Virus record (IMG/VR): IMGVR_UViG_3300020577_006835
Coordinates: 68,588 to 132,587 of that record
Strand: one strand, 5' to 3'
DNA length: 64,000 nucleotides
DNA from: a virus
Lineage: Duplodnaviria > Heunggongvirae > Uroviricota > Caudoviricetes
In this document: one piece after another, positions 1 through 64,000 of the stretch
Numbering within the stretch: position 1 is the first letter of the stretch
How the letters are laid out: each line of letters begins with the position of its first letter
The notes under the pieces: model-generated
What the model was told of the DNA's origin: nothing
The model's input: the letters and a program-made list of their open reading frames with translations, nothing else
Databases searched by the model: none
Program-made: the position numbers and the translations under genes

Positions 1-699
1 TGGGCCGAGTCCGGCGCGACGCAGGATCTTGAAGATGCAATCCTGAAGGCGATCCCCGTCTTCGGGAAGATCTTTTGGTACAAGGTGGGCTGCGACGTTG
101 GCTTCGTGACCGCTTCGGACTACTTGTCCAGCGTGTCCTACAAGCTGCTCGTCGTGATGCAGGGCAAGTCGCTACCCCTAGACTGTGAGCTGTCCTACGT
201 GAGCTACCTGTACAAGGTGGTTCGCGGCAGCATCCTGGCCGAGTACGGCAAGGCGCGCTCACACTCGCAGAGGGTCTTCTCCTCGTGGACCTCGTGCGCC
301 ATGCCGCCGCAGGGGCGCCTGGTCAGCGTGGCCGACGTGGACGCCAAGCTGTTCATCGAGGCGCTGCCCAGGATGATCGCCGTGAACGTGGCGCCCAGGA
401 TTCGCTTCAGTGGCGTGAAGCGCAGAGCGTGCCTCGTGATCCTGGAGAGGTACGCCACTGGCAAGCTGCTCTCGAAGCGCATGATCGAGAAGTACTTCAA
501 CCTGCCCAAGGCTGAGGTTGAGTTCTTGATGGAGTACGTCGCAGTGGCCGTGCGCCGGTACCTGTACGACATCAGGGACGACCTTCGTGAGGTGGGCGGC
601 GCAGCCATTCACTGGAGGGAGCTGTACGAGTGGGTCAACCCGCCGACAGCTGTGTACCGCTCCGGGTATTTCGATGAACGAACGCCTTCAGTTGCTTGA
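1..699 (+). CDS. hypothetical protein, 5' partial (frame is open to window start; first in-frame ATG at 85)
   Basis: ORF track 85..699; translation in this frame has no stop from nt 1; high GC3. Confidence 0.55.
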   Translation, partial: WAESGATQDLEDAILKAIPVFGKIFWYKVGCDVGFVTASDYLSSVSYKLLVVMQGKSLPLDCELSYVSYLYKVVRGSILAEYGKARSHSQRVFSSWTSCAMPPQGRLVSVADVDAKLFIEALPRMIAVNVAPRIRFSGVKRRACLVILERYATGKLLSKRMIEKYFNLPKAEVEFLMEYVAVAVRRYLYDIRDDLREVGGAAIHWRELYEWVNPPTAVYRSGYFDERTPSVA

Positions 700-1042
700 C
701 CTTGACGTCGCGCAGTACGTCGACGCCCTCATGGTGCTCCTGGTCAGGCAGTACGAGGCGACGCACCTGCCCGACCTGCTGAGCGTCTTCGGACCGGAGA
801 AGCTGGCCAAGTTCCTGACGCTCTTCGCTGGCACCACTATTCAGGTGCCGTCAACACAGATACTATACAAGCTTGCGCGTGATGCAGACATCTACACGAC
901 CATGAAGCGTGGTGGAGAGGTTGCGGCGCTCGCACGCCGCTACGACATGACTCAGTCAGAGGTCGTGCAGGTGCGGGCGCGGGTAGCAAGAGTGGTGGAC
1001 GAGGTGGTTGATGGCGGAGGAAAAGCCGAACAGCAAGGATGA
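674..1042 (+). CDS. hypothetical helix-turn-helix-like protein; small-terminase candidate
   Basis: ORF 587..1042 with start moved to ATG 674 (MNERLQLLDLD); high GC3; sits two genes upstream of large terminase. Confidence 0.5.
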   Translation: MNERLQLLDLDVAQYVDALMVLLVRQYEATHLPDLLSVFGPEKLAKFLTLFAGTTIQVPSTQILYKLARDADIYTTMKRGGEVAALARRYDMTQSEVVQVRARVARVVDEVVDGGGKAEQQG

Positions 1043-1607
1043 TGTCCTTGGTCTGAACAAGACGATTCCGGTCTTGGACCTGGAGCCGTTGGAAGAAGTG
1101 TACTCTCTCGACATTGCGCGAGAGAACCTGCTCGCCCTGTCGCGAGCGGCCGCGCTTGGGGGAGAAGAGTCGGAGGCCGTGGCCGAGACGGCCGATCTGG
1201 TCACCAAGGCCTTCCAGACCGACCTCAAGACGGTCCAGATCGCCTACGGGCGCGCGATCGCCAACCGCAGGACCATCCTGCTGGGGCTCATCGACTCGAT
1301 CGAGAAGAAGCTCAACACCAAGCGTGTCCTGACCAACGACGAGCTGCTCCGCTACCAGATGAACGCGTGGCGCATGGTCATGGACATCACCAAGACCATC
1401 GAGGACACGGTGCAGAACCCGCCGATCGGTGTCGGTGGTGAGCGCTCCGCTGCCCGCGGCCCGCAGACCGAGAAGAGCGTGCAGGACCTCAAGCGTGAGC
1501 GCGCAGCGCGCGACGTCATGCGTGAGCTGCTGGAGCACGTCGACAAGGAGCTGAAGGGGCGACTCGACGTCGTCGCAGAGAGGCCTGAGAAGGAGCCGGC
1601 AGAGTGA
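1011..1607 (+). CDS. hypothetical coiled-coil protein directly upstream of terminase large subunit; small-terminase candidate
   Basis: ORF 1008..1607; stop overlaps GTG start of next gene (GTGA at 1604-1607). Confidence 0.5.
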   Translation: MAEEKPNSKDDVLGLNKTIPVLDLEPLEEVYSLDIARENLLALSRAAALGGEESEAVAETADLVTKAFQTDLKTVQIAYGRAIANRRTILLGLIDSIEKKLNTKRVLTNDELLRYQMNAWRMVMDITKTIEDTVQNPPIGVGGERSAARGPQTEKSVQDLKRERAARDVMRELLEHVDKELKGRLDVVAERPEKEPAE

Positions 1608-4600
1608 CTCCTGATGAGGTGAGGAAGAAGCTCGCCGCCTCTCTCGAAGAAGAGATCGACCTGCAGATCGAGAAGGAGAAGCAGCGCCTGTTCAGCAGTC
1701 GCGACGGGGTCGACTCAGCCCTGAAGGCTCTCATCAAGTCGAGCGGCCGCGCTGACCTGCTGTACTACTTCAAGGACCTGCCGGAGGAGTGCAAGGACCA
1801 GGTCTACGACATCCTGCGTGCCCGCCTGCAGAACCCGACCGCTCCGCGTGGCGAGTTCGAGAAGGTGATCTGGGAGCCGGACTACGAGGAGCAGCCGATC
1901 TCGATCGAAGAGTTCCTGCAGTCCAAGTATCACATCGGGAAGTGGTACTACGAGAACATCTTCCCAAAGTGGAAGGAAGAGATCACGCAGGTGATCAACA
2001 AGGGCTGCATCGAGTGGGTGCTCGGCGGCTCGATCGGTTGCGGGAAGTGTGTTGAGGCCTCCACTCTGATCAACACCGACGAAGGCTTTGCAACGATCAG
2101 AGACGTGTACTGGGGCAACACACTCGGACCAGACACCTGCTCCGCAGTCCAGGCAGAGTCAGGTGTCAGAGAAATTCAGCAGGTCCACGACGAAGGTGTC
2201 ACCGAGACCCGCCGACTGAGGACGAAGCACGGCCACGTACTCGAAGGCAGACCGAACCACCGCGTTAGGGTTCTCGGTCCAGACTTGTCCTTGTCATGGA
2301 AGACGCTCGGTGAGATCGAACCTGGTGACTGTGTTCTTGAGCAGCCTGCAACCGTGTTCGGGAAAACCGATCTGCCATCTGAAGTGGCCGAGTTGCTGGG
2401 CTGGTTCATTGCTGAGGGTGTGCGTGAGGAGGGGAGCCCGAAGGCGGCCGTCAACACGGCGCGACTACACCTGCATGACGATGAGATTGACTATGTAGAG
2501 CAGCTGGCCAGGAGAGCTGCAGAGTTCTTGCAGGCTGACGTCTCAGTTAGCCGCGAGTACAGATATGTCTCTGTAACTGGTGGCCGTGTGCGCGATGTCT
2601 TCCCTTCCGGAACCAGCAAGGTGAAAACTGTCCCGGACAGCATCCTCACAGGTACGAGGGAGACGATCTGCGCCTTCTTGCGAGGGTTCTTCAGCGGTGA
2701 TGGGCACTCCGGACCGGTGGAGTGCTCGGCTGTCACTGTGTCACAGTGTCTGGCAGAGCAGGTCCGAGTGCTGCTCACCTCACTGGGTATGTACTGCTCG
2801 CTAACAACGAGTACAGCCTCGTACCGGCTGGCCGGTGAGCGCATCGTCACAGGCGACAAGTACCTGATTCGAATCCTCGGACCAGATTCCTTGAAGCAGT
2901 TCGCTGAGGAGATCGGATTCGCTCAGGAGAGCAAGCAGCAAGCTCTGATTGAGTTCGCAACACGGTGGTCACCTAACTCGGATCACTCGTTCGCGTTCAA
3001 GCTCTCGGCTGAGCAGCTGGGTGTGCTGCGGGAGCTGCAGCCAAGGTACAAGCCGAATGAGCTGCCAGATGGCGTCAACAAGCGCACCTCGCCGCGTGGA
3101 CTTCTACACCGGCTGGCGAAGCAAGGGTGCACAGTTCGACTGCTTCGGCAGGTTGAGGCCGCCGGAGGCTTCCTGCCTGGGCCGCTTCACCGGGTCGCGA
3201 CTGGGCAGCTCCTGTTCGACACGGTGGAGAGCGTCGAGGTGAGCGAGGGTCACTGCTACGACCTGACGGTCTCTGGTGACCCGTCCTACATCAGTGGCGG
3301 GTTCGTGAGTCACAACACCACGGCCGCCATGCTGATCACTCTGTACAAGGTGTACGTGGTCTCGTGCATGAAGGACCCGTGCGGCTTCTACACGGCCACC
3401 TCGATCGTCTTCGGCTTCTTCTCGATCACCAAGGATCTGTCGAAGGACGTCGAAGCCAACATGCTGCGCACGCGCCTCATGGAGTCCGAGTACTTCAGGC
3501 GCGCGGTCGGCATGACCGAGGAGGTCGATGACCCGCGGCGTCCGAACGCGATGATCTTCAAGTTCCCGAAGAACATCAAGCTCGTCTTCGGCTCCCGCGC
3601 ACTGCACGCTCTCGGACAGGACGTGTTCGGCGGCATCATGGACGAGGTGGCCTTCGACACTTCGTCCGGTGGCCGTCAGGTGATCGAGCTGTACAACTCG
3701 ATCAAGTCCCGTATCAAGTCGCGATACATGACCCACGCCGGCCGCGTCCCCGGCATCCTGTGCATCTCGTCGTCGGCTGACAAGGAAGGCGACTTCATCG
3801 ACAAGCACATGAAGGACGCCCAGTTCAAGGACAAGACGCACATCTCGTCCTTCGCGCTGTACCAGATGAAGCCGTACAGCGGCCCGACCTTCCGCGTCCT
3901 GGTCGGTGATCAGAGCCAGAAAAGCAAGCTGCTCGACAGAGTCGACGTCGACATGGAGCAAGGCTCGATCGAAGTGGTCCCGGTCGACGAGGCGCCCGAG
4001 GGGTTCCGCGTCGAGAACGTGCCTGTGCACTACTGGGACGACTACGAGCTGGACATCGAGAAGGCGCTCAAGGACATCTCCGGCATCCCGCTCTTCTCGG
4101 CCTCGCCGTTCTTCCCCAACAGGCAGAAGATCTTCCAGCTGATCGACGAGAACAGGAAGCACCCGTTCTCTGTCGACGAGCCGATCCTGACGACCGCTGA
4201 CGACGACTACACGCTGGAGTCTCTGTTCGACCGGGAGGCGCTCTTCGTCAAGCCGGACCCGTACGAGAACCGCTTCCAGATGCGGATCAACCCGGGCACG
4301 CCGCGCTTCTTCCACGTCGACTTGGCCAAGAGTCAGGACTCGGCGGGCCTGGCCTGTGTCCACCTGTTCGGCTCGAAGAAGGTGCTCCGCATCGGCCAGG
4401 ATGGCCGGCCTGGTGAGACCTACCTGCCGTACGTCTACGTCGACTTCATGGTCCGTCTCAGGCCGCCGGCAGAGAAGGGCGAGGAGATCGACTTCTCGAA
4501 GATCGTCTCCTTCATCTTCTACCTGCAGCAGCTGGGCTGCCCGATCGGCGAGGTGACCTTCGACCGGTACCAGTCGAGCCACTCGATCCAGCTCTTCAAG

Positions 4601-4987
4601 AAGCAGCACATCGAGTCGCGTGAGATCAGCATGGACATCACGCCCGCGCCGTACCTGACGCTGCAGTCAGCGTTCAACGCCGGCTGCATCTCGTACTACC
4701 GGTACCCGACGTTCCTGACCGAGGCGACCAGGCTGCAGAAGGACCCCAAGACCGGCAAGGGCGACCACCCGATCGGAGGGTCGAAGGACGTGCTCGACGC
4801 CGTGACCGGCGCCCACTACGCCTGCTTGATGTCGAAGTCGACCGAGATGCAGATGGCTGCGCCCCACCTCATCGTGCGCGGCATCACACCCCCGAGGCCG
4901 ACGGCCCCGGAGGTCAAGAACTGGGCGGCCAAGGACTACAAGGACTTCGACTCCATGGTCGACATCTTCGATGACAGCCTCCGCTGA
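1604..4987 (+). CDS. terL: terminase large subunit (ATPase/nuclease), interrupted by one intein
   Basis: Extein reconstitutes Walker A GGSIGCGK|TTAAML once the intein is removed; Walker B-like GGIMDEVAF; about 704 aa extein. Confidence 0.85.
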   Translation: MTPDEVRKKLAASLEEEIDLQIEKEKQRLFSSRDGVDSALKALIKSSGRADLLYYFKDLPEECKDQVYDILRARLQNPTAPRGEFEKVIWEPDYEEQPISIEEFLQSKYHIGKWYYENIFPKWKEEITQVINKGCIEWVLGGSIGCGKCVEASTLINTDEGFATIRDVYWGNTLGPDTCSAVQAESGVREIQQVHDEGVTETRRLRTKHGHVLEGRPNHRVRVLGPDLSLSWKTLGEIEPGDCVLEQPATVFGKTDLPSEVAELLGWFIAEGVREEGSPKAAVNTARLHLHDDEIDYVEQLARRAAEFLQADVSVSREYRYVSVTGGRVRDVFPSGTSKVKTVPDSILTGTRETICAFLRGFFSGDGHSGPVECSAVTVSQCLAEQVRVLLTSLGMYCSLTTSTASYRLAGERIVTGDKYLIRILGPDSLKQFAEEIGFAQESKQQALIEFATRWSPNSDHSFAFKLSAEQLGVLRELQPRYKPNELPDGVNKRTSPRGLLHRLAKQGCTVRLLRQVEAAGGFLPGPLHRVATGQLLFDTVESVEVSEGHCYDLTVSGDPSYISGGFVSHNTTAAMLITLYKVYVVSCMKDPCGFYTATSIVFGFFSITKDLSKDVEANMLRTRLMESEYFRRAVGMTEEVDDPRRPNAMIFKFPKNIKLVFGSRALHALGQDVFGGIMDEVAFDTSSGGRQVIELYNSIKSRIKSRYMTHAGRVPGILCISSSADKEGDFIDKHMKDAQFKDKTHISSFALYQMKPYSGPTFRVLVGDQSQKSKLLDRVDVDMEQGSIEVVPVDEAPEGFRVENVPVHYWDDYELDIEKALKDISGIPLFSASPFFPNRQKIFQLIDENRKHPFSVDEPILTTADDDYTLESLFDREALFVKPDPYENRFQMRINPGTPRFFHVDLAKSQDSAGLACVHLFGSKKVLRIGQDGRPGETYLPYVYVDFMVRLRPPAEKGEEIDFSKIVSFIFYLQQLGCPIGEVTFDRYQSSHSIQLFKKQHIESREISMDITPAPYLTLQSAFNAGCISYYRYPTFLTEATRLQKDPKTGKGDHPIGGSKDVLDAVTGAHYACLMSKSTEMQMAAPHLIVRGITPPRPTAPEVKNWAAKDYKDFDSMVDIFDDSLR
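2048..3316 (+). mobile_element. intein (423 aa) with LAGLIDADG homing-endonuclease domain, inserted in terminase P-loop after GK
   Basis: Begins with Cys after GCGK (codon tgt at 2048); ends ...GFVSHN followed by Thr (aac at 3314-3316, acc next); internal LGWFIAEG and FLRGFFSGDG LAGLIDADG-like motifs; block F/G YDLTVSGD..VSHN. Confidence 0.8.
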
Positions 4988-4998
4988 GCTGCGATACC

Positions 4999-5304
4999 AT
5001 GACCAAGCGTCAGGCGATCAGGGCTACGGCCAAGCGGATGGGTATCCAGGACGCTGTCCTGGAGAAGCATGTCAATGAGTTCTTCAAGTACGTGGCGGAG
5101 GCTCTGGTCCTTGGTGAAGAGGTTTGGATCTCTCCGATCGGCAAACTGGTCGTCAAGGAACTGAAAAATACCAAGCGTCGAAGGTTGTGGCTGGAACCGT
5201 GCGCCTCAATGAAGTCGACGCTGAAGCGAAACCCGATCGAGGTTCCTGACTGGTACCGGAGTCTGGGAGTGGTGGTGGAGGAGGAACATGGCACAGCAGA
5301 ATAG
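4999..5304 (+). CDS. hypothetical protein
   Basis: ORF track; coding-like codon usage; between terminase and portal. Confidence 0.5.
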   Translation: MTKRQAIRATAKRMGIQDAVLEKHVNEFFKYVAEALVLGEEVWISPIGKLVVKELKNTKRRRLWLEPCASMKSTLKRNPIEVPDWYRSLGVVVEEEHGTAE

Positions 5305-8300
5305 GGGCAGGTTCAGAGACCTCGTAGCCCGACTCTTCACGCGCGACGAGATCATCGAACCGGTCCGCATGGACGGTGAGCCGTCCCTGAGTCCGATCTC
5401 CTCGTACTACCGGACGCGGATGGAGCTGAGTTCCAACCGCATCAAGAGGTACAAGGACTACCGCGACATGGGCGAGGACACGCTCATCAGCGGTGCGCTC
5501 GACATGTACGCCGACGAGGCCGCACAGTTCGACCGCCAGGAGGGGAGGACCGTCTGGGTCGTCTCCAACAACAAGGAGGTCGAGAAGGCCATCCACACCA
5601 TGCTTGACGCGACCGAGATGGAGGAGCAGATCCCCGGTCTCGCGCGCTACCTGGCTCAGCACGGTGACAACCCGGTCCGTCCTCTGGCAGACAAGAACAA
5701 GGGCATCGTGGCCATGGAGTTCTTGGAGGCCGAGGACTTCGAGCGCCAGGTCGACAAGTACGGGCGCTTGACCGGTTTCAGGATTCTCCCTCTCGGCGAC
5801 CGCAGCTTCGACCCCTGGGACATCGTCCACTTCAGGATCATGAACCGCACGCAGACCGTGCGGCAGGGTGGCAGCATCTACGGCACGTCCGTGCTGGAGA
5901 ACGCTCGCAAGACGTGGAGGCAGCTCTGCCTTGCCAAGGGGACCACGATCTGGACCACGGCAGGGCCGAAGAGCATCGAGGACGTCCGGGCCGGCGACGA
6001 TGTGTTCTGCCACGACCCTGACACCGGCGAGACGGCTCAGACACGCATCGTGGCTGCCAAGGCGATGGGTCGGCAGAAGCTCGTCCGGGTGCAGACCGAG
6101 CACCGGGAGCTGTTCGTCACCCCGGATCACGGCCTGCTCGCGAAGACGCGTGGTGGTGAGTTCGTCTACAAGAAGGCCGAAGACTTGGTCCAGAGCGAGG
6201 GGCAGGCGGGCAAGCTTTTCCGCGATGCGGATCAGCTGGTGCTGCCCAGCTTGGATGGCGGCGTCGACCACCACGTCATCAAGCTGAACCCGAAGGACTA
6301 CTATGTCCACCTGAAGGAGCCAGCGCAGTACGACTCGGACGGCGTCGTGGGTCGGCTGTCGGACTTGGGGCTCAGCACGAGCCTGAAGAACGCACACGGG
6401 TTCCTCGCCGCAAAGCGTGGCATCCGACTCGATGACTTCTGCAAGCTGCGCCGGGCGTTCTTCGGTGGTCAGCACCCGGACATGGTGGTGACCTGCGGCA
6501 AGAGCACGCGGCCGACGGTGGCGAGCTTCGGTCCGGCCAACGACCGGCCGTTCTTCGTCGCTGGCAGTGACTTCGTGCGTCTCCTAGGTTTCATGCTCGG
6601 CGACGGCTGGGTCAACGAGGGTGGGCGGATCGGCTTCGCGCTCGGCGTCGACGAGAAGCAGAACGAGGCCTACCGGCAGCTCTTCGAGGAGATGTTTCAC
6701 GTCGAGATGGCGACGGTGCCTTCGAAGCCGGGGCAGGGTGGGCAGCACTACGTCGGCTCGATCGACATCGAGAAGATCTTCAACGCGGCCGGGTTCGTGA
6801 CTGGGTTCGCGAACAAGGTCGTCCCGGAGTGGGCCTACAACCTGTCGCCGTGGCTCAAGGTGCACCTGATCCGGGGCATCATGGACGCCGACGGGTGTGA
6901 GGGCGACGGTCGCCTCACCGTCGCCAACGAGCAGCTCGCGCGTGGCGTGCACACGCTCTGCCAGCAGGCTGGCCTGCGGGTGAGCCGGAAGATCAGCACG
7001 CAGGATCGTGAGGACCGTCAGCGCTCGTACCGGTTCTGGGTGGAGAAGATCCCGCTCATGGATCGGTGGATGCCAGAGGCCGTGGTGTACGAGCGTGTCA
7101 CGCACGTCGACCCGGCTGGTGAGGGCGAGACGTACGATCTTCAGGTCGACGACGACCTGCACAACTTCGTCGCCAACGGCGTGGTGTCGCACAACACGCT
7201 GCTCGAAGACCAGCTCGTCATCTACCGTCTGGAGGTTGGCGGCAGGCACCGCGTCTTCTACATCGACGTCGGCACCGCTTCGCACGAGCAGGCGCTGGCC
7301 ATCACCAGGAAGTACGAGCGGCAGTTCGGCAGGAAGCAGTACTTCAACCCGCAGTGTCTGACTGCCGACACCAAGGTCTTCACGCTCGACGGCCGTCAGT
7401 TGCGAATGGATGAGATGGCGGCTGAGGTTGCGGCTGGCAAGCAGCAGTGGGTGTACAGCTACGACATCAACAAGAAGAAGGTTGTCCCGGGTAGAGTGTT
7501 GTGGGCAGGCAAGACCGGCGCAGCGGTGCGTGTGTGCCGTGTCCAGCTCGACAACGACACGTCCGTCATGTGCACGTTGGACCACCGGTTCCTGGTGAAG
7601 CGTGACGATGGCAAGCGTCACGAGTACGTCGAGGCGTCGAAATTGCAGCCTGGCGATTCGATCACGCCGGTCAACTTCAAGCTGTCTGACAAGGGTCAAG
7701 GTGACCTACTGTCCGGTTACAGAATGGTGTGGCAGGACAGGTTCGACAACTACCAGTATGTGCACCGTGCTGTAGCCCACGCGGCGATTGGCACCCCGAG
7801 GAGAGCCGACGGCACGTTCCAGCCGGACTACCTGGTACACCACCAGGACTTCAACAAGCTCAACAACGCGCCTGAGAATCTGGAGTGGAAGACTCACCAG
7901 GACCACGTTGACCACCATGAGAAGCACTCGAAGAACCTGGAGCTGGGCCGCATCAGGCTGCAGGAGATTCTCAGCGGTGAGGAGCGTGAGGAGTACCTCT
8001 CCAGGCGTGAGAGGGCGAGACAGGAGGCTATCGCAGCGAACCCGGAGCTGCGTTCAAGACTGGCGGAGGCGTCGGCGGCAACGCTGAGAGCGTGGAACAA
8101 GTCGGACAGGGCCAAGGTCGAGCGGAAGAAGTCGATGACAGCACGCTGGCAGGTCAAGCCGGCTGAGATCACTGACTCACTGGTTCGGGGCAAGGTGAAC
8201 TCGGTCTTCGCGGAGTTGAAGCGCAGGAACCTTCCGATCACCGAGGAGGCGTGGAACTCAGTTGCTCGTCAAGGGCAGATCTCGTGGGTGAAGGCGAAGA

Positions 8301-9286
8301 CCAGGTACCCAGAGATGTTCAACTTCAACCACAAGGTCGTCTCCGTGACGGTCGGTGGCAAGGAGGACGTCTTCGACATCGTCGTCGAGCAGTACCACAA
8401 CTTCGCTGTGGCTCTCGAAAACGAGAGCGGCGTGTTCGTGCACAACAGCGGCGAGTGGACCTCGCGCTTCACACCGCTGCAGCTCACGTCCGAGATCTTC
8501 TGGCCGATCCGCGGCGAGTCGGCATCCCGGATCGAGTACCTGGGCACCGACCCCAACGTGCAGGGAATCGCCGACCTGGACTACTTCCGCAACAAACTGT
8601 TCGCCAGCTTGAAGATCCCCAAGGCGTACATCGGCGGCGACGAATACTCGTCTGCCCGCTACGGCCTGGCGCAGATCGACATCGCCTTCGCACGCTCCGT
8701 GCAGCGCCTGCAGCGCGCCCTGATCAACGGCATCACGCGCATGGGTCAGATCCACCTCGCCTTCCTGGGCAAGGACCCGACCCAGGCCGAGAACCAGTTC
8801 CAGATCATGATGAGCCCGCCGTCGACGCTGGACCAGGAGCAGCGCATGGAGGCGCTGGACCTGTCACTCACGCTGTCGATGAAGATGAAGCAGATCGGCG
8901 AGGCGCTCGGCCTCGATGACCAGGCTCTGAACGCGTACATCCAGAAGACCATGCTCGGTCTGACGCCGTACGACCTGAGCCGCATCACGGCGCAGATGCC
9001 AGGCGCGCAGCAGGATCAGGGGTTCAACCCACAGGTCATGGACCACCTGATCAGGACCGTCAACGGAGACCCGGAGGCGGCCGGCTACCGCCCTCGTGGC
9101 GAGCGTGGCGACGACATCTTCCCCAAGCTGGGTGACCAGGGGATTCTGGCCGAGTCGCTGGTGGGCTCCTACAGGTCGGAGGCTGACAAGCTCGGCTTCG
9201 AGGAGTTCTTCGGCGAGACCACCGAGGAAGAGGTCATGAGGCTGCGCTCCAAGATGCGGGTGTCTGACAAGGCTCCGAAGGGCTGA
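5288..9286 (+). CDS. probable portal protein carrying two inteins (extein about 545 aa)
   Basis: Position immediately after terminase; after removing the two intein-like insertions a portal-sized (about 545 aa) protein remains. Confidence 0.65.
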   Translation: MAQQNRGRFRDLVARLFTRDEIIEPVRMDGEPSLSPISSYYRTRMELSSNRIKRYKDYRDMGEDTLISGALDMYADEAAQFDRQEGRTVWVVSNNKEVEKAIHTMLDATEMEEQIPGLARYLAQHGDNPVRPLADKNKGIVAMEFLEAEDFERQVDKYGRLTGFRILPLGDRSFDPWDIVHFRIMNRTQTVRQGGSIYGTSVLENARKTWRQLCLAKGTTIWTTAGPKSIEDVRAGDDVFCHDPDTGETAQTRIVAAKAMGRQKLVRVQTEHRELFVTPDHGLLAKTRGGEFVYKKAEDLVQSEGQAGKLFRDADQLVLPSLDGGVDHHVIKLNPKDYYVHLKEPAQYDSDGVVGRLSDLGLSTSLKNAHGFLAAKRGIRLDDFCKLRRAFFGGQHPDMVVTCGKSTRPTVASFGPANDRPFFVAGSDFVRLLGFMLGDGWVNEGGRIGFALGVDEKQNEAYRQLFEEMFHVEMATVPSKPGQGGQHYVGSIDIEKIFNAAGFVTGFANKVVPEWAYNLSPWLKVHLIRGIMDADGCEGDGRLTVANEQLARGVHTLCQQAGLRVSRKISTQDREDRQRSYRFWVEKIPLMDRWMPEAVVYERVTHVDPAGEGETYDLQVDDDLHNFVANGVVSHNTLLEDQLVIYRLEVGGRHRVFYIDVGTASHEQALAITRKYERQFGRKQYFNPQCLTADTKVFTLDGRQLRMDEMAAEVAAGKQQWVYSYDINKKKVVPGRVLWAGKTGAAVRVCRVQLDNDTSVMCTLDHRFLVKRDDGKRHEYVEASKLQPGDSITPVNFKLSDKGQGDLLSGYRMVWQDRFDNYQYVHRAVAHAAIGTPRRADGTFQPDYLVHHQDFNKLNNAPENLEWKTHQDHVDHHEKHSKNLELGRIRLQEILSGEEREEYLSRRERARQEAIAANPELRSRLAEASAATLRAWNKSDRAKVERKKSMTARWQVKPAEITDSLVRGKVNSVFAELKRRNLPITEEAWNSVARQGQISWVKAKTRYPEMFNFNHKVVSVTVGGKEDVFDIVVEQYHNFAVALENESGVFVHNSGEWTSRFTPLQLTSEIFWPIRGESASRIEYLGTDPNVQGIADLDYFRNKLFASLKIPKAYIGGDEYSSARYGLAQIDIAFARSVQRLQRALINGITRMGQIHLAFLGKDPTQAENQFQIMMSPPSTLDQEQRMEALDLSLTLSMKMKQIGEALGLDDQALNAYIQKTMLGLTPYDLSRITAQMPGAQQDQGFNPQVMDHLIRTVNGDPEAAGYRPRGERGDDIFPKLGDQGILAESLVGSYRSEADKLGFEEFFGETTEEEVMRLRSKMRVSDKAPKG
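5927..7195 (+). mobile_element. portal intein 1 (423 aa) with LAGLIDADG endonuclease domain
   Basis: Starts CLAKGTTIWT (tgc at 5927); ends YDLQVDDDLHNFVANGVVSHN followed by Thr (aac 7193-7195); internal LLGFMLGDG and IRGIMDADG motifs. Confidence 0.75.
7355..8446 (+). mobile_element. portal intein 2 (364 aa) with HNH endonuclease domain
   Basis: Starts CLTADTKVFTLDG (tgt at 7355); ends DIVVEQYHNFAVALENESGVFVHN followed by Ser (aac 8444-8446); internal HNH motif DYLVHHQDFNKLNNAPENLEW..H..DHH. Confidence 0.7.
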
Positions 9287-9288
9287 TT

Positions 9289-9870
9289 GTGGGCTCCATC
9301 AAGAACCTCATCGACTACGTGAACACCGTCGACGAGATGGTGGAGGACGCCAAGATGTACCTGGACGCCTACGAGAAGGCCCTGCCGTTCACAGGGGACC
9401 GCCGTGAGGTTGTTGTCGACTGGAGCGATCAGGCGTACTACAACGCCGACATGAGCGTGAAGGTAGGCGGAGCCAACACAACGGTGCAGGAGGTCGAGTG
9501 GGACGCCTGGGCCAGGCGGGAGATCGAGAACGCCGAGCTGAAGTACAAAGCGATCCTGAATCGCAACATGGAAGAGGTCAGGGAGGAGGCTCGCAACAAG
9601 ATTGCCGACAAGCTCGCCGCTGACGCGGCCAGGGTCAGGATCGGCAGACTCGACAGGGGCACTCTGATGGGTATCTCTACCGGTCCGACCCCAGAGCTGG
9701 TGACCAAGAAGGCTGGCAAGTCTACATACTACCAACCGCGCCGTCCCAGCCAACCCAACCTCAACCTGCCAGAGCGTGAGGTCATCACCCCGTCCAGGAG
9801 GCGCTCGGAACCGCCACCGCCGACCCGTGACCTGGACCCGAAGCGGGAGATCTCGCTCGAAGATGATTGA
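9289..9870 (+). CDS. hypothetical protein with C-terminal KREISLEDD tail
   Basis: ORF track (GTG start); ends ...KREISLEDD with stop overlapping next start. Confidence 0.55.
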   Translation: MGSIKNLIDYVNTVDEMVEDAKMYLDAYEKALPFTGDRREVVVDWSDQAYYNADMSVKVGGANTTVQEVEWDAWARREIENAELKYKAILNRNMEEVREEARNKIADKLAADAARVRIGRLDRGTLMGISTGPTPELVTKKAGKSTYYQPRRPSQPNLNLPEREVITPSRRRSEPPPPTRDLDPKREISLEDD

Positions 9871-10753
9871 CCAGCGCACCTTGGAGGAGCGTCTCGACTA
9901 CCTGCGCGAGATGCTTGACATCGACGAGTCGAAGCACGTCGCGACTCATCGCGGTGTCCCTCACAGACAGGACTATCTCGACCTTCACTACGATCGGTAC
10001 CCGCACAAGCAGACCGACAAGGAAGAGAAGCGCACACGAGCGGCTGTGCTCGCTGCGGCCGGCATCGCCTCGCTGATCGGCATCTCGAAGCAGAAGATGC
10101 TGCAGCAGTTCTACATGGCCGAGAAGTACCTCAAGCTCTCCAAGACGGCCAAGACACCGTTCGAGAGGCAGAAGGCTCTCAGGCAGTTCGAGTCCATGAT
10201 CCAGCTGATCAAGGCCGGGCTCAGGCAGTCGTACACCAAGAGCTACCGGCTGGGCGTGTCGTCGAGCGGTGTGGGCGGCCAGTTCCGCACCCGGGGCTTC
10301 ATGTCGCCCGAGGAGGCGCGCTGGGTCGAATCGGCTTTCAAGCACGAGATGCGCTACCTGAACCAGCTGGTCAACGACGTGAAGGCGGGCAAGTCTGTGC
10401 CCACGCTGGCCAACAGGATCGGGCTCTACGCCAAGGCGCTGGCGGCGGCTTACAACTCAGGCCAGGTCATGGCCACGAACCGGGACACGCTGATCCACTG
10501 GAGGCTCAGCCAGGACCCGGAGGTGCAGCACTGCGACGACTGCCTGTATCTGGCAGGGCTCAGCCCGTTCGTTCGTGATACGCTGCCCACGGTGCCCAAG
10601 GCGGGCATCTGCAGGTGTTCGAGCAACTGCCGCTGCGAGCTGGAGTACGAGGTCGTCAAGCAGGACGTGGCCAGTCAGGTGCGCGCCGGCAACATGAGCA
10701 AGACGTACGTGGTCCGGAAGATCCGAGACCGCCAGAGAGGCCGGTATGCTTGA
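9863..10753 (+). CDS. hypothetical protein with C-terminal Cys-rich motif (CDDC...CRCSSNCRCE); possible head morphogenesis protein
   Basis: ORF 9776..10753 with start moved to ATG 9863 (MIDQRTLEERLDYLREM), which overlaps the previous stop. Confidence 0.5.
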   Translation: MIDQRTLEERLDYLREMLDIDESKHVATHRGVPHRQDYLDLHYDRYPHKQTDKEEKRTRAAVLAAAGIASLIGISKQKMLQQFYMAEKYLKLSKTAKTPFERQKALRQFESMIQLIKAGLRQSYTKSYRLGVSSSGVGGQFRTRGFMSPEEARWVESAFKHEMRYLNQLVNDVKAGKSVPTLANRIGLYAKALAAAYNSGQVMATNRDTLIHWRLSQDPEVQHCDDCLYLAGLSPFVRDTLPTVPKAGICRCSSNCRCELEYEVVKQDVASQVRAGNMSKTYVVRKIRDRQRGRYA

Positions 10754-11918
10754 AGAGCACGATGACGACATCCCAGTCCTGTCCCTCGAAGACCCGGAGA
10801 TCGAGGAGAACGACGGGGAAGCAGTCGAGAACGCGGTCAAGGGCTCGATCCGCTACGCCTTCATCGGCTCCGGACAGGGTGGCTCGCGGCTGGCGGCCGA
10901 GGCGTACAAGATCGGCTACCGCAAGACGATCTGCATCAACACGGCCCCGCAGGACCTGTCGGCGATCCAGATCCCCGAGGAGCAGAAGCTCTGCCTCGAC
11001 ATCGGTCCAGGGGGCGCCGGCAAGGACCCGGCCCGCGGCGAGGAGGCGACGACCAAGCATCAGCAGGCGATCTACAACCTGATGAAGCAGGTCTTCGGCA
11101 AGCAGATCGACCACATCATGATCTGCGCCGGTGCCGGCGGCGGTTCGGGCGGAGGCTCGGTGCTGCCGCTGATCATGATCGCCAAGCGCTACCTCCAGTT
11201 CCTCGGCCATGTAGAGGATCTTGACAAGCGCGTCGGTGTGGTGCTAACGCTCCCTACCAACAGTGAGGTCGTCGCAGTCCGGGTGGCGTGGAACGCCTAC
11301 CAGGTGGCCTCCAAGGTGTCGGACTTGGCCGAGGCGGGCTCCATCGCGCCGCTGGTCGTGGTCGACAACGACAAGGTCCTGGAGCTGAGACGCGGCATCC
11401 CGATGGTCAAGATGTGGCCAACGGTGAATTTCGATGTGATGAACCTGTTCCACATCTTCAACTTGCTGTCGTTGAAGCACTCATCGTACACGTCCTTCGA
11501 CCCGTCCGACTACGCGTCGGTGGTCAAGGCAGGCGGTCACACGATCATGGGTGTGACGTCGGTCAAACCGGAGCAAGCACAGAACGAAACAGAGATCATG
11601 CGGGTGGTGAAGTCGTCGCTCGACCGCACGTTGCTGGCAGATGGGTTCGACCTGTCGACGGCGACGCACGTGGCGGCGATCGTCATGGCCGGCCGGCAGA
11701 CGCTGGAAGAGGTCCCTGGACTGGCCGAGGTGATCGAGTACGTGTTCAGCATGCTGGGCACGCTGACCAGCGCGCAGCTGGTGCATCGCGGAGTGTACGA
11801 GGACTCACGGCCAGGGCTCAGGATTTACACGATCGTCTCCGGACTGCAGCGTCCGCTCACCAGGTATCGTAGACTCGAAACGCTCTCGCGTGAGAGGTAC
11901 CCTTTCACAGAGCGTTGA
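10746..11918 (+). CDS. tubulin/FtsZ-superfamily GTPase (PhuZ/TubZ-like phage tubulin)
   Basis: FIGSGQGGSRLA (N-terminal GTP loop), INTAPQDL, GPGGAGKDPARG, and tubulin signature-like ICAGAGGGSGGGS align with FtsZ GVGGGGxNA / VNTDAQAL / GLGAGANPEVG / AAGMGGGTGTG. Confidence 0.8.
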   Translation: MLEEHDDDIPVLSLEDPEIEENDGEAVENAVKGSIRYAFIGSGQGGSRLAAEAYKIGYRKTICINTAPQDLSAIQIPEEQKLCLDIGPGGAGKDPARGEEATTKHQQAIYNLMKQVFGKQIDHIMICAGAGGGSGGGSVLPLIMIAKRYLQFLGHVEDLDKRVGVVLTLPTNSEVVAVRVAWNAYQVASKVSDLAEAGSIAPLVVVDNDKVLELRRGIPMVKMWPTVNFDVMNLFHIFNLLSLKHSSYTSFDPSDYASVVKAGGHTIMGVTSVKPEQAQNETEIMRVVKSSLDRTLLADGFDLSTATHVAAIVMAGRQTLEEVPGLAEVIEYVFSMLGTLTSAQLVHRGVYEDSRPGLRIYTIVSGLQRPLTRYRRLETLSRERYPFTER

Positions 11919-11930
11919 GGTAGACTGCAC

Positions 11931-12005
11931 AGCGACGTGGCTCAGCTGGCCTAGAGCGCCTGGCTCATAACCAGGAGGTCGTCGGTTCGAATCCGACCGT
12001 CGCAA
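11931..12005 (+). tRNA. tRNA-Met (anticodon CAT)
   Basis: Cloverleaf by eye: D-arm GCTCAGCTGGCCTAGAGC, anticodon loop CTCATAA, T-arm GTCGGTTCGAATCCGAC; coordinates +/-2. Confidence 0.75.
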
Positions 12006-12010
12006 CTCGG

Positions 12011-12084
12011 TGCGGGGTGGAGCAGTTGGAAGCTTGCCGGGCTCATAATCCGGAGGTCGCAGGTTCGAGTCCTGCCCCCGCTTC
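12011..12084 (+). tRNA. tRNA-Met, initiator-like (anticodon CAT)
   Basis: Strongly resembles bacterial tRNA-fMet (GCGGGGTGGAGCAG...GGGCTCATAA...GGTTCGAGTCCTGCCCCCGC); coordinates +/-2. Confidence 0.75.
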
Positions 12085-12189
12085 TCTTCGACTCCCGTCG
12101 TCCCGTCCCCGCGGGGCGGCGCCGAGCAGACCAGCCAATCGGGGGCCAGGCAATTGTGCCTGGCTCCTGTTGGCCCTGCAGATGCCCTG

Positions 12190-12498
12190 ATGAGCGCACT
12201 ACGCATGGTAGAGGTAGCCACCTCCCGCTTTCGCGAGGTGACCGCTGTCACAGCCGTTGGGAGCAACGTGCGCGTGACGGTCGACTACCGCATGAACAAC
12301 AAGTTCCTGCCCGCCTTCCTGGAACAGCTTGACCGCGCGCTGCACGCCACCTACAACGCGGCGCTCATCGTCGAACCCTTGAGCGATGACCAATTCGCAG
12401 CGGACCCGAACTTCGAACGCACACCTGGAACTGGACCGATCGTGCCGACAACGTGGGACTGGATGAACAAGAAGGGAGAGAAGAATGGCAAGCGTTGA
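12190..12498 (+). CDS. hypothetical protein
   Basis: ORF 12154..12498, start moved to ATG 12190 (MSALRMVEV). Confidence 0.45.
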   Translation: MSALRMVEVATSRFREVTAVTAVGSNVRVTVDYRMNNKFLPAFLEQLDRALHATYNAALIVEPLSDDQFAADPNFERTPGTGPIVPTTWDWMNKKGEKNGKR

Positions 12499-12826
12499 AG
12501 CGAAGAAGTGTGATCAGTGTGGAACGGTGGAGCACGGCGAGCAGCTGGGCAGCTGGGTAGGGCTGGCCAAGCCGAACGGCGTCATGCTGATCGGCCCCAT
12601 CTACGAGGTGGCGGCCACGGTCAAGCGCCTGTACGGCGACTTCTCCGGGATCGAGGACATCGACCCGAGACAGCGCAGCGTCAAGGAGCTGTGCAGCCAG
12701 GGCTGCCTGCACGAGATGGTCTCGGCCCACTTGCAGAAGGGTGAGATGCAGGGTCAGAGCTACGGCCGGCGCCGCTCGATCGGCGTCACCGTGGACGACC
12801 TGACTGGTACGGTGGGAGTGGCGTGA
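12485..12826 (+). CDS. hypothetical protein
   Basis: ORF track; RBS GGAGAGAAGA upstream. Confidence 0.45.
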   Translation: MASVEAKKCDQCGTVEHGEQLGSWVGLAKPNGVMLIGPIYEVAATVKRLYGDFSGIEDIDPRQRSVKELCSQGCLHEMVSAHLQKGEMQGQSYGRRRSIGVTVDDLTGTVGVA

Positions 12827-13218
12827 ACGACCCAGCCTACACGCTGACCTGGGAGGAGTACCTGGCCGACATCGGGGAGCTGTGCGAGATCATCCGCTCA
12901 GCTCAGCTCTCCGTGTCAGCTGTGTACGGCATCCAGCCGCACGGCGTCATCCCAGCCTTCATCATCGCACAGCAGTTGCGCGTCGAGTACACGCCGCTCG
13001 CTCTGCCGGTGAGGATGAACGGCGGGACCATGCTCTGCGTCGACGGCTTCTCCAACCGTGGCGAGGATCTGGTCGCGTACCAGCGCGACTCCAAGACAGC
13101 TGCCGTGTACGTCAGGGACCGCCCGGACATCATCTTGCAGCCTCACTACTACGCGAAGGCCATCGAGGGCCTGATCCGCTTCCCTTACGAGCAGTCGCGC
13201 TCCCTCACAGGCCGCTAG
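12823..13218 (+). CDS. hypothetical protein
   Basis: ORF track (GTG start overlapping previous stop). Confidence 0.45.
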   Translation: MNDPAYTLTWEEYLADIGELCEIIRSAQLSVSAVYGIQPHGVIPAFIIAQQLRVEYTPLALPVRMNGGTMLCVDGFSNRGEDLVAYQRDSKTAAVYVRDRPDIILQPHYYAKAIEGLIRFPYEQSRSLTGR

Positions 13219-13260
13219 GATTCGCTGACTAGGAAGCCGACCCGATTCAAGCTAGCTTCA

Positions 13261-13452
13261 GTGCGTATGGGTTGGTTTACAAGGAAGACGGAGATCCAGA
13301 AGAGGGACCTCCGGGCTGACAAGTTGGCGAAGGCCATCAAGAAGATCGGCGGCTTCGAAGTAGTCGAGTGGAAGGCCACTGACCACGAAGAGCGCCCTGG
13401 TGGCTCAGACCGCACGGTGCGTGTCTCGACGATCAAGCTCGTCGAACGCTGA
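13261..13452 (+). CDS. small hypothetical protein
   Basis: ORF track. Confidence 0.35.
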   Translation: MRMGWFTRKTEIQKRDLRADKLAKAIKKIGGFEVVEWKATDHEERPGGSDRTVRVSTIKLVER

Positions 13453-13479
13453 CGCACGAGTGGATGTGGGGAGGGTGAG

Positions 13480-13704
13480 ATGGATGGTGCGTTCCCGAGG
13501 TGCCTGAAGTGCAAGCACGGCACGATGCTGCCGCTGAGTGATTTCCATCACGGCGGAGCGTCGATGCAATACAAGGCCTGGGCCTGTCACAACGACGAGT
13601 GCCGGGCCATGGTGAAGATCGACAAGGGCTGGGTCAGCTACGAGCGTGGCTCGCCGCACCCGCGGCCAGAGAAGTCGTTCAACACCGCCCAGTACGACCG
13701 GTAG
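13480..13704 (+). CDS. small zinc-ribbon-like protein (CxxC...C..C)
   Basis: ORF track; CLKCKHG...WACHNDEC. Confidence 0.45.
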   Translation: MDGAFPRCLKCKHGTMLPLSDFHHGGASMQYKAWACHNDECRAMVKIDKGWVSYERGSPHPRPEKSFNTAQYDR

Positions 13705-13860
13705 CGGCCCTCTCGGCCTGCACCTTGTCGTAGGCCGCCTCGGCCTGCTCCTGGGTCGTGACCACGCCCTCACGGGCCTGCGTCGCGATCAGGGTGGCCA
13801 CCATGAGCCGGCGCCTCTTCACCGGGTCCGTGAGGATCGCCCGGGTGTCGACGCGCCGGC

Positions 13861-14085
13861 TCACAGTTGCTGATCCGTGCTGAACGTGATGGGCGCCGGC
13901 AGACTCCCTTCTCTCCAGCTGGCCCAGGATCGCTGCAGCTCGTCGAACATCCGATCCGCTAGCGGGCCGGTGAATCTCTGTGTGCTGCCGTCCCGCCACG
14001 TGATAGTGGTTGAGGCTGAAGCCCCGGCACAGTTGCTCAGAGTGCGGACGTCCTCCCAGTTGATGGAAAGCTTTGCCTGTTTCAT
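13861..14085 (-). CDS. hypothetical protein
   Basis: ORF track; begins minus-strand island. Confidence 0.4.
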   Translation of the reverse strand: MKQAKLSINWEDVRTLSNCAGASASTTITWRDGSTQRFTGPLADRMFDELQRSWASWREGSLPAPITFSTDQQL

Positions 14086-14100
14086 GGGTTGCTCCTTGGC

Positions 14101-14436
14101 TCACAGCCACTGGTGCTTGAGGGCGTAGCCGTCACCGAAGAGTGCGGCCGACAGCTCGTAGACCGTGTGCATCCCCATGTCCATGCCGCAGCCGTGGACG
14201 ACGACGCCCTCCTCGCCCTCCCGGGTGGACCAGCCGAGAGCCTTCGCGACTAGGTGGTCGAGCTGGTAGACCCTGATCCCATGCTCCTCCTGGACCAGCT
14301 TCAGAACCGAGATGCGGCGGAGCATTCCGCTCCGTGCACGGTGACGCAGCACGAGGTGCAGCGTGTCACCTGGTACCAGGAAGTCGGCCTTCAGGCGGTC
14401 GCGGTACTCCTGCTGTTCGGCTTCGCTCTTTCTCAT
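14101..14436 (-). CDS. hypothetical protein
   Basis: ORF track; high GC3; promoter motif upstream on minus strand. Confidence 0.55.
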   Translation of the reverse strand: MRKSEAEQQEYRDRLKADFLVPGDTLHLVLRHRARSGMLRRISVLKLVQEEHGIRVYQLDHLVAKALGWSTREGEEGVVVHGCGMDMGMHTVYELSAALFGDGYALKHQWL

Positions 14437-14445
14437 GAGCGAATC

Positions 14446-14472
14446 TTAGCACGCGACCAACGAATTTGTCAA
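14446..14472 (-). promoter_or_regulatory. promoter-like motif TTGACA-N14-GTGCTAA (minus strand)
   Basis: Reverse complement reads TTGACAaattcgttggtcgcGTGCTAAgattc just upstream of the 14436 start. Confidence 0.5.
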
Positions 14473-14666
14473 GCGAGTGAGATCTCGATCTTCACTTCGA
14501 CAGGGTCATCGGTGTGCTTCAGCTCAGCGTAGTCCGGGCTGTCAGCCGGCAGCTCGATGGCACCGCGGGCGGACACGAAGACACCATGGCGGCGGACGGG
14601 TATTCCGGCATGCAGGTAGAGCCCGTTGAACAGTCTGTCCCGGGCAACGTACATCGTGATCGTCAT
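14469..14666 (-). CDS. small hypothetical protein
   Basis: ORF track. Confidence 0.35.
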   Translation of the reverse strand: MTITMYVARDRLFNGLYLHAGIPVRRHGVFVSARGAIELPADSPDYAELKHTDDPVEVKIEISLA

Positions 14667-15079
14667 TCAGGGTGTTCCGCCGCAGTGGGCCGGCGGAACT
14701 GCTCTAGCATTGCGGCCGCTTTCCCCCAGGCGTTGCGAGCACCCTCACGGAAGTCGTAGTGGGCCTCCGCGTACGGGCACTTCACGACGCCGTAGACGGC
14801 ATCCAGGGTGCGCTCGACGAGGTCTACGACGTCCTCCCTCGCCAGCTTCTCGCTGACGGCCTGCTCTAGGCGCTTGACCTTGTTCTGTGCGCGAACCAGC
14901 TTGCGAGCGAGGCTGCCGCGGTGCGCGTCGTTGGACCAGATGACATCTCGAAGATGAAAGCAGTGCTCGATGAGCTGCTCCTTGGTCATCTTGCGGATCG
15001 GGTCGTCTGGGCTGCGGGGTGCCAGAGGCTTCGGGTGCCACCTGGACTCCGCTGGTTCAGCTCCGAGCTTCGTCATCAT
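14663..15079 (-). CDS. hypothetical protein
   Basis: ORF 14663..15130 with start moved to ATG at 15077-15079 (MMTKLGAEPAE), clear of tRNA-Leu. Confidence 0.5.
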   Translation of the reverse strand: MMTKLGAEPAESRWHPKPLAPRSPDDPIRKMTKEQLIEHCFHLRDVIWSNDAHRGSLARKLVRAQNKVKRLEQAVSEKLAREDVVDLVERTLDAVYGVVKCPYAEAHYDFREGARNAWGKAAAMLEQFRRPTAAEHPE

Positions 15080-15103
15080 GCATCCCTCCGTCAAGCTAAG
15101 CAG

Positions 15104-15189
15104 TACTGGAGGGGGGACTTGAACCCCCACGGGTTGTTAGCCCACAGCGCTCTCGACGCTGCGCGTGCTGCCAGTTTCGCCACTCCAGT
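15104..15189 (-). tRNA. tRNA-Leu (anticodon GAG), class II with long variable arm
   Basis: 86 nt; T-arm GGGGGTTCAAGTCCCCC and D-arm closely resemble E. coli tRNA-Leu; anticodon stem CAGCG/CGCTG, loop TCGAGAG. Confidence 0.7.
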
Positions 15190-15264
15190 AAACAAGGCCG
15201 ATGGTAAGGGCTCGGCCAACACCCACTTGGTGAAGAACCTCGGATAACGGCCCGAGTGCCGAAG

Positions 15265-15335
15265 AGAGGGCAGCGGGAGTCGAACCCGCCTGACAGGTTT
15301 TGCAGACCTGCGCCTTACCGCTCGGCCATGACCTC
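15265..15335 (-). tRNA. tRNA-Cys (anticodon GCA)
   Basis: 71 nt; anticodon loop CTGCAAA; T-loop TTCGACT as in E. coli tRNA-Cys; 3-bp D-stem. Confidence 0.8.
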
Positions 15336-15343
15336 TTCAAGAG

Positions 15344-15417
15344 TACCAGGGGTGGGATTCGAACCCACACTGTCACGGTTCTGAACCGTGTGCCTCCTGC
15401 CGTTGGGCTACCCTGGC
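15344..15417 (-). tRNA. tRNA with anticodon CAG (Leu-type anticodon) but class-I (short variable arm) architecture; A73
   Basis: 74 nt; acceptor GCCAGGG/CCCTGGT, perfect anticodon stem CACGG/CCGTG, loop TTCAGAA, T-arm GTGGGTTCGAATCCCAC. Confidence 0.6.
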
Positions 15418-15942
15418 AGCTTTTCTACGTCTACGGTACTGGCGATTAGCCTCTGCACCACACGTCAACGAGGTGAACCCCTTGTTGTTGCCGTAGGTTG
15501 GAGTTTGTGAGTGGCAGTTCGGGCAGAGAAATTCTAGGTTGTCCAACCTGCAGTCCTTGAAATCCCCGTTTTTGTGCTCTACGTGCAGCCGTAGAGCGTT
15601 GCCAAGCCAGTGCCCGGGGTTGCCACAGCTGGCGCACTCGTACCTGGTGCCGGCTTCGATCAGGGCTCTCCGCAGTCTCAGGGCGTTTTCTCGATAAGGC
15701 TTGCTCCGAAGAACGAGAACCTCCTCGTGTGGCTTCTTGCTAGCCGAGGGCAGGCCGGCGTTCCACACAGTTCTACTGAAGTGCGTGGTGTCCAGGTTGT
15801 ACTGCTTGATCCTCAGCGAGATCAGGTTCGCTCCGCCGCCAGTCAGACGCATGTTGAGTGCCCGCATCACGTCTCTGATGCAGCTGCTGCTCGCTACTAT
15901 CGGGGCTAGTACCCCCTTGGTGTACTTCAGGTGTGCTGGCAT
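15373..15942 (-). CDS. HNH homing-endonuclease-like protein
   Basis: HVEHKNGDFKDCRLDNLEFLCPNCH motif; ORF 3' end overlaps tRNA 15344..15417 by about 45 nt, and its start abuts tRNA 15950. Confidence 0.7.
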   Translation of the reverse strand: MPAHLKYTKGVLAPIVASSSCIRDVMRALNMRLTGGGANLISLRIKQYNLDTTHFSRTVWNAGLPSASKKPHEEVLVLRSKPYRENALRLRRALIEAGTRYECASCGNPGHWLGNALRLHVEHKNGDFKDCRLDNLEFLCPNCHSQTPTYGNNKGFTSLTCGAEANRQYRRRRKAARVAQRQEAHGSEP

Positions 15943-15949
15943 GTGATAG

Positions 15950-16023
15950 TGGGTCCGGTGGGAGTCGAACCCACAACTTCTCGGTTAAGGGCCGAGTACT
16001 CTAGCCAGTTGAGTTACGGACCC
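15950..16023 (-). tRNA. tRNA-Lys (anticodon CTT), C at position 33
   Basis: 74 nt; acceptor GGGTCCG/CGGACCC, anticodon stem CTCGG/CCGAG, loop CCCTTAA, T-arm GTGGGTTCGACTCCCAC. Confidence 0.6.
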
Positions 16024-16027
16024 AGAG

Positions 16028-16102
16028 TGCGCTCGGCAGGATTCGAACCTGCGTCGCTCCGGGTAAAGGCCGGCTGCCTGGGCCAGACTAGGCTACGAGC
16101 GC
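16028..16102 (-). tRNA. tRNA-Lys (anticodon TTT)
   Basis: 75 nt; T-arm GCAGGTTCGAATCCTGC identical to E. coli tRNA-Lys; loop CCTTTAC. Confidence 0.65.
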
Positions 16103-16228
16103 GTATAGCTTACACAGAAGAAGGGCGTTGGTGCCGGGCTTCTTCTGTTTGGGCTTCAGCTTCTGCTGGATCGCGCTCATAGCCGTCTGTCTTAGCCTAC
16201 CTCTTGGCCCTGTGTCAAGGGCTCTTTC

Positions 16229-16528
16229 TCACGGTTGTCGAAGGTAGTTCTGGATCTCGGTCGTCAGGGCCGGCGGGTCGTTGGTGTAGAACACGAGCTT
16301 CTGCAGCGCGTCCGAACCGTGCACGGTGACCAGGAGGCCAGCTGGCACAGGCTTGGTCTTCACCCTGCGCGCGGTCGACTTGGAGGGGATGATCAGACCG
16401 ACGCTGACCCGCTTCACGAGCGGGTTCTTGCCGGCCCACCTGATGACCGGCACTGCGTCGTCAATCACAGTCGTATGCCCTTTGTAGTTGAACTTCTTCC
16501 CTTTCAGCACCCTCCTCGGCGTGCTCAT
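16229..16528 (-). CDS. hypothetical protein
   Basis: ORF track; reads like a real protein, whereas the overlapping + ORF is Arg-rich. Confidence 0.4.
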   Translation of the reverse strand: MSTPRRVLKGKKFNYKGHTTVIDDAVPVIRWAGKNPLVKRVSVGLIIPSKSTARRVKTKPVPAGLLVTVHGSDALQKLVFYTNDPPALTTEIQNYLRQP

Positions 16529-17127
16529 GCTTGAGCCCTCTCGCGCGCCCGCTTCTCGCGCATGTGGGTGCGCATCGCCTCACGTTTCGCTTCGCCGCGC
16601 CGAGCGTGTGTCGCCGCGTACGTGCACACCGGCCCGCAGAACTTCTGCCGCCTGTACCTCACGAACACCGCCTCACAGTGTGGGCACTTCCGATACGGGA
16701 ACGGCTGTTCCCGAAGGAGCCTCACAAACTCCGCGACAAGCATCTGCTCGACGGTTCGTGTCTCCCAGATCTCTACGAGCATCTCCCGGGAGGTGTGGAG
16801 GTAGGTTAGGACTGACGCACCAGGCACCGGCAGTCTCACCCCCTCCCACTGCAGGAGGCAGCCCAGGTGGAAGTTCACTTTCGGTAGAAGGGTTCTGAGC
16901 AGATTGGCGGGGTTTACAGCTGGCTCCGCGACAAGAACAACGGAGACCGGCGCAGAATCACGCAGGTTGTGCACCTTGAACTTGGCCGCCTCTTCGACCT
17001 GCTCCTTCAGGCGCGCGTGGGCGGACTCTGACAGCATGTCTACGTCATCGTACTCGGCTGACGCCAGCGCTGCGAACAGCGCTTTCACAGCCCCATGGTT
17101 CTTGAATGCCAACCTGTTGCCGCTCAC
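16525..17127 (-). CDS. hypothetical protein with C-terminal zinc ribbon (CPHCE...CGPVC)
   Basis: ORF track. Confidence 0.5.
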   Translation of the reverse strand: MSGNRLAFKNHGAVKALFAALASAEYDDVDMLSESAHARLKEQVEEAAKFKVHNLRDSAPVSVVLVAEPAVNPANLLRTLLPKVNFHLGCLLQWEGVRLPVPGASVLTYLHTSREMLVEIWETRTVEQMLVAEFVRLLREQPFPYRKCPHCEAVFVRYRRQKFCGPVCTYAATHARRGEAKREAMRTHMREKRARERAQA

Positions 17128-18566
17128 TTGGCGTACCTCGACTTGAAGTTGTTGATGTAGAGCAGAGCGCCCAGCTCGGCGACCTGGTCGGCGAAGTCCC
17201 TGGACAGGTGGTCGCTCACGTCCTGGTGGGCGAACTCGTGCAGGAGGAGCTTGAGCACCTCGACCACGTTGTCCTCACGAAACCAGTGGTGGCTGAGCCG
17301 ACCCACGTTGAAGGTGAGCGGGCTGCCAGGGCCGTAGGTGGCGGCGTAGGGCCAGGTGATGTCGCTCGTGAACTGCACCACGAGGTTCTTGAACCCCAGC
17401 GTGTCCTTGCAGATGATCTGCGAGAAGAGGGCGACCCACTTCATGCCCTCGGTCCACTTCTCGCGCGGGATGAGCTTCTGCTCGTCGCCGGTCTCGGAGT
17501 AGGGCTTCGGGCTCGGCGTCACCTGGCCGGCAGGCAGGGTTGCTGCGAACCGCTTCGTGTTGGCGTGCTCCTCGCGTGACTGTGAGCCTCCGTAGATCAG
17601 CTTGTAGCCCTCGCTGACGGCGATGTTGTTCGCCTCCGGGTCTGAGGGGTCGAACATGACCCGCTTCTCACCCCAGCGGAGGTCCTGCACCCTCTTGAAG
17701 GCCTCCTCCTCGACACGCTCGTCACCGGCAGCTTCACGCACCCAGGCCGAGGTCGCATCCTCAACAGAGAGACGGTGGTGAGACGCGTTCAGCGCGTGCG
17801 TGCGCAGAGCCCGCAGATAGCTCGGCGGCACGTTGTCGCGCTCGATGGTCAGCGGGACGCGCTGCAGCACGTTGTAGTGCCACTTGTCGCCTGACTCGAC
17901 GATCGGGATGCCCATCTCGTAGATCAGGGCTGTCTCGCCAGAAGCGGGCTCGTACAGCTCGACGACGGTCTTGCGCTGCGTGCGCCGCAGCTCCCCATCC
18001 TCGCCGCTGAACTCGGTCTGCAGCGTGGCATCGAGCGAGGTGACGGCGGCCCGCCGCGGGATCTCGATGCCGTTCAGCGTGACCGTGACACCGGCGGGTG
18101 GGATGATAGTGCGGAACGCGTCCATCATCTCTGTCATCTCCGCCTTGGTCGCGCGGAGCCTCGCGGTGAACGTGGTGCCTCGAATCGTGCCCGCGGTGCG
18201 ACTCAGGTGTCGACCGTGGTCGTCGAAGATGAGGGCGCCGGTCGTGCTCGCGATCTTCGCATGGTCGCAGAGCGCAAGTACAAACTTCTCGCCGATGTTG
18301 AAGCGACCGCGCAGGGTGGCGTCGGGCTTCTTCTGACTGGGCGCGAACAGCGTGTACGCGTCACGCAGGTCCTGGAAGCCTACCTCCGAATTGTCCCGGA
18401 CCTCCATCTCGACCCGGCCGCGGAACACGGACTCGGTGAGGGCAACCGAGACCCGATCGGACCCGGCATCGACCGCGTTCTGATACAGCTCGAAGAACAC
18501 GAAAGCCTTGCCCCTGCGTGCGACTTGCTGCGCCAGACCTTTCCGATCCACCTCGAACCATTCCAT
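17124..18566 (-). CDS. GHKL/Bergerat-fold ATPase-like protein with C-terminal HExxH (zincin-like) motif
   Basis: N-terminal ELYQNAVDAG (N-box ExxxNAxDA), DNSEVGF (G1), GRFNIGEKF (G2); C-terminal LLLHEFAHQ. ORF 17124..18599 starts at TTG inside its own promoter, so the start is placed at ATG 18564-18566, which has a GGAGG RBS. Confidence 0.55.
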   Translation of the reverse strand: MEWFEVDRKGLAQQVARRGKAFVFFELYQNAVDAGSDRVSVALTESVFRGRVEMEVRDNSEVGFQDLRDAYTLFAPSQKKPDATLRGRFNIGEKFVLALCDHAKIASTTGALIFDDHGRHLSRTAGTIRGTTFTARLRATKAEMTEMMDAFRTIIPPAGVTVTLNGIEIPRRAAVTSLDATLQTEFSGEDGELRRTQRKTVVELYEPASGETALIYEMGIPIVESGDKWHYNVLQRVPLTIERDNVPPSYLRALRTHALNASHHRLSVEDATSAWVREAAGDERVEEEAFKRVQDLRWGEKRVMFDPSDPEANNIAVSEGYKLIYGGSQSREEHANTKRFAATLPAGQVTPSPKPYSETGDEQKLIPREKWTEGMKWVALFSQIICKDTLGFKNLVVQFTSDITWPYAATYGPGSPLTFNVGRLSHHWFREDNVVEVLKLLLHEFAHQDVSDHLSRDFADQVAELGALLYINNFKSRYAK

Positions 18567-18587
18567 GCGTCGTACCTCCAGTCTCAG

Positions 18588-18616
18588 ATTAGACCACAAC
18601 CATCAATCTTTGTCAA
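18588..18616 (-). promoter_or_regulatory. sigma70-like promoter TTGACA-N17-TCTAAT (minus strand) for gene 17124..18566
   Basis: Reverse complement reads TTGACAaagattgatggttgtggTCTAATctgagactGGAGGtacgacgcATG. Confidence 0.5.
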
Positions 18617-18664
18617 CCGGGTTGACTTTCCCAACCCGATGTGAGAGAACCGTAGCTCGGAGGA

Positions 18665-20281
18665 ATGCACCGCATGGCGAAGGACGACTACACACAGCTG
18701 CAGAAGGACTTTCGAAGCGCACGACGCGTGAGCACACCGCTCATGTTGGTGCGCACGGTCGACGGACGAGAGACGGCACGCAACCTGACGGCAGCCGCAG
18801 CCGACGGGCACCCGGTCATCTGGTGGGACACGGCGACCGGTCTGTCATCGCTCAACAAGCAGGTCGGCGTCAAGGCCCTGCTCGAAGCGCTGACCCCGAC
18901 CGATCAGGACGGTGGCGAGCCGATGACGCCGGAGTCGATCACCTCGCCCGTCGACGCGCTGGCCGTGGCCAACAGGCTGCCCAGGACGTCGATCCTGATC
19001 ATGCACAACGCGCACCTGTTCCTGATCCCCGGCCAGGCGGCCTACCCGCTGATGGTGCAGAGCATCTGGAACCTGCGCGACACCTTCAAGACCAACAAGC
19101 GGCTGCTCGTCCTTCTTACGCCGAACACGTCCCTGCCGCCGGAGCTGGTGCAGGACTTCCTCATCTTCGAGGAGGAGCTGCCCAACCGCGAGCGCTTGCA
19201 GAAGGTGGTCGTCGACATCCACAAGTCGGCCAACGTCGAGGTCCCGAAGCAGGAGGTCGTCAACAAGGCGGTCGACGCGCTCCGCGGCCTGGCCTACAAC
19301 CCGGCCGAGCAGATCACGGCCATGTCGCTCTACATGGACGAGAACAAGCAGGTCGTCTTCAACGTCCAGGAGCTGTGGCGGCGCAAGCGGGAGCTGATCA
19401 ACCAGACCAAGGGTTTGTCGGTCGACGCGCCCAAGGCGACCTTCAAGGACATCGGCGGCCAGGCCCAGATCCAGCTCTTCGGCACGCGGATCTTCAACGG
19501 TCCCTCGGCCCCGAACTGCGTGGTGCGCATCGACGAGATCGAGAAGATGCTGGCCGGCGCAGCGGGTCCGGTCTCCGACACGTCCGGCGTCAGCCAGGAT
19601 GCGCTGGGCGTCGTGCTGCGCGAGATGGAGGACAACGGGTGGCCCGGCATCCTGCTCGTCGGCTCGCCCGGTACGGGTAAGACGCTCTTCTCGACCGCGC
19701 TCGGCACCACGTTCGAGAAGCTCTCGATCGCGCTCGACCTGGGTGCGATGAAGGGCAAGTACGTCGGCGAGTCGGAGGCTGCGATCCGCAACGCGATGAG
19801 CGTCATGCGCAGCGTGTCCGACAACCAGCTGCTGATCATCGGCACCTGCAACAAGCTGGAGGTGCTGCCGCCGGAGCTGCGCCGCCGCTTCAAGCTGGGC
19901 ATCTGGTTCATCGACCTGCCCTCGGCCGAGGAGCGGGACCTGATCTGGCAGATCAACCTCAAGCGCTTCAACCTGGACCTGAGCCAGACGCGGCCCGACG
20001 ACAAGGTCTACACCGGAGCCGACATCCGCAACATCTGCGAGATCGCCTGGCGGCTGTCGACCGACGTGATCGAGGCCTCCAAGTTCATCGTGCCCGTGGC
20101 CATCTCGGACCCGGCCTCGATCCAGCGGCTGCGAGTCCAGGCGCACAACAAGTACCTGTCGGCGGCCTACCCTGGGCCGTACATCATCCCGGCCGGGCAG
20201 GCTCCGGAGGAGCTGGCAGCCGAGGAGGGGAAGCGGGAGATCTCGCTCGACCTCACCGGCGGCAAGAAGTACGGGAACTGA
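18665..20281 (+). CDS. AAA+ ATPase-like protein with atypical motif order; C-terminal KREISLDLTGG
   Basis: GILLVGSPGTGKT (Walker A), YVGESEAAIRN, QLLIIGTCNKLEVLPPELRRRF (sensor-1/Arg-finger region); a Walker-B-like VVRIDEIEK lies upstream of Walker A. Confidence 0.6.
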   Translation: MHRMAKDDYTQLQKDFRSARRVSTPLMLVRTVDGRETARNLTAAAADGHPVIWWDTATGLSSLNKQVGVKALLEALTPTDQDGGEPMTPESITSPVDALAVANRLPRTSILIMHNAHLFLIPGQAAYPLMVQSIWNLRDTFKTNKRLLVLLTPNTSLPPELVQDFLIFEEELPNRERLQKVVVDIHKSANVEVPKQEVVNKAVDALRGLAYNPAEQITAMSLYMDENKQVVFNVQELWRRKRELINQTKGLSVDAPKATFKDIGGQAQIQLFGTRIFNGPSAPNCVVRIDEIEKMLAGAAGPVSDTSGVSQDALGVVLREMEDNGWPGILLVGSPGTGKTLFSTALGTTFEKLSIALDLGAMKGKYVGESEAAIRNAMSVMRSVSDNQLLIIGTCNKLEVLPPELRRRFKLGIWFIDLPSAEERDLIWQINLKRFNLDLSQTRPDDKVYTGADIRNICEIAWRLSTDVIEASKFIVPVAISDPASIQRLRVQAHNKYLSAAYPGPYIIPAGQAPEELAAEEGKREISLDLTGGKKYGN

Positions 20282-20419
20282 GGGGGAGCAGGGGGAGGGC
20301 GCCGCAGAGGCTCGACCCTCCCCCCGCATGGGTGGGGTGAGCCAAACCCTACTCATGTCCGTCAGAGTTGTCAATACGAGGTCGCTGGTGCTAACCGGCC
20401 AGCGGACAGGAGGACGAGG

Positions 20420-20761
20420 ATGCCGTGTTACGTGGTGAGCGAGGCGTCGGTCGACATCAAGGCGGCCAACTTCTCGCTTCTGGAGAAGGGGCTGGCCAAC
20501 GACAAGGACTTCATCCTGCACGGTGTGTATGGGGGTGTCCTGCACGCGTCGTGGAAAGGGCAACGGTTCACTCTGGCCAACGGACAGGTCACAGTGGAGC
20601 ACCGGGACCAGCGGATGGCCGAAAAGCTGGCCGGCGAGATCGGCAACGCCGTCAATCGAGCCTACTCCAAGCAGGTTGTGAAGCACGCTTCGCAGAAGAT
20701 GGGCTGGGCTGTGGAGCAGACGGGTGACCTGGAGTTCAACGTCACCAAGCGGTCGGCCTGA
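20420..20761 (+). CDS. hypothetical protein
   Basis: ORF track; promoter-like motif at about 20368-20394. Confidence 0.5.
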   Translation: MPCYVVSEASVDIKAANFSLLEKGLANDKDFILHGVYGGVLHASWKGQRFTLANGQVTVEHRDQRMAEKLAGEIGNAVNRAYSKQVVKHASQKMGWAVEQTGDLEFNVTKRSA

Positions 20762-20771
20762 GGGAGGGGAC

Positions 20772-20993
20772 ATGTCACAGGACAAGATGACGGTGCGCAT
20801 CGAGGAGGATGGCACCATCACGACGGTGGTCAACGGGCAGATCTCGACCATGAATCACGACTCTGCCGACAAGTGGCTCAAGATGGTTGAGAAGCTGGCC
20901 GGCGGCCACGTGCGCCGCACCAAGGACAAGAAGGCGGAGCACAAGCATGCCCACACGCACCACGACCACGAGCATGAACAAGCCAAGGCCTGA
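20772..20993 (+). CDS. small His-rich hypothetical protein
   Basis: ORF 20724..20993, start moved to ATG 20772 (MSQDKMTV); C-terminal HKHAHTHHDHEHE. Confidence 0.45.
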   Translation: MSQDKMTVRIEEDGTITTVVNGQISTMNHDSADKWLKMVEKLAGGHVRRTKDKKAEHKHAHTHHDHEHEQAKA

Positions 20994-21270
20994 GCCCACA
21001 CCAACACCGGTGTGGGAGATCATCAGCGCCACGTCCAAGGGTAAGTTCGTGATCGTCGAGGCCCGCATTGCCGGCAACCAGGTTGCGAGGTCTGGGTGCG
21101 CCTGGGTCGACTACCAGCTCAAGTTCGAGACCAAGGGAGGGCTGCCCTCGTGTGTGGGCGGCACGTACAAGATCTCCAACGTCGCCGCCGGTGACGCGTT
21201 CGCGACCAGGCTGCCGGACAACTTCCTGCGAGCCTGTGGCAGTGCCGCGCTCGCGGCCAGGAAGAGGTGA
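20974..21270 (+). CDS. hypothetical protein
   Basis: ORF 20887..21270, start moved to ATG 20974 (MNKPRPEP). Confidence 0.45.
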   Translation: MNKPRPEPTPTPVWEIISATSKGKFVIVEARIAGNQVARSGCAWVDYQLKFETKGGLPSCVGGTYKISNVAAGDAFATRLPDNFLRACGSAALAARKR

Positions 21271-21273
21271 ACC

Positions 21274-21561
21274 GTGAAGCTCTTGTTCTGCAAGGCGTGC
21301 GTGGACGTGAGGAAGCTCTCCACGCGCACGATCACGGTCTGTGACTGCGGTGCGTCCAAGGGCAAGTACCTGGAGGATGGGCTGAACGCTACGGTCGAAG
21401 GGGACCGCGCCCTCGTGCTGGGGTTCGACAACAACTCTCTTCGAGCTGCCATCATGCAGGACGGCAGACTGCCGAAGGAGTACGGGGCCGAAGGGGAGCC
21501 CGGCGTCAGGTTCGAAGCCTTCATCATCCCCAACTCAGCAAGGTCCGTGAAACGGGCTTGA
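21274..21561 (+). CDS. hypothetical protein
   Basis: ORF track (GTG start). Confidence 0.45.
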   Translation: MKLLFCKACVDVRKLSTRTITVCDCGASKGKYLEDGLNATVEGDRALVLGFDNNSLRAAIMQDGRLPKEYGAEGEPGVRFEAFIIPNSARSVKRA

Positions 21562-21584
21562 CACACTCAGCGGTCGAGTGCTAA
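21558..21584 (+). promoter_or_regulatory. promoter-like motif TTGACA-N14-GTGCTAA
   Basis: cTTGACAcactcagcggtcgaGTGCTAAagg, 35 nt upstream of the 21619 start with RBS GAAAGGAG. Confidence 0.5.
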
Positions 21585-21618
21585 AGGGCCGCACCAGTAG
21601 CAGAGAAAGGAGTAGAGA

Positions 21619-22530
21619 ATGGCGATCGAAGAAGGGGGCCGGAAGGTCATCGAGACGACCGTGTGTCTGGACGTGCAGATCAGCATGCTCGGCTTGGAGC
21701 GACGGGTCGAGTCCGAGGACGTGACCGCCAAGGACGCGGACAAGAAGCGTTTGCGTGTCACCAAGTTGATCATCGAATCCGACACCATCAAGTCGATGCA
21801 GAAGCTGCGCAGCCGACTCGCGGCCGATCTCAAGGAGATCAAGGTGCCCACCAAGATGTACCGGCACGGCATCTACTTGATCCCGCAGATCTACGTGGTC
21901 AACGTCGAGAACCTGCTGAAGCTGGCCAAGAAGGAGATGAAGGAGCTGGCCACGCAGCTGGTGTCCGAGTACGACGACCTGAAGGCGGCCGCCAAGGAGA
22001 GTCTGGGTCAGCTGTACGACGAGAAGGATTACCCGTCCCCTGAAGCGTTGCCGGCGCTGTTCGACGTCCAGTGGGATTACTTGGCGTTCGACACGCCAGC
22101 CGTTCTGAAGAACCTGGACTACGAGCTGTTCCAGAGTCAGCGGGAGAGAGCTGAGCGTCGCTGGGACGAGGCCGCGGAGCAGATCCGTCGTGCTCTGCGT
22201 GAGGGGTTCGGCGGTCTGGTGACCGAGTTCGTGGACAAGATGATCCCCGGAGACGACGGCACCTTCCGCAAGCTGAAGCAGCCCTTCATCGACAAGTTCC
22301 ACGAGTTCCTGCGCTTCTTCGAGGGCCGCAACGTGACCTCGGACGAGGAGCTGGACGAGCTGGTCAAGAAGGCCAAGGACCTGCTCGAAGGACGCACGGC
22401 GCAGGAGCTGCGCGGCGACGAGGAGATGCGCGAGAAGATCCTGGAGAGCTTCAAGACGCTGCGCGAGAGCAGCGACAAGCTGGTCCAGGAGTACGTGCGC
22501 GAGGTCAGTCTGGAGGAAGATGCGGCGTGA
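21619..22530 (+). CDS. acidic, Lys/Glu-rich hypothetical protein ending REVSLEEDAA (scaffold-like composition)
   Basis: ORF track; strong RBS; stop overlaps next GTG start. Confidence 0.6.
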   Translation: MAIEEGGRKVIETTVCLDVQISMLGLERRVESEDVTAKDADKKRLRVTKLIIESDTIKSMQKLRSRLAADLKEIKVPTKMYRHGIYLIPQIYVVNVENLLKLAKKEMKELATQLVSEYDDLKAAAKESLGQLYDEKDYPSPEALPALFDVQWDYLAFDTPAVLKNLDYELFQSQRERAERRWDEAAEQIRRALREGFGGLVTEFVDKMIPGDDGTFRKLKQPFIDKFHEFLRFFEGRNVTSDEELDELVKKAKDLLEGRTAQELRGDEEMREKILESFKTLRESSDKLVQEYVREVSLEEDAA

Positions 22531-23135
22531 GAGACACGCCTACATTGTTGGTGGCCGAGCAGGACTTCAAGCGGCTGGTGCTCGCGGGCCGTGTGTACAG
22601 CATCGCCCGCGGGCAGTGGCGCAAGATCGACGATCTGGGGCCGCCCCCTGTCGCGGTCGTGCGCCCCGGGCTGCTTGGTGAGGACTTCGCCTCCGAGGTC
22701 ACGGCCGCTGATCTGTGCGAGCTGAGCGGTGCCCAGACCGACTACATGGACACCTTCCTGCTGGTGCTGCGTGGGGCTGTCATGGACGAGGTGCCGTTCC
22801 ACACCGAGAGCGGCGTCACGATGCCTGAGGTCTACAAGGAGTGCTTGCAGTTCTTCGTCAGACACGCGCCGAGGCCGATCGTGCGCCGCATGATGATTGC
22901 ACCCGTCATCGACCGGGCGATCAACGACATCACCATGGCCGTGGATGCCTGGAAGACGAACCGCCCGGACTTCACCATGCTCTGGGAGGGCATGATGGAA
23001 GTGTCACGACGGTCTGACAGCCTGCGGGCCGGCGGGCGCCGCTACGTACCGAAGAGGCAGCTGGACCAGGAGACCTTGAAGGCGTTGACCCAGACCACAC
23101 CGGTGCGAGAGGTCTCGCTGTCAGAGGACGATTGA
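22527..23135 (+). CDS. hypothetical protein ending REVSLSEDD
   Basis: ORF track (GTG start). Confidence 0.55.
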   Translation: MRDTPTLLVAEQDFKRLVLAGRVYSIARGQWRKIDDLGPPPVAVVRPGLLGEDFASEVTAADLCELSGAQTDYMDTFLLVLRGAVMDEVPFHTESGVTMPEVYKECLQFFVRHAPRPIVRRMMIAPVIDRAINDITMAVDAWKTNRPDFTMLWEGMMEVSRRSDSLRAGGRRYVPKRQLDQETLKALTQTTPVREVSLSEDD

Positions 23136-23136
23136 A

Positions 23137-23919
23137 GTGGAGATCGTGGACGACATGACGCTCGACTTCATGGCCCACGTGACGGCCCAGGTGAGGCTGG
23201 ACGGGACCTTCATCACGGTTGCGCAGTCTGAGCCTGGCTACTCGACGGCCGACAAGGCGTACAAGGCTTTGCTGATCGAGGCTGGTCTTGCGGATGGAAT
23301 GGTGCTGCTTCCGTCGGATGAGGATCGTGACTTCGCTGCCAGGACCATGGCCTGGGCCAGAGAGGTGTTCGTCGCCCGCAGCTCGTTCCAGGAGAAGCAG
23401 CGAGAGGCAGCCCTGCAGGGCGTCAACAAGGTCAATTACAGAATCCTGGCCTCGCTCTACGTGGCGTACGACAAGACCGCGAACCGCAAGAAGCCGTTCG
23501 GCGCCCCGGGCGACATCATCTCGTGCAGGGCGCTGCTCAAGGGGCTCCGAGCGCAGCCGCTGGGGTCCACGCTCTTGAAGGGGCTCGACGCCACGTTCGA
23601 GAACATGGACAACGGGTCGACGCTCGTGGTCGAGATGCCGGCCAACCTCCAGCAGGACGCTGCGGACGAGCTGGTGCTCAACGATGAGTACCAGGGGACC
23701 TTCTACGTGGTCTCTGCCAGGGACCTGAGCGGGGTCTGGTACTGCCGCGGGACGGCCGTCGAGCTGGTGCACATCACTGCCGATGCAGCGATGCGGGTGA
23801 TCGGGCAGCGAATCCCCATCCCGAGAGTGCAGCGGGCGATGCCGACCAAGGCGATCGCAAGCGGGGTGGCACCGGAGCCGAAGAAGGTCAGGGACATTAG
23901 CTTGACGGAGGACGATTGA
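23137..23919 (+). CDS. hypothetical protein ending RDISLTEDD
   Basis: ORF track (GTG start). Confidence 0.55.
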   Translation: MEIVDDMTLDFMAHVTAQVRLDGTFITVAQSEPGYSTADKAYKALLIEAGLADGMVLLPSDEDRDFAARTMAWAREVFVARSSFQEKQREAALQGVNKVNYRILASLYVAYDKTANRKKPFGAPGDIISCRALLKGLRAQPLGSTLLKGLDATFENMDNGSTLVVEMPANLQQDAADELVLNDEYQGTFYVVSARDLSGVWYCRGTAVELVHITADAAMRVIGQRIPIPRVQRAMPTKAIASGVAPEPKKVRDISLTEDD

Positions 23920-24260
23920 GAGTCATCGAAGGCGTTGGACCTGATGCCCAGGTTGTCGCGAACGAGAGGGGTGCCAAGGCCAGCAAGCCCGCGGCCCGCA
24001 TGGACCTGCTGCCGCACCGGGCGCTGCTGGAGATCGGCAAGCTCGGCCTGTTCGGGGCAGACAAGTATGGGGTCGACAACTGGCGCGGCTTCGACGTGAA
24101 CGACCACCTGAACCACGCCGACGTCCACCTGCACGCCCACCTGGCCGGCGACCGGCAGGAGGGTCCGATCGGGCACCTGTCGAGGCTCGCACTCAGGGCG
24201 CTGTTCGCCCTGGAGACGGCCATCGACGATGAACGCAAGAAGCAAGAAACAGCAAGTTGA
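23916..24260 (+). CDS. hypothetical protein
   Basis: ORF track (TTG start overlapping previous stop). Confidence 0.45.
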   Translation: MRVIEGVGPDAQVVANERGAKASKPAARMDLLPHRALLEIGKLGLFGADKYGVDNWRGFDVNDHLNHADVHLHAHLAGDRQEGPIGHLSRLALRALFALETAIDDERKKQETAS

Positions 24261-24282
24261 CAAAGCACCGGACAGCGTGCTA
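24256..24282 (+). promoter_or_regulatory. promoter-like motif TTGACA-N14-GTGCTAA
   Basis: gTTGACAaagcaccggacagcGTGCTAAcaaaGGAGGctcctATG. Confidence 0.5.
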
Positions 24283-24297
24283 ACAAAGGAGGCTCCT

Positions 24298-24429
24298 ATG
24301 AAGACGATCGTTTCCACCCTGCTCGTGCTCTGGCTTGTGGCCGGAGTGGTGAGCACTGCTTCGGCCCACCCGCAGGGCAAGCCCCATCCCGAGCCGCATC
24401 CAGCGCCTCAGGAACCGTGGGGCAAGTAG
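24298..24429 (+). CDS. small secreted/membrane peptide (signal-peptide-like N-terminus)
   Basis: ORF 24229..24429, start moved to ATG 24298 with AAGGAGG RBS; MKTIVSTLLVLWLVAGVVSTASA. Confidence 0.45.
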   Translation: MKTIVSTLLVLWLVAGVVSTASAHPQGKPHPEPHPAPQEPWGK

Positions 24430-24438
24430 CCCACTCAG

Positions 24439-24510
24439 GCCACGCTCGTCTATCGGCTAGGACACCTGATTCTCGATCAGGGAAGCGGAGTTCGACTCTC
24501 CGGCGTGGTA
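24439..24510 (+). tRNA. tRNA-Glu (anticodon CTC)
   Basis: 72 nt; anticodon stem CCTGA/TCAGG, loop TTCTCGA; T-arm CGGAGTTCGACTCTCCG. Confidence 0.75.
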
Positions 24511-24520
24511 CTCGTGCCGG

Positions 24521-24594
24521 GGGTCAGGGGTGCATGCTGGAGCGCACATCGGTCTCCAAAACCGAAGGACTCGGTTCGACTCCGAGCTGACCTG
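24521..24594 (+). tRNA. tRNA-Trp (anticodon CCA)
   Basis: 74 nt; anticodon stem TCGGT/ACCGA, loop CTCCAAA; T-arm CTCGGTTCGACTCCGAG. Confidence 0.75.
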
Positions 24595-24657
24595 TTGAAC
24601 TCCAAATCAGGTTGACGACTTGTAACCCGGCAGCCCTTCGTGATGTAGTGTCGAGCT

Positions 24658-25107
24658 GTGAAGACTAAGGTTTGCACTAAGTGCGGTGCCAGGAAGCAGC
24701 TCGACCAATTTCACGTCAAGGATAAGCAGAGGGGGACGAGGCGAGCACGCTGTAAGCCTTGCTGGTCGATCTACAGGCGGCAGCACTACCTGGAGAACCA
24801 GAGCAAGTACATCAAGATGTCACGGGCTCGTGTTGTAGAGCATCGCCGCCGTCTTCGATTTCTGATTCTTGAGGCCAAGGCGAAGCCGTGTGCAGACTGC
24901 GACCTCTCATACCCGCCATGGGTGATGCAGTTTGATCATGTGCGGGGCAGGAAGCTCTTTCACCTGGGCGCCTACCGTGAAGACTACGTCTCGGTGCCCA
25001 CACTCCTGAACGAGATCAAGAAGTGCGACGTGGTGTGCGCGAACTGCCACGCTGATCGAACGTACAAGCGAAACCCGTACGACATCCCAGACAGCCCGTT
25101 CGTCTAG
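24658..25107 (+). CDS. HNH endonuclease (small free-standing family shared with 36387..36833 and 37826..38191)
   Basis: GTG start; PCADCDLSYPPWVMQFDHV...KCDVVCANCH; 3' end overlaps tRNA-Glu(TTC) by about 15 nt. Confidence 0.7.
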   Translation: MKTKVCTKCGARKQLDQFHVKDKQRGTRRARCKPCWSIYRRQHYLENQSKYIKMSRARVVEHRRRLRFLILEAKAKPCADCDLSYPPWVMQFDHVRGRKLFHLGAYREDYVSVPTLLNEIKKCDVVCANCHADRTYKRNPYDIPDSPFV

Positions 25108-25165
25108 AGGCCGAGGACGCCGGACTTTCAATCCGGGGACGCGGGTTCGAATCCCGTACGGGCTA
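25093..25165 (+). tRNA. tRNA-Glu (anticodon TTC)
   Basis: 73 nt; anticodon stem CCGGA/TCCGG, loop CTTTCAA; T-arm GCGGGTTCGAATCCCGT. Confidence 0.8.
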
Positions 25166-25192
25166 TTGACAAGGTCACCTCTCATGTGCTAA
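25166..25192 (+). promoter_or_regulatory. promoter-like motif TTGACA-N14-GTGCTAA
   Basis: TTGACAaggtcacctctcatGTGCTAAaacc, immediately after tRNA-Glu. Confidence 0.45.
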
Positions 25193-25248
25193 AACCAGAT
25201 CATCGCGGAGCAACACCGCTCAAGAACGTAGAGAGAAGGAGAGAGAAC

Positions 25249-25758
25249 ATGGCGAACGAAGAGAAGAAGAAGGCGAGCAAGAAGGTCCTCAAGGCGACGG
25301 CGACCCGCCTCATCGAGAAGGCGTTCCGCCTCGGCTGCCTCAAGACCCGCTACGAGAAGGCCTACAACGACACCCGCAAGGCGGGCCTCGCGGCCCTGGC
25401 CGAGCTTGGCCAGCTGCCCGCGAAGCCGGGCGACTGCCTCACCTTCGACGGCGGCGACCTGAAGCGCTTCGGCTCGAACGAGGTCACGGTCCAGACGGGC
25501 CTGATCCTGCAGAAGGTGCTCACCGACAAGACGGTCTCCGTCGACAAGCTCCTCAGCTGCGTGAAGAGCTTCGACGTCGAGAAGCTGAAGGAGACCTTCT
25601 CGCCCGACGTCGTCACCGAGACCGTGGTCCCGGGCGACCTCCGCTTCACCGCCAACGGCGACGTGAAGAAGCTCGTGGCCAGCAAGGCTGACGGGCTCGA
25701 CACCATCCTGTTCGACCTGATCAAGGTCGAGGAGGAGAAGGAGGAGCACGCGGCGTGA
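25249..25758 (+). CDS. Lys/Glu-rich hypothetical protein
   Basis: ORF 25186..25758, start moved to ATG 25249 with RBS AGAAGGAGAGAGAAC. Confidence 0.55.
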   Translation: MANEEKKKASKKVLKATATRLIEKAFRLGCLKTRYEKAYNDTRKAGLAALAELGQLPAKPGDCLTFDGGDLKRFGSNEVTVQTGLILQKVLTDKTVSVDKLLSCVKSFDVEKLKETFSPDVVTETVVPGDLRFTANGDVKKLVASKADGLDTILFDLIKVEEEKEEHAA

Positions 25759-26039
25759 GCGAGCGCGTCTACGTCCCCGTCCATCGCGGCGACAGTTTCT
25801 GGGCCATCGAGGAGCGATTGGACGGGGTCGTGACGCACGTCTGTGCAGCGGCCCTGTCCAGGATTCAGGCCCACGCACTGGCGGAGCAGTTCACGCGCGC
25901 CGTGTCACTGGCCCGACGGGAGGCTCGACCTGCCGTCCCCAGCCCTCCGAAGGAGAAAGTCTATGAGACGAAGCCTCAACGCCTTGGCCGTTCTGCTGCT
26001 GGTGTCGTGTACCGCGGTGCCGGCGTCAGCCGGCGGTAA
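25755..26039 (+). CDS. hypothetical protein (3' part overlaps next gene; extent uncertain)
   Basis: ORF track, GTG start; GC3 drops in the last third. Confidence 0.35.
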   Translation: MSERVYVPVHRGDSFWAIEERLDGVVTHVCAAALSRIQAHALAEQFTRAVSLARREARPAVPSPPKEKVYETKPQRLGRSAAGVVYRGAGVSRR

Positions 26040-26349
26040 CCAGCTCGCCAACAGCTGGGCCGCCATCAACTACGCCACTGCCGGTGCGATCGCTCTGGGA
26101 GCCCTGCAGGGTGGCCCTGTGGGCGTCCCTGTGGCCCCCGGCTGGGGAGGTGGGGTGGTAGGCCCTGCCGTCCCGGTGGCCCCCGTGTGGGGCTTCCCTG
26201 CGCTGCGGCCGGGGGTGGTCGTGGTGCCCGGCCCTGGCGGCTGGGAGGCCCGGCAGGCTGTGCGCGGATGCGTGCCGGCCAGGTGGAACCCGTACATCGA
26301 ACCTGGTGCGCCAGGGGCAGTGATCTGTGGCGGACAGTTCGCACGCTGA
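25963..26349 (+). CDS. secreted Gly/Pro/Val-rich protein with signal peptide
   Basis: ORF 25843..26349, start moved to ATG 25963 with AAGGAGAAAG RBS; MRRSLNALAVLLLVSCTAVPASA. Confidence 0.5.
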   Translation: MRRSLNALAVLLLVSCTAVPASAGGNQLANSWAAINYATAGAIALGALQGGPVGVPVAPGWGGGVVGPAVPVAPVWGFPALRPGVVVVPGPGGWEARQAVRGCVPARWNPYIEPGAPGAVICGGQFAR

Positions 26350-26857
26350 CCAGAGCTGGCGCTACTACCCCCGAAGGGGGGACAACCACGAGGTGCGGTC
26401 GATCTACGATGATGACGACCGACGGCTCGTGGCGAAGCGCCGTGCGAACCGCAGACTGGGCTCCACGGTGGCGTCTCCGGTCCGAGCGTTCTACGACCCG
26501 GACCGACGGCGCGCGATGCCGAGGCCGAGCTGGGGCAAGAAAGGGTACGTCGACCCGGCAACGGGCGGTGAGCCCGAGATCCCGCTCGGCCTCGACTTCA
26601 AGTACAAGGACCTTCTGATCGCCATGTTGATGGAGATCGTGAACGTCATCCGAGGCCACGGGCACGACGTCACAGCCAAGGAGTACGAGCGGGCGCTCAA
26701 CTTCGTCGCCGCCAGGGACCGCAAGTTGCCCGAGAACTGGCTCTCGTTCGACGACGCCTGCTGGGTCTGCGGTATCGACCCGAGCGCTGCCGCCCGCGCT
26801 ATCTTTGAGGATCAGCCAGGATGCTCACGCTTGCACTTGTTTTCAGTGTACTACTGA
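26327..26857 (+). CDS. hypothetical protein
   Basis: ORF track (GTG start); high GC3. Confidence 0.45.
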   Translation: MADSSHADQSWRYYPRRGDNHEVRSIYDDDDRRLVAKRRANRRLGSTVASPVRAFYDPDRRRAMPRPSWGKKGYVDPATGGEPEIPLGLDFKYKDLLIAMLMEIVNVIRGHGHDVTAKEYERALNFVAARDRKLPENWLSFDDACWVCGIDPSAAARAIFEDQPGCSRLHLFSVYY

Positions 26858-27090
26858 CCGTGGGCGACACCACCACGCTCCGCGACCAGTTCGGGCGCCC
26901 TGCCGGCTCCTTGAACAGTCGCGGGCAGCTCGGCAAGCAGTTCGTCACCGACTGCAACGGCATCACGCTCGGCTACACGGAGCCCTCTGGCACCTACGAC
27001 AGCGTAGGCCGCAAGGTGGCCCCGTTCCCGGACGCCGGGATTCTCCTGAGAAATTCGAAGTGTCCCGGCGCGAAGGAGGTGTACAAATGA
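26821..27090 (+). CDS. small hydrophobic-N-terminus protein
   Basis: ORF track. Confidence 0.4.
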   Translation: MLTLALVFSVLLTVGDTTTLRDQFGRPAGSLNSRGQLGKQFVTDCNGITLGYTEPSGTYDSVGRKVAPFPDAGILLRNSKCPGAKEVYK

Positions 27091-27132
27091 GTAGACGTGT
27101 GCTAACACTGACAGCCGTGGTCGTGCGGAGAG

Positions 27133-27594
27133 GTGTCGGTATACGTGAGACGAAGCAAGCTACCTCTGAAGGAGGTGTTGTCTAAGGGCCAGCTGCTGAT
27201 CAGCGCAGACAAGATCGAGGTCATGGTCGACGATCCGGACGGTGTGATCCGAGACTTCGGCCTGGAGCTGGAAGGGCTCGTGATCTCCGACAAGGGTTCG
27301 TGGCACGTGTTGTACGCCAGCGGCGGCAGCATGCTCCAGGAGCTGGAGTTGAAGGTCAAGACGCTGCGCAGGATCGAGGATGGTCTGGGAGCGCTCGAAG
27401 ACAGGTACGGGGTGCCAGGGAGCTTCGGCCAGTACGCGGTGAGGGTTGCCGACGTGCTGGGCATCAAGAGCTTCAGGGCACAGGGGTTGGCTCACCTGAC
27501 CCCGCGTGAGGCGGTGCACGTGATTGATCACCGTCCTGCCACGCTGCACAGGGTGGGGGAGTCTGAACGCCCCCGGGGAGCGGCGACGGCATGA
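27133..27594 (+). CDS. hypothetical protein
   Basis: ORF track. Confidence 0.5.
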   Translation: MSVYVRRSKLPLKEVLSKGQLLISADKIEVMVDDPDGVIRDFGLELEGLVISDKGSWHVLYASGGSMLQELELKVKTLRRIEDGLGALEDRYGVPGSFGQYAVRVADVLGIKSFRAQGLAHLTPREAVHVIDHRPATLHRVGESERPRGAATA

Positions 27595-28277
27595 AGGCAG
27601 GAAAGGGGGCTGGCAAGAAAGGTAACGAGTTGACGATCAAGAAGAAGAGAACGCGAGAAGAAGTACTCGCGAGCTTTACCAAGAAGTACAAGGTCGAGGC
27701 CAAGACCGGCTGCTGGGTCTGGCAAGGGGCCGTAGCCAACAGATCCCGAGGGACAGGTATCCGCGGCAACATGCTGGGTGAGACCGGCATCGAGGCTGCG
27801 CACCGAGTCTCGTGGAAGCTATTCAGGCCGGACGAGCCGATCGAGGGCCTCTACGTCGGGCAATCGTGCCACAACGCTCTCTGCGTGAATCCGAAACACT
27901 TGTTCAGCCAGAAGGGTCGACCTGTTCTGGCCGGCGAACATCACCCTCTGTCCAGGCTGAACGACTACACGGTGATGGAGCTGAGGCACCTGCGAGAGCG
28001 CAACCGAAACCGGAACACGCTGCAGAGGCTCGCCGACAGGTACAACGTGTCCAGGGAGGCGGTCCGCAGGATCGTGCACGGCATGTCATTGGGCGGGATG
28101 AAGATCCCCCAGGACATCGTCGAGCAGATCAAGAAGGACTACCAGCCCAAGATCGACATCGTCGAGTTCGTTGGCCTGCCTGAGAACGAGATCGCACGCA
28201 GCACGCTCGAAGGGGCAGCCTCCGGTCGCACCTGGCGACACGTAGGCGAGCCGCCAGTGGACATCGGGTCTCTGTGA
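27591..28277 (+). CDS. HNH endonuclease (HNH_3-type) with C-terminal HTH-like region
   Basis: GCWVWQG...AHRVSWKLF...GLYVGQSCHNALCVNPKHL. Confidence 0.7.
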   Translation: MKAGKGAGKKGNELTIKKKRTREEVLASFTKKYKVEAKTGCWVWQGAVANRSRGTGIRGNMLGETGIEAAHRVSWKLFRPDEPIEGLYVGQSCHNALCVNPKHLFSQKGRPVLAGEHHPLSRLNDYTVMELRHLRERNRNRNTLQRLADRYNVSREAVRRIVHGMSLGGMKIPQDIVEQIKKDYQPKIDIVEFVGLPENEIARSTLEGAASGRTWRHVGEPPVDIGSL

Positions 28278-28531
28278 TCGACCGGGTAGAAGTGGTCAGA
28301 GTGCTCCTCGCGCGTGGCGGTGTCGTCACGCGCGGGGATGTGGAGGCTCTGGTGGAGCGCCTGGACGAGCTGCAGGAGGAGCTGCAGCAGGTGCGACAGG
28401 ACGCCGAAGCGGTGGTCACAGCGGCCGAGGCCTACGCAGACGCGTGCCTGGCCAGCTCCTCGATCGAGGCTTTCGAGGCGCTTCCGACGGTTCTTGAGGG
28501 TTGGCGGAAATTGTACCCTCCGACGAATTGA
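28274..28531 (+). CDS. hypothetical protein
   Basis: ORF track (GTG start). Confidence 0.4.
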   Translation: MIDRVEVVRVLLARGGVVTRGDVEALVERLDELQEELQQVRQDAEAVVTAAEAYADACLASSSIEAFEALPTVLEGWRKLYPPTN

Positions 28532-28594
28532 CATTTTCTCACAGCAGGTATAGCTAGGGCACCTAGAAGGCAGGAAGGATTTTGGATTGACGGT

Positions 28595-29089
28595 ATGCTG
28601 GTGATCTCCGGTGGGCAGTCGGGTGCCGACATCGGCGGAGTGGTCGGAGCGTTCTCAGCCGGCCACTCCTGCCTCTTCATCGCTTTCCGCGGCTTCAAGC
28701 CGCAGGGCCGCGACTCCCTGCCGAGCGTGATCCCGTACAAGGACGCCGTCATGCCCGAGTGGGCAGTGTCCTACCCCCAGATGCTCTTGGCCCGTACGCA
28801 GCACAACGTCGAGCTGGCAGATGCGACCGTGGTCTTCATCAACACGATGCACCTGAAGGACTCGATCGGCTCGCGGCGTACCATGGAGTACGCGCAGAAG
28901 ATGCAGCGTCCTCGACTCCTGCTCACCCTGTTCGGGCAGTCTGATGTCGAGCCGACGGCGAGCGTGTTGTCCGAGTGGGTTCAACGTGTGAAGCCAGAAA
29001 TCCTGAACATTGCAGGAAGCAGAACTTGCGACGAGGACTTGGTGAGTCGCATAACCGAGAAAGGGTTGAAGCAATGCTTGACGGTGTGA
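28595..29089 (+). CDS. SLOG-superfamily Rossmann-like protein (MoCo-carrier/YpsA-like motif ISGGQSGADIGG)
   Basis: N-terminal LVISGGQSGADIGGVVGAFSAG glycine-rich nucleotide-binding-like motif. Confidence 0.35.
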   Translation: MLVISGGQSGADIGGVVGAFSAGHSCLFIAFRGFKPQGRDSLPSVIPYKDAVMPEWAVSYPQMLLARTQHNVELADATVVFINTMHLKDSIGSRRTMEYAQKMQRPRLLLTLFGQSDVEPTASVLSEWVQRVKPEILNIAGSRTCDEDLVSRITEKGLKQCLTV

Positions 29090-29622
29090 AGACGTTCGTA
29101 GACCAGTTGAGAGATCGGAGAGACTACCTCCTGAAAGAGCTGAAGGACACCGAGGAGACGCTGGCCTCGGCCGAGCAGGTGCTGGGCATCACGCCTACGC
29201 CGGTGCAGGCTGTGAAGCCTGTGGCGCTGGCGGAGCCGCCGGCCAACTCGCGTGTGGTTCTCGGCGCGGAGCGGTTCCGTGAGCGTGTGCTGAGCGTCAT
29301 GTCGACCAAGCACACGTGGATGACGAAGAAGGCGATCCACGAGCTGATGGAGCGCACGTCGTCGTCCTACCTCAAGGGTGCGCGTAACCGTTACGCCAAG
29401 GTGGCCGACGCGATCGACGTGCTCACGAAGCGCGGGGCAGTGCTGCGCAATGGGATCTTCTACGGTCTGGAGTCGTACCACGCATTCGACTCGACGCAGA
29501 ACATCGAGGCCTTGCGCCGGTGGAACCACGAGAGCTTGCGAAAGAAGAAGGCGGCATCGCTGAGAGCGTGGGACAGCCGCAGGGGGAGCAACAACCATGG
29601 GGAAGGAGTGGTAGCAGGATGA
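29074..29622 (+). CDS. hypothetical protein
   Basis: ORF 28975..29622, start moved to ATG 29074 (MLDGVKTFVDQL). Confidence 0.5.
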   Translation: MLDGVKTFVDQLRDRRDYLLKELKDTEETLASAEQVLGITPTPVQAVKPVALAEPPANSRVVLGAERFRERVLSVMSTKHTWMTKKAIHELMERTSSSYLKGARNRYAKVADAIDVLTKRGAVLRNGIFYGLESYHAFDSTQNIEALRRWNHESLRKKKAASLRAWDSRRGSNNHGEGVVAG

Positions 29623-30581
29623 TGGGTTCAAACGAGATCGACTTCAGGATCTTCTACGAGAAGATCAAGGAGGATCGCGTCAAGCTCGTAGACAGCATCG
29701 AGGCTGATCTGCAGCGTGTGCGCGAGGTGGACGAGCTGCTGGAGCGCATCGCGCGTCACCACGGCTTCGAGCACAACGGCAACGGGCACGTGCCGACGCC
29801 GGAAGTGCAGGCACCGCAGAAGGCGGCCAAGATCGCCACGATCAAGGCCAAGGACGGTACCGAAGAGCGCAAGTACATCGTCATCGACGGCAAGAAGAAG
29901 CTCACGCCGAGGACGATCCGTATTCGCGACGGGTACTCGATCGACAAGGACACCGGCTACGTGAGGCACACCGCCCTGCGTGCTGGCATCGACGCTCTGC
30001 GCCGACTGGGTGCGGGCTCGACGCTGGACGAGATCTGCAAGGAGATCGCCAGGGTCGGCGGCGAAGTGGACCGGAACAAGCTGCGCACCTCGTTGCGCCG
30101 CAACGGCAACCAGGGCGTGGCCGCGGTCTACGCCGAGAAGACGGACAACCCGGGCATCGCCCGCTACTTCCTGTGGGAGTGGCGTCCGGGGACGAAGCAG
30201 GGCAAGGCCGCGATCCAGATCCTCCGTCTGCAGAAGGTCGGCGACAAGCTGGTCCCGCCCAAGTACGACAAGAACGGTCTGCCTCTGGTGAAGGCGAAGC
30301 CGGTCACCGAGGAGACGAAGGCCGCTGCGGAGCCGGTGGTCGAAGAGCGTCCCCCGGTCAAGGTCGAGGAGCGCGCAAAGGCCCCTTCCGGCAACGAGCC
30401 TCCCCATCTCGACCCGTCGTGGGACGACGCGCGGATCTGGAACGCCATGTCCTCGCCGCAGCGCAACTACATGGTGAACTCGGCCAGCAACGGCCAGCCC
30501 CGCATCCGTCCGCTCAAGTTCGCACTGGAGCCTGAGTGGGCGGCCAAGGTCCACCGCGGGGAGATCACGGCAGACGAATGA
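29619..30581 (+). CDS. hypothetical protein
   Basis: ORF 29520..30581, start moved to ATG 29619 (MMGSNEIDF) after RBS GGAAGGAG. Confidence 0.55.
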   Translation: MMGSNEIDFRIFYEKIKEDRVKLVDSIEADLQRVREVDELLERIARHHGFEHNGNGHVPTPEVQAPQKAAKIATIKAKDGTEERKYIVIDGKKKLTPRTIRIRDGYSIDKDTGYVRHTALRAGIDALRRLGAGSTLDEICKEIARVGGEVDRNKLRTSLRRNGNQGVAAVYAEKTDNPGIARYFLWEWRPGTKQGKAAIQILRLQKVGDKLVPPKYDKNGLPLVKAKPVTEETKAAAEPVVEERPPVKVEERAKAPSGNEPPHLDPSWDDARIWNAMSSPQRNYMVNSASNGQPRIRPLKFALEPEWAAKVHRGEITADE

Positions 30582-30958
30582 TGCGCGTCAAGGCAGCAGC
30601 AGCTGCCCCTGCACGCTACATGGAGGGTGGGCGTCCGAGGGTGATCCTCGGACGTCTGTCCGACACCAAGCTGGGGCTCCTGTACAACCTGCTCAACACC
30701 AAGCTCTCGCGGACCGTGCATGTAGACCAGCGAGACGTGACGAGCATGGTCGACGAGCTGCGCGCGTGGCGTGAGGTCTACGGCGACCTGCGCGGTCTGA
30801 AGGCGGCCAAGGCCGAGATGGTCAAGGCTGCAGCCGAGGCCGACTACGAAGAGGCCGGCGCTCTGATGACCCGGATCGCCGAGGTGAGCGACAGCATCAA
30901 ACAGCTGGAGCAGGGGCTCGAAGACCTGTACAGAAGCACGCAGCAAGTAGGGAAGTGA
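30578..30958 (+). CDS. hypothetical protein with UVR-like helical motif
   Basis: ORF 30536..30958, start moved to ATG 30578; EMVKAAAEADYEEAGALMTRIAEVSDSIKQL. Confidence 0.45.
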   Translation: MMRVKAAAAAPARYMEGGRPRVILGRLSDTKLGLLYNLLNTKLSRTVHVDQRDVTSMVDELRAWREVYGDLRGLKAAKAEMVKAAAEADYEEAGALMTRIAEVSDSIKQLEQGLEDLYRSTQQVGK

Positions 30959-30979
30959 CCCCAGCCTTGGGATGAAAGG

Positions 30980-33046
30980 ATGATGATGAACGTGTTGGAG
31001 TACGCAATCTCGTTCGTGTTGCTGAACGCGCTTTGGGTGGTTCCGCTCGGAGTCGCGCTCATCGTGTCCATGAGATCGCTGCACCAGATCGGCCCCACCG
31101 AGGTCGGCCTGGTGAACAAGCTGTTCAGCTTCAAGAAGCTGGACTCCGGCTCGCCGATCGCCTTCAACGGTGAGGCCGGCTACCAGGCCGAGCTGCTGAC
31201 GCCTGGTCTGCGCTGGAAGACCTGGCCTATCTACCGCGTCGAGAAGCACCCTTGGGTGCAGGTGCCGCCGGAGCAGATCGGCCTCGTGGTGGCCCAGGTT
31301 GGTGATCCGATCCCGGTCGGAGCCAAGTCCGGAGTCTACAAGGAGGTGTTCGGCAACTTCGCCGATCTCAACGCCTTCATCCAAAACGGTGGGCAGAAGG
31401 GTGTGCAGCGCCCCGTGCTTCCGCCGGGCACCATCGCGCCGATCCACCCGATCGGATTCCTGGTATTGACCATGGAACACATGTTCGGTCTCCCTGTGGC
31501 CGACGACTGGCAGGGTGTGGATCACGCTCAGTTCCTGAGGTCGATCGGCCTCAACCCGAGCGACCTGCGAGTGACGCGCATCGAGCCGCAACACGACGAG
31601 CAGTCGGGCAAGGTGGTCGACGTCATCGGCATCGTGACCACGGGCGAGGGTGGACCGCTGCCTTCGACCGACATCGCCGGTCGGCTCGGCGGCTTCGACG
31701 ACATCGAGCAGGCCATCAACAAGGGCATGGACCAGGGTCAGCTGGTCGACATGGTGCTCGGCAACAAGAACACGCTGCACAACAACTACCAGGACTTCCA
31801 GAAGTTCCTGGACAACGGCGGCTGCATCGGTCTGCAGCACGACCCTCTGATGTACGGTGCCTACAACCTGAACCCGTTCCTGGTCGACGTCGAGATCATG
31901 CGCATGACGACCATCGACCAGGGCCAGGTGGGCGTGGTCAAGGCGTACGTCGGTCTCCCGACGCAGGACGTCTCTGGCGAGGCCTTCAAGTTCGGCGTGC
32001 TCGTCTCCCCTGGCCGTCGTGGCATCTGGGCCGAGCCGCTGCGCACGGGCAAGTACCCGATCAACCCGCGCTGCTACCAGATCGAGAAGGTGCCCACGTC
32101 GATCCTCACGCTCAACTGGGCCGAGGCCCGCAGCCGGGCGCACGACCTCGACGGCCACCTGTCGCAGATCGAGGCCAAGTCGAAGGAGGGCTTCGTCTTC
32201 AGGCTCGACCTGCAGGTGCAGATCCACGTCGCCGACAAGAACGCCCCGCGCGTGATCTCGGCCGTGGCCACGATGCAGAACCTGGTCAACGAAGTGCTGC
32301 AGGCGGCCGTGGGCAACCACTTCCGCGACAAGCTGCAGTCGATGGAGGCCGTGCAGTTCATCGAGCGCCGTGGCGAGGTGCAGCAGGAGGCCTACGAGCT
32401 GATCAGGGGCAAGCTGGACGACTACCACGTCGAGACGCCGGGTGTGTACATCCAGGACGTCGTGCTGCCCGAGGAGCTGGTCAAGGTCCTCAAGGAGCGC
32501 GAGATCGCCAACCAGTCGATCCAGACCTTCGAGATGAAGCGGCAGGCCGAGGACAAGCGCACGCAGACCGAGCGCGCCCGCGGTCTGGCCGAGAAGCAGG
32601 CCGCACTGGCAGCCTCCGAGGTCGACATCAAGATCAAGGAGAACAACGCGAGCGCCCGCAAGGCCGAGGCGCTGGGCGAGGCCTCCTACGTCAAGGAGGT
32701 CGGCGAGGCGCAGGCGGCCCCGATCCGTGCCGAGGCACTGGCCCGTGCCGAGGGCATCAGGGCAGAGGGCCTGGCTCGCGCAGAGGGCTACCAGAAGCAG
32801 GTGGCCGCTCTGGGGCAGGGGCCGACGGCGCTCATCAACGCGGTCTCCGAGCTGTCGGACATCAAGACCCGCTTCGTGCCCGAGATCCTGATCAACGGGG
32901 GCGGCGGCAGCACGGCGGACGGCCTGTTCGCCGTTCTCATGCGCTACCTGAGCCTGCCTGGCTCGACGGCGGCCGACATCGAGACCACGGCAGCCAGTGC
33001 CCAGGTGGACGACACCACCAAGGCCAACAACACGCTGCTCTCCTGA
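30980..33046 (+). CDS. SPFH/band-7 (flotillin/YqiK-like) membrane protein, 688 aa
   Basis: N-terminal TM segment, SPFH-like core, long coiled-coil with Ala/Glu repeats (AEALARAEGIRAEGLARAEG) typical of flotillins. Confidence 0.7.
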   Translation: MMMNVLEYAISFVLLNALWVVPLGVALIVSMRSLHQIGPTEVGLVNKLFSFKKLDSGSPIAFNGEAGYQAELLTPGLRWKTWPIYRVEKHPWVQVPPEQIGLVVAQVGDPIPVGAKSGVYKEVFGNFADLNAFIQNGGQKGVQRPVLPPGTIAPIHPIGFLVLTMEHMFGLPVADDWQGVDHAQFLRSIGLNPSDLRVTRIEPQHDEQSGKVVDVIGIVTTGEGGPLPSTDIAGRLGGFDDIEQAINKGMDQGQLVDMVLGNKNTLHNNYQDFQKFLDNGGCIGLQHDPLMYGAYNLNPFLVDVEIMRMTTIDQGQVGVVKAYVGLPTQDVSGEAFKFGVLVSPGRRGIWAEPLRTGKYPINPRCYQIEKVPTSILTLNWAEARSRAHDLDGHLSQIEAKSKEGFVFRLDLQVQIHVADKNAPRVISAVATMQNLVNEVLQAAVGNHFRDKLQSMEAVQFIERRGEVQQEAYELIRGKLDDYHVETPGVYIQDVVLPEELVKVLKEREIANQSIQTFEMKRQAEDKRTQTERARGLAEKQAALAASEVDIKIKENNASARKAEALGEASYVKEVGEAQAAPIRAEALARAEGIRAEGLARAEGYQKQVAALGQGPTALINAVSELSDIKTRFVPEILINGGGGSTADGLFAVLMRYLSLPGSTAADIETTAASAQVDDTTKANNTLLS

Positions 33047-33064
33047 CACAAACGTCTTGAAGGT

Positions 33065-33325
33065 TTGGTAGGATCGTGCGATAGGGCTCGCACACCTGAG
33101 GGGGATGAGTTGGAACGCACGGAGCTGTACCAGTACCTTCAAGAGAATCAGATGCTGATCGAGTCCCTGTCCAACAGTGGCCGGGGGATCTGCAAGCGCA
33201 TCACCAAGCTCAAGAGTCAGCACCTGGAGCATCCGGCTGACCAGGGAGTACTCAGCTCCCTGGTCAGCGCGGTGTCCGAGTTCCGGGCCGAGATGCGACA
33301 ACAGGAGAGGAGGGCCGGCAAGTGA
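33065..33325 (+). CDS. small hypothetical protein
   Basis: ORF track (TTG start). Confidence 0.3.
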   Translation: MVGSCDRARTPEGDELERTELYQYLQENQMLIESLSNSGRGICKRITKLKSQHLEHPADQGVLSSLVSAVSEFRAEMRQQERRAGK

Positions 33326-33528
33326 CCCAGAAGGCCGATAAGGCGATCGAAGCGGTCATGGCCGGCGAAGAGGCGTCCGATGTGGTAGACGCGCTGGGAG
33401 AGGGCGCCTTCTCGGCGGCGATGCCGTTGGAGAGGAGGAGCACCTTCGCAAGATCAGGGAAGGCAGCGGGCACCAGGTACAAGTCGGCCAAGAGGCTGGC
33501 ACCTGTGCCGGTCAAGCCTCCCTCGTAA
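33322..33528 (+). CDS. small hypothetical protein
   Basis: ORF track (GTG start). Confidence 0.35.
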   Translation: MTQKADKAIEAVMAGEEASDVVDALGEGAFSAAMPLERRSTFARSGKAAGTRYKSAKRLAPVPVKPPS

Positions 33529-33539
33529 GGTAGAGGTGG

Positions 33540-33773
33540 ATGGCAGAACGAAAGAAGTTGACGCTGAGGGAAGAGCGGGCACAGCAGAAGAAGATGATGG
33601 CGAAGTACGTGGACAACGTCTTCGCCCACCTGCGCAGGAACCCGGGTCGACCGGTGCCCATGCGCAAGCTCGCCGAGACGCAGGAAATGAAGCCGTGGCT
33701 CCCGCCGGGTTTCCCGGAGGAGATCACGAAGAAGTGGGGCCTGAACTCAGGGAAGCTTGCTGACCTGAGCTGA
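33540..33773 (+). CDS. small hypothetical protein
   Basis: ORF track. Confidence 0.4.
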   Translation: MAERKKLTLREERAQQKKMMAKYVDNVFAHLRRNPGRPVPMRKLAETQEMKPWLPPGFPEEITKKWGLNSGKLADLS

Positions 33774-33793
33774 GGTCCCTTTCGCGTTGTGGT

Positions 33794-34141
33794 GTGGTGG
33801 GGTGGAGGTGGTTGAGAGTGAAAGGATTGGTCCACGCGGAAGAGGGGATCGACTCCTCTCCGATTGTCTGGACGTCTGCAAGGTTGCTCGCTCTGGGTGT
33901 ACTTCACCAGGCGGCACACGATTTCTGGAAGGACGACGACCCAGAAGCTGAGGCTGAGAGCGCACGCGAGTGGTTCTACCAAGGTGATGTCGGCGAGCTG
34001 CCGTACTACCGGGTGTGCCAGGAGCTGCGCATCGACCCGGACTGGTTCCTCGACAGAGTCGAGAGAGACCGTCGCGCCTTCAAGGGTATCCACAGACCGT
34101 CAAGCGCGAACGCACCGATGCGGATCTCGCTGAACGACTGA
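33794..34141 (+). CDS. hypothetical protein
   Basis: ORF track (GTG start). Confidence 0.4.
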   Translation: MVGWRWLRVKGLVHAEEGIDSSPIVWTSARLLALGVLHQAAHDFWKDDDPEAEAESAREWFYQGDVGELPYYRVCQELRIDPDWFLDRVERDRRAFKGIHRPSSANAPMRISLND

Positions 34142-34146
34142 CCCTG

Positions 34147-34173
34147 TTGACAAGCCTGTCATGCGTGTGCTAA
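34147..34173 (+). promoter_or_regulatory. promoter-like motif TTGACA-N14-GTGCTAA
   Basis: gTTGACAagcctgtcatgcgtGTGCTAAaccacccgcATG, coordinates +/-1. Confidence 0.5.
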
Positions 34174-34182
34174 ACCACCCGC

Positions 34183-34410
34183 ATGGCAGACAACCCAAAC
34201 CAAGCACGAGGAGTCGTCAGAGTGTCGGCCCTCGTGCTTGGCCTACTCGCGATCGTCGCGATGTACCAAGGCCTGCACGCCTTCATGAGCGTGGACAACT
34301 ATGAGGGCGGCCGCTGGTACGCAGTCATGGCCCTCGGCTGGGCCATCTACCTGCTGGGCCTCCGAGCGCTGGCGACCGTGCTCGGCTTCATCATGTACGG
34401 GGAACGCTGA
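34183..34410 (+). CDS. small two-TM membrane protein
   Basis: ORF track; hydrophobic segments VSALVLGLLAIVAMY and YAVMALGWAIYLLGLRALATVLGFIMY. Confidence 0.45.
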   Translation: MADNPNQARGVVRVSALVLGLLAIVAMYQGLHAFMSVDNYEGGRWYAVMALGWAIYLLGLRALATVLGFIMYGER

Positions 34411-34411
34411 C

Positions 34412-35497
34412 TTGTACCTGCTGCTCTTGATGGTGGTGCCCCTGGTGGTGGGTGCTGTCGCGATGTTTACCTCGCGCGGCCGAGTCACCTGGAAAGAGTT
34501 CCTGGCCATGGAGGCGCTCTGCCTCTTCCTGCTCGGCGCTGGTGTTTTCATCGCCCGGTGGACGGCCACCTACGACGTCGAGGTCTGGAGCGGCCGCATC
34601 GTCAGCAAGAAGAAGGACTGGGTCTCCTGCGAACACAGCTACAGCTGCAACTGCAGGACAACCGGCAGCGGCAAGAAGAAGAGCACGACCTGCGACACCT
34701 GCTACGAGCACAGCAACGACTGGGACTGGTTGCTCTTCACCTCGAACGGTGAGCGGGTCGAGATCGAGCGCATCGACAGGCGCGGGTCTCAAACACCGCC
34801 GCGGTGGGAGGCTGCCAAGGTTGGCGACGCGACTGCGATCACGCACGCGTTCGACAACTACATCAAGGCCAACCCGGACTCCGTGCTCCGCTTGTCGGGC
34901 ACCATGGAGGCCTACTCTCTGCCCGAGTACCCGAACACGGTCTACGACTACTACTACGTGAACCGAGTGGTCGGTGACGCACCTGTACCCAACAGGCAGA
35001 TGTGGGAGTGGCAGGTCGCAGAGCTGAACGCAGACCTGGGCCGCGCCAAGCAGGTGAACGTGGTCTTCGTCTTCACCAAGCAGGACCCAGGCTTCACCGA
35101 GGCCCTGCGAGAGAAGTGGATCGGCGGCAAGAAGAACGACCTGATCATCATCTTCGGCACCAAGGACGGGACCTTCCTCGACTGGGTCAACATCATCTCC
35201 TGGACCGATTCGGAGATGCTCAAGGTGCAGCTGCGCGATGAGCTGTTGGCCATCAAGGACCTGGGCTACCGAGGCCCGATCCTCGACACCGTCAAGCGCA
35301 TGGTCAAGGAGCAGTTCGTCAGGAAGCCGATGGCCGACTTCAAGTACTTGATGGCCGGCCTGCAGCCTGGGCCAGGAGCGATCGGCGCGCTGTTCTTCCT
35401 GTCGATCGCACTCTCGTGTGGGCTCGTGTTCTGGTTCCACAAGGAAGACGTTTTCGGGGACGAGGATGTCCCTGCAGCATGGAGGAGGAGAGTATGA
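34412..35497 (+). CDS. membrane protein (N-terminal and C-terminal TM helices; Cys-rich segment CEHSYSCNCRTTGSGKKKSTTCDTCYEH)
   Basis: Part of ORF 34301..35497; start set at TTG 34412 just after the previous stop (an alternative ATG is at 34430). Confidence 0.5.
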   Translation: MYLLLLMVVPLVVGAVAMFTSRGRVTWKEFLAMEALCLFLLGAGVFIARWTATYDVEVWSGRIVSKKKDWVSCEHSYSCNCRTTGSGKKKSTTCDTCYEHSNDWDWLLFTSNGERVEIERIDRRGSQTPPRWEAAKVGDATAITHAFDNYIKANPDSVLRLSGTMEAYSLPEYPNTVYDYYYVNRVVGDAPVPNRQMWEWQVAELNADLGRAKQVNVVFVFTKQDPGFTEALREKWIGGKKNDLIIIFGTKDGTFLDWVNIISWTDSEMLKVQLRDELLAIKDLGYRGPILDTVKRMVKEQFVRKPMADFKYLMAGLQPGPGAIGALFFLSIALSCGLVFWFHKEDVFGDEDVPAAWRRRV

Positions 35498-36078
35498 AGG
35501 CAGTAGCAGCAGTCGCAGCGTTGTTCGGAGTGGTCATCGTCTTCGCCCTGGGTGTGGTGCTGGCAGGCGTCGGCTACCGCAACGGCGCCGTGCGCTTCGA
35601 GAACGCGATCGAAGCGTCGTACACCAACAACCAGAACGTGTACGACAACGGGTGGAAGGAAGTGAAGGAGAAGGCGCAGGTGCCGACTCTGGCCGAGAGC
35701 CAGCTGGAGAAGCTCTACAAGTCGGCCTTGCAGGGCCGCTACGGCGACAAGGGGTCGCAGGCCGTGGTCCAGTTCATCCAGGAGCAGAACCCGCATCTGG
35801 AGCCCGCCCTGTACGTGCAGATCCAGCAGTCGGTCGAAGCCTTCAGGCGCAGCTTCACGTCGCACCAGACGACGCTGATCTCGCAGAAGCAGGCCTACAA
35901 GAACTACCTCGACGCCTCGATCAGCGGCATCGTGTTCAACGGTTTCTTCGGCTTTCCGCACATCGACCTGACCAAGTTCGACATCATCACGTCCGACCAG
36001 ACGCAGCAGGACTTCGAGACCAAGAAGTCACAACCGATCGACCTGATCAGCGACAGGCCATTGCAACCGGAGAAGTAA
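35494..36078 (+). CDS. LemA-family membrane protein
   Basis: ORF 35416..36078, start moved to ATG 35494 with RBS; N-terminal TM, then NGAVRFENAIEASYTNNQNVYDNGWKEVKEKAQVPTLAESQLEKLYKSALQGRYG, which is LemA-like. Confidence 0.65.
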   Translation: MKAVAAVAALFGVVIVFALGVVLAGVGYRNGAVRFENAIEASYTNNQNVYDNGWKEVKEKAQVPTLAESQLEKLYKSALQGRYGDKGSQAVVQFIQEQNPHLEPALYVQIQQSVEAFRRSFTSHQTTLISQKQAYKNYLDASISGIVFNGFFGFPHIDLTKFDIITSDQTQQDFETKKSQPIDLISDRPLQPEK

Positions 36079-36386
36079 GCAGTGACGGCTGCTGCACGTG
36101 TAAGCTGACGTGCGACAGCATGGGTCGGTGCAGGAATCACGGCCACTGGTCGTCGGTGACGGCGACAGAAGCGAGTGGGTACGGAGGCGACAACGGCGCC
36201 AGAGTTCCGTCGAAAGGTTCCATGCCAGCCGGGGTGTCCGGGTTCGATCCCTGGGGATACCGCACCAAGTCGGAGGAAGAGCCGACCAGCCGTTCACGAC
36301 CGTGAAACCCATACCGGTTGACAAGAAACGCGGATCTGGGCATAGTCGGTGATCAACGCGAGAGTGGCGAAATTGGCAGCACGCGC

Positions 36387-36833
36387 ATGGGGATGAGCAA
36401 GGAACAAGCACGAGTCTACCACCGCTCCTACTACTACAAGCGGCGACAGAAGCTCTACGATTTCCTCGGTGGAAAGTGCGTGGTGTGCGGTGCAACAGAA
36501 GACCTTGAGTTTGATCACATTGACCCTGCACAGAAGTCGTTCGACATCAAGGATAACCTCACGCTCAGTGAGGCTGTGAAGCAAGAGTTGGAGAAGTGCC
36601 AGTTGTTGTGCCGCGCGCACCACACCGAGAAAACCATCCGGGCGCAGATCAAGGTCAGCTTCGAGCATGGCACGTCGTACGGGTGGCGCAGGGCGCGTTG
36701 TAGTTGTGTAGCGTGCTCGGAGGCCCGCTGGCACTACTACGACAGGCGCAACGCGGCTCGACGTCGCGTGAGAGACAAGCCAAACAAGACCAAGAGACAG
36801 GCTGGGGTGACGGGAACTGGCATACCTCACTGA
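36387..36833 (+). CDS. HNH endonuclease (same family as 24658..25107)
   Basis: ORF 36318..36833, start moved to ATG 36387; GGKCVVCGATEDLEFDHIDPAQK...KCQLLCRAHH; 3' end overlaps the tRNA-like element at 36801. Confidence 0.7.
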   Translation: MGMSKEQARVYHRSYYYKRRQKLYDFLGGKCVVCGATEDLEFDHIDPAQKSFDIKDNLTLSEAVKQELEKCQLLCRAHHTEKTIRAQIKVSFEHGTSYGWRRARCSCVACSEARWHYYDRRNAARRRVRDKPNKTKRQAGVTGTGIPH

Positions 36834-36876
36834 TTCAAAACCAGTGGCACTGTGGGTTCGAGTCCCACCCCCAGTA
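36801..36876 (+). tRNA. tRNA-like gene, anticodon CAA? (irregular D-arm; low confidence)
   Basis: 7-bp acceptor GCTGGGG/CCCCAGT and T-arm GTGGGTTCGAGTCCCAC are good; anticodon stem ACTGA/CCAGT with loop TTCAAAA; D-arm is poor. Confidence 0.35.
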
Positions 36877-36877
36877 T

Positions 36878-36949
36878 ACACCGATAGCTCAGATGGTAGA
36901 GCGCACGACTGATAATCGTGATACGGGAGTTCGATCCTCTCTCGGTGTA
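36878..36949 (+). tRNA. tRNA-Ile (anticodon GAT)
   Basis: 72 nt; ACACCGA TA GCTC AGATGGTA GAGC...CACGA CTGATAA TCGTG...GGGAGTTCGATCCTCTC. Confidence 0.85.
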
Positions 36950-36954
36950 CTCAG

Positions 36955-37028
36955 GCCCACGTAGCACAACTGGATAATGCACCGGACTACGAATCCGGTT
37001 ATTGGGGGTTCAAGTCCCTCCGTGGGTA
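36955..37028 (+). tRNA. tRNA-Arg (anticodon ACG)
   Basis: 74 nt; anticodon stem CCGGA/TCCGG, loop CTACGAA; T-arm GGGGGTTCAAGTCCCTC. Confidence 0.8.
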
Positions 37029-37036
37029 CTTCTCAG

Positions 37037-37110
37037 GGGTCGTTAGCTCAGTGGAGCAGAGCACCACGTTCCGAGCGTGGGGGTCGCAGGTTCGAGTCCT
37101 GCACGGCCTA
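37037..37110 (+). tRNA. tRNA-Arg (anticodon CCG)
   Basis: 74 nt; anticodon stem CCACG/CGTGG, loop TTCCGAG; acceptor has 2 G-U pairs. Confidence 0.7.
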
Positions 37111-37121
37111 CTGAAGCCTGT

Positions 37122-37196
37122 GCGCCAGTAGCTCAGCGGACTCAGAGCGGCGGTTTTCTACACCGAGGGTCGGGGGTTCGATTCCCTCCTGGCGTG
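37122..37196 (+). tRNA. tRNA-Arg (anticodon TCT)
   Basis: 75 nt; acceptor GCGCCAG/CTGGCGT; loop TTTCTAC; T-arm GGGGGTTCGATTCCCTC. Confidence 0.8.
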
Positions 37197-37229
37197 TTGA
37201 AGTAGCAGCAGAAGAAGGAAGGGGAATGC

Positions 37230-37655
37230 ATGAAGAGAAGGATGCGAAAGGCTCTCTTGACGAAGCTCGCCGACTTGTTGGACGACTTCTTCCACACCAT
37301 CAAGCACCTGATTGCCGTGCTGGAGCTGCAGGGTTGGTCGCTGGACAACCTGGCCTTCGGCATGGGCGGCGCGCTGCTGCAGCAGATCGACCGGGACACG
37401 TGTTCCTTCGCCATGAAGGGTTCCTGGGTTCGAGTCGACGGTGTGGAGCGCGAGATCTACAAACAGCCTGTGACCGATTCGAAGAAGAACTCGCTGCGCG
37501 GGCGGCTGGCTCTCATCAAGGATGTCAAAGGACTCTTGACAACAGTAGCTGGTCCGTGCGAAGACGACATCCTCGTCGACACGTATCTCAACGGCGAGGT
37601 GCTCCAGACCTGGGACTACGAACAGGTCAGGGAGCGAGTCCGAGCAGCGATCTGA
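37230..37655 (+). pseudogene. C-terminal fragment (about 140 aa) of a nicotinamide/nicotinate phosphoribosyltransferase (NAMPT-family) gene; the N-terminal catalytic two-thirds are absent from the locus
   Basis: NLAFGMGGALLQQIDRDTCSFAMKGSWVRVDGVEREIYKQPVTDSKKNSLRGRLAL aligns with the NAMPT C-terminus (NIAFGSGGGLLQK..RD..FA.K.SYV..NG.G..VFKDP..D..K.SKKGRLSL); strong RBS; flanked by tRNA and HNH genes. Confidence 0.6.
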
Positions 37656-37751
37656 CCATGAACGACTTCACACACCAGATGCCAAGCCCCGCCAAGGGTG
37701 CGGTTGCGCGACCACGACCGTGGCCGCGACCGTGCCCGTGTCGGTAAGCAT

Positions 37752-37823
37752 CTGGGTGTAAGTCAGTGGCAGACGGCGCCGTTCGGATCGGCGAGGCCGG
37801 GAGTTCGAGTCTCCCCACCCAGA
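37752..37823 (+). tRNA. tRNA-Pro (anticodon CGG)
   Basis: 72 nt; acceptor CTGGGTG/CACCCAG; anticodon stem CGCCG/CGGCG, loop TTCGGAT; T-arm GGGAGTTCGAGTCTCCC. Confidence 0.7.
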
Positions 37824-37825
37824 CT

Positions 37826-38191
37826 CAACCTCCACCCTCCGCTGAGCCTGAGACTGCTCTAGACCGCCGTCGAAGGCGGTGGCGCGAGTGGTACCACCGC
37901 AACAAGCACGATCAGTTCAAGAAGGAGTACTTCAGGAGGACGACGAGGAGAGCGAAAGCCAGGGCTTGGCTGGATAACTACAAGAGGGGGCTGTCTTGTG
38001 CTGAGTGCGGGTTTTCGAACCCAGTAGCACTGGACTTTCACCACACAGATCCGGCGGGCAAGGATTTCAGCTTGGCTGACGCTCTCAACGTCTCTCTTTC
38101 TATCAAGAGGCTGCAAAAGGAAATTCAGAAGTGCGTCGTCTTGTGTGCGAACTGTCACCGGATAGAGCATGCAAGACTGATCGGGATGTAG
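37826..38191 (+). CDS. HNH endonuclease (same family as 24658 and 36387); start codon unclear because the upstream in-frame region (ORF 37766..) runs through tRNA-Pro(CGG)
   Basis: RRRRWREWYHRNKHDQFKKEYF...CAECGFSNPVALDFHHTDPAGK...KCVVLCANCHRIEH; 3' end overlaps tRNA-Pro(TGG) by about 10 nt. Confidence 0.6.
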   Translation, partial: QPPPSAEPETALDRRRRRWREWYHRNKHDQFKKEYFRRTTRRAKARAWLDNYKRGLSCAECGFSNPVALDFHHTDPAGKDFSLADALNVSLSIKRLQKEIQKCVVLCANCHRIEHARLIGM

Positions 38192-38257
38192 CGTAGTCTG
38201 GCCAACGCGCCTGTTTTGGGAACAGGAGACTCGCAGGTTCGAATCCTGTCATCCCGA
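38182..38257 (+). tRNA. tRNA-Pro (anticodon TGG)
   Basis: 76 nt; CGGGATG TA GCGT...CCTGT TTTGGGA ACAGG...GCAGGTTCGAATCCTGT CATCCCG A. The N-terminus of ORF 38216.. is really this tRNA. Confidence 0.75.
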
Positions 38258-38287
38258 CTCTTTCTCATAGTGACCGCCAGGACAACA

Positions 38288-38818
38288 ATGACCCTTCACG
38301 AGCGCCTCGGACAGTTCGACCAGAAGCAGGTGGTGCGCTTCGAGTGCACCTTCGAGGTCTACGCTGTCTGCAACATGCTGACCAACACCATGCGGGTCAA
38401 CATGGCCATGGCGGCCGAGCTGGTGCCCGAGCTGACCCGCTTGCAGCAGTCAACGCAGACCTTGGCCAGCAGGTTTGCGATCCTGCCGGCCCACATCGAC
38501 AAGCTGAAGGACGGGGCCATCGTCGAGCTGAGCATCCGCGAGATCATGGCCATGCTGGAGATCGTGTACTTCTTCCGCACCAGGGGGTTCGGGGCGCTCG
38601 TCTCATCGTTCTACGACTTCGTCGACGCCGGCATTCTGCCTCGTGACGCAGAGCTGAACGTGCAACACTTGGAGCGCATGCTGCGCTCGACCGAGATGTC
38701 GATCAGCATGCTGGGCGAGGACGTCTACCGGTGCCTGTCGCAGTCGAAGGAGAAGCCGACGGTACCGATCGAGATGGCAGAGGGTTCTGCGTTGAAGCAG
38801 GGGGAGCTGGGTAATTGA
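38288..38818 (+). CDS. hypothetical protein
   Basis: ORF 38216..38818, start moved to ATG 38288 (MTLHERLGQF), downstream of tRNA-Pro. Confidence 0.5.
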   Translation: MTLHERLGQFDQKQVVRFECTFEVYAVCNMLTNTMRVNMAMAAELVPELTRLQQSTQTLASRFAILPAHIDKLKDGAIVELSIREIMAMLEIVYFFRTRGFGALVSSFYDFVDAGILPRDAELNVQHLERMLRSTEMSISMLGEDVYRCLSQSKEKPTVPIEMAEGSALKQGELGN

Positions 38819-38819
38819 C

Positions 38820-39023
38820 GTGGACGAAACCGAGTACCAAGGGCTCGTCGAGAAGTTCACAGAGCTGATTCACGGGTCCGAGGACGCCATGGGGGCCTTC
38901 GCGGCCCACCTGGCCCGGAACCAGCTCACCGCGGCCGCGCTGTACGCGCTGCTCTACAACCACGGCATCCGCTTCGACACCAACGCCATCAGCTCCTGGC
39001 GCAGGCAGAAGGTGAAGCGGTGA
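38820..39023 (+). CDS. small hypothetical protein
   Basis: ORF track (GTG start right after previous stop). Confidence 0.4.
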   Translation: MDETEYQGLVEKFTELIHGSEDAMGAFAAHLARNQLTAAALYALLYNHGIRFDTNAISSWRRQKVKR

Positions 39024-39475
39024 GAGAGGCCGTCGGAGACCTCTGGACGCACCCGGCTCGCATCAAGGTGGTGACGACCAACTGGACGCTCAAGAGCGAC
39101 GGCTCGCTCGTCATGGGTGCCGGCGTCGCCAAGCAGGCGGCAGAGCGTTACCCAGACCTGCCGTACGAGCTTGGTGAGTTCATCGCCGGCTGCATCAAGC
39201 ATGGTCGTGGGCCGTTGCCGGTCTTCGTCGCCCGCTACAACTTGATCTCTCTGCCGACCAAGGTCGACTGGCGGGCTCCGTCGGAGCTGGGCTTCGTCGA
39301 GGAGATGCTCGACAAGCTCGCCAACGATCTGTTCGGCACCTACCCGGTCAGCCAGGACGTGGTCATGCCGAGGCCAGGTTGCGGGCTCGGCGGGTTGCGC
39401 TGGGAGGACGTCAAGCCGATCTGCGAGAGGCACCTTGTGAGCGATCATTACATCGTGATCGACAAGGTGTGCTGA
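39020..39475 (+). CDS. macro-domain-like (ADP-ribose binding/processing) protein
   Basis: VVTTNWTLKSDGSLVMGAGVAKQAAERYP and PRPGCGLGGL resemble the macro-domain motifs NAAN...GGGVAGAI and G.G.YG. Confidence 0.45.
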   Translation: MREAVGDLWTHPARIKVVTTNWTLKSDGSLVMGAGVAKQAAERYPDLPYELGEFIAGCIKHGRGPLPVFVARYNLISLPTKVDWRAPSELGFVEEMLDKLANDLFGTYPVSQDVVMPRPGCGLGGLRWEDVKPICERHLVSDHYIVIDKVC

Positions 39476-39661
39476 CACGGGGGCTGGTGGTGGATCTGGG
39501 ACTGGTGTTGTTGGGTGGGTCGATCGCGCTGAACGCCTACCTCGTCATGAGGCTGCAGGTGGTCACCAAGGAACGGGACCTGCTTGAGATGGAGAAGCGT
39601 CACCGCCTCAAGGCGGCGAGTCACCTCAAGCTGGTGAGAGCAGGAAGGTTGGTACGAACTG

Positions 39662-40486
39662 ATGGACGAAACGCGGGTCCAAGATCTGCTTGACGAGGTC
39701 GAGCGCGAGCGCAACGTCAAGATACTGTTTGCCGTCGAGTCCGGTTCCAGGGCCTGGGGTCTCGACTCGCCTAAGAGCGACTGCGACGTGCGCTTCGTAT
39801 TCACCTACCCGCGCGACCGGTACCTGACGATCCAGCCGCCGAACGACGTCATCGTCCACAAGAACGGCGAGATCGAGCTGGACAGCTGGGAGCTGCGCAA
39901 GGCGCTCGGCCTGCTGACCAAGGGCAACCCGACCTGCATGGAGTGGGTCTTCGCGCAGGTGGTCTACCGCGAGCTGGACTGGTCGCACTGGCCTGGGCTC
40001 AAGGTGCTGCGCGACCTGGCGCACCACTACTTCAACCCGATCGCGACCTACTACCACTACCTGCACATCGCGTCCAACAACTACAAGGACTACATCCGAG
40101 GCCGGGGCGAAGTGCCGGTCAAGAAGCTGACGCACGTGTTCCGCGGGCTCTTCAGCGCGATCTGGGTGCTGCAGAACACGACTCTGCCGAAGGTCATGTA
40201 CACCGGCGAACTCACGGACCCGATGCCGGCGCACAACTTCAACACGCTGATGGTTGCCGCCCTGCCGCGCGTGCGCGAGTACCTCACGGAGCAGGAGTGC
40301 GACGAGCTGGTTCAGATCCCTGCCATGAAGAGGGAAGGTGTCGACACGATGCAGGAGCCGGCCTGGCTGGAGCCGTACCTGGACACCGAGCTGCGTGTGC
40401 TCAAGGATGCTGCCAGCTCGGTGCCCAAGCCGCTGCACCAGGACTTCAAGATGCTGGACGAGTTCTTCCGGGCTTCGCTACGCTGA
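39662..40486 (+). CDS. Pol-beta-superfamily nucleotidyltransferase (PF10127/RlaP-like)
   Basis: ILFAVESGSRAWGLDSPKSDCDVRFVF fits the GS..G...SD.D signature; about 270 aa with a helical C-terminal domain. Confidence 0.55.
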   Translation: MDETRVQDLLDEVERERNVKILFAVESGSRAWGLDSPKSDCDVRFVFTYPRDRYLTIQPPNDVIVHKNGEIELDSWELRKALGLLTKGNPTCMEWVFAQVVYRELDWSHWPGLKVLRDLAHHYFNPIATYYHYLHIASNNYKDYIRGRGEVPVKKLTHVFRGLFSAIWVLQNTTLPKVMYTGELTDPMPAHNFNTLMVAALPRVREYLTEQECDELVQIPAMKREGVDTMQEPAWLEPYLDTELRVLKDAASSVPKPLHQDFKMLDEFFRASLR

Positions 40487-40504
40487 AACACAAGGAGATG
40501 AACG

Positions 40505-41008
40505 ATGAACGAGGATGTGACGCTGAAGGAGCTGCGTGAGCAGCTGTCCGCCGACCTGAAGGCGGGCAAGATCGTAACCTGCGCCTGCTGCGAGCAGAAG
40601 TGCAAGGTGTACAAGCGTACCATCACGAGGACGATGGCGATCGCCCTCCTGCTCTTCACCAGGTACACGAGACCGGGCGAGCCGTTCCACCTGCCGACCC
40701 TTCTGTCTGACCCTCCGGGCGATCTGCCGGCCACGCTGCGCGCCGGCTTCCACGGCGGTGACCCGGTCAAGCTCAAGCACTGGGGCATGATCGAGTCCGC
40801 ATCCAAGGAGAAGAGGCCGGACGGCAGCAAGCGCAACGGCTGGTACGTCGTCACCCCGTTCGGGCGCAGCTTCGCCCGTGGCGAGGTTTTCGCCAAGAAG
40901 CACGTGCGCACCTACAACGAGCGCGTGCTGCGCATGGAGGAGCCGTTGATCAAGATCTCGACCGCTCTGGGCGAGGGGTTCGACTTCAACGAGCTGATGA
41001 GTGCGTGA
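40505..41008 (+). CDS. hypothetical protein
   Basis: ORF track; RBS AAGGAGATGAACG. Confidence 0.5.
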   Translation: MNEDVTLKELREQLSADLKAGKIVTCACCEQKCKVYKRTITRTMAIALLLFTRYTRPGEPFHLPTLLSDPPGDLPATLRAGFHGGDPVKLKHWGMIESASKEKRPDGSKRNGWYVVTPFGRSFARGEVFAKKHVRTYNERVLRMEEPLIKISTALGEGFDFNELMSA

Positions 41009-41634
41009 CCGGACGCATGTACCCGGCTGAGTTGCAGAGTCTGCATGATCGAGTCCTGCACGGGCTCGCGACCAAGTCGCTGAAGTACTCGAAGCAGGGG
41101 TTCACGTTGCGCAGCGGGAAGACGAGCCACGTGCTCATCGACGCCTCGCGCACGATCAAGTCAGGGGAGCACTTCGAGGACATCGGGTACCTTTGCGAGC
41201 GCTTCCTGCACTCGCTCACCGACCACTGGCCTGTGGCCGTCGGCGGGCCGGCAACGGGATGCGACCCGCTGTGTGCAGCTCTCTTGGCGACTACCAGCGT
41301 GCGCCTGGATTGGTTCTCGGTACGCAAGGAGCCCAAGAACCGTGGCCTCGACTACGGCTGCCTCAGCGGTGCCTACCCAACCAGTGGTGAGTCGGTTGTC
41401 CTGTTCGAGGACGTGCTGACCACCGGCGGCTCGCTGCTGCATGCGATCGAGCAGTGCCGGCCTAAGATGGACATCCTGGGCGTGTTCGTGCTCGTTGACC
41501 GGGAGGAGGGTGGCAGGGAGGCGATCCAGGCTGCGCTGCCGGACGCGCTGTTTCACGCCGAGTTCACTCTGGACGAGATCGAGGCCTACAAGCGCGCCCA
41601 GGCCGGCGGCCGGATGCCCTGGGACGATGAGTGA
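41005..41634 (+). CDS. type I phosphoribosyltransferase, orotate-PRTase (PyrE)-like
   Basis: PRPP-binding motif VVLFEDVLTTGGSLL; GFTLRSGKTSHVLIDAS resembles the OPRT N-terminal motif. Confidence 0.6.
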   Translation: MTGRMYPAELQSLHDRVLHGLATKSLKYSKQGFTLRSGKTSHVLIDASRTIKSGEHFEDIGYLCERFLHSLTDHWPVAVGGPATGCDPLCAALLATTSVRLDWFSVRKEPKNRGLDYGCLSGAYPTSGESVVLFEDVLTTGGSLLHAIEQCRPKMDILGVFVLVDREEGGREAIQAALPDALFHAEFTLDEIEAYKRAQAGGRMPWDDE

Positions 41635-41869
41635 GCTGGACCAGCTCGTCGTCCTGCTGAACAGCGCCGGGTATGAGAGGTACAACCCGCTCAACCTGGA
41701 CGGCGGGGGCAAGATCGGCGAGATGCAGGTGCTCCTGGCTCAGGCCAGGAAGGAGATCGCGACCGCCTTCAGGTTTCCCAAGTCCTACCTGAACACCGCA
41801 GAGCCCAAGAGCTTGAACGGCAGAGTGTACCCGAAAGAGTTGTGGGAGAAGGTGTTGACAAAAGCATGA
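41627..41869 (+). CDS. small hypothetical protein
   Basis: ORF 41441..41869, start moved to ATG 41627 (MSELDQLVV), overlapping the PRTase stop. Confidence 0.4.
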   Translation: MSELDQLVVLLNSAGYERYNPLNLDGGGKIGEMQVLLAQARKEIATAFRFPKSYLNTAEPKSLNGRVYPKELWEKVLTKA

Positions 41870-41881
41870 GTCGTGTGCTAA
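41855..41881 (+). promoter_or_regulatory. promoter-like motif TTGACA-N14-GTGCTAAtct
   Basis: gTTGACAaaagcatgagtcgtGTGCTAATCTcttctcATG. Confidence 0.5.
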
Positions 41882-41890
41882 TCTCTTCTC

Positions 41891-42778
41891 ATGATGATGA
41901 ACGCACAGCGCAAGGCGAAGAGCAGCAGCAAGCGGAACGAGACGGTCGTCGATCTCCGTGAGTTCATCGCGGCCGGCATTCAGGGTGTGCTCCTGAGCCG
42001 CCGCTTCATCCCCGCCTCCGAGGCCCGCCAGACCGGCGACGAGTCGACGCTGGAGACCGCCCGCGGCCTCAGCACCCGCTTCCAGACCTCGATCACCGAC
42101 CGCGCCCGCGAGGGTGCCGACAAGGTCCTCGCCTTCATGGGCGAGCAGCAGTTCAAGATGGCGTCGGCGCGCAGCGAGTTCTCGCGCTCGCTGTCGGCCG
42201 AGTTCTCGAACGCGCGTCAGAACGGTGTGCGCGGCGACAAGGCCGGCATCGTCGTGTGGGCCATCAAGGTCTACATGGACGCCCAGAAGGCCGCCAAGGG
42301 GGCTCCTGCGGTCGAGAGCCGCAACGTGGTCTGCGAGGCGACCCGCATCGTCAACCTCTTCGCCAAGGCGACGGAGGCCGGCCTGCAGCACCCGAAGATC
42401 CGCCTTCAGGTCGAGAGCTTGGGCAAGGTGGTCTTCTCGCTCGCCGGCCCGCGCTCCAGCGCCCCGGGCTCGATCAACATCACCGACGGCCGCCCCTACG
42501 GCCAGAACACCTACTACGGCCGCATCACCAAGGACGGCCAGATGGTCCCCAGCAAGGCGTGCACGGACGAGGTCCGCGACCTGATCGTCTCGCTGGCCAC
42601 CGACCCTGCTGGTGTCGCCAAGGTGCACGGGCACCGGACCGGGTATTGCTGCTTCTGCGGCAGACTGTTAACGGACGACAGAAACGGGTTCTCGGTCGAT
42701 ATGGGTTACGGTCCGATTTGTAGTGAGAAGTGGGGGCTGCCGTGGGGTGTCAGCGTGTCGGAGGAGGCAAGTGCGTAG
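41891..42778 (+). CDS. hypothetical protein with C-terminal Cys-rich motif (GYCCFCGRLL...GYGPICSEKWG)
   Basis: ORF track. Confidence 0.55.
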   Translation: MMMNAQRKAKSSSKRNETVVDLREFIAAGIQGVLLSRRFIPASEARQTGDESTLETARGLSTRFQTSITDRAREGADKVLAFMGEQQFKMASARSEFSRSLSAEFSNARQNGVRGDKAGIVVWAIKVYMDAQKAAKGAPAVESRNVVCEATRIVNLFAKATEAGLQHPKIRLQVESLGKVVFSLAGPRSSAPGSINITDGRPYGQNTYYGRITKDGQMVPSKACTDEVRDLIVSLATDPAGVAKVHGHRTGYCCFCGRLLTDDRNGFSVDMGYGPICSEKWGLPWGVSVSEEASA

Positions 42779-43569
42779 TCGCAGGGTGCGGGGAGCCCAC
42801 CCGTAGTCGTGGGCTGTGCCAGCTGCACTACAACCGCTGGATCAAGTACGGCAAGACTGGGGTCGGGCCAAGCACTAGGTTACACCAGCGCGCCCGCGGC
42901 AGGGTGTGCTCTGTACCGCAGTGCGACCGCCCGGTGAGGTGCAAAGGGCTCTGCAGCGTCCACTACGGCCACGGGATTCGGAGTAGCACCTGTGCACGCT
43001 GCGGTGGCAGGAAGACCGCAGCTGCTGCCCTCTGCGCGGGTTGCTTCGAGAAGACCTTCGAGCCGCCTGCCGCTGAGAAGCGGTGCACAGGGTGTAATGC
43101 AGTGCAGCCTGTCGAGGCGTTCGGCTGGCGCAGTGATGGTTCCGGCAGGTCCAAGCTGAGATCCAAGTGCCGCACCTGTGAGCGAGCCCGCGCGCGTACC
43201 TACATGGCTGCTCTGCGGCTCGACCCAGACAGGTGGCGCAGGGTGAAGGCGCGAGAGAAAGCTGCCAGGGACCTAGTGGCTCAACGAGACCCCGAGCGGT
43301 GGCTTTTCCGCTCGTTACGGGTCTCAGCTAAAGCACTCGGCATTGACCCTGAGCTGGTGTTTGAGCGTTTGCAACGCACAGGTCACCGGTGTGAGGTTTG
43401 CGGGTTGCAGGGTGCCCCATCACCAGGTCGTCGCCTCCACATCGACCACTGTCATACGACAGGTAGGTTTCGCGGACTGCTGTGCTCCCCGTGTAACCGG
43501 GCGCTGGGTCTAGTCGAAGACGACACAGACCGAGTCTTGAAGCTTGCCAAATATCTCAAGGGTGCTTGA
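42730..43569 (+). CDS. recombination endonuclease VII-family (HNH-like) protein with N-terminal CxxC zinc-ribbon repeats
   Basis: C-terminal RLHIDHCHTTGRFRGLLCSPCNRALG matches the Endo VII motif; N-terminal repeated C..GC...R..GLC..HY units. Confidence 0.6.
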   Translation: MGAAVGCQRVGGGKCVVAGCGEPTRSRGLCQLHYNRWIKYGKTGVGPSTRLHQRARGRVCSVPQCDRPVRCKGLCSVHYGHGIRSSTCARCGGRKTAAAALCAGCFEKTFEPPAAEKRCTGCNAVQPVEAFGWRSDGSGRSKLRSKCRTCERARARTYMAALRLDPDRWRRVKAREKAARDLVAQRDPERWLFRSLRVSAKALGIDPELVFERLQRTGHRCEVCGLQGAPSPGRRLHIDHCHTTGRFRGLLCSPCNRALGLVEDDTDRVLKLAKYLKGA

Positions 43570-43592
43570 CAAGAGCCTCACTCGCGTGCTAA
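43566..43592 (+). promoter_or_regulatory. promoter-like motif TTGACA-N14-GTGCTAA
   Basis: cTTGACAagagcctcactcgcGTGCTAAaggt. Confidence 0.5.
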
Positions 43593-43636
43593 AGGTAGGG
43601 ACTGGCAGCGGCGCAGCCGCAGAAGGGGATGAAAGA

Positions 43637-43996
43637 ATGGTTCGGTACCGGGTACACGTCAGCATGATCGGCGACCTCCTCCGATTCAGCGACACGGCGG
43701 AGATCGTCAGCCCGCTTCAGGGCAACGTGGTCCGCAAGCTCCGCCGCATCGACGGCGAGACGGTCGAGCTGGACGCGCTCGCCGGCCCGGTGCTCCAGCT
43801 CCAGGCGCTCACGCCGGTCGAGTACCAGCCGTGGGTCTTCGACCGCGGCAGCCTCCTGATCGAGGTCCCGACCGACGTGGTCCCGGACGGCAAGGGCAAG
43901 CTCTGCACCGAGTCCGACGTGCTCCGCACGCCGGACGGGCGCGAGTTCGAGATCTGCGCAGCCTTCGAGGCCTGCGTCGACGCGGCGGTGCGCTGA
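43637..43996 (+). CDS. hypothetical protein
   Basis: ORF 43544..43996, start moved to ATG 43637 with RBS GAAGGGGATGAAAGA. Confidence 0.45.
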   Translation: MVRYRVHVSMIGDLLRFSDTAEIVSPLQGNVVRKLRRIDGETVELDALAGPVLQLQALTPVEYQPWVFDRGSLLIEVPTDVVPDGKGKLCTESDVLRTPDGREFEICAAFEACVDAAVR

Positions 43997-44481
43997 TGGG
44001 CTGGACGCACACCGAGGGTGCCACGCGCGCCGACGTCATCAACTACCTGACCAGGGATGGCATCTTCGGCGAGGGTGCGAAGTGCCTCAAGAAGGCGACC
44101 CGGGGCAACGTGCTCTGGGCGGTGATCGAGGTCAAGCCCGACGACCGGTTCATCCTCTGCGCCCTGCTGAGCTGCGAGAAGGGCTTCGGCTGGGGTTACA
44201 AGGACATGACCGAGAGCATGCACCCGTACTACTACAGCTGCCCGGTCAGCTTCCTGGAGATGGTCCCGGTGGCTTGCCAGCCGTGGCGCGACGGGGTGCT
44301 GGCCGCAGCGGCCAAGGCGAGGCGCAAGTTCAAGGTGGGAGTGTGGTACACTCTCCCTGGCCGCCGGCCGAACAAGGTGCGCATCGAGTCGGTGAGCCCG
44401 TTGCGTGGCAGGGGTGAGGACGGGCTGCTGTATCGAGTGTCGTCCAAGTTCCTGGGCGAAGAGATCCCGGTGGAGGTCTGA
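43996..44481 (+). CDS. hypothetical protein
   Basis: ORF 43831..44481, start moved to ATG 43996 (MGWTHTEGA), overlapping the previous stop. Confidence 0.45.
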   Translation: MGWTHTEGATRADVINYLTRDGIFGEGAKCLKKATRGNVLWAVIEVKPDDRFILCALLSCEKGFGWGYKDMTESMHPYYYSCPVSFLEMVPVACQPWRDGVLAAAAKARRKFKVGVWYTLPGRRPNKVRIESVSPLRGRGEDGLLYRVSSKFLGEEIPVEV

Positions 44482-44482
44482 C

Positions 44483-44833
44483 ATGCGTGTGCAGGTGTAC
44501 TGGAACTTCAACCGCAAGGTCTGGTCCGTGCGTGATGCGCGGACCCGTCGGGTGATCGGGCACGCGAGCGAGCTGCTGCTCAGCCGGTGCACGATGAAGG
44601 TCTCCGAGGCCGGCCGGCAGCGCGTGCTGCGCGAGAAGCGCAAGAACGTCCACGCCTACATCGAGGGCTTCCTGGAGACCCTGCGGCCGACCGCAACCTG
44701 GGAGCCGATCGGGTACAACCCGTACAAGGGTGAGACGTTCACGCTGCGCGAGTCCGGCTGCCCGATCGTGGCCAGTGCGCTGGCCAAGTTCGACCCGGAC
44801 GGAAAGGCGTTCGTTCACGGCAGAGGCTGGTAG
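44483..44833 (+). CDS. hypothetical protein
   Basis: ORF 44405..44833, start moved to ATG 44483 (MRVQVYWNF). Confidence 0.45.
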   Translation: MRVQVYWNFNRKVWSVRDARTRRVIGHASELLLSRCTMKVSEAGRQRVLREKRKNVHAYIEGFLETLRPTATWEPIGYNPYKGETFTLRESGCPIVASALAKFDPDGKAFVHGRGW

Positions 44834-44994
44834 GTTCGCGGGGCCGTCTCCTTTGGAAGACCCGTCGTGCTTCGGTGGCCCCGTGGGCATCACCTTGCCG
44901 ACCACAACGGGCTACGGCTTGGTGGTTCATGCATAAGGGCCTGTCCTGATTGAAGGGCAGGAAAACCACTACCCCTACGAGGAAGGAGAGAGGA

Positions 44995-45357
44995 ATGAGT
45001 GAGTTGAGTTTCAAGAGCGACCCGACCGAGGACATCAGACGGGCGCAGGTGGCCGAGCTGAACGGCAGCGTCCAGGAGGACACCGTCGAGCAGGCGCGCG
45101 AGAAGCTGGCAGCCCAGTACGGCCAGCTGTGGAACACGGAGCAGCTGCAGCAGGACTTCAGCGTCACGGGCTTCATGGCCCCGTACGTCACGGTGCGCCG
45201 CAAGCGCGACGGGGCGACCGGCACGCTGCAGTTCACGCACAACCCGCGCTTCTACTTCCGCTGGCAGCCGGACGTGCCCGAGGAGCTGAAGGACGTGATC
45301 GACGAGCTGCCCGACACGACGCTCCGCGCCTACGCGATCGGCCCCAAGGACGGCTGA
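44995..45357 (+). CDS. hypothetical protein
   Basis: ORF 44950..45357, start moved to ATG 44995 with RBS GAAGGAGAGAGG. Confidence 0.45.
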   Translation: MSELSFKSDPTEDIRRAQVAELNGSVQEDTVEQAREKLAAQYGQLWNTEQLQQDFSVTGFMAPYVTVRRKRDGATGTLQFTHNPRFYFRWQPDVPEELKDVIDELPDTTLRAYAIGPKDG

Positions 45358-45359
45358 GG

Positions 45360-45671
45360 GTGAAGAGGGTTCTCAAGTACGCCATCACCCCGGGCAGGGT
45401 CTTCCCGCTCACGGTCCCGTACAAGAACTTCAAGGTGCTCTGCGTTCAGGAGCAGCACGGCAGACCGCAGCTCTGGGCACTGGTCGATGAGGAGAAGGAC
45501 TTCGACCCCAACGCCGAGTATCAGCACGACTTCTTCATCTTCGACACCGGCTCCCCGATCTTCGACCCGGAGTTCGAGGAGATCGGCGAGTACGTGGGCA
45601 CCTTCCAGCTCAAGGGCGGCGACCAGGTCTTCCACGTCTTCGAAGCTCTGAAGTGGACACCAGGTAGCTGA
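45360..45671 (+). CDS. hypothetical protein
   Basis: ORF 45129..45671, start moved to GTG 45360 (VKRVLKYAITPG). Confidence 0.4.
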   Translation: MKRVLKYAITPGRVFPLTVPYKNFKVLCVQEQHGRPQLWALVDEEKDFDPNAEYQHDFFIFDTGSPIFDPEFEEIGEYVGTFQLKGGDQVFHVFEALKWTPGS

Positions 45672-45844
45672 AATCTCTTGCACGGCTGCTCGGTGCCGTG
45701 CTAATGCTTGACCTTCTCAGGCAGCGTTTCACCGGGCCAGGGCCTGGTATCCGAAAGGGTACCAGGCCTGAGGCTCTGAGGATCAACGACATGACCAGCT
45801 TTGAAAGGAGGATAGCCATGAAGCGAATGTAAAGGAGGCTATTC

Positions 45845-46636
45845 ATGTCCACGAAGAATCTGGCGCGGACCATCATCGAAGGTGGCCGCACGACTCGCTC
45901 GAAGGACGCGCGCAGGCAGTGCACGCGGTTCGCCCGTCAGCAGGCTCGGATGTACATCACCAGAGGCCTGAAGGACCCGGACCACTTCGACGACTTCAAC
46001 GAGTTCGACTACCGCGAGTGGGATGTCCACGAGCAGCGCGACAAGCTGCCGCCGGTCTACCGCTGGCTCGACAAGCACTCCGGGCAGCCCTGGGACCTGG
46101 TTTGGTCCAAGCTCAAGGGCAAGTTCGACAACCGCAACGTCGCTCAGCGGCACGTGATCTACGACCACATGCTGCACGAGGTGACCGGCAACGGCGTGAC
46201 CCGGGAGGTCATGTACCGCTACTGGTACCGCCGCGAGGGGTTCAACCCGGAGGAGATGCACGTCGACAAGGACGGCATCCTGCGCGGGCACACCCGCTAC
46301 GGGCGCTACTACTACAACCGGCGGAAGGCGATCAAGCCGCGGTACACCGGGCAGCAGGTCTCGGCCTGGGCCGGCGACAACAAGGTCATCGTCCGCGGAC
46401 CCGGCGTCTACTTCTGGGTCGAGCCCGTAGAGTCCAGCCTGAGCGCTGTGGCCGCAGCCGAGTACCGGCGTCGCACCGGCTTCGAGCCGCCCAGCTACGC
46501 CTACCGGCAGACCACCAAGCTGACCAAGAAGGATGCCGAGATCTTCGAGCACCTGATGCAGCTGCCGGACTACCTGAACTACAAGAAGATGCTGCTCTAC
46601 CCGACTCCGCACAAGCGCGTAGTGTACGCAGGGTGA
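45845..46636 (+). CDS. hypothetical protein
   Basis: ORF track; strong RBS AAAGGAGG; preceded by a mini-ORF and hairpin. Confidence 0.55.
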   Translation: MSTKNLARTIIEGGRTTRSKDARRQCTRFARQQARMYITRGLKDPDHFDDFNEFDYREWDVHEQRDKLPPVYRWLDKHSGQPWDLVWSKLKGKFDNRNVAQRHVIYDHMLHEVTGNGVTREVMYRYWYRREGFNPEEMHVDKDGILRGHTRYGRYYYNRRKAIKPRYTGQQVSAWAGDNKVIVRGPGVYFWVEPVESSLSAVAAAEYRRRTGFEPPSYAYRQTTKLTKKDAEIFEHLMQLPDYLNYKKMLLYPTPHKRVVYAG

Positions 46637-46650
46637 GACGAGAGGGAGGG

Positions 46651-46992
46651 ATGACGATGGTGAGAGGTGGAGGGCGCGGGGGCGCCATCAAGCGCGTGAT
46701 GATCGAGGAGAAGCCGAGTCCGACTCCGACTCCGACACACAGGCAGGACTCCGTGGCCCAGCTGCCGACCATGACGGTCTGCGTCGGGTGCCAGACGCTC
46801 ACAAAGCGCATCGAGCACCTGGAGCGCCGGGTGGCCGACCTGATCGAGGCGCTCTGCGGAGGGTCGAGCCGTGCCCCGCATACCAGGGGGATGCTCATCT
46901 CCGAGGGTGCACCGATAGTCCCGATCAGCAAGGAGACGCTGGACAACCTACGGCATCATCTGCCGTTACGCGGGTACTCCGTCAGAAGGTAG
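46651..46992 (+). CDS. hypothetical protein
   Basis: C-terminal part of ORF 45919..46992, from ATG 46651 (MTMVRGGG...); the upstream part of that ORF is an antisense-like artifact. Confidence 0.35.
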   Translation: MTMVRGGGRGGAIKRVMIEEKPSPTPTPTHRQDSVAQLPTMTVCVGCQTLTKRIEHLERRVADLIEALCGGSSRAPHTRGMLISEGAPIVPISKETLDNLRHHLPLRGYSVRR

Positions 46993-47011
46993 AATTACAC
47001 GACTGGAGGTC

Positions 47012-47362
47012 GTGATGGACCGTGTGGACGAAGTGCTGGGACAGGTGCTGATCGGTGTCGATCCGGCGCAGGCGATCGACGAGAGCAAGCTGGAGCCGGT
47101 CTACGAGCCGGACAAGATCCGCGGCCTGCTCGCCGTGCACGGCTACCGCCAGGTGGTCGAAGGCAACCAGGTCTCGCGCGACCAGCTCGAAGGCCGTGAG
47201 CGGTACAAGCACGAGGACGGGACCATGGTCTACCTCGACATGAACCCGTTCAACAACGAGGGTCGCGGCCGCTGGACCTTCCACCACGCTGCCGGCGTGC
47301 ACGAGGGGTACTCGCACAAGCACCTGGCCCACGTCCTTGGCAGCTGGGCTCTGCGCTCCTGA
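47012..47362 (+). CDS. hypothetical protein
   Basis: ORF track (GTG start). Confidence 0.45.
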   Translation: MMDRVDEVLGQVLIGVDPAQAIDESKLEPVYEPDKIRGLLAVHGYRQVVEGNQVSRDQLEGRERYKHEDGTMVYLDMNPFNNEGRGRWTFHHAAGVHEGYSHKHLAHVLGSWALRS

Positions 47363-47752
47363 AAATTCTTCAAACAGGATCTTCAAGGGTGTCGGCAACA
47401 AATTCCTCTCACACCACGTAGAAATTGCTTGCATCCCCGTCTGGCTCGTGCGATTGACATCTCCACTCGAATGGTTGTCACCGCGCTGACACCCATTGTT
47501 TGGATTGTCGCATTTCTGGCGAAGGCGGGGATGTATGCGGGTGCGGAACGATCTCGACCGACTCATCGACCTGGCAGCTGACCTGCCAGGCCGCCTGACC
47601 AGCGGTTTGCAGCCCGAGCGGCTCCGGCCTCTCAGCGGCGCGACCGCGGCAACGTCCTAGTCCGACTCTGCTGCCGGGCCGGTGGACTCACCTTGGGGGT
47701 TGAGCTGCCGGAGTTGGCGGCGCTACCTGTCAAGCGCAAGATTGGAGGGGGG

Positions 47753-48283
47753 ATGAACGTCGAGAAGGTGGCCTACGCGATCCGCAAGCTGCGCCGCATC
47801 CGCGAGACCCTGCAGCCGGAGCAGTTCGACATCGGCGACTGGACCAGGGAGAACTGGACCAAGGATGGCAGCTGCGGCTTCACTGCGTGCGCGATCGGTT
47901 GGCTGCTGCACGAGGACTCGGAGACGCAGGCGTACATGGGTGTGACGCTCGTGCCCACCCTAGACCGCCGCGCAACATCCCTTGCTGTCATCAAGGATGA
48001 TGGCCCGCCCGAAGCGGACGCCTTGTGTCAGTACCACATCGTCGCCTCGATGTTCGACATCCAGACCGAGCAAGCGCTGCACCTGTTCTCCCCCATGGGG
48101 TACTGGGATCTTGACCCGCACAAGCCCACGCTGACCGACGTGCTCGACAGGTTCACCGTGTTCTTCTACATGAACGGTGGCACGTCCGAGATGCTGCTCG
48201 ACGCCGATCAACAGGTGCAGCAGATCGTGGAGCGCGCCCTCTGCGACTTCGAGGTCTACGAAGAGGAGCCAGTCAGTGAGTGA
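47753..48283 (+). CDS. hypothetical protein
   Basis: ORF 47693..48283, start moved to ATG 47753 with RBS GGAGGGGGG. Confidence 0.5.
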   Translation: MNVEKVAYAIRKLRRIRETLQPEQFDIGDWTRENWTKDGSCGFTACAIGWLLHEDSETQAYMGVTLVPTLDRRATSLAVIKDDGPPEADALCQYHIVASMFDIQTEQALHLFSPMGYWDLDPHKPTLTDVLDRFTVFFYMNGGTSEMLLDADQQVQQIVERALCDFEVYEEEPVSE

Positions 48284-48941
48284 GAAGGCGCTGCCGACGA
48301 CCGAGGTGTCGGAGGACTTCATCCGGTACATGCGCAACCGGATGCTGGTCAGCTACTACAAGTACGGCCCTCTGGCCGAGGCGTACCCGCACAGGGTCAA
48401 CGCGCTCGAAACGCTGCAGGACAGGCTCAAGAAGTACGAGGCCACCGGCAACACCGAGTGGCTGGTCGATGCGGCCAACATGGCGATGATCGAGTTCATG
48501 CGCCCTGCACACCCGCAGGCACACTTCCGCCCGACGGACTCGAACGAGTCGCCTGGCAGGGTGACCAAGGTGGGCCGCACCAGCAAGAGCAACAAGGAGA
48601 TCCGCGAGGAGGCTCGGCACGCAGCTGCCGACCGCTTCCACGCGCTGGTCGAGAAGACGGGGCCACTGCCGAGCAGCGTGTTGTGCGCCAGCGAGCCGTG
48701 GCCTACGAAGACCAACAAGAAAGGAGGTGAGAAAGGAATGACGAAGGCAGAGATGGTCCGCGTCGCGAACGAGATCGTGACGTCGGCAGTGCTCGCGGTC
48801 GACAAGGAAGCCGACCGCAAGGTTCTGAAGCCGCAGTGGCGGAAGGATCTCAAGACCAAGATCGTCTGCGCGCTGGAGACGGCGGCAGCGGAAGGTCTCC
48901 CCAAGCGCGGCCGCAAGGCTGGGCTGAAGGTGGCGGCCTGA
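48276..48941 (+). CDS. hypothetical protein
   Basis: Part of ORF 48177..48941, from GTG 48276 (VSEKALPTTEV), overlapping the previous stop. Confidence 0.45.
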   Translation: MSEKALPTTEVSEDFIRYMRNRMLVSYYKYGPLAEAYPHRVNALETLQDRLKKYEATGNTEWLVDAANMAMIEFMRPAHPQAHFRPTDSNESPGRVTKVGRTSKSNKEIREEARHAAADRFHALVEKTGPLPSSVLCASEPWPTKTNKKGGEKGMTKAEMVRVANEIVTSAVLAVDKEADRKVLKPQWRKDLKTKIVCALETAAAEGLPKRGRKAGLKVAA

Positions 48942-49005
48942 TCCGAACCGAAGCTTTGGAGGCCTGGTTGACGCCCACAGCCAGGCCTTCCAACTTCGCT
49001 CCCGC

Positions 49006-49335
49006 ATGACCCTCTGGGAGTTCATCTGCGAGGTGAACAGCATCATCTCGCTGTCCGCCATCGAGCTAGACAGGATCACCGCGGCCATCGACATGATGGT
49101 CGTGCGGATGGAGATAAAGGCGCGACCCCAGAAGCTGCAGGCCGACTGGTCTCTGGACGAGGGTTCCGGGTTCATGCCCTACGCCCAGGAGGGGTCCTAC
49201 TCCGAGGCGGACAAGCTCGCGGCCCAGAAGCTGGCCGTCAAGGTCTTGAGAGAGGCCGCAGCCAACGGGTTGATCGTCCCATCACCTGTTGCGACCGCTG
49301 AATACCTAGAGGAGGAGATGGCCCTTGGCCCGTGA
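49006..49335 (+). CDS. hypothetical protein
   Basis: ORF track. Confidence 0.45.
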   Translation: MTLWEFICEVNSIISLSAIELDRITAAIDMMVVRMEIKARPQKLQADWSLDEGSGFMPYAQEGSYSEADKLAAQKLAVKVLREAAANGLIVPSPVATAEYLEEEMALGP

Positions 49336-49942
49336 CCCGACGAAGTACATCTTCGATGGCGTTCGATTCCCGTCCGTGACCGAGGTGCTCTCGCTGTCCG
49401 GCTGGTCCGACTACAGCGACGTCAACTCCGAGGTGCTTGACCGAGCAGCTGTCCGCGGCAGTGAGGTGCACGACCTGAGCGAGCAGTTCGACCTGCAGAT
49501 GCTCGACCCGGACACCCTGCCCCTGCACCGCAGAGGGTACATGAACGGGTACCGGCGGTTCCACCAGGACTACGACTGCCGGCCGCTGCTCAGAGAGCGG
49601 GTGGTCAAGAGCTTCAAGTACCGTGTCGCAGGCCAGATGGACATCTACGCCTTCCTCAACGGCAAGCTGGCTGTGATTGACGTGAAGACGGCGCGCGAGG
49701 AGTCGAGGTCCTGGGGCCTGCAGCTGGCCGGCTACGCGATCTGCTTGATGGAGGAGGACTTCCACAAGATGCTGCTCAAGCAGAACGGGCAGATCAAGCC
49801 GGAGAGGTACGGGCTCAGGCTGGGGCACGAGGGTACCTACGAGCTGGACCGCTGGCCCAACGACAAGGACTACACCCTGTTCCTGGCCGCCACCACGACC
49901 GTAAACGCGCAGATCGACGCCGGATTGGTCACTGTCGGTTGA
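49325..49942 (+). CDS. possible PD-(D/E)xK-fold nuclease-like protein
   Basis: GQMDIYAF...LAVIDVKTAR resembles a D...(D/E)xK motif. Confidence 0.35.
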   Translation: MARDPTKYIFDGVRFPSVTEVLSLSGWSDYSDVNSEVLDRAAVRGSEVHDLSEQFDLQMLDPDTLPLHRRGYMNGYRRFHQDYDCRPLLRERVVKSFKYRVAGQMDIYAFLNGKLAVIDVKTAREESRSWGLQLAGYAICLMEEDFHKMLLKQNGQIKPERYGLRLGHEGTYELDRWPNDKDYTLFLAATTTVNAQIDAGLVTVG

Positions 49943-49966
49943 CAAACACACCGGGAGTCGTGTTAA
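49939..49966 (+). promoter_or_regulatory. promoter-like motif TTGACA-N15-GTGTTAA upstream of tRNA cluster
   Basis: gTTGACAaacacaccgggagtcGTGTTAAgg, about 40 nt before tRNA-Gln. Confidence 0.45.
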
Positions 49967-50006
49967 GGTGGCCGCTGTGCAACGACAGTCACAACGAAGG
50001 TATTGC

Positions 50007-50081
50007 TGGCCAGTAGCTTAGCCCGGTTAAAGCAGCGGTCTCTGAAATCGCGATGCGCAGGTTCGAATCCTGCCTGGCCTA
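50007..50081 (+). tRNA. tRNA-Gln (anticodon CTG)
   Basis: 75 nt; anticodon stem GCGGT/ATCGC, loop CTCTGAA; T-arm GCAGGTTCGAATCCTGC. Confidence 0.7.
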
Positions 50082-50097
50082 CTCCTTCTCAACTTGC

Positions 50098-50169
50098 AGG
50101 CCAGTAGCTCAACGGCTAGAGCGACGGACTTTGACTCCGTGGGTGTGGGTTCGATTCCTACCTGGCCTG
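50098..50169 (+). tRNA. tRNA-Gln (anticodon TTG)
   Basis: 72 nt; anticodon stem ACGGA/TCCGT, loop CTTTGAC; T-arm GTGGGTTCGATTCCTAC. Confidence 0.75.
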
Positions 50170-50177
50170 CGCCTCAA

Positions 50178-50250
50178 GCCCACGTGGCCGAAAGGATCAG
50201 GCACGCCCCTCCTAAGGGCGTCGATGCAGGTTCGAGTCCTGCCGTGGGTA
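50178..50250 (+). tRNA. tRNA-Arg (anticodon CCT)
   Basis: 73 nt; anticodon stem CGCCC/GGGCG, loop CTCCTAA; T-arm GCAGGTTCGAGTCCTGC. Confidence 0.7.
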
Positions 50251-50387
50251 TTCGATGTCAGAGGGGTGGTTTGTGGAGTGGTTGGGGTACACGCTGCTGG
50301 TGACGGCAGCCTTGCTGGTGCTTTTCTCGTTCAGAAGGTAAGGAAGTCGGTTTGGGGTTCGTCAACCCCAGCGGAGGAGGAGAACTC

Positions 50388-51338
50388 ATGAAGGGGATTC
50401 TGTTCGGAGCGCTCGCGCTCAGCATGCTGATCGGTGGTGGCAAGGCGTACGCCTACGACTCGGACCGTGCGTTCCAGGAGCCTGGCAACGCGCTGGTGGC
50501 ACCGTTCGATGCCAGGGAAGGGCGCACCACGTTCCTCCTGGCCAGCAACGTCGGCGACAAGAAGCTGACCACGCACTGGGCCTTCTGGAGTGACAGCTGC
50601 TCGCACCTGGCCGACGTCTCGATCTGCTTGACGCAGGACGACACCGTGGTCGTGGACCCGGCGTCGGTCTCGGCCGTCAACGAGGCCAACGATCAGGTCG
50701 GCCCCAAGGTCAACCTGTCCGGCAAGGCCGGCTTCGTGACGATCACAGCCTACGAGGCGAACGAGAACTGCGACAACCCGGGTCGTTCGGGTGAGGTCCT
50801 GGTCGACGACACGCTGCTCGGCTCGTACACGATCGCCGACCTGTCGACGACTGCATCGTTCGGTGCGAGCCCGCTCGTGCTCGGCCTCGACGAGAGCGGC
50901 ACGTACACCGACCTGCCGAACAAGGTGGTCACCGAGATCAACGCCGAGACGTTCGCCCCTGGCGATCTGGCTGCGGCCACGGTCTACGCCATCTCGCTCG
51001 AAGAGCGTGGCGGTGAGTCGCAGGGCTTCGCCGGTGAGGTCGGACCGATCAAGGGCCAGGTTGTGGCGGCGTCAAGCTACTTCGACAACCTGGAGATCCG
51101 CACCTCGCTGCCGGATCTGACCTTCGGCTGCGCGGCCGAGCTGGACCTGCTCCAGTACCTGTCGCCGCTGGAGGGTGCGACGGCCGGCGTCCTGCGCCTG
51201 AGCGACCTGCGCATCGTCGACGGTGGCAGCGAGACCGAGATCGGCGGCACGACCGCGGTCTACGGCATCGTGGCCGAGGCGGTCGGACCGTTCGGCGTCG
51301 TGCTGCAGCCGACCTACAAGTACACCAGCCTGGAGTAA
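50388..51338 (+). CDS. secreted protein with signal peptide
   Basis: ORF 50352..51338, start moved to ATG 50388 after RBS GGAGGAGGAG; MKGILFGALALSMLIGGGKAYA. Confidence 0.55.
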   Translation: MKGILFGALALSMLIGGGKAYAYDSDRAFQEPGNALVAPFDAREGRTTFLLASNVGDKKLTTHWAFWSDSCSHLADVSICLTQDDTVVVDPASVSAVNEANDQVGPKVNLSGKAGFVTITAYEANENCDNPGRSGEVLVDDTLLGSYTIADLSTTASFGASPLVLGLDESGTYTDLPNKVVTEINAETFAPGDLAAATVYAISLEERGGESQGFAGEVGPIKGQVVAASSYFDNLEIRTSLPDLTFGCAAELDLLQYLSPLEGATAGVLRLSDLRIVDGGSETEIGGTTAVYGIVAEAVGPFGVVLQPTYKYTSLE

Positions 51339-51377
51339 GCAGGGGGTGGCGTAGAGAGGCTCCGGCTTCTCGGAAAG

Positions 51378-51404
51378 AGACCAACCTTCGGGTTGGTTTT
51401 TTTC
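51378..51404 (+). terminator. rho-independent terminator (hairpin ACCAACC-TTCG-GGTTGGT followed by T7)
   Basis: agagACCAACCttcgGGTTGGTttttttct immediately after the 51338 stop. Confidence 0.65.
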
Positions 51405-51415
51405 TATCCAGGCTG

Positions 51416-51442
51416 TTGACAGATCCACAGGTCGTGTGCTAA
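51416..51442 (+). promoter_or_regulatory. promoter-like motif TTGACA-N14-GTGCTAAtct
   Basis: gTTGACAgatccacaggtcgtGTGCTAATCTtcttcacATG. Confidence 0.5.
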
Positions 51443-51452
51443 TCTTCTTCAC

Positions 51453-51911
51453 ATGGACGCAAACTACTCGAACGAGATGCAGAGCGGACTGTGGGCCGAG
51501 ACCAGCCCGGACGAGTGCCCCTGCCGGGGCGGTGGCTGGATGCACGACGACTACGACTGCACCTGGAAGTGCCCGCTTCACGGACACGACCTCGGTGCCG
51601 GCACGCCGCCGCACCCGGAGGACGAGGAGCCCCGCCACTTCGACCACGATCAGCACCTGCTTCTTGCCCGTCGCGCGGCGTACCGCACCTTCCGCGAGCG
51701 CACCGGGCTCGGCCTGGCCTTCCACAAGCTGGTCTTCGCCGAGTGCGGTGAGAAGGCCTCGCCCAAGGAGCAGGTGGCCGCCGCCAAGCTCGTCTCCGAG
51801 TGCATCCTCATGGAGCGCGCCGAGACCCAGGCCTGGCGCGAAGGTTTCTCCTGCGACCTGGAGCGCCGCCTGGAGGACGAGGCGGCCCGCGAGCGCCGCG
51901 ACCGTCGCTGA
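51453..51911 (+). CDS. hypothetical Cys/His-rich protein
   Basis: ORF track; CPCRGGGWMHDDYDCTWKCPLHGH. Confidence 0.5.
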   Translation: MDANYSNEMQSGLWAETSPDECPCRGGGWMHDDYDCTWKCPLHGHDLGAGTPPHPEDEEPRHFDHDQHLLLARRAAYRTFRERTGLGLAFHKLVFAECGEKASPKEQVAAAKLVSECILMERAETQAWREGFSCDLERRLEDEAARERRDRR

Positions 51912-51950
51912 TCGAGTAGAGCAGTCCAACAACCAAGAAGGAGAGAAGAG

Positions 51951-52178
51951 ATGAAGCCGCACCTGACGATCAAGCTGACCGACCTGCTCAAGAACGCGCG
52001 CGAGCTGGACAACGCTCGCCAGATCCTCCAGGCGCAGGAGGCGCACCAGCTGCGGGACTACGCCGTCGAGCGCACCCGCCGCGTGCGCCAGAACGTGAAG
52101 CGCCGGCTGGCGACCGCGATCAAGCACGGCGACCAGGCCGCCGTCAGCACGCTCTCCAACCTCGCGGAGCGCCTGTGA
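51951..52178 (+). CDS. small hypothetical protein
   Basis: ORF track; RBS AAGGAGAGAAGAG. Confidence 0.45.
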   Translation: MKPHLTIKLTDLLKNARELDNARQILQAQEAHQLRDYAVERTRRVRQNVKRRLATAIKHGDQAAVSTLSNLAERL

Positions 52179-52411
52179 GCGACAACGAGAAGGTCTACGA
52201 GCTGTTCCACGGCGACGGGGGCCACGGCGGCCCCTACACGCTGGAGGAGGCGATCGAGGCCGGCAAGAGGTTGGCCGTGGGCAGGGTGCAGCGAGGTGCC
52301 CCGTCGGCCTACGAGCGGGTGTTTCGAGGCACTACGGCGAAGGAGCCGACGAAGATCATCCAGGCCAATCGCTGCATGCACTGCGCCGAGATCCACGTCT
52401 GCGTGAGTTGA
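52175..52411 (+). CDS. small hypothetical protein
   Basis: ORF track (GTG start overlapping previous stop). Confidence 0.4.
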   Translation: MSDNEKVYELFHGDGGHGGPYTLEEAIEAGKRLAVGRVQRGAPSAYERVFRGTTAKEPTKIIQANRCMHCAEIHVCVS

Positions 52412-52415
52412 ACGA

Positions 52416-52550
52416 GTGGGTGTAGTTTAGAGGTCTAGAACGGCCCGAACGGGAGCTGCTGATGGCCACAGCTAACAGCCCTGGGACTGATCACCCTGGG
52501 TCAACTGGGCTCCCCGGTGGACGACGCAGGTTCGAATCCTGCCACCCGCA
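52416..52550 (+). ncRNA. 135-nt tRNA-like element: canonical acceptor, D-arm and T-arm, with a 55-60 nt insertion in the anticodon region and a long variable region
   Basis: GTGGGTG TA GTTT AGAGGTCTA GAAC ... GCAGGTTCGAATCCTGC CACCCGC A; followed by ACCA; internal direct repeat CCCTGGG x2. Confidence 0.35.
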
Positions 52551-52601
52551 ACCAACAATCAACTTGGAGGCGTCACCACGTTGCGCTACTACGTGGGCAC
52601 G

Positions 52602-53672
52602 ATGCAGAAACCTGAATACCTGATCATCGGATCAGGGCTCACAGGTGCGACGATCGCCCGCTTGCTGCATGACGCCGGCAAGCGGGTTCTCGTGCTTGAG
52701 AGCCGAAGCCACCCGGGCGGCAACGTCTGGGACGACATCTACGAGGACACCGGGATCTGGTACCACCTGTACGGGCCTCACTACTTCCGCACCGACTCGG
52801 AGCGCGTGTGGGCCTTCGTCAACCGCTTCTGCAACTGGCGACCATGGGCGGCACGCGTCTCGATCGAGCACAAGGACAAGCTCCGGCCCTGGCCGCTGAC
52901 GCCTGAGGAGCTGGCCGAGTTCGGCAAGATCGAGCCTCCGGAGCGCGTCGAGAACTTCCGCGACGCCTGCCTGACGAAGATGCCGCGGGCTGCGTACGAG
53001 GCCTTCGTCGAGCCCTACAACCTGAAGCAGTGGGGTGTGTCGCCGCTGCAGCTGAAGCCCACGCTGGCCGGCCGGATCGACACCGCGGGGGACGATCCTT
53101 TGCGCCGCCTCAAGCCACAGAGGTACCAGGCGCAGCCGATGGGCGGCTACCAAGCCCTGATCAAGAACATGCTGCGCGACATCCCGGTCGAGGTGGGTCA
53201 CCACTTCGAGCTGGACGAGTGGAGCGGTGATGGCCACCTGGTCTTCACCGGCTCGAGCGACGAGCTGTTCGACAAGCGCTTCGGGCCGCTGCCGTACCGG
53301 TCTCAGGAGAGGGCAGTCGTCTACTACCCGTTCCAGAGTCAGCGCGAGTGGCCGACACCGCAGGTCAACTTCCCTTCTCTGCTCGACATCCCGATCCGCG
53401 GCATCGAGTGGAGGCATCTCGGCCCGCCGACCACCAAGTGGGGCGCGCTGATCACCTGGGAGATGCCGAGAGCTGGTGGCCTGGAGTATCCTATCCCGAC
53501 GTTCGAGGCCGAGGCCCTGTACGAGCGGTACAGGGCGCTGCTGCCTGAGCTGGAGCGGGTCACGGTCGCTGGCAGACTAGGGCGGTTTCAGTACCTCGAC
53601 ATGGATCAAGCGATTGGCGCCGCTATGGTGTTGGCTGGGAGGCTGCTGAAAGGTGAAAAAGATCCAGCTTGA
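52602..53672 (+). CDS. glf: UDP-galactopyranose mutase
   Basis: YLIIGSGLTGATIA...GKRVLVLESRSHPGGN...YGPHYFRT...GGYQALIKNML...VAGRLGRFQYLDMDQAI aligns along the whole length with bacterial Glf. ORF track start is TTG 52581; ATG 52602 is preferred. Confidence 0.8.
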   Translation: MQKPEYLIIGSGLTGATIARLLHDAGKRVLVLESRSHPGGNVWDDIYEDTGIWYHLYGPHYFRTDSERVWAFVNRFCNWRPWAARVSIEHKDKLRPWPLTPEELAEFGKIEPPERVENFRDACLTKMPRAAYEAFVEPYNLKQWGVSPLQLKPTLAGRIDTAGDDPLRRLKPQRYQAQPMGGYQALIKNMLRDIPVEVGHHFELDEWSGDGHLVFTGSSDELFDKRFGPLPYRSQERAVVYYPFQSQREWPTPQVNFPSLLDIPIRGIEWRHLGPPTTKWGALITWEMPRAGGLEYPIPTFEAEALYERYRALLPELERVTVAGRLGRFQYLDMDQAIGAAMVLAGRLLKGEKDPA

Positions 53673-54396
53673 TGAGGTGAGAGTGGTCGAGTTGTACCGG
53701 CAAGGGAGAAGCCTACCGCAAGTGGCGGTGGAGATGCACTGCTCTCCGGGTACAGTGAAGAAGTGTTTGACCGGTCTCGGTGTCAAGATCCGCAGAGCCA
53801 GGCCTCTCAGTGAGCAGATCGAGATCGGTAGGCGGTTCGGCAGGCTGACCGTGACCGACTTGATGATGACGGCACGCAGAGATGGGCCAGGGCTCACACT
53901 GACAGCTCTCTGCAGCTGTCAGTGCGGTCGCAGCGGTCTTGAGAAAAGAGCTAGCAACCTGTTGAGCGGCACGACTACATCCTGCGGGTGTAGGCCAAGA
54001 ATCGGCGCTGACGGTCCGCGATGGAAAGGTTGTGGCCAGCTGAGCGGGTACGCCTGGGCTCAGATCACAGCATCTGCCAGAAGCCGTGCTGATAGGCAAA
54101 AGGCTCACTTCGAAGTTACTATCGAGGAGGCGTGGCAGTTGTTTGAAGCCCAAGGTGGTCGGTGTGCTCTGAGCGGGCTGCCGATCTGCTTTGCCGAGAC
54201 AGCTGAGAAGAAGAGGCAAGGGCAGCAGACAGCCTCTCTAGACAGGATTGATTCCAGAGCGGGTTACACAGTCGGTAATCTGCAGTGGGTTCACAAGGAC
54301 ATCAACAAGCTCAAGAGTGACTTCCAAGAGGGGAGATTCGTTGAGCTGTGCAAGCTCGTGGCCGATTACCAAGCAGAGAGGCTGTTGCATGGGTGA
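53653..54396 (+). CDS. HNH homing-endonuclease-like protein with N-terminal HTH
   Basis: GTG start; C-terminal GGRCALSGLPI...ASLDRIDSRAGYTVGNLQWVHKDINKLK; inserted between glf and the GT2 gene. Confidence 0.6.
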   Translation: MKKIQLDEVRVVELYRQGRSLPQVAVEMHCSPGTVKKCLTGLGVKIRRARPLSEQIEIGRRFGRLTVTDLMMTARRDGPGLTLTALCSCQCGRSGLEKRASNLLSGTTTSCGCRPRIGADGPRWKGCGQLSGYAWAQITASARSRADRQKAHFEVTIEEAWQLFEAQGGRCALSGLPICFAETAEKKRQGQQTASLDRIDSRAGYTVGNLQWVHKDINKLKSDFQEGRFVELCKLVADYQAERLLHG

Positions 54397-55231
54397 GAAG
54401 ATCTCGGTGATGGTGCCCTACTACAAGGAAGACGGGGCGCAGGTACGAACGCTGTTGCAGTCGCTGCCGATGAACATGCTGCACGAGGTGGCTGTGGTCG
54501 ATGACGGCGGCAACGGTTCGATCAAGGACTTCCTGCCGCCAGGGGTCAAGTACTACAGGCATGACGAGAACGTCGGACCCACCGGCAACTACAACAGGTG
54601 TATCGAGCATGCGACCGGTGACCTGGTGCACATCATGCACGCCGACGACGTCGTGCAGGTGGCTTTCTACATCGGGATCACCGGCCTGGCGCAAAAGTGG
54701 CCCGACTGCGCCTTCTACGGCACGCAGCACTTCCACATGCAGGAGGGCAACAACCAGGTCTTCGTACCGGCGTACCAGTTCTTCCTGTTCACGCCGACCG
54801 ACGATCCGACCACCCTGTACTACGGCAACGCGTTCGCAGCCTCGGCCTGTGTGATCCGGCGCTCCTTCTTCGCGAAGCACGGTTACTACAACGAGAAGCT
54901 GGTCCATGTGGCAGACTGGGAGATGTGGGTACGAGCGATCAGGTTTGGCGGCGGGGTCTACCTGCCGGCGCCACTGGTCACGTACTTGACGTCCAGCAGG
55001 AATCACACGACACACCTCGCGATGACCGGCGACAACTTCCGCGACACGCTGCAGCTGGCACCGATCTTCGAGGAGTACGGCGGAGACAAGTTCGACAAGA
55101 GGAAGTTCTACGAGACGGTGCTCGCATCGACCGAGGCTCAGGCCAAGGGTCTGGAGGCCGCCGGGTTGAAGGATGCCGCCAAGCACAACCGTAAGCTGGC
55201 GCACGAGATCAAGGGGAGACTCAATGGGTAA
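54389..55231 (+). CDS. family-2 glycosyltransferase (GT-A fold)
   Basis: ORF 54248..55231, start moved to ATG 54389 (ATGGGTGA overlap); ISVMVPYYKEDGAQVRTLLQSL...HEVAVVDDGGNGS. Confidence 0.6.
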   Translation: MGEKISVMVPYYKEDGAQVRTLLQSLPMNMLHEVAVVDDGGNGSIKDFLPPGVKYYRHDENVGPTGNYNRCIEHATGDLVHIMHADDVVQVAFYIGITGLAQKWPDCAFYGTQHFHMQEGNNQVFVPAYQFFLFTPTDDPTTLYYGNAFAASACVIRRSFFAKHGYYNEKLVHVADWEMWVRAIRFGGGVYLPAPLVTYLTSSRNHTTHLAMTGDNFRDTLQLAPIFEEYGGDKFDKRKFYETVLASTEAQAKGLEAAGLKDAAKHNRKLAHEIKGRLNG

Positions 55232-55778
55232 GGTTGAAGCGCTCAGCAAGGCGTCCCAGGTCGCCGGATTCATGTACGAGCATGAGCTGGAGTGGCTCTA
55301 CGACCAGGCCTGTGACCGCGACATCATCATCGAGATTGGTGTCTGGAAAGGGCTCAGCACGACCGTGCTCTGTGAGGCTTGTCCGGGCGTCGTGATCGCT
55401 GTCGACCACTTTTCCGGTGGCTCGGACGAGGGGGATGCGAGCCCGGCCGCGGCCAAGAACCAGAATGTCAGGGCGGTCGCCATCGAGAACCTCAAGCCAT
55501 ACCTGGATTCAGGCAAGCTGATCCTGGTGCAGACCCCGTCCGACAAGGCGTTTGAGACCCTGCGCAAGCTGTTCCCCGGTCGCTTCGCCGACATGGTCTA
55601 CATCGACGGAGACCACCGGACCGAGGCCGTGAAGCTGGACTTGAGGTACAAGGACCTGATCAAGGACGGCGGACTACTCTCAGGGCACGACTGGGATTGG
55701 AGCAGTGTGCGCGAAGCAGTGGCGCCGCTGAAGCCTGTGACCCTGGGTCGCATGTGGTGGACGCTGATCGGCGGTTGA
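55227..55778 (+). CDS. TylF/MycF-like class I SAM-dependent (sugar) O-methyltransferase
   Basis: ORF 55173..55778, start moved to ATG 55227; IIEIGVWKGLST, VDHFSGG, VYIDGDH, LSGHDWDW. Confidence 0.55.
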   Translation, partial: GKVEALSKASQVAGFMYEHELEWLYDQACDRDIIIEIGVWKGLSTTVLCEACPGVVIAVDHFSGGSDEGDASPAAAKNQNVRAVAIENLKPYLDSGKLILVQTPSDKAFETLRKLFPGRFADMVYIDGDHRTEAVKLDLRYKDLIKDGGLLSGHDWDWSSVREAVAPLKPVTLGRMWWTLIGG

Positions 55779-55801
55779 CAAGCCGCCAGGTCGTGTGCTA
55801 A
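55775..55801 (+). promoter_or_regulatory. promoter-like motif TTGACA-N14-GTGCTAA
   Basis: gTTGACAagccgccaggtcgtGTGCTAAaaagatcggATG. Confidence 0.5.
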
Positions 55802-55810
55802 AAAGATCGG

Positions 55811-57361
55811 ATGTCGTACCTCGGCTACAAGCTGCACCCTGAGAGCAGGGACAGACTGCTGCACCGCTTCCCCGCGGTGCACCCGGAGGTGGTCGCACAC
55901 CACGTGACGACCGACCTGCTGGGGAAGCGGTACACGGCCTTCAGGCCCGAGGATGCGCACGTCGAGGTCATCGGCCACGCAGCCAACAGCCTGGTCCAGG
56001 CTGCCGTGCTGCGCGTCAACGGCAAGACGCACCGTGACGACGGGGAGCCGTTTCATGTCACACTGTCCGTGAACAGGAAGCTCGGAGGGTCGCCCAAGGA
56101 CTCGAAGGAGCTGATCCGCCAGGGTTACGAGAAGGTGGACCCGTTCACGATCCAGGCCGAGCCCGAGTATTTCCAGGAGGAAGTCACGCCAGTTTTGTCC
56201 AAATACGATCACGTCATCCGTGCGGTGCAGGACTTCACAGGGTTGAAGCCGTACCTCGTCGGCGGAGCTGTGCGTGACGCGATGCTGGGCAAGCCGTCCA
56301 AGGACACGGACCTGGTGGTCGTGGGCGGCCACGACAAGCTGCACAAGCTCGGCTTCAAGCCGATCAAGAAGGACTTCCCGGTCTTCACGCACCCGAAGTT
56401 CCCCGGCGTCGAGGTTGCTCTGGCCCGCGGCGAGAAGAAGACCGGCACCGGCCACAGCGGCTTCGACTGGCACGAGGCGGCCGACCTGACCACGGACTTG
56501 AATCGCAGGGATTTCACGGTCAACGCGATGGCCTATCACCCGGACGACGGCGTGATCGACCACCACGGCGGCATGAGCGACCTGCAGAACAAGAAGCTGC
56601 GCCACGTGTCGGATGCCTTCTCTGAGGACCCGCTGCGCACGTTCAGGGCGGCCCGCTTCGCGGCCAAGCTGGGCTTCGATGTCCACCCGGACACGATCCC
56701 AGTGCTGCGAGCGACCAATCCGGAGCTGCCGGCGCTGTCCAAGGAGCGCGTGCGCGACGAGTTCAGCCGGGCCATGATGACCAAGAACCCGAGCCGGTTC
56801 TTCAAGACGCTCAAGCTGTCCGGCTCGCACGAGCACTGGTTCCCGGAGGCTGCGCACCTGAAGGACTCGACGATGCGGGCGCTCGACTCGGCTGCGGCCG
56901 GCGGGGCGTCCGAGGAGGCCAGGCACCTGGTCCTGACCCACGCCATGTCACCGGAGACGATCAAGGCCTTCGACGCACGGCTGGGTGTGGGAGCGGCCGA
57001 CACGGCACGCAAGCTGACGCACGCCAAGTACTCGCCCATGGGCACGGCCAGGCACCAGAGCCCGGACGCGGCCGCGGAGCACTGGAGGGCGGTCCGCTCG
57101 ACGCTCATGGGGCCTCATCTGCAGGCGCTGGCCCACCAGGGCGGCAACCAGGTGGAGCACCTGAAGGGGCTCTTCAAGAGGCTGGGAGAGGTCAGGATCG
57201 AGCCCCAGAAGGGCAAGAGGGCCGACGTGGCGGCCATTCGCAGCACGTACGCAGCTGCGGCCGCGCAGTACCTCAAGGAGAGCGTGAACAAGGTCGACGA
57301 GCTGATCGCAGAGGCATTGAAAGGAATGAATGGGTATGGGGATCGGACCGAGCTGGGGTAG
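55811..57361 (+). CDS. fusion of N-terminal 2H-phosphoesterase-like domain (two HxT motifs) and class II tRNA nucleotidyltransferase (CCA-adding enzyme / PcnB family)
   Basis: N-terminal HHVTTD and FHVTLS; then LVGGAVRDAMLGKPSKDTDLVVVG (GGxVRD...DxD head motif), RRDFTVNAMAY, DPLRTFRAARFAAKLGF. Confidence 0.7.
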   Translation: MSYLGYKLHPESRDRLLHRFPAVHPEVVAHHVTTDLLGKRYTAFRPEDAHVEVIGHAANSLVQAAVLRVNGKTHRDDGEPFHVTLSVNRKLGGSPKDSKELIRQGYEKVDPFTIQAEPEYFQEEVTPVLSKYDHVIRAVQDFTGLKPYLVGGAVRDAMLGKPSKDTDLVVVGGHDKLHKLGFKPIKKDFPVFTHPKFPGVEVALARGEKKTGTGHSGFDWHEAADLTTDLNRRDFTVNAMAYHPDDGVIDHHGGMSDLQNKKLRHVSDAFSEDPLRTFRAARFAAKLGFDVHPDTIPVLRATNPELPALSKERVRDEFSRAMMTKNPSRFFKTLKLSGSHEHWFPEAAHLKDSTMRALDSAAAGGASEEARHLVLTHAMSPETIKAFDARLGVGAADTARKLTHAKYSPMGTARHQSPDAAAEHWRAVRSTLMGPHLQALAHQGGNQVEHLKGLFKRLGEVRIEPQKGKRADVAAIRSTYAAAAAQYLKESVNKVDELIAEALKGMNGYGDRTELG

Positions 57362-57668
57362 GAGTGCAAGGGTCAGCGCAGCCGCGACTCCGACATCGAA
57401 GACGGCGCCCAACCCGAATCCGCACAGGTTTCAGATCCGCTGGATCAAGGAGTACTCGAACTGCACTGCGGCGCTGGTGCACTACCCGGACTGCGACAAC
57501 TTCGAGGGCGAGAAGCTGCTGGTCTTCTCTGGGATGTGCGCCGCGAAGATCAGGGCCATGAGAGTGCTCGACCCACACTTCAGGGAGGACATGAACTTGA
57601 TCGCGCGTCTCCGACCTGACGAGCTAGGCATGAGGGTGTTGAAGAAGATCGCGATCGAGAAGAAGTGA
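57330..57668 (+). CDS. hypothetical protein (start uncertain)
   Basis: ORF track; overlaps the end of the previous gene. Confidence 0.35.
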   Translation: MGMGIGPSWGRSARVSAAATPTSKTAPNPNPHRFQIRWIKEYSNCTAALVHYPDCDNFEGEKLLVFSGMCAAKIRAMRVLDPHFREDMNLIARLRPDELGMRVLKKIAIEKK

Positions 57669-57671
57669 GAC

Positions 57672-58292
57672 GTGAGAAAACTGATCCTGGTTCGCCACGG
57701 TGAGTCCGCTGCCAACGTCAGCGAGATCATCAGCGGTGACCCGCAGACACCGTTGACCGACCTGGGCGTGCACCAGGCGACCAACACCGGCAAGCAGATC
57801 GCGATGAAGTACGACCCGCGAGAGCTGCAGATCGTGGCCAGCCCGTACAAGAGGGCGCACGACACAGCTCTGCACATCGCACGCGAGATCGGTCACGACC
57901 CGTCGTCGATTGTGCTTGACCCGGAGCTGCGCGAGCGCCACTTCGGTGAGTTCGAGGGTAGGCACGTCGACTTCCAGAAGGTGCCCGGGTATGTCGTCCA
58001 GGTACGCAAGGGCTACAACCGCGCCAACGAGCACTTCAGGCCTGATGGTGGTGAGTCGCTGGTCGACGTGAGCAACCGCGCCGTGCCGGCGATTCAGCGT
58101 CACCTGGCCGCGTTCCCCGGCAAGCACTTGTTGGTCGTGGCGCACGGGCACGTCATCAAGGCCTTCCACGGCTGGCACCAGGGGCACTGGGACAAGATCC
58201 CTCGCGTGCAGAACGCCGAGGCCCGTGAGTTCGATCTGAAGGAGTCTCACGTCGGTGTAGAGGCTCTGATCGCCGAGCTGCTCTCGCAGTAG
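57672..58292 (+). CDS. histidine phosphatase superfamily (phosphoglycerate-mutase-like) protein
   Basis: GTG start; LILVRHGESAAN (RHG motif)...VVAHGHVIKA. Confidence 0.7.
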   Translation: MRKLILVRHGESAANVSEIISGDPQTPLTDLGVHQATNTGKQIAMKYDPRELQIVASPYKRAHDTALHIAREIGHDPSSIVLDPELRERHFGEFEGRHVDFQKVPGYVVQVRKGYNRANEHFRPDGGESLVDVSNRAVPAIQRHLAAFPGKHLLVVAHGHVIKAFHGWHQGHWDKIPRVQNAEAREFDLKESHVGVEALIAELLSQ

Positions 58293-58317
58293 CGACCCAG
58301 GTCCACGGCGGGGTATC

Positions 58318-59589
58318 ATGCTCCTCGTGGACGACTTCGAGAGCGCTCCCGTCATGGGGTGGATCTCTCCGAAAGGGGAGGTCCACGAGCTTGGCGGTTA
58401 CAACAACCACGACCGTTGGGCCTACGCCAAGCACGGCGTCTCTGCGGACTTCCTCATGTCCAAGGGGTGGGTGCGCAAGGCGCATCGAGACTCCTACGAG
58501 GCTGGCAGCGACAGCGCTCTGCCGCGCGTGCTGAAGCACGTTCGCCGGCACCACCCGGACGTCGGTGAGTTCTACTTCGACACGCCGTCGCAGAAGACGC
58601 TCGGAGGCGTGCGTACCTGGCTCGTGCCCGTGAGCCGTCCCGGTGCGAAGCAGCTCTTGGGGGAGGGCCACAACGAGGTCCCGGCCTACGGCTGGATCTC
58701 TCCCACCGGAGAGACTCATGACCTGGGGGGTTACAACGACCACGATCGCTGGGCAGAGCGTGTGCAAGGCATGACGAGCGATCAGCTCCTGAGCAAGGGT
58801 TGGATTCGCAAGGGGTCGCCGCACGCCTATCAAGCCGGCAGCGACAGCGCGCTACCACGCGTGCTGAAGCACATTCGCCTACACCACCCTATGGCTCAGA
58901 ATTTCTACTTCGACACGCCGTCCGAGAAGCATCCGGGCGGTCTGCGCTCGTGGCATGTCCCTGTGCGCATGCCAGGCTCGAAGCGGCTGCTTGGCGACGT
59001 GCCAAAGGGTGTGTGGCTGACCAGGGATAGTTCCGTGGTGAAAGAAGTCGTCGAGGCCATCGTGCGTGGCCGCTATGCGGGTGGGCGCGGGGTCGACCCT
59101 GTTGCGCAGTGGAACGCGTACTTCAACAACCGCCCAGCGGGGTGGATCACACCCACGGGCGACTTCCACTCGCTCTCCGACCTACCTGAGGGTAGGCGCA
59201 CGCACCCGCGTTGGATCGAGGCCAACCAGGACATCGTCAAGCAGTACGGTCACCTGGTGGTCAAGGGTCCGCACGCTGCAGAGAACACACACGACGCCAT
59301 GATGCGCGGTGGCTGGGTCCAGAAAGAAAACAAGGATCGCTACCGTGTTTGGGGTCCTGAGGCATTGAAAACCGTTCAGGACCATGTGAAGAAGCACCAC
59401 CCTGAAACCAGGGAGGTGACGGTCGAGATCGTGAACCCTGCAAAGGGTGGTACGAGCTTCAAGTCCCCGGTCTACGAGAGCGAGGATGCCATGCGAGCCT
59501 CGCTCGCAAGCTGGTTGATTCACATCGCGTTGGGTGGAGGGGCAGGTGGGCATCGTTCGCTCGATCGGTACGGACTTCAAGAACCCTGA
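58318..59589 (+). CDS. protein built of three tandem repeats of about 100 aa each
   Basis: Repeat 1 and repeat 2 share GWISP.GE.H.LGGYN.HDRWA...SKGW.RK....Y.AGSDSALPRVLKH.R.HHP....FYFDTPS.K..GG.R.W.VPV; the third copy is diverged. Confidence 0.55.
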   Translation: MLLVDDFESAPVMGWISPKGEVHELGGYNNHDRWAYAKHGVSADFLMSKGWVRKAHRDSYEAGSDSALPRVLKHVRRHHPDVGEFYFDTPSQKTLGGVRTWLVPVSRPGAKQLLGEGHNEVPAYGWISPTGETHDLGGYNDHDRWAERVQGMTSDQLLSKGWIRKGSPHAYQAGSDSALPRVLKHIRLHHPMAQNFYFDTPSEKHPGGLRSWHVPVRMPGSKRLLGDVPKGVWLTRDSSVVKEVVEAIVRGRYAGGRGVDPVAQWNAYFNNRPAGWITPTGDFHSLSDLPEGRRTHPRWIEANQDIVKQYGHLVVKGPHAAENTHDAMMRGGWVQKENKDRYRVWGPEALKTVQDHVKKHHPETREVTVEIVNPAKGGTSFKSPVYESEDAMRASLASWLIHIALGGGAGGHRSLDRYGLQEP

Positions 59590-59866
59590 CGGGACCTACA
59601 CATGCGCCCCTTGCGATGGAGGCGGGCGCGCACCATGTCGTTGCGATTGTGGCTGCCCTTGTATCCCGGACCAGGACGGGATCTGCAGCTGTTGCAGGGA
59701 GGCGTTGGAGATAGAGGCCTTCGCGTTCGACGCGGAGGATGAAGCGGTTGTGGTTCAGGCTCGCCGGCTACTCGGTCTCCCGCCGTGGATTCGCGAGGTG
59801 CCGGCCACGGGGGGTGGCGATGCAGCAGCTGTCGTTCGAGTGGAATCTGACGGAGCCGAAGATTGA
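59534..59866 (+). CDS. small Cys-rich protein (CAPCDGGGRAPCRCDCGCPCIPDQDGICSCC)
   Basis: ORF track (GTG start); overlaps the end of the repeat protein. Confidence 0.3.
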   Translation: MEGQVGIVRSIGTDFKNPDGTYTCAPCDGGGRAPCRCDCGCPCIPDQDGICSCCREALEIEAFAFDAEDEAVVVQARRLLGLPPWIREVPATGGGDAAAVVRVESDGAED

Positions 59867-60200
59867 CCCAGGACTGCAAAGCTTTGTGCTGCGCGCCCAG
59901 CTCCTCGGCGGGTACATCGTCAGTTCCAAGGACTGCTCTGATGAGGAGCTGGAGCAGGCCAAGGCCGAAGGGCGCTTCTACAGCAGCTACGGCAACCGCG
60001 AGTACGTCTTCAGAGAGTAGAACTGTGCACAAGCATGACATCGACTTCATGAGGCTGGCCGGCCCGTACGAGTGTGACAACTGCGGACTGGAGCAGCCTG
60101 TGGTGAGCAGGTGCGTGACCTGCGTCGCGTTCATCTGCGAGAAGTGCTTGACGCAACCAGCTGCCCTCGAACGGCACTCGATGTGCCTGGGAGCCTAGTA

Positions 60201-61067
60201 GTGGACGAGTTCCGAGCATCAAGAATCATTGACGCCATCCTGTCCGGCGAGCCGCTCAGCAGAGCGCTGGTAGAGGCGTCTCCGCAGCCTGCGTTCCACA
60301 ACGCGTACGAGTGGCATGACAGCCACACCAAGCACTACAAGCGGCTGAACGAAGAGGACGAGGTGCATGCGACCAACGCGCAGGCGGCCGCTGGCAGGAT
60401 CTCGACCTACCAGCAGTTCGCTCGCGACTACGGGCGCATCGACCCTGGCACACGTACCAACCTGAAGATCTACAAGTACGGGCCGGAGCACTCGCGTGCG
60501 ATCGACGCTCTGATCCAGCGCCACGGCTACCAGGTGTACTACGCTGGTGGGAAGTACGGGAAGCCGGACCTGGCCAACAAAAACTACGACACTGGGCATT
60601 TGATGGTGTACGACCCGTCTGAGGGGTCTGGAGGGGATTTCGGCGAGCAGGCGTATACAGAGCACTGGAGAAAAACGCACGAACTTGCGCACGCGCTTAC
60701 CCACCAGACGTTGAACGCCAAGTACGGTGAAGCTCGCAGGATGGGGAAGCTGGGGCACCACCGTACTCCACATGAGGCTCTCCGAGCTGTTGAGTGGGAA
60801 CACATGGCCGCCAACAAGCAACGGGAGTTGAGCGCTGCTATTGGTGTCCACTTGTCAGACAGTGACTTTGGGAGGGAGTACAACACTGTGCTTCACGATG
60901 CCGTGCACCGTGCTGTGACTGGGCTTTTTACCAACCCCAGTGTTGAAGGTTTCCACCCACATGATGTAGCTGTGCCTCTCTCCCATTCGCTGGCACTTGT
61001 CCAAGCGCATGCAGATAAGATGAAGCTGGGGCCGCATGACACCTTGAAGAGGAAAGCAGGTCAGTGA
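60201..61067 (+). CDS. hypothetical protein with HExxH motif ([10 protein letters not shown])
   Basis: Part of ORF 60111..61067, from GTG 60201. Confidence 0.45.
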
Positions 61068-61780
61068 GGAAGACGCAGGCACAGCAGTGCGCTGAGACTG
61101 GCTGTGATGTTGTGCTGCCGAAAGCTCGGAGTGTTGAAGCCAGGTGCGCACGGCACGCGCTAATGCTTTGGAAGCGCAGCAACGCCGAGCAGGTCAAGAA
61201 GTACGAAACTGAGTACCGCAAAGCGCACAAAGAGCAGATCAACGCTACCAGGAGATTGAGGCTAGCTGAGCCAGAGGTGCGGGCCATTACCAGGGCTCGC
61301 GATCGTGCCCGCCTTGAGCAGAAGAGGTTGTATGTAGCTGCGAATCGCGAGCGGTACCAGGAGTTGCACCGCAGTTACTATCCGCGCTATCGAGAGCGGT
61401 ACCAGAGGCGGTACCAGGAAAACCGTGAGAAGCTGCTAGCTCAGAATAAGTCCTGGCAAGCAAAAAACAAGGATAGAGTGAAAGCCAAGCGTGAGGAGTG
61501 GAAGGCGGCAAACCCTGGAAAGGTCAGAGCTGAGTGGGCGAGGCGTCGCGCTGCGAAGATGCAGGCGATGCCGCGGTGTTTGACCGCGGAGCAACTGCTT
61601 CAGCTCGAACGAATCTACGAGAGTTGCCCGCCTGGGTACCACGTCGACCACATCGTACCGCTTCGCGGCAAAGACGTCTCCGGGTTACACGTACCGTGGA
61701 ACCTGCAGTACTTGCCGGCAGCAGAGAATCTTCGCAAGAGCAACAAGTACAGTAGTTCGCGCAGCATTGTCGCTGTGTGA
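61064..61780 (+). CDS. HNH endonuclease
   Basis: GTG start; C-terminal [38 protein letters not shown]. Confidence 0.7.
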
Positions 61781-61815
61781 GGAGGCGCCAGTAGTGGGCT
61801 AGCGAGGAGGAACCT

Positions 61816-62070
61816 ATGGGTCGACTGGGAATGTGTCTGCTCATGTTTTGTTTGACGGCAACCAGTGTGGCCGGGGCGATAACCTTCAAGATGAACCACG
61901 AAGGCAACTCTGTTGCATGTAGGGAAGAGAGGAAGTTCTTGATGGACTGGGATGCGGAGCTGCACACAGCGGCACAGCTGGCTGCGTACGAGCCCTTCGC
62001 GGGCCTGACACAGCCGACGACGACACCAACACCGGCGATGACGGCCGGCGGCCGCGACTACCAGGGCTGA
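61816..62070 (+). CDS. small secreted protein (signal peptide)
   Basis: ORF track; RBS AGGAGGAACC. Confidence 0.45.
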   Translation: MGRLGMCLLMFCLTATSVAGAITFKMNHEGNSVACREERKFLMDWDAELHTAAQLAAYEPFAGLTQPTTTPTPAMTAGGRDYQG

Positions 62071-62288
62071 TGGGTAAGCGGTCGTTCAAGGCCTGGCTCA
62101 CCGGCCAGCGCCTGCGCAAGGACAGTGTCGGCACGATCGCGCGCTTCGTGTGCGACGACAGCAGGATCTTGATGGGTGCACCGAACGCACACACGGTGCA
62201 CGTGCGACTCGATCAGTACGGGCTGCTCACCGCGACGAGAGCCAAGGCTCTCCAGAAGGCGGAGGCCGAGTGGCGAGAGACCTGGTAA
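62070..62288 (+). CDS. small hypothetical protein
   Basis: ORF track. Confidence 0.4.
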   Translation: MGKRSFKAWLTGQRLRKDSVGTIARFVCDDSRILMGAPNAHTVHVRLDQYGLLTATRAKALQKAEAEWRETW

Positions 62289-62548
62289 TCGAGCACGGCG
62301 TCGTCGCCTATCAGTGGGACGACGAGAGTCCGACGCCGTGCACGGTGCTCCACTTCGTCGGCTACCCAATCTTCCCGGACGATGCGGAGATGGATCGCCT
62401 GCTGCAGGACCTGGCCACCGACCCGTGCTTCGGTCTGATCGGCATCCCGTTTGCCCTCAAGAGGGCGACCCCTGAGCAGGTCAGGTTCTACATGGAGGAC
62501 ATCCCGGAAGATGTTCTTGTCATCGAAGACGAGGACGATTTCTGTTGA
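62279..62548 (+). CDS. small acidic hypothetical protein
   Basis: Part of ORF 62150..62548, from GTG 62279. Confidence 0.35.
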   Translation, partial: DLVIEHGVVAYQWDDESPTPCTVLHFVGYPIFPDDAEMDRLLQDLATDPCFGLIGIPFALKRATPEQVRFYMEDIPEDVLVIEDEDDFC

Positions 62549-62571
62549 CAGCTACTTGGAGGGGGTGCTAG
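62545..62571 (+). promoter_or_regulatory. promoter-like motif TTGACA-N14-GTGCTAG (copy A of duplicated element)
   Basis: gTTGACAgctACTTGGAGgGGGTGCTAGAGGCGCC. Confidence 0.45.
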
Positions 62572-62598
62572 AGGCGCCTCAAATTTGTGGGGGTGGTG

Positions 62599-63158
62599 TG
62601 GAGCATTACTATCAGAGTGTTCAAGGTTGGTTCGTCGAGGGCGATATAGCTTTCTACAAGACCCTGCTTTCAATGATTCCGGACGGCGGGGTTTTTGTTG
62701 AGGTTGGCTCGTGGAGAGGGAGATCCTTCTCATACATGCTCGTCGAGGCCTTGAACACCAACAGGCAGATCAAGATGGTCTCCGTCGACCACTTCGGCGG
62801 GTCACCAGAGGAGCACATCTTTTTCGGTGCCGACAGCGGTGAGGTAAGGAACTGTTTCCTTAGCAACGCTTCCAGGTCGGGCTACCCGTACGAATTGATC
62901 GAGGCCCCCTCACTGGTAGCCGCCGAGCGGTTCCAGGATGAGTCTGTCGATGCGGTTTTCATCGACGCTGCCCACAACGAGCAGGATGCAACTGCGGACT
63001 TCGCCGCTTGGTTGCCGAAGGTCAAAGTAGGGGGAGTACTCTCCGGGCACGACTCCCATTTCCCTGGCGTTCAAGCGGCGTGGGCGAACAACGGGCTGCA
63101 GCCCATCATCGTTGGTGACACGGAGGCAGGCGGGTCCTGCTGGTATCTCATCAAGTAA
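62599..63158 (+). CDS. TylF/MycF-like SAM-dependent O-methyltransferase (paralog of 55227..55778)
   Basis: VEVGSWRGRSFSY, VSVDHFGGSPEE, VFIDAAH, LSGHDSHF; start set at GTG 62599 within ORF 62451..63158. Confidence 0.5.
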
Positions 63159-63161
63159 GTG

Positions 63162-63188
63162 TTGACAACCACTTGGAGAGGGTGCTAG
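63162..63188 (+). promoter_or_regulatory. promoter-like motif TTGACA-N14-GTGCTAG (copy B of duplicated element)
   Basis: gTTGACAaccACTTGGAGaGGGTGCTAGAGGCGCC. Confidence 0.45.
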
Positions 63189-63278
63189 AGGCGCCCTCGA
63201 AACGTCGGGCAGCGACGTGAGCATGGTGCTCGAAGCCGAGAGGCACTGCACTAGACAGTCAGAGAACAGGAGGAGACC

Positions 63279-64000
63279 ATGTCCTACGAGGACAAGCTGG
63301 CGCAGATCCGCGCCCTCATCGCCCAGTTCAACGAGGCCGCTGAGGAGGGCGAGAAGATCGACGCCGCCGAGTTCGAGCGCAAGCTCAGGAAGACCGGCGC
63401 AGTCAACGAAGAGACCCTGCGTGCAGCCACGTGGGAGGACTTCGAGAAGGCAGGCCTGCCGCGCATCATGGCTCGCCGTGTGGCAGAGCTGGCGCGCGTC
63501 ACCAAGCCGGGCGAGAAGGAGTTCGTCAGCTCCAAGAAGGCCGAGCGCATGTCGGTCAGGGAGCTGGTCGAGGCCTACAACCCGAACGAGACGATCGAGA
63601 GCCCGGTCACGAGCCGCCTGAAGGCCGTGTCGCAGGGCAAGCGGTGCCTCGTGCTCAAGAACGACGGGACGGTGCACGTCGAGCCCACGGTCAAGCTGCT
63701 CGGCGAGGTGCAACAGGGCTACGCGGAGCGCCCGCTCTTCTACGACCCGGACGATCTCTCGCCACTGCGAGTGGTCCGCGTCGGCGAGAAGGCCAGCTCC
63801 GTGGTCGACGAGAACCCGGTCTTCCGCGGCGAGGCACTGCGGCCGGACGGCACGTGCCAGCGCACGGACCTGAACTGGGGCGAAATCCCGTTCGAGACCA
63901 GGCAGCTGGTCTACCTGATCGCCCTCGATCCGTCCTCCAGCTCAGTGGCCACGCCCGACCTGGCCATGAAGCTGTACGATCTCGCCTCCGAGACCGGCAA
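63279..64000 (+). CDS. hypothetical protein, 3' partial (runs off window)
   Basis: ATG 63279 after RBS GGAGGAGACC; high-GC3 open frame to the end of the window. Confidence 0.5.
   Translation, partial: MSYEDKLAQIRALIAQFNEAAEEGEKIDAAEFERKLRKTGAVNEETLRAATWEDFEKAGLPRIMARRVAELARVTKPGEKEFVSSKKAERMSVRELVEAYNPNETIESPVTSRLKAVSQGKRCLVLKNDGTVHVEPTVKLLGEVQQGYAERPLFYDPDDLSPLRVVRVGEKASSVVDENPVFRGEALRPDGTCQRTDLNWGEIPFETRQLVYLIALDPSSSSVATPDLAMKLYDLASETG

What the first reader, a model, noticed from the sequence alone, without database searches (positions are those of the whole stretch)
1604..9286. Three inteins in the packaging genes: one in the terminase P-loop and two, of different endonuclease types, in the portal
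Terminase: a 423-aa LAGLIDADG intein splits the Walker A motif exactly between GK and T (GGSIGCGK|C...HN|TTAAM). Portal: a 423-aa LAGLIDADG intein (CLAKGTTIW...VVSHN|T) plus a 364-aa HNH-containing intein (CLTADTKVF...VFVHN|S), 53 extein residues apart. All three have canonical N-terminal Cys, a C-terminal HN and a +1 nucleophile. A P-loop insertion in terminase is a known intein hotspot. Two inteins with different homing-endonuclease families in one portal gene is unusual. It fits with the many free-standing HNH genes here and points to heavy selfish-element traffic.
Basis: partly seen in the sequence, partly recalled or inferred. Interest (0 to 1): 0.55.

Follow-up and report, generated by a model that had tools for sequence, protein, structure and literature searches.

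The report
Three inteins in phage packaging genes
The terminase and portal genes of this uncultured large phage are interrupted by three genuine self-splicing protein elements (inteins), at least one of which has recently jumped between distantly related phages; this is a clean new example of a well-known phenomenon, not a new kind of element.

Summary
TerL (1604-4987) carries a 423-aa LAGLIDADG intein (2048-3316) between the Walker A Lys and Thr. The T4-type portal (5288-9286) carries a 423-aa LAGLIDADG intein (5927-7195) and a 364-aa HNH intein (7355-8446), 53 residues apart. With the inteins removed, both proteins align without gaps at the junctions to intein-free homologues. A natural relative (portal 93%, TerL 87% identical) lacks exactly the two LAGLIDADG insertions and keeps the HNH intein. 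The portal LAGLIDADG intein is 86% identical to one at the same site in a portal whose exteins are only 56% identical, so it moved horizontally and recently. The HNH intein has diverged in step with its host gene under strong purifying selection (dN/dS 0.08; HNH domain 0.02). Both portal sites flank the part of the clip domain that docks terminase in T4. None of this is new in kind. The K|T P-loop site is the classic TerL intein site, and portal inteins are known. 29 of the 150 closest portal cluster representatives carry inteins, several of them two or three. The remark about "many free-standing HNH genes" was not confirmed. New members of a known kind; modest interest.

The parts
1604..2047 (+). 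TerL N-extein (aa 1-148), ending in Walker A GGSIGCGK
   Evidence: aligns to annotated terminase large subunits
2048..3316 (+). TerL intein, 423 aa, class-1 type with an in-frame double-motif LAGLIDADG endonuclease. Cys1 at 2048. Block B LEGRPNHRVRV at 2240-2272 (His present, Thr replaced by Arg). LAGLIDADG motifs LLGWFIAEG at 2393-2419 and FLRGFFSGDG at 2675-2704. Blocks F/G at 3251-3316, ending HN.
   Evidence: exact insertion relative to L006; homologues at the same site in P0076 and P0079
3317..4987 (+). TerL C-extein, starting with +1 Thr (TTAAM). Walker B GGIMDEVAF at 3629-3655, C-motif ILCISSSA at 3755-3778, nuclease-domain motifs at 4556-4576 and 4760-4789.
5288..5926 (+). Portal N-extein (aa 1-213), T4 gp20-type
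   Evidence: Pfam Portal_T4 6.4e-48 on the spliced protein; PDB 3JA7/6UZC gp20
5927..7195 (+). Portal intein 1, 423 aa, with a LAGLIDADG endonuclease, inserted at the position of T4 gp20 L264|K265 in stem helix alpha5. Block B LFVTPDHGLL at 6110-6139. Motifs LLGFMLGDG at 6581-6607 and LIRGIMDADG at 6866-6895. Blocks F/G at 7127-7195.
   Evidence: absent from L006; 86% identical allele in P0142/L020, whose exteins are 56% identical
7196..7354 (+). Portal middle extein, 53 aa (TLLED...YFNPQ), equivalent to gp20 265-317: the end of stem helix alpha5 plus the first half of the clip domain, including the positions of the gp17-docking tip residues
   Evidence: alignment plus the domain map in PMC4493910
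7355..8446 (+). Portal intein 2, 364 aa, with an in-frame HNH (HNH_3) endonuclease followed by a helical region, inserted at the position of gp20 S317|T318 in the clip domain. Block B VMCTLDHRFLV at 7565-7597. HNH core LVHHQDFNKLNNAPENLEWKTHQDHVDHH at 7832-7918. Blocks F/G at 8366-8446.
   Evidence: orthologous copy in P0001/L006, 88% aa identity, dN/dS 0.076
8447..9286 (+). Portal C-extein, starting with +1 Ser (SGEWTSRF)

Best explanation
The two adjacent DNA-packaging genes of an uncultured large phage carry three independent class-1-type inteins. The phage has a T4-type portal, a TubZ-like tubulin and 20 tRNA genes in this window. Each gene is translated as one precursor. Each intein then removes itself by the standard route: an acyl shift at Cys1, transfer to the +1 Thr/Thr/Ser, cyclisation of the terminal Asn, and formation of the peptide bond. 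This restores an intact Walker A loop in TerL, and an intact stem helix and clip domain in the portal. At the DNA level each intein is a homing element. Its embedded endonuclease (LAGLIDADG in two, HNH in one) cuts intein-free alleles in co-infecting relatives, and repair copies the intein in. The three differ in history. The portal LAGLIDADG intein has moved horizontally and recently. The TerL intein is present or absent among close relatives in three sub-lineages and has foreign codon usage. The HNH intein has been inherited vertically, with its nuclease domain kept under strong purifying selection. Shown: the anatomy, the exact boundaries, the contiguous exteins, the polymorphism, the horizontal transfer and the selection. 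Inferred: actual splicing and actual DNA cleavage.
For: Boundaries and catalytic residues. Family matches. Contiguous exteins. A natural relative, L006/L007 (portal 93%, TerL 87% identical), lacks exactly nt 2048-3316 and 5927-7195 and keeps the HNH intein. Portal intein 1 is 86% aa / 84% nt identical to the intein at the same site in P0142/L020, whose exteins are 56% aa / 57-64% nt identical. P0142's extein is 97% identical to the intein-free P0009. More distant alleles sit at the same site in P0140, P0141 and, as a mini-intein, in LR756508. The AF2 model of intein 1 matches LAGLIDADG inteins and I-DmoI. The TerL intein has homologues at the same K|T site in P0076 and P0079, while their close relatives P0074 and P0078 lack it. 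TerL intein GC3 is 0.69 against 0.92 for its extein. The HNH intein has dS 0.85 against 0.69 for the extein, and dN/dS of 0.076 overall and 0.023 in the HNH domain. The high-confidence part of its model matches solved intein splicing domains. No group I intron or other RNA family lies in 1-13000, and the antisense or other-frame ORFs have no Pfam match.
Against: There is no experimental evidence of splicing or cleavage. The TerL intein has Arg where block B normally has Thr (RPNH instead of TxxH), although its two homologues keep the same deviation. Pfam does not recognise a LAGLIDADG domain in portal intein 1, and a profile comparison with the TerL intein family was inconclusive. That assignment therefore rests on the motifs, the fold match and a sub-threshold Pfam hit in homologue P0140. 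The AF2 models are only moderately confident: mean pLDDT is 65 and 68, the splicing domain of intein 1 is poorly modelled (pLDDT mostly 40-65) and the HNH region of intein 2 scores 53-68. TerL intein identity to P0076 and P0079 (56% and 49%) is about the same as extein identity (54% and 48%), so it gives no direct sign of recent transfer.
Confidence: 0.9

Rival explanations
1. The insertions are inteins that still splice but whose endonucleases are dead, so they are now immobile passengers kept only because imprecise loss would destroy an essential gene.
For: This is the expected end state of the homing cycle. The HNH intein looks fixed and vertically inherited in its lineage. TerL intein divergence tracks extein divergence.
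Against: The HNH domain has the lowest dN/dS of any segment tested (0.023), which a dead nuclease would not show. Portal intein 1 was transferred recently between hosts that are 56% identical. Both LAGLIDADG inteins keep the acidic residue in both motifs, and these are invariant among homologues. Presence/absence polymorphism occurs in several lineages.
Confidence: 0.15
2. One or more of the insertions no longer splices, so the window carries packaging pseudogenes from a defective phage or a mis-assembled contig.
For: Only the non-canonical block B of the TerL intein (RPNH) and the metagenomic origin.
Against: Both ORFs are intact over 1127 and 1332 codons, with every splice-junction residue present. 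The same TerL precursor sequence is held independently (P0070, six member sequences on two contigs). Independent assemblies carry homologous inteins at the same sites. Purifying selection acts on the intein. The insertions are exact, in frame and a multiple of three bases long.
Confidence: 0.04
3. The interruptions are self-splicing introns carrying endonuclease ORFs, or plain domain insertions, rather than inteins.
For: Related phages do carry introns and free-standing endonuclease genes in TerL (for example Campylobacter phage IBB_35, PMC3322345). SP-15 and HSE3 TerL are annotated in pieces.
Against: The reading frame is continuous through all three. Each begins with Cys and ends with His-Asn followed by Thr or Ser. 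HINT/intein profiles match at both ends of each. There is no Rfam intron match.
Confidence: 0.01

Closest known systems
TerL1-a P-loop inteins of mycobacteriophages (Kelley et al. 2016, PMC5050341); the phiCbK TerL intein between K130 and S472 (PMC3556154)
   Same: Inserted between the invariant Walker A Lys and the following Thr/Ser of the large terminase. Carries a LAGLIDADG endonuclease. Distributed sporadically among related phages.
   Different: The TerL family differs: about 30% identity to the nearest annotated terminases of Stenotrophomonas and Vibrio phages. The intein itself has no close relative among cultured phages. Block B has Arg instead of Thr. The phiCbK intein begins with Pro rather than Cys.
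Portal-protein inteins of actinobacteriophages (Kelley 2016; bioRxiv 10.1101/2025.01.02.630785)
   Same: Inteins in the portal gene, polyphyletic, LAGLIDADG type.
   Different: Those papers assign their portals to InterPro IPR009279, whereas this portal matches Pfam Portal_T4 (PF07230); I did not compare the two directly. In the preprint, in-frame HNH and the other non-canonical inteins are listed only for DNA polymerase, minor capsid, terminase and thymidylate synthase, not portal.
Unannotated portal of the uncultured 484-kb phage LR756508 (L018 2264-6424), and metagenomic portals P0142, P0143, P0160, P0216, P0278
   Same: T4-type portals with one to three inteins. LR756508 and P0142 have an allele of portal intein 1 at the identical QL|T site. 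HNH inteins of the same family occur at other portal sites.
   Different: The combinations and sites differ: LR756508 has mini + mini + HNH, P0143 and P0216 have two HNH, and P0278 has mini + LAGLIDADG + mini. Among the proteins I examined, only P0001 shares the window's HNH site (Q|S in the clip).
LAGLIDADG intein endonucleases PI-PkoII, PI-SceI, TliVMA; I-DmoI
   Same: Architecture and fold of the endonuclease domain.
   Different: Sequence identity is only 12-17%, and the hosts and target sites differ.

Membership tests
Intein (HINT superfamily, class 1) | In-frame insertion in a conserved host protein whose flanks are contiguous in intein-free homologues | tested here: met
   Gap-free junctions in alignments to DLP3 and CAU_VPP01 TerL and to SP-15, LIS04 and HSE3 portals. 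Exact insertions relative to L006.
Intein (HINT superfamily, class 1) | Cys/Ser at position 1, His-Asn at the C-terminus, and Cys/Ser/Thr at +1 | tested here: met
   C...HN|T, C...HN|T and C...HN|S
Intein (HINT superfamily, class 1) | Block B TxxH | tested here: inconclusive
   The portal inteins have TPDH and TLDH. The TerL intein has RPNH (His kept, Thr replaced by Arg), and homologues P0076 and P0079 show the same deviation.
Intein (HINT superfamily, class 1) | HINT fold / profile match | tested here: met
   Pfam Intein_splicing 4.2e-6, 8.7e-12 and 8e-17. TIGR01445 and TIGR01443. The intein 2 model matches solved intein splicing domains at TMt 0.5-0.6. The TerL intein scores below Pfam's curated cut-off (27.1 against 35.8 bits) but passes TIGR01443.
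Intein (HINT superfamily, class 1) | Protein splicing actually occurs | not testable with these tools
   Needs expression or proteomics
LAGLIDADG homing endonuclease (double-motif) | Two LAGLIDADG motifs about 100 residues apart, each with a terminal acidic residue | tested here: met
   TerL intein: LLGWFIAEG and FLRGFFSGDG. Portal intein 1: LLGFMLGDG and LIRGIMDADG. The motifs are invariant in homologues.
LAGLIDADG homing endonuclease (double-motif) | Profile or fold match | tested here: met
   TerL intein: LAGLIDADG_3 2.3e-9 and PI-PkoII 1.4e-10. Portal intein 1: no Pfam hit and hhalign inconclusive, but Foldseek matches TliVMA, PI-PkoII, PI-SceI and I-DmoI at E 5e-11 to 1e-4, on a model with pLDDT 70-89 in that region.
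LAGLIDADG homing endonuclease (double-motif) | Site-specific cleavage of the empty allele | not testable with these tools
   Indirect support only: recent horizontal transfer of portal intein 1
HNH (beta-beta-alpha-metal) endonuclease, Pfam HNH_3 | Profile match and conserved His/Asn/His residues | tested here: met
   HNH_3 1.2e-6, 28.5 bits against a cut-off of 24.8. PHROG HNH families down to 1.8e-15. H162, H163, N171, H184 and H188 are invariant in six family members.
HNH (beta-beta-alpha-metal) endonuclease, Pfam HNH_3 | Beta-beta-alpha-metal fold | tested here: inconclusive
   The AF2 model has pLDDT of only 53-68 over the HNH region
Terminase large subunit | Walker A and B ATPase plus a C-terminal nuclease domain; similarity to known TerL | tested here: met
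   tblastn to annotated TerL at 2e-69 over 83% of the spliced protein. Motifs located. No hit in the local Pfam copy; the precomputed family of relatives is PF27249.
Portal_T4 (gp20-type portal) | Profile match across the stem, clip and wing core | tested here: met
   PF07230 6.4e-48 on the spliced protein; gp20 structures 3JA7 and 6UZC at 8e-9

The most novel reading that the evidence does not exclude
The portal HNH intein may be more than a parasite. It appears fixed and vertically inherited in its lineage, yet its nuclease domain is the most constrained segment measured (dN/dS 0.02). It sits in the clip domain, next to the terminase-docking tip. The excised HNH protein would be made one-for-one with portal subunits. 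It might have been recruited, either as a partner of the terminase (from memory, HK97-like phages need an HNH protein for packaging; I did not check this here) or as a weapon against co-infecting relatives. Alternatively, the three splicing steps might act as a conditional switch that times packaging.
Probability: 0.06. Interest if true: 0.65.

Novelty: new member of a known kind. Interest (0 to 1): 0.3.

Why it matters
The finding gives three precisely delimited inteins with natural empty-site alleles in hand. One of them, the portal LAGLIDADG intein, shows textbook evidence of recent transfer between hosts that are 56% identical. That makes it a good candidate source of a new site-specific endonuclease and of splicing domains for protein engineering. 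The finding also shows that T4-type portals of uncultured large phages are a neglected intein hotspot. About a fifth of the nearest cluster representatives carry inteins, mostly of the HNH type that the actinobacteriophage survey treats as non-canonical, at eight or more sites. This matters for annotation: several public records leave such genes unannotated or split. It does not change how inteins are understood.

Tried and rejected
- A megablast of the whole region against 50,697 phage records found nothing, so no cultured close relative exists.
- An IMG/VR scan with the portal extein found ten relatives, all intein-free at these sites, and not the window itself.
- An exact look-up of the TerL precursor P0070 found no record, so the source sample stays unknown.
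- MAFFT on the unspliced TerL mis-aligned the homologues' N-termini to the intein. I replaced it with an alignment of spliced sequences.
- The word-indexed search with portal intein 1 found only two fragments and missed its closest allele, P0142. P0142 appeared only in the exhaustive representative search.
- A profile-profile comparison of the two LAGLIDADG intein families was inconclusive (49.8% probability, motifs out of register). BLASTP shows the two 423-aa inteins are not close relatives, so their equal length is a coincidence.
- phmmer of the HNH intein against PDB sequences found nothing.
- I looked for elevated or depressed extein identity next to the junctions as a co-conversion tract. 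Window against L006 shows a dip around portal site b: 76-81% against an average of about 86%, with 6 differences in the first 21 nt downstream, including +1 Thr against Ser. The stretch is too short to interpret.
- The regex and custom-HMM hunt for free-standing HNH genes gave one motif-only candidate (24658-25107), which Pfam does not support.
- The long antisense ORFs (3104-4609, 5153-6475, 6584-7699) were rejected as GC-rich artefacts: no Pfam match, and my GC3-based gene caller did not select them.
Full report
**Observation.** The window has two long forward ORFs, 1604..4987 (1127 aa) and 5288..9286 (1332 aa).
- The TerL intein is aa 149-571 (423 aa, nt 2048-3316), GGSIGCGK|C...HN|TTAAM.
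- Portal intein 1 is aa 214-636 (423 aa, nt 5927-7195), WRQL|CLAKGTTIW...VVSHN|TLLED.
- Portal intein 2 is aa 690-1053 (364 aa, nt 7355-8446), FNPQ|CLTADTKVF...VFVHN|SGEW.
- 53 extein residues separate the two portal inteins.

Profile searches support all three.
- Pfam Intein_splicing scores 1.8e-28 on the portal, and 4.2e-6, 8.7e-12 and 8e-17 on the three excised inteins.
- LAGLIDADG_3 scores 2.3e-9 on the TerL intein and HNH_3 scores 1.2e-6 on portal intein 2.
- NCBIfam intein N- and C-terminal models and several intein-containing "exception" models also match.
- PHROG HNH families reach 1.8e-15.

With the inteins removed, the portal scores 6.4e-48 on Portal_T4, against 9.5e-34 for the unspliced protein, and matches the solved T4 gp20 structures. 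The spliced TerL matches annotated large terminases of Stenotrophomonas, Vibrio and Rhodobacter phages in a single piece across the junction (2e-69, about 31% identity). The spliced portal matches T4-type portals in a single piece across both junctions. Explicit alignments show no gap at any junction.
- TerL: GGSIGCGK-TTAAMLI against TGGIGSAKTTIALYT.
- Portal site b: RKTWRQL-TLLEDQLVIYRL against RSSYRILRLLEDSLIVARL.
- Portal site c: YFNPQ-SGEWTSRF against QVDVQSGEFASKK.

The condition that would have refuted the finding is therefore not met.

**A natural experiment.** The protein database holds a portal (P0001, 909 aa) that is 93% identical in its N-terminal exteins. It has the HNH intein at the same site but an empty first site, RKTWRQL-SLLED. 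Its contigs (Logan SRR9827758; NCBI WBZL01005874.1) encode a 703-aa intein-free TerL that is 87% identical and has an intact GGSIGCGKTTAAM. A blastn of the window against that contig breaks at 2047/3313-3317 and at 5927/7197, and runs straight through the HNH intein. An independent genome thus defines the two LAGLIDADG inteins as exact 1269-nt insertions.

**History of each intein.**
- **Portal intein 1.** It has alleles at the identical QL|T site in divergent T4-type portals: P0140, P0141, and a mini-intein in LR756508. It also has one very close allele. P0142's intein is 86% identical over all 423 residues without a gap, while the exteins are 56% identical. P0142's extein is 97% identical to the intein-free P0009. 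At the DNA level, identity rises from 64% in the N-extein to 84% in the intein and falls to 57% distally. This is recent horizontal transfer, which implies a working endonuclease at least recently.
- **TerL intein.** It has homologues at the same K|T site in P0076 and P0079, whose near relatives P0074 and P0078 lack it. Intein identity is about equal to extein identity there (56/54% and 49/48%), so the association is old with repeated gain or loss. Its GC3 is 0.69 against 0.92 in the extein, which indicates a foreign or poorly adapted sequence.
- **HNH intein.** Between the window and L006 it has dS 0.85 against 0.69 in the exteins, so it has co-diverged with its host. Its dN/dS is 0.076 overall and 0.023 in the HNH domain. 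It is therefore vertically inherited and its nuclease is under selection.

**Endonuclease assignments.**
- The TerL intein aligns to the LAGLIDADG intein PI-PkoII across both motifs (1.4e-10).
- Portal intein 1 gets no Pfam LAGLIDADG hit, and hhalign was inconclusive. It does have LLGFMLGDG and LIRGIMDADG, invariant among homologues. The endonuclease part of its AF2 model (pLDDT 70-89) matches TliVMA, PI-PkoII, PI-SceI and I-DmoI. Its homologue P0140 gives a sub-threshold LAGLIDADG_3 hit.
- The two 423-aa inteins are not close relatives of each other.
- The HNH intein belongs to a family found both in portals (at least three sites) and in TerL (P0085, P0087, P0098 and Bacillus phage SP-15), at 26-32% identity over the full length. 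C1, the block B Thr, HH...N...H...H and the terminal Asn are invariant. The high-confidence part of its model is a HINT domain.

**Where the portal sites lie.** I used the gp20 alignment (whose register I checked against N291/M292/R295/K296) and the published domain map (PMC4493910). Site b corresponds to gp20 L264|K265 in stem helix alpha5. Site c corresponds to S317|T318 in the clip domain. The 53-residue middle extein therefore covers the end of the stem helix and the clip tip that docks the terminase in T4. By inference, an unspliced portal subunit could not be functional. A dodecamer would need 24 splicing events and a TerL pentamer five more.

**Comparison with what is known.** The K|T P-loop site is described as the "classic" site (TerL1-a) in mycobacteriophages (PMC5050341) and is also used in phiCbK (PMC3556154). 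Portal inteins are known in actinobacteriophages. In-frame HNH inteins are known but counted among the non-canonical architectures, which the preprint calls rare (bioRxiv 10.1101/2025.01.02.630785). Multi-intein phage genes are known, for example crAss-like TerL with two inteins (PMC7886860).

An exhaustive search with an intein-free relative shows that 29 of the 150 best portal representatives are 730 aa or longer. All 29 carry Portal_T4 plus Intein_splicing, 12 carry HNH_3 and 4 carry LAGLIDADG_3. Those I read include portals with two or three inteins: P0143, P0160, P0216, P0227 and P0278. The uncultured 484-kb phage LR756508 has three. The TerL family likewise has inteins at five or more sites. 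The finding is therefore a correct and well-documented new instance of a known kind. The exact LAGLIDADG + HNH pairing and the clip site were not seen elsewhere among the sequences I read, but they are ordinary variations.

**Not confirmed.** The claim of "many free-standing HNH genes" did not hold up.
- A Pfam scan of 83 predicted proteins lists no HNH family among the 25 of 30 families shown, each with one member.
- A custom profile finds only the intein copy.
- ORFs in the gaps between predicted genes yield one Endonuclease_7-domain protein at 42727-43566.

**Other checks.** No Rfam family other than two tRNAs lies in 1-13000. The antisense and alternative-frame ORFs across the region have no Pfam match.

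**Verdict.** Novelty: new member of a known kind. Interest is about 0.3.

Noticed in passing
window 10746-11918 (+): A TubZ/PhuZ-like tubulin gene (Pfam Tubulin 3.1e-8, TubZ-like_C 9.1e-6) lies two genes downstream of the portal. The same position is kept in relatives L006/L007 and L020.
   Followed up: partly
window 11931-50250: 20 tRNA genes in five or so clusters within 64 kb (ARAGORN), including two tRNA-Met directly after the tubulin gene. Together with the 208-kb contig listed for the cluster of the identical TerL precursor (P0070), this points to a jumbo phage.
   Followed up: no
window 42727-43566 (+): A 280-aa ORF with a C-terminal Endonuclease_7 domain (2.4e-17). My GC3-based gene caller missed it, so its codon usage is atypical. 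It is a candidate free-standing homing endonuclease.
   Followed up: partly
window 2048-3316: The TerL intein has GC3 0.69 against 0.92 in the surrounding TerL exteins. This is the largest compositional break among the five gene segments compared (two extein sets and three inteins).
   Followed up: partly
window 4999-5304 and 587-1042: An HU-like DNA-binding protein gene (Bac_DNA_binding 2.7e-6) sits between TerL and the portal, overlapping the portal start by 17 nt. A Mor-family activator (4.3e-8) lies upstream of the packaging genes. Both are syntenic in L006.
   Followed up: no
L018 (LR756508.1 143500-152500) 2264-6424 and 401-2182: This unannotated 484-kb uncultured phage has a 1386-aa T4-type portal with three inteins: a mini at YGK|S, a mini at QL|T, and an HNH intein at EGK|S. 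The upstream 593-aa ORF also contains a LAGLIDADG-type intein.
   Followed up: partly
L019 (Bacillus phage SP-15) 2174-3793; L002 (Bacillus phage HSE3) 2417-5379: SP15_022, annotated as hypothetical, is the N-terminal part of a TerL carrying an HNH intein just upstream of the P-loop (...YFEV|CLSGDT...AFVHN|CVTGGIGLGKST). HSE3 TerL is annotated as three CDS around an intein that sits a few residues upstream of what looks like Walker B (GKDVF|C...HN|CAMLDEIEF).
   Followed up: no
relatives P0075, P0078, P0085, P0087, P0098, P0138 (TerL); P0008, P0015, P0143, P0144, P0160, P0216, P0227, P0229, P0233, P0278 (portal): This phage group has TerL inteins at five or more sites: GK|T, G|CGKS, the C-motif, FDxxQ|S and HPxxG|SKD. 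Portal inteins occur at eight or more sites. One HNH-intein family is shared between the two genes, which suggests repeated switching of sites between packaging genes.
   Followed up: partly
window 12000-64000: The auxiliary genes are unusual for a phage: RlaP, a poly(A) polymerase-family (PolyA_pol) nucleotidyltransferase, NAPRTase, UDP-galactopyranose mutase, an SPFH/Band 7 protein (30980-33046), dATP/dGTP diphosphohydrolase and cpYpsA SLOG.
   Followed up: no

What the first reader, a model, noticed from the sequence alone, without database searches (positions are those of the whole stretch)
9841..23919. Five proteins share a conserved C-terminal tail K/R-R-E/D-[IV]-S-L-x-E-D-D
ORFs 9289..9870 (KREISLEDD*), 21619..22530 (REVSLEEDAA*), 22527..23135 (REVSLSEDD*) and 23137..23919 (RDISLTEDD*) end with the same motif. 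The AAA+-like protein 18665..20281 has KREISLDL 7 residues from its end. Codons differ between copies (gcgggagatctcgctcga vs gaggtctcgctgtca vs gacattagcttgacg), so the conservation is at the protein level. In each case the stop overlaps the next gene's start. A shared terminal peptide across otherwise unrelated neighbouring proteins suggests a common targeting, docking or processing signal. Candidates are capsid/scaffold incorporation, a prohead-protease site, or binding to a common partner such as the tubulin filament or a compartment.
Basis: seen in the sequence. Interest (0 to 1): 0.65.

Follow-up and report, generated by a model that had tools for sequence, protein, structure and literature searches.

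The report
Shared C-terminal docking tag of phage AAA cassette
Five unrelated proteins of this jumbo phage end in the same short peptide, the hallmark tail of a widespread, uncharacterised four-gene mobile-element cassette built around a Cdc48-like ATPase, and it most likely docks all of them onto one common partner.

Summary
All codons differ, so selection acts on the protein.

The tail is not peculiar to this phage. The 303-aa protein is a divergent DUF3150. With the AAA ATPase and two small proteins (DUF1257-like, DUF2997-like) it forms a co-directional cassette found in about 160 fetched loci from phages, plasmids and islands of Nitrospirota, Acidobacteriota and Planctomycetota.

Across these loci the DUF3150 and AAA proteins both end in R-x-[IVF]-x-[LF], usually with an acidic flank. 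The Arg is invariant. The two small proteins never carry the tail. AAA and DUF3150 tails co-vary within a locus (0/5000 permutations), and locus-matched tails recur on unrelated neighbours such as a YqaJ exonuclease and a pentapeptide-repeat protein.

Best reading: a portable, co-evolving linear docking peptide that recruits its bearers to one cassette-encoded site, centred on a Cdc48-like double-ring AAA that lacks an N-domain. The receptor is not identified.

Capsid targeting, prohead-protease processing and tubulin binding are not supported. I found no prior description.

The parts
18665..20281 (+). Cdc48/p97-like two-domain AAA ATPase: degenerate D1 at about aa 1-250, active D2, no N-terminal adaptor domain. 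The Walker B segment precedes the Walker A segment.
   Evidence: Pfam AAA. AF2 model pLDDT 90.8. Foldseek best hits Rix7, p97/Cdc48, Drg1 and NVL over about 600 columns. Segment swap shown.
20231..20254 (+). Tail motif of the AAA protein, K-R-E-I-S-L-D-L. R524 is at 20234-20236. Eight more residues follow.
   Evidence: R524 is invariant in 57 homologs of about 45% identity. Residues 511-538 have pLDDT 46-65, i.e. disordered. Homologs often end in GR.[IV].[LV]*.
20420..20761 (+). DUF1257-like small protein (113 aa), tail-less cassette member.
   Evidence: No Pfam hit on its own. Its subgroup profile matches the canonical group at hhalign 97.8%, E 1e-12. 24 of 45 group members hit PF06868. Present in about 123 of 161 AAA loci.
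20769..20993 (+). DUF2997-like small protein (74 aa from the ATG) with a His-rich C-terminus (HKHAHTHHDHEHE), tail-less cassette member.
   Evidence: hhalign 97.7%, E 2e-12 to the canonical group. 25 of 42 group members hit PF11211. Present in 134 of 161 loci, none with a tail.
21619..22530 (+). Divergent DUF3150-family protein (303 aa), the ancestral bearer of the tail.
   Evidence: Profile A1 against the Pfam-passing DUF3150 of CP114559: hhalign 99.8%, E 1.5e-29. The family has 8679 cluster representatives. Present in 132 of 161 AAA loci.
22498..22527 (+). Tail of the DUF3150-like protein, R-E-V-S-L-E-E-D-A-A.
   Evidence: R294 is invariant in A1 and A2 and nearly invariant (>=90%) in A6. 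Family consensus [DE][KR]P.R.I[ST][LF][ED][DE][ED]*. pLDDT below 50 for residues 297-303.
22527..23135 (+). 202-aa orphan accessory protein. Tail R-E-V-S-L-S-E-D-D at 23106-23132.
   Evidence: The only homolog is in L006, at 55% identity with an intact tail (REISLTEDE). No Pfam, PHROG, NCBIfam or PADLOC hit.
23137..23919 (+). 260-aa orphan accessory protein. Tail R-D-I-S-L-T-E-D-D at 23890-23916.
   Evidence: The L006 ortholog is 48% identical, with tail REISLTEDD conserved and the linker diverged. No relatives in IMG/VR.
9289..9870 (+). 193-aa orphan protein between the portal and the MuF-like gene. Tail K-R-E-I-S-L-E-D-D at 9841-9867 after a Pro-rich linker.
   Evidence: It has only two homologs, in sibling phages, and the one whose C-terminus was read (182 aa, 73% identical; L010) keeps the tail. 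It is absent between portal and MuF in the syntenic relatives L034 and L039.

Best explanation
The tail is a short linear docking peptide with the core R-x-[IV]-x-[LF], a beta-strand-like alternation. It usually follows a disordered linker and is usually followed by acidic residues.

It is the ancestral C-terminal signature of the two large proteins of a conserved four-gene mobile-element cassette: a Cdc48-like AAA ATPase, DUF1257, DUF2997 and DUF3150. Every bearer docks through it onto the same receptor site, encoded by the cassette. That joins the ATPase, DUF3150 and lineage-specific client proteins into one machine, or hands clients to the ATPase.

The peptide is portable. Different elements have attached their own locus-specific version to unrelated neighbouring proteins. 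This phage attached it to three orphan proteins of 193, 202 and 260 aa.

Shown here:
- conservation at the protein level and the invariant Arg
- restriction of the tail to the AAA and DUF3150 proteins plus some neighbours
- absence of the tail from DUF1257 and DUF2997
- within-locus co-variation of tails on non-homologous proteins
- disorder of the tail in structure models
- the Cdc48-like fold of the ATPase, which lacks an N-terminal adaptor domain

Inferred:
- that co-variation reflects one shared binding pocket
- that the receptor is cassette-encoded

My ranking of receptor candidates is the AAA ring (about 0.3), the DUF3150 body by strand addition (about 0.15), DUF1257/DUF2997 (about 0.15), and a host protein (about 0.1). 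The biological process served is unknown. Gene neighbourhoods point to replication, recombination or element maintenance.
For: - Window statistics: 5 observed against 0.011 expected, all at C-termini, all codons different.
- Orthologs in L006 are 48-85% identical and keep all four tails while the linkers diverge.
- DUF3150-like family (8679 representatives): 67% of 156 members have R.[IVLM].[LFIMV] in the last 16 aa, against 4.9% of internal 16-mers. In 120 AAA homologs it is 47% against 5.4%. R294 and R524 are invariant.
- Cassette: of 161 AAA loci, DUF3150 is in 132, DUF2997 in 134 and DUF1257 in about 123, all co-directional in fixed order.
- Tail frequency by family: AAA 28.8%, DUF3150 38.6%, DUF1257 1.8%, DUF2997 0%, control 3.4%. 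A stricter pattern on other genes gives 2.1% within -1.5 to +5 kb against 0.4% farther away, Fisher p=1.9e-4.
- Co-variation: BLOSUM62 over positions +1 to +4 is 4.93 for same-locus pairs against 0.86 permuted (0/5000). It persists within clades: 6.20 vs 3.21, 5.07 vs 1.84, 2.74 vs 1.55. An aromatic +2 residue in both proteins gives Fisher p=4e-4.
- Locus-matched accessory tails: L024 KPARLISLE in both proteins; L058 in three neighbours; L078 RELD/REIE; L072 RRVRV; L013 KRKIR(I)L.
- Clients are functionally diverse: YqaJ exonuclease, pentapeptide repeat, SWIM.
- The AAA has a double-ring p97/Rix7-like fold with no N-domain. Tails are disordered in both models.
- Tail charge anti-correlates best with the charge of the AAA body, rho -0.50.
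Against: - No binding has been observed and the receptor is not identified.
- The column-wise association scan was inconclusive and is confounded by phylogeny.
- The AAA tail does not dock in cis in the monomer model.
- Only 29-39% of cassette AAA and DUF3150 proteins match the simple regex in the broad locus set. Some clades use basic or aromatic variants, so the motif is loose.
- Permutation tests do not fully remove relatedness among loci.
- In this phage the E-D codons (GAGGA) also lie 4-10 nt upstream of the next start. Part of the acidic flank could therefore serve translation of the next gene.
- The 193-aa bearer sits in the head-gene region, which the cassette-hub model does not explain.
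Confidence: 0.6

Rival explanations
1. Unfoldase engagement tag. The tail with its disordered linker is recognised at the pore or entry of the Cdc48-like AAA ring, as ssrA is by ClpX or the RbcL C-tail by CbbX. Bearers are substrates that get unfolded, extracted or disassembled rather than stably docked partners.
For: The AAA has the fold of substrate-threading type II AAA proteins and has no N-domain for adaptor-mediated recruitment. Tails lie at extreme C-termini after disordered linkers. The tail-bearing set is heterogeneous.
Against: The ATPase itself carries the tail with an invariant Arg, which is odd for a substrate tag. DUF3150 is a constant stoichiometric partner in 132 of 161 loci, not an occasional substrate. 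No protease partner recurs in the neighbourhoods.
Confidence: 0.18
2. Host-hub hijack. The tail binds a conserved host protein such as the sliding clamp, SSB, a chaperone or a protease. This recruits the element's proteins to a host machine, as clamp-binding or SSB-tail motifs do.
For: Bearers include DNA-metabolism proteins (YqaJ exonuclease, pentapeptide DNA-mimic type). The cassette usually sits among replication and recombination genes. EISLDL in the AAA loosely resembles hexapeptide clamp motifs of the QLxLxL type (consensus recalled from memory).
Against: Tails diverge and co-vary locus by locus even among elements of the same host phylum. That is not expected for a slowly evolving host pocket. 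The tail is tied to the cassette, being enriched only on cassette proteins and their near neighbours. It lacks the terminal hydrophobic pair of clamp motifs and the DDDIPF of SSB tails.
Confidence: 0.1
3. Virion targeting or maturation signal. The tail directs proteins into the prohead, to the portal or to the scaffold, or marks a prohead-protease cleavage site (L-x-E).
For: One bearer (193 aa) lies between the portal and the MuF-like head gene. Three tails contain L-x-E, and two others S-L-E. These resemble T4-type and phiKZ-type protease consensus sites (consensus recalled from memory). In this phage group the cassette lies within 10 kb of terminase, portal and MuF genes.
Against: The motif is ancestral in a cassette found on plasmids and chromosomal islands that have no capsid genes. 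Four of the five bearers belong to that cassette, including an ATPase. Bearers elsewhere are recombination and DNA-mimic proteins. The syntenic relatives L034 and L039 lack the 193-aa gene. No prohead protease or capsid gene was detected in the 84 kb examined.
Confidence: 0.04
4. Nucleotide-level by-product. The similarity reflects a conserved DNA or RNA element for translational coupling, such as a Shine-Dalgarno sequence with fixed spacing, at gene junctions.
For: GAGGA, from the Glu-Asp codons, lies 4-10 nt upstream of the next start at three junctions. Three of the four junctions overlap.
Against: Every codon of the R-E-[IV]-S-L core differs between copies. The AAA copy is followed by a 138-nt gap. 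The same peptide is conserved in thousands of proteins across phyla with GC content from 47% to 70%.
Confidence: 0.01

Closest known systems
p97/Cdc48 C-terminal tail (PUB/PUL-interacting motif) and the HbYX tails of proteasomal AAA ATPases
   Same: A double-ring classic-clade AAA with a disordered C-terminal tail that carries a short conserved docking peptide. The fold match to p97, Rix7 and Drg1 was found here.
   Different: The sequence is different: R-x-I-x-L, not DDLYG or Hb-Y-X. The window AAA ends KYGN. The same peptide is also on non-ATPase proteins. There is no N-domain, the Walker segments are permuted, and no 20S, PUB or PUL partner is present.
ESCRT-III MIM tails binding the Vps4 MIT domain
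   Same: Several different proteins share a C-terminal peptide that recruits them to, or makes them substrates of, one AAA ATPase.
   Different: MIMs are helical and bind an N-terminal MIT domain. Here the ATPase has no such domain and carries the motif itself. DUF3150 shows no ESCRT-III or PspA fold match.
Bacterial SSB C-terminal tail (DDDIPF) and clamp-binding motifs (QL[SD]LF): hub-docking peptides of DNA metabolism
   Same: Short terminal peptides after disordered linkers, found on many otherwise unrelated proteins or binding many partners. The gene context here is replication and recombination.
   Different: The consensus is different. The tail co-varies within each element rather than being fixed by a host hub. 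It is confined to one cassette and its neighbours.
Encapsulin cargo-loading peptides and the T4 capsid-targeting sequence
   Same: A shared terminal peptide on unrelated neighbouring proteins that acts as an address label.
   Different: There is no shell or capsid gene next to the bearers. The T4 CTS is N-terminal and cleaved. The motif occurs on capsid-less plasmids and islands.
Eukaryotic PP1-docking RVxF motif ([KR][KR][VI]x[FW], with a basic N-flank and acidic C-flank)
   Same: The family consensus R-[AKR]-I-[ST]-[FL]-[DE][DE] is close to RVxF and suggests binding as an added beta-strand in a hydrophobic groove. This is a resemblance recalled from memory.
   Different: No PP1-type phosphatase is associated with the cassette. 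The window tails end in Leu, not Phe or Trp. No homology is implied.
Cyanobacterial and plastid Ycf46 (AAA) / Ycf35 (DUF1257) / DUF2997 association
   Same: The same three protein families occur. DUF2997-ycf35 gene clusters are reported in cyanobacteria (PMC4284462), and ycf35 and ycf46 are discussed together in red-algal plastids (PMC5940233 abstract listing).
   Different: No DUF3150 and no tail has been described there, and the function is also unknown. I did not test whether Ycf46 proteins carry the tail or the permutation.

Membership tests
Pfam DUF3150 (PF11348) | The protein scores above the curated gathering threshold of the family profile. | tested here: not met
   Window 303-aa protein: E=0.023, 14.5 bits against a cut-off of 24.9. 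Only 16 of 44 group members hit at E<=0.01.
Pfam DUF3150 (PF11348) | Homology to bona fide members over the whole domain. | tested here: met
   Profile A1 against the Pfam-passing DUF3150 of CP114559 (35.3 bits): hhalign probability 99.8%, E=1.5e-29, 270 columns. NCBI names those homologs DUF3150. The window protein is therefore a divergent superfamily member.
Pfam DUF1257 (PF06868, Ycf35) | Profile match or homology to family members. | tested here: met
   The window 113-aa protein has no direct hit. Its subgroup profile matches the canonical subgroup at 97.8%, E=1.1e-12. 24 of 45 group members hit PF06868. It holds the same position in the cassette.
Pfam DUF2997 (PF11211) | Profile match or homology to family members. 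| tested here: met
   The window 74-aa protein has no direct hit. Subgroup against canonical subgroup gives 97.7%, E=2.2e-12. 25 of 42 group members hit PF11211.
Type II classic-clade AAA ATPases (Cdc48/p97, Rix7, Drg1) | Two tandem AAA-fold domains. | tested here: met
   AF2 model pLDDT 90.8. Foldseek E about 1e-13 over about 600 aligned columns to Rix7, p97, Drg1 and NVL.
Type II classic-clade AAA ATPases (Cdc48/p97, Rix7, Drg1) | Canonical order Walker A, then Walker B, then sensor 1 in the active domain. | tested here: not met
   All motifs are present, but the Walker B segment (aa 285-323) precedes the Walker A segment (aa 328-380).
Type II classic-clade AAA ATPases (Cdc48/p97, Rix7, Drg1) | N-terminal adaptor or substrate-binding domain. 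| tested here: not met
   The model starts directly with the D1-like alpha/beta domain.
Type II classic-clade AAA ATPases (Cdc48/p97, Rix7, Drg1) | Hexameric protein-unfolding activity. | not testable with these tools
   Requires biochemistry or cryo-EM.
T4-type capsid-targeting sequence / prohead-protease processing site | The signal sits on prohead core or virion proteins encoded in the head module. | tested here: not met
   Four of the five bearers are in a non-structural cassette that also occurs on plasmids and islands. Only the 193-aa protein is next to the portal.
T4-type capsid-targeting sequence / prohead-protease processing site | Cleavage consensus (L/I-x-E or S/A/G-x-E) and a prohead protease gene. 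| tested here: inconclusive
   L-x-E or S-L-E can be read in the tails. No protease or capsid gene was found in the 84 kb examined. The rest of the genome was not available.
Encapsulin cargo-loading peptide | A C-terminal peptide on cargo genes adjacent to an HK97-fold shell gene. | tested here: not met
   There is no shell gene in the neighbourhoods, and the neighbours are helicases, ThiF/JAB and SSB.
Beta-clamp-binding motif (QL[SD]LF / QLxLxL) | Consensus with a conserved Gln and a terminal hydrophobic pair. | tested here: not met
   Tail logo: invariant Arg, hydrophobic residues at +2 and +4, acidic residues at +5 to +7. Only the AAA copy, EISLDL, resembles the hexapeptide. The consensus is recalled from memory.
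Catalogued anti-phage defence systems (PADLOC) | Match of cassette proteins to defence-system models. | tested here: not met
   Only weak generic AAA similarity to IetA (E=6e-7, partial). The other six window proteins have no hit.

The most novel reading that the evidence does not exclude
Mobile elements of several bacterial phyla encode a previously unrecognised peptide-address system. A Cdc48-like unfoldase, here with a permuted AAA core, works with DUF1257, DUF2997 and DUF3150. Any element protein can be plugged into this machine by acquiring a roughly 9-residue C-terminal tag, and the tag co-evolves with its receptor, giving each element a private specificity. The tag would then predict the client set of an unknown phage or plasmid machine directly from sequence.
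Probability: 0.35. Interest if true: 0.8.

Novelty: new variant of a known kind. Interest (0 to 1): 0.64.

Why it matters
Shared terminal docking peptides are a known principle (SSB tails, HbYX, MIM, cargo-loading peptides). This motif, its cassette and the co-variation across non-homologous proteins appear undescribed in the literature I could search.

The cassette is common: 350 relatives in IMG/VR and more than 500 in one-genome-per-species bacteria. The DUF3150-like family has about 8,700 clusters at 50% identity. All four families are of unknown function.

The tail gives a first handle on them. It predicts which proteins belong to the same complex, supplies a peptide for pull-downs and structure prediction, and offers a sequence rule for finding clients in any element. 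Locus-specific tag variants suggest orthogonal tag-receptor pairs, which could be useful for engineering.

The permuted AAA core seen on the way is itself a structural curiosity.

Tried and rejected
- **IMG/VR relatives of the 260-aa protein:** none found.
- **Exact-sequence look-ups with first-start ORFs:** failed until ATG starts were used.
- **Locus search with the 46-sequence DUF3150 alignment:** too diverse for pattern-based locus finding.
- **First DUF2997 iterative profile:** contaminated by AAA sequences through over-extended ORFs, then rebuilt.
- **Receptor identification by charge correlation and column-wise association:** weak or inconclusive.
- **Cis-docking of the AAA tail in the monomer model:** not seen.
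- **Defence-system membership:** none.
- **Tubulin, MuF or HATPase as general cassette partners:** rejected, 3 of about 160 loci.
- **Extra candidate tails in the window:** the minus-strand ORF 14469-14666 (...KIEISLA*), the TubZ N-terminus (IPVLSLEDPE) and 29520-30581 (...HRGEITADE*) all lack the invariant Arg in register. I do not count them.
- **Literature on DUF3150/DUF1257/DUF2997, PRTRC, Ycf46 and permuted AAA:** nothing relevant to the tail.

Full report
**1. Observation.** The five tails exist as described:
- the 193-aa protein at 9289-9870 ends KREISLEDD*
- the 303-aa protein at 21619-22530 ends REVSLEEDAA*
- the 202-aa protein at 22527-23135 ends REVSLSEDD*
- the 260-aa protein at 23137-23919 ends RDISLTEDD*
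- the AAA protein at 18665-20281 has KREISLDL followed by eight residues

The strict pattern occurs four times in all six frames of the 64 kb, each time at the end of a + strand gene. Among 88 called proteins, five carry [KR][ED][IV]SL in their last 16 residues, against 0.011 expected. No shuffle out of 3000 reaches five, and the core never occurs internally. Every codon of the core differs between copies. With the tails removed, the five proteins show no similarity to one another.

Three details need correcting. The AAA motif is 8 residues from the end, not 7. One of the four gene junctions (23135/23137) is a 1-nt gap, not an overlap. The 193-aa bearer is about 9 kb away from the others, next to the portal gene.

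**2. Genome context.** The window belongs to a jumbo phage. An identical 303-aa protein lies on contigs of up to 208 kb. The window holds 20 tRNA genes, a T4-type portal with two inteins, and a terminase-like protein with a LAGLIDADG intein. Just upstream of the window, sibling contigs carry gp32, a 5'-3' exonuclease, a RecA/UvsX-like protein, gp46/47-like proteins and Cpn10. No closely related cultured phage was found.

**3. The tail is under selection.** In L006, a relative with conserved gene order, the orthologs are 85% (AAA), 74% (303 aa), 55% (202 aa) and 48% (260 aa) identical. All four tails are kept (KREISLDL, REISLEEDAA, REISLTEDE, REISLTEDD), while the linkers just upstream have diverged and several codons have changed synonymously. 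Homologs of the 303-aa protein at 29-30% identity still end in R-x-[IV]-x-L followed by acidic residues. R294 and L298 are invariant.

**4. What the 303-aa protein is.** A profile search over 1.84 billion cluster representatives found 8679 relatives, 2173 of them at E<=1e-30. Nearly all of the 150 best end in ...[KR]P.R.I[ST][LF][DE][DE][DE]*. The motif R.[IVLM].[LFIMV] is in the last 16 residues of 67% of them, against 4.9% of internal 16-mers. NCBI annotates homologs on Ca. Manganitrophus extrachromosomal elements as DUF3150. The window protein misses the Pfam threshold on its own (E=0.023). Its family profile matches a Pfam-passing DUF3150 with hhalign probability 99.8%. The AF2 model (pLDDT 75) is a helical bundle with a small sheet and a low-confidence tail. 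It has no informative structural neighbour.

**5. The cassette.** In CP114559 the genes run AAA ATPase, DUF1257, DUF2997, DUF3150. The window has the same order: 18665-20281, 20420-20761, 20769-20993, then two small ORFs, then 21619-22530. The same arrangement is seen in Tunturiibacter phage Tunturi_3, in IMG/VR contigs, in a Deltaproteobacteria island (L014) and in a 95-kb viral contig (L015).

Using the AAA alignment I fetched 80 viral loci out of 350 relatives, and 80 genomic loci out of more than 500. The genomic loci are mostly Nitrospirota, Acidobacteriota and Planctomycetota. Of 161 loci with the AAA gene:
- 132 have a DUF3150-like gene
- 134 have a DUF2997-like gene
- about 123 have a DUF1257-like gene

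All are co-directional, at median distances of +0.4, +0.7 and +2 kb for DUF1257, DUF2997 and DUF3150. Pfam confirms the identity of the three groups (24/45, 25/42 and 16/44 members hit, with no competing family). Profile-profile comparison ties the divergent window proteins to the canonical groups.

No other neighbour family is present in more than 30 loci. Those that recur are an SNF2 helicase, ThiF+JAB, a radical-SAM protein, DnaB, YqaJ and SSB. No defence-system model matches.

**6. The ATPase.** The AF2 model is confident (pLDDT 90.8). It aligns over about 600 columns with double-ring AAA unfoldases: Rix7, p97/Cdc48, Drg1 and NVL. It has a degenerate D1, an active D2 and no N-terminal adaptor domain. 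Its last ~28 residues, which carry the motif, are disordered. Homologs of 40-49% identity frequently end in ...GR.[IV].[LV]*, for example GRAITLEE*, GREISL* and RKISVGEDD*. The frequency is 47% against 5.4% for internal windows. R524 is invariant in a 57-sequence alignment.

**7. Who carries the tail.** In the broad locus set the tail is on 28.8% of AAA proteins and 38.6% of DUF3150 proteins. It is on 1.8% of DUF1257 proteins and none of the DUF2997 proteins. The internal control is 3.4%. A stricter pattern is enriched five-fold on other + strand genes within -1.5 to +5 kb of the AAA gene, 2.1% against 0.4%, p=1.9e-4.

These accessory bearers are unrelated proteins whose tails match the tails of their own locus:

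| Locus | Cassette tail(s) | Accessory tail(s) |
|---|---|---|
| L024 | DUF3150 KPARLISLEGEE* | KPARLISLEREE* |
| L058 | DUF3150 KRRITFD* | RRLIHLD*, KRKITLE*, KRKINLEED* |
| L078 | AAA SRELDI*, DUF3150 IRELDLD* | WREIEL* |
| L072 | DUF3150 TRRVRV... | VRRVRVR* |
| L013 | DUF3150 KRKIRILPE... | KRKIRLSPGS* |
| L015 | AAA TRKVEV*, DUF3150 GRKIDLED* | GRRLISLEE*, TRLIEL* |
| L039 | AAA KRRSVEV* | DREVEVD* |

Where they can be annotated, the accessory bearers are a YqaJ recombination exonuclease (two lineages), a pentapeptide-repeat protein and a SWIM zinc-finger protein. A recurrent small family also lies directly after the AAA gene.

**8. Co-variation.** I anchored on the conserved Arg through the family HMMs. 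AAA and DUF3150 tails from the same locus are much more alike than tails paired across loci. BLOSUM62 over positions +1 to +4 is 4.93 against 0.86, with 0 of 5000 permutations reaching the observed value. The effect remains within the viral, the Nitrospirota/Acidobacteriota and the Planctomycetota subsets, and after removing duplicate tails.

The same substitutions appear in both proteins: Phe or Tyr at +2 (Fisher p=4e-4), a basic residue at +3 (p=6e-6), and a switch to a basic flank in Planctomycetota. The two proteins are not homologous, so this parallel change is best explained by a shared binding site. Relatedness among loci inflates the significance but does not create the direction of the effect.

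**9. Mechanism.** I conclude that the tail is a portable linear docking peptide. It tethers the AAA, DUF3150 and lineage-specific clients to one receptor. This phage has extended the set to three orphan proteins, and the one next to the portal is an insertion absent from the syntenic relatives L034 and L039.

The receptor is not identified. Several points favour the AAA ring:
- Its family is known to use terminal peptides.
- It has no N-domain.
- Its body charge anti-correlates best with tail charge (rho -0.50).
- Some of the best co-varying columns lie on one face of the D2 lid helix, at positions 456 and 460.

All of this is weak. The always-present, never-tagged DUF1257 and DUF2997 proteins remain candidates, as does strand addition to the DUF3150 sheet. 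An invariant Arg on a flexible tail could also act as an ATPase-activating residue, as in ParG-type or ParB-type peptides. That last idea is inference only.

**10. Rivals.**
- An unfoldase-substrate tag is plausible but fits poorly with the ATPase carrying the tag itself.
- A host hub is disfavoured by the locus-specific co-variation.
- Capsid targeting or prohead-protease processing is disfavoured by the presence of the motif on capsid-less elements and on recombination proteins.
- Tubulin is near the cassette in only 3 of about 160 loci.
- A nucleotide-level origin is excluded by the codon differences. The GAGGA of the Glu-Asp codons may still double as a ribosome-binding site for the next gene.

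**11. Novelty.** Searches for DUF3150, DUF1257, DUF2997, PRTRC, Ycf46 and permuted AAA found no description of this tail or of the cassette as a unit. The principle is known. The motif, the cassette and the co-evolving tag are, as far as I can tell, new.

Noticed in passing
window 18665-20281 (aa 285-323, 328-380, 387-461): The AAA core is permuted in a non-circular way. The Walker B segment precedes the Walker A segment (order B-A-C instead of A-B-C). This holds throughout the phage/Acidobacteriota/Nitrospirota clade, while the Planctomycetota clade and CP114559 keep the canonical order. AF2 still models a confident AAA fold (pLDDT above 90). I found no literature on it.
   Followed up: partly
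window 20769-20993; L006 2213-2434; L015 12837-13040; L039 12358-12567: The DUF2997-like protein of the window-type cassettes has a His-rich C-terminal extension (HKHAHTHHDHEHE, HAHSHGHGHRHSH, GHSHIHQGNHTHT), suggestive of metal binding. Canonical DUF2997 members instead have a G-x-x-G-x-x-C motif.
   Followed up: no
window 5288-9286 and 1604-4987: The T4-type portal gene carries two inteins: a Hint_2 region at about aa 214-302, and an intein-splicing domain with an HNH endonuclease at about aa 701-1053. The 1127-aa terminase-like protein carries a LAGLIDADG intein. The relatives L034 and L039 have an intein-free 535-aa portal.
   Followed up: partly
window 10746-11918: A TubZ-like tubulin begins MLEEHDDDIPVLSLEDPEIEE. 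This acidic N-terminus contains VLSLED, resembling the tail but lacking the Arg, and DDDIP, reminiscent of SSB and FtsZ terminal peptides. TubZ with the MuF-like gene and a sacsin/HATPase-like gene (17124-18599, minus strand) recurs only in L034 and L039.
   Followed up: partly
window 14469-14666 (minus strand): A 65-aa ORF with good coding bias ends ...VEVKIEISLA*. It has the EISL core at a C-terminus but not the invariant Arg in register, so I did not count it as a bearer.
   Followed up: no
window 22510-22530, 23118-23137, 23902-23919: The Glu-Asp codons of the tails spell GAGGA 4-10 nt upstream of the next gene's start. The acidic flank may double as a Shine-Dalgarno sequence for translational coupling.
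   Followed up: partly
window 11931-12084, 15103-16102, 24439-25165, 36801-38258, 50007-50250: Twenty tRNA genes lie in five clusters on both strands, with HNH-like small genes in between (for example 15373-15942, 24658-25107 and 37766-38191).
   Followed up: no
P0159-P0200 (AAA homologs); L093: A large AAA subfamily ends in G-R-x-Y-x-E-[SD] (Tyr at +2). Where both proteins are seen (L093), the DUF3150 tail is also R-A-Y-F-D-E. A second recurring AAA ending is a C-terminal Asn (KKGN*, ...SxN*), as in the window's KYGN*.
   Followed up: partly
window 30980-33046, 39662-40486, 52581-55231, 55811-57361: The phage carries unusual cargo: a 688-aa SPFH/Band-7 protein, an RlaP-type nucleotidyltransferase, a UDP-galactopyranose mutase with a family-2 glycosyltransferase, and a poly(A) polymerase/CCA-adding-type enzyme.
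   Followed up: no
L001 7384-7776 and five other loci: An SSB-like 130-aa protein ending ...DDPLPF*, a classical SSB tail, lies near the cassette in 6 loci. In L001 and L002 the DUF3150 tail is extended to ...RALQLEDDDSDSLF*, ending in an aromatic residue like SSB and T7 gp2.5 tails.
   Followed up: no

Follow-up and report, generated by a model that had tools for sequence, protein, structure and literature searches.

Phage tubulins are currently framed by two models: PhuZ with its chimallin nucleus, and the TubZRC systems of plasmid prophages. The tubulin family described here fits neither of these studied systems. Its representative is a 390-residue protein encoded in the window, that is, the whole 64,000-nucleotide stretch of DNA that was analyzed, which belongs to the genome (200 kb or more) of a high-GC jumbo phage that has not been cultured. 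The open reading frame is present exactly as first described (Table 1). G+C content lies between 0.58 and 0.66 across the window, in agreement with the earlier description of a high-GC genome, and the described tRNA load is also borne out, with the count revised from about 21 to the 20 given by ARAGORN. When the initial 20 kb of the window were searched for close DNA matches in cultured phages, only tRNA-sized matches were returned.

To place the protein, its sequence was compared with curated family models and with known structures. Two Pfam models score above their curated cut-offs: Tubulin (PF00091; E = 3e-8, 34.6 bits, cut-off 33) and TubZ-like_C (PF22453; 26.2 bits, cut-off 26). TubZ_C (PF21493) is a precomputed annotation on the same protein. 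The best sequence match in the PDB is RepX (E = 7e-18, or E = 2e-31 when the family profile is used as the query), and the profile also finds archaeal FtsZ/CetZ (~1e-17) and TubZ-Bt (1e-13). RepX and TubZ are likewise the leading structural matches, and the fold has two domains, a GTPase domain of the Rossmann-like type and a C-terminal activation domain, together with the H7 core helix. The profile search thus agrees with the Pfam models that the protein belongs to the tubulin/FtsZ superfamily, as the earlier note had proposed. Of the label "PhuZ/TubZ-like" used in that note, the TubZ half holds, given the TubZ-like_C match and the RepX/TubZ best matches, whereas the PhuZ half does not: against phiKZ PhuZ, hhalign gives a probability of 3% (E = 0.014) over 89 columns only, and PhuZ is not among the 60 best PDB profile matches. 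Both results argue against a PhuZ-type function.

Table 1 Features of the tubulin gene, its product and its neighbors, numbered from the first nucleotide of the window
Feature	Residues	Position	Strand	Basis or remark
Terminase-large-subunit-like protein with LAGLIDADG intein		1604..4987	+	phrog_17415 (terminase large subunit), phrog_9666; Pfam LAGLIDADG_3, Intein_splicing
T4-type portal protein with two inteins	inteins 214-636, 690-1053	5288..9286	+	Pfam Portal_T4, Intein_splicing, Hint_2, HNH_3; splice boundaries
296-aa basic, Cys-rich protein		9863..10753	+	stop overlaps tubulin ATG by 8 nt
TubZ-like tubulin/FtsZ-superfamily GTPase gene	390 aa	10746..11918	+	ATG start
Conserved N-terminal peptide PVLSLEDPEI	10-19	10773..10802	+	within acidic leader predicted to be disordered
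T1 loop GSGQGGS	41-47	10866..10886	+	aligns to FtsZ/RepX GxGxxG motif
T3 loop region GPGGAGKDPARG	87-98	11004..11039	+	aligns to FtsZ GAG..P..G motif
T4 tubulin signature AGAGGGSGGGS	128-138	11127..11159	+	aligns to FtsZ/RepX GGGTGTG
T7 (synergy) loop FDPSDY	251-256	11496..11513	+	alignment to FtsZ/RepX
C-terminal GL..P..R junction, short helix and basic tail		11841..11915	+	conservation, DSSP
Two tRNA-Met genes		11931..12084	+	ARAGORN; directly 3' of tubulin stop codon

The four motifs quoted in the first description are all found in the order claimed; in addition to the T1, T3 and T4 elements of Table 1, they include INTAPQDL, which starts at residue 64. Residue conservation was scored over 50 relatives. 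In the T1 loop, which contacts the nucleotide phosphates, Gly41, Gly43, Gln44 and Gly46 are invariant. Asn65 is also among the invariant columns, as are Gly90, Gly92 and Gly98 of the T3 region and Gly131, Gly132, Gly133, Gly135 and Gly137 of the T4 signature. The T7-loop catalytic residues, on whose presence the assignment had been made to depend, are in place: Asp252, Asp255 and Tyr256 are invariant, and the counterparts of this loop read V-D-F-A-D in M. jannaschii FtsZ and F-D-A-S-E in RepX. The acidic residues of T7 activate GTP hydrolysis in the adjacent subunit of the filament. The fold is intact, the nucleotide loops T1-T6 are all present, and neither they nor the two acidic residues of T7 vary across a large family. 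Because the Pfam scores exceed their cut-offs and the nucleotide loops and T7 pair are invariant, the protein is a genuine tubulin/FtsZ GTPase, and a chance resemblance is excluded.

The two ends of the protein have features of their own. At the C-terminal junction, Leu367, Pro370 and Arg373 are conserved in at least 90% of the 50 relatives, and the pattern GL.LPKR is common to this protein and RepX. A short helix spans residues 371-382 (DSSP). The last 25 residues carry a net charge of +4, in contrast to the acidic C-terminal tail of PhuZ, which reportedly mediates filament assembly; this difference is a further point against a PhuZ-type function. At the N-terminus, the conserved peptide lies in a region with pLDDT values below 50. 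Within it, Glu15 is found in all 50 relatives and Leu14 in at least 90% of them. Members of the upper clade, which contains phage and planctomycetal proteins, share the motif P-x-L-x-L-E-[DQ]-[YF]-E, and the lower clade has the related motif VPDIPLP. This peptide characterizes the family and may serve as a docking motif.

The gene lies downstream of terminase and portal genes, as had been noted: a terminase-like gene is followed by a T4-type portal gene, with two ORFs between portal and tubulin. Once spliced, the portal is only distantly T4-like, sharing at most 29% identity with T4-like portals, and no chimallivirus is among its best matches, which also speaks against a PhuZ-type system. The tubulin gene belongs to a dense series of genes that all run in the same direction, with overlaps between -4 and -17 nt, and the TerL, portal and 296-aa genes are part of it too. 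The transcription unit is deduced from this gene packing alone, because a promoter and terminator scan of positions 1-14000 gave a site count not above that of shuffled sequence. The 296-aa protein matches phrog_24776, a family with no assigned function, and has no Pfam or NCBIfam family; a word-indexed protein search retrieved three near-identical proteins only. Homologs adjoin the tubulin gene in the relatives L010 and L007/L011, and this is the sole neighbor kept with tubulin among the closest relatives. The gene is limited to the clade of the window, L010 and L007, and its product is a candidate partner of the tubulin. Its Cys-rich C-terminus (HC.DC…PF..TLPT.P..G.C.C..NC.C) is reminiscent of minor head proteins of the Mu F/SPP1 gp7 type; profile comparison gave no support for that identity, and it is not adopted here.

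No chimallin-like protein was found in the window, in line with the first description: tblastn of the window with phiKZ chimallin (gp54) and PhuZ returned no match at E ≤ 10, and PHROG and Pfam scans of the largest ORFs revealed none. The search of the ~14 kb flanks was also negative, which brings the length covered to ~78 kb, from a genome measuring 200 kb or more, and no shell-like protein was seen in either part. A Cpn10 gene is present upstream, and Iyer et al. place HSP10 in groups of jumbo phages distinct from the one with tubulin and msRNAP.

The family is large, comprising 350 clusters at 50% identity (E ≤ 1e-30). The identical tubulin sequence occurs on 18 contigs, one of 0.2-1 Mb, and relatives are found on phage contigs of up to 241 kb with baseplate, portal, TerL, RNR and DnaB genes. 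In a second clade, whose members are 34-39% identical, the tubulin gene is located between TerL plus a portal-position gene on one side and a capsid-like gene on the other. The ~650-aa gene upstream of tubulin in this distant clade has no BLASTP similarity to the window portal and no Pfam or PHROG match, and it is accordingly named by its position. Tubulin has genes for replication and repair as neighbors in L007, L008 and L012; in the lower clade, in L010, L017 and L023 and in the window, its neighbors are structural genes. Since neighborhoods differ between relatives, synteny points to no single role. In a tree with bootstraps from a fast distance method, monophyly of the family relative to phage G and RepX is supported at 95%. 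Within the family, chromosomal members from Planctomycetota MAGs form a monophyletic clade (bootstrap 99) whose sister group has a bootstrap support of 18%. These proteins share 40-46% identity with the one from the phage, some are encoded as tandem paralog pairs, and their neighbors are cellular (DnaB, BamA, LpxD, MltA and UvrA). The Planctomycetota are known as a phylum without FtsZ. A search of the literature outside subscription journals gave no relevant description of a planctomycetal tubulin-like protein.

By analogy with characterized members of the superfamily, the 390-aa protein is concluded to be a putative phage-encoded, filament-forming cytoskeletal GTPase that represents a new subfamily. 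We lean modestly toward the view that it is a tubulin/FtsZ GTPase of the TubZ/RepX lineage with which a jumbo phage that is not phiKZ-like builds its own cytoskeleton without chimallin or TubR/tubC. Judging from the genomic context, its cellular role is probably the positioning of phage DNA or capsids. Following tubulin/FtsZ biochemistry, subunits would stack head to tail, with the T7 loop of one entering the GTP pocket of the next, and the outcome would be GTP-dependent dynamic filaments driven by hydrolysis. Such filaments may constitute the phage's own cytoskeleton and organize the infected cell; the context suggests the placement of replicating or packaging DNA, or the movement of procapsids, as the likeliest task. 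The filament system would operate with neither a chimallin shell nor a TubR/tubC centromere adaptor. Cargo or a partner would probably be contacted by the acidic N-terminal peptide that is specific to the family (P-x-L-x-L-E-D-[YF]-E) and, in the lineage of the window, probably also by the translationally coupled 296-aa protein.

A bolder version, which is offered tentatively and considered rather unlikely, is that this family of TubZ-lineage tubulins represents a third kind of phage cytoskeleton, distinct from PhuZ with its nucleus and from TubZ-TubR-tubC alike. In large phages that form no nucleus, it would cooperate with the head and packaging or the replication machinery. A single exchange with Planctomycetota would have taken place, and the chromosomal copies might serve there as a so far unrecognized cytoskeletal or division element in cells that have no FtsZ. 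In such a cytoskeleton, the cargo would be engaged by the N-terminal acidic peptide and not by a C-terminal tail.

An unlikely explanation is that the protein serves as motor in partition of the type III (TubZRC-like) kind, by which the phage genome would be segregated in the manner of a low-copy plasmid, either in pseudolysogeny or in a plasmid-prophage state, as in c-st, pBtoxis and pXO1. The closest characterized relatives by both sequence and fold are indeed RepX, TubZ and the TubZ of phage c-st, and the coupled basic, Cys-rich gene upstream occupies a position like that of tubR relative to tubZ; pXO1 similarly has a 111-aa ORF directly upstream of repX. However, tubC-like iterated or tandem repeats were found neither near the gene nor elsewhere in the window: tandem arrays are absent within 8 kb of the tubulin gene, and the two tRNA-Met genes are the only real local repeat family. 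The flanking small ORFs show no HTH or winged-helix match and include no TubR, no integrase, repressor or Par genes are present among the ORFs scanned (within ~78 kb), and no adaptor-like neighbor is kept family-wide. Plasmid relatives in PLSDB are at most 27% identical, and all of them are Bacillales RepX/TubZ.

It is quite improbable that the protein is directed at the host, acting on division or cell shape by co-assembly with, or replacement of, a host tubulin-family protein. The existence of the well-supported planctomycetal clade, with its cellular neighborhoods, means that a host counterpart for the phage copy may exist, and cell filamentation has been reported for some jumbo phages (PMC13282480). 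Against this, the phage has a G+C content of ~62% as compared with 46-52% in the planctomycetal MAG contigs. The FtsZ equivalog model TIGR00065 scores 49.7 bits, far from its cut-off of 295.2, and the protein has no FtsZ-type C-terminal peptide. All catalytic residues are kept, counter to what a simple poison subunit would require. Least probable is a PhuZ-type spindle that centers and rotates a chimallin-enclosed phage nucleus and delivers capsids, as in the phiKZ-like Chimalliviridae: a tubulin gene near portal and terminase genes in a jumbo-sized phage (contig of 0.2-1 Mb) would suit it, capsid traffic being a known task of PhuZ filaments (PMC13282480), but the profile comparison, the lack of any chimallin or shell match in the ~78 kb covered, the portal, the Cpn10 gene and the basic tail all stand against it.

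The preferred reading, a phage-built cytoskeleton of the TubZ/RepX lineage, concerns a family that is environmentally widespread and keeps the catalytic machinery for dynamic filaments outside either known context; cytoskeletons that serve a hitherto undescribed purpose may therefore exist in many large phages. The planctomycetal clade provides a candidate tubulin-family protein in FtsZ-less cells and an example of virus-host exchange of a cytoskeletal gene.

In comparison with known systems, the protein is 24-27% identical to RepX (pXO1, PDB ID: 4ei7) and TubZ-Bt (pBtoxis, PDB IDs: 2xka/3m89). These are Bacillales plasmid genes, whereas the tubulin described here is a phage gene with no adjacent TubR or tubC iterons. 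RepX lacks the N-terminal peptide, with the profile alignment beginning at RepX residue 7, which corresponds to query position 25, and the C-terminal tail is short, unlike that of RepX and TubZ. The TubZ of Clostridium botulinum phage c-st (PDB IDs: 3v3t/4xcq) is matched weakly, at E = 0.017 by phmmer and at E = 1e-12 by the profile; its phage, a plasmid prophage, carries the TubZ-TubR-tubC-TubY partition system with a defined centromere and an adaptor, neither of which was found around the present gene. Archaeal CetZ/FtsZ are set apart by the equivalog score, the C-terminal peptide and the phage context. The only cultured-phage relative found is the uncharacterized gp138 of phage G (Donellivirus gee), annotated as a "putative FtsZ-like cell division protein". 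In the tree it branches outside the family, and it lacks the N-terminal peptide. Its proteomic detection failed (PMC12484599), which counts against the preferred reading. By tblastn, 88% of the protein aligns at 24% identity, the hhalign probability is 99.6% over the full length, and phage G is itself a giant phage without nucleus formation. Like PhuZ (phiKZ gp39, 201phi2-1 gp59 and Goslar), the protein is a GTPase of the tubulin superfamily from a jumbo phage and, by analogy, it probably works as PhuZ does, as a phage-built dynamic filament that organizes the infected cell.

The tubulin gene has an ATG start and a product of 390 aa, and the four GTP-binding motifs quoted in the earlier note are all present in the claimed order, at residues 41, 64, 87, and 128. 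Placement in the tubulin/FtsZ superfamily, also claimed there, is borne out by profile searches, in which the protein passes the curated Pfam thresholds with 34.6 bits for Tubulin (cut-off 33) and 26.2 bits for TubZ-like_C (cut-off 26). Against PDB sequences, the single protein matches RepX of pXO1 (7e-18), FtsZ (~1e-6), and TubZ-Bt (3e-4), and a profile of 50 relatives matches RepX (2e-31), archaeal FtsZ/CetZ (~1e-17), TubZ-Bt (1e-13), and phage c-st TubZ (1e-12); PhuZ is missing from the best 60 PDB matches of this profile. An AlphaFold2 model built from the 50-relative alignment is confident (pLDDT 90, pTM 0.88), with low confidence confined to the leading ~35 residues and the very end of the C-terminus. 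In the Foldseek ranking, B. cereus TubZ/RepX (4ei7) comes first (TM 0.77), followed by TubZ-Bt (0.72), CetZ (0.69), and FtsZ (~0.6). The structural comparison values are 38.8 for RepX/TubZ (4ei7), 34.3 for CetZ2, 33.8 for TubZ-Bt, 32.0 for c-st phage TubZ, 28.6 for FtsZ, about 25 for BtubA and eukaryotic/Asgard tubulins, 21-22 for three PhuZ structures, and <10 for the next unrelated fold. Because RepX/TubZ tops these values, the protein belongs to the TubZ/RepX structural lineage within the superfamily. Identity with FtsZ is rejected, as the FtsZ equivalog model gives the protein 49.7 bits where its cut-off is 295. That the protein is a TubZ-like member of the superfamily is virtually certain.

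In an alignment of 50 sequences with 43-62% identity to the window tubulin, the invariant columns include G41, G43, Q44, and G46 of nucleotide-binding loop T1, G90, G92, and G98 of T3, and G131, G132, G133, G135, and G137 of the T4 signature, together with N65, D70, L169/P170/E174, N183, D207/N208, D252, D255, and Y256. HMMER alignments set F-D252-P-S-D255-Y opposite the T7 loop of M. jannaschii FtsZ (V-D-F-A-D) and F-D-A-S-E of RepX; the catalytic residues of the T7 synergy loop, which the earlier note had singled out for checking, are present and invariant. In tubulins and FtsZ, intact T1-T6 loops and an intact T7 loop lead to head-to-tail polymerization and polymerization-activated GTP hydrolysis. 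Since these loops are intact here, the window tubulin would be expected to polymerize and hydrolyze GTP in the same manner.

Coordinates of the tubulin gene, its neighbors, and loci of relatives
Feature	Coordinates	Strand	Remark
Terminase-large-subunit-like gene	1604-4987	+	LAGLIDADG intein; upstream of tubulin
HU-like (HU/IHF-type DNA-binding protein) gene	4999-5304	+	between terminase and portal genes
T4-type portal gene	5288-9286	+	interrupted by two inteins
193-aa gene	9289-9870; L001:8577-9125		L001, strain variant
296-aa gene and homologs	9863-10753; L010:2980-3876; L007:8474-9406		L010 and L007, relatives
Tubulin gene	10746-11918	+	390 aa
tRNA clusters and CCA-adding enzyme gene	11931-50250; 55811-57361		six tRNA clusters
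491-aa protein gene	17124-18599	-	weak GHKL/sacsin-type ATPase matches
AAA ATPase gene	18665-20281	+	538 aa; divergent from the 491-aa gene
SPFH/Band 7 domain protein gene	30980-33046		688 aa
Sugar-modification cluster	52581-55778		UDP-galactopyranose mutase, family-2 glycosyltransferase, methyltransferase
Phage G gene 138	L071:5989-7119		JN638751.1
Distant-clade head-module examples	L033:3208-9126; L045:4171-15627		IMG/VR
Tandem tubulin paralogs	L077:7939-9624 and 9923-11104		GTDB
Tandem tubulin paralogs	L080:9722-11116 and 11431-12687		GTDB

From 1008 to 13704, every gene lies on the + strand with intergenic gaps of -17 to +120 nt. Terminase and portal both lie upstream of the tubulin gene, as had been noted, with ORFs of 193 and 296 aa intervening. 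The HU/IHF-type gene overlaps the portal start by 17 nt, an arrangement shared with L010. The portal inteins span aa 214-636 and 690-1053, the latter with an HNH endonuclease, and the portal and terminase-like genes, two adjacent packaging genes, hold three inteins in total. The 193-aa gene differs between strain variants by a 33-bp in-frame indel, its product having 182 aa in L001, L002, L004, and L005, and the tubulin protein is identical throughout. The stop of the 296-aa gene and the tubulin ATG lie within an overlap of 8 nt. The 296-aa gene is translationally coupled to tubulin and stays next to it in the closest relatives, including those with no portal nearby. Its product, a candidate partner, is basic, carries six invariant Cys residues in its C-terminal part (HC.DC…PF..TLPT.P..G.C.C..NC.C), is limited to the window/L010/L007 clade, and matches no functional family.

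A word-indexed protein search returned >120 relatives with E<1e-100 on contigs of up to 241 kb, and an exhaustive HMM search, clustered at 50% identity, returned 350 clusters with E<=1e-30 and 1271 with the looser limit of E<=1e-10. The 61 IMG/VR loci fetched belong to phages, as confirmed by adjoining baseplate, portal, TerL, RNR, and DnaB-like helicase genes. With RepX as the root and phage G likewise placed outside the family, a bootstrapped NJ tree supports monophyly at 95%, the window with L010 at 96%, and the addition of L007 at 90%. Synteny is mixed between relatives: L010, the closest, shares the window order TerL-HU-portal-296aa-tubulin; L007/L011 (241 kb) have SbcCD, the 296-aa homolog, and tubulin without a portal; and L008 and L012 carry tubulin amid PolA, RecA, DnaB, and RNR genes. 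A more remote clade of about 28 loci (34-39% identity; among L026-L062 of IMG/VR) has the fixed order ERCC4 nuclease, TerL, a ~650-aa gene occupying the portal position, tubulin, and a capsid-like 390-aa gene; tubulin here is embedded in the head module. The ~650-aa protein has no family match, and its stop overlaps the tubulin start. Among the HMM-search members P0130, P0173, P0174, P0178, P0222, P0231, P0241, and P0254, some are 800-980 aa long with two separately matched stretches and could be two tubulins fused in tandem or tubulins with a large addition at the N-terminus; others have N-terminal extensions of 150-250 aa. Members throughout the family share, as a hallmark, a short conserved peptide within an acidic N-terminal leader predicted to be disordered; its sequence is P-x-L-x-L-E-[DQ]-[YF]-E in the upper clade, whereas the lower clade has VPDIPLP. 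The peptide is not found in gp138 of phage G, the sole cultured relative found (24% identity, hhalign probability 99.6%), which the literature mentions solely as an uncharacterized FtsZ/tubulin-like GTPase. The GenBank product field of gene 138 reads 'xxxxx', apparently a leftover placeholder, and the string recurs in a 2025 phage G paper.

The exact tubulin protein occurs on 18 contigs, and because one falls in the 0.2-1 Mb class, the phage genome is jumbo-sized. G+C is 58-66% across the entire window, in line with the high GC described earlier. The many tRNAs also described are present, although as 20 genes instead of about 21, with repeated isoacceptors (Met x2, Lys x2, Glu x2, Gln x2, Pro x2, Arg x4, Leu x3); a CCA-adding enzyme is encoded by the phage in the same window. 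The remaining window holds an AAA ATPase, an SPFH protein (unusual in a phage), UDP-galactopyranose mutase, HNH endonucleases, and nucleotidyltransferases. After removal of residues 214-636 and 690-1053, the spliced portal shows <=29% identity to T4-superfamily portals of very diverse phages, with no chimallivirus among its best matches. One look-up step upstream, the flank encodes a FEN-like exonuclease, a RecA-like recombinase, Cpn10, SbcC, and SbcD; Iyer et al. report HSP10 from groups of jumbo phages distinct from the one with tubulin and msRNAP. The earlier remark that no chimallin is obvious agrees with the lack of a tblastn match to phiKZ chimallin in the window at E<=10, and the flanks, followed one step at each end, contain nothing shell-like. 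Absence of chimallin from the whole genome is probable, short of proof, as about 78 kb of at least 200 kb was seen.

We hold with moderate confidence that the window tubulin forms a phage-built, GTP-driven dynamic filament that organizes the infected cell without a protein shell or centromere adaptor. Such a filament would serve to place DNA during replication or packaging, or to transport procapsids, and the N-terminal peptide would be its likely handle for cargo or assembly. A partition motor for a plasmid-like carrier state is unlikely: kinship with RepX/TubZ and the coupled basic protein encoded upstream would suit it, but repeats, an adaptor, and lysogeny genes are lacking in the sequence scanned. 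No iterons or tandem repeats lie near the tubulin gene, where the sole local repeat is a tRNA-Met pair; the small flanking ORFs have no HTH-type matches; no integrase, repressor, or Par gene occurs among the scanned window ORFs; and no PLSDB plasmid has a relative above 27% identity, the matches being Bacillales RepX/TubZ in 198 of 198 cases. A TubZRC module is rejected for want of iterons, HTH-type neighbor, and such a plasmid relative.

A host-directed role in division or shape, which we consider rather improbable, is conceivable given a chromosomal branch of the family. A GTDB scan with one genome per species gave at least nine loci with 40-46% identity; of the matches listed, eight belong to MAGs of Pirellulales or Sedimentisphaerales and one to an unclassified MAG. 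These loci (L073-L081) have cellular neighborhoods, with MltA, DnaB, BamA, and LpxD (L073), UvrA (L077), SOUL/glutathione peroxidase and RNase HII (L080), and a transglutaminase membrane protein (L081), and the cellular sequences form a single clade inside the family (99% NJ bootstrap). Planctomycetes lack FtsZ (PMC5147048), and no description of these homologs was found in the searchable literature. Nothing, however, ties the window phage to a planctomycetal host; its G+C is 62%, versus 46-52% for the MAG contigs. A PhuZ-type nucleus spindle is highly doubtful and PhuZ identity is rejected, since all similarity tests oppose it (a probability of 3% over 89 N-terminal columns when hhalign compares the family profile with phiKZ PhuZ; no tblastn match to phiKZ PhuZ in the window at E<=10; Noxifer PhuZ at TM 0.51 versus 0.82 for an uncultured-phage 'FtsZ' in a viral structure library) and the C-terminal tail is basic (net charge +4).

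The basic finding of a phage tubulin is unsurprising, because phage tubulins are known and standard profiles recognize this protein. What is new is a large uncharacterized TubZ-lineage family in large non-chimallivirus phages, without the defining accessories of either studied system, PhuZ or TubZRC. Also new are the distinctive N-terminal peptide of this family and its branch in the chromosomes of a phylum that lacks FtsZ. Nothing in the RepX crystal construct aligns with the peptide. FtsZ, TubZ, and PhuZ carry their peptide for partner binding or assembly at the C-terminus, and the N-terminal arrangement in the window family is therefore a real difference from all three.
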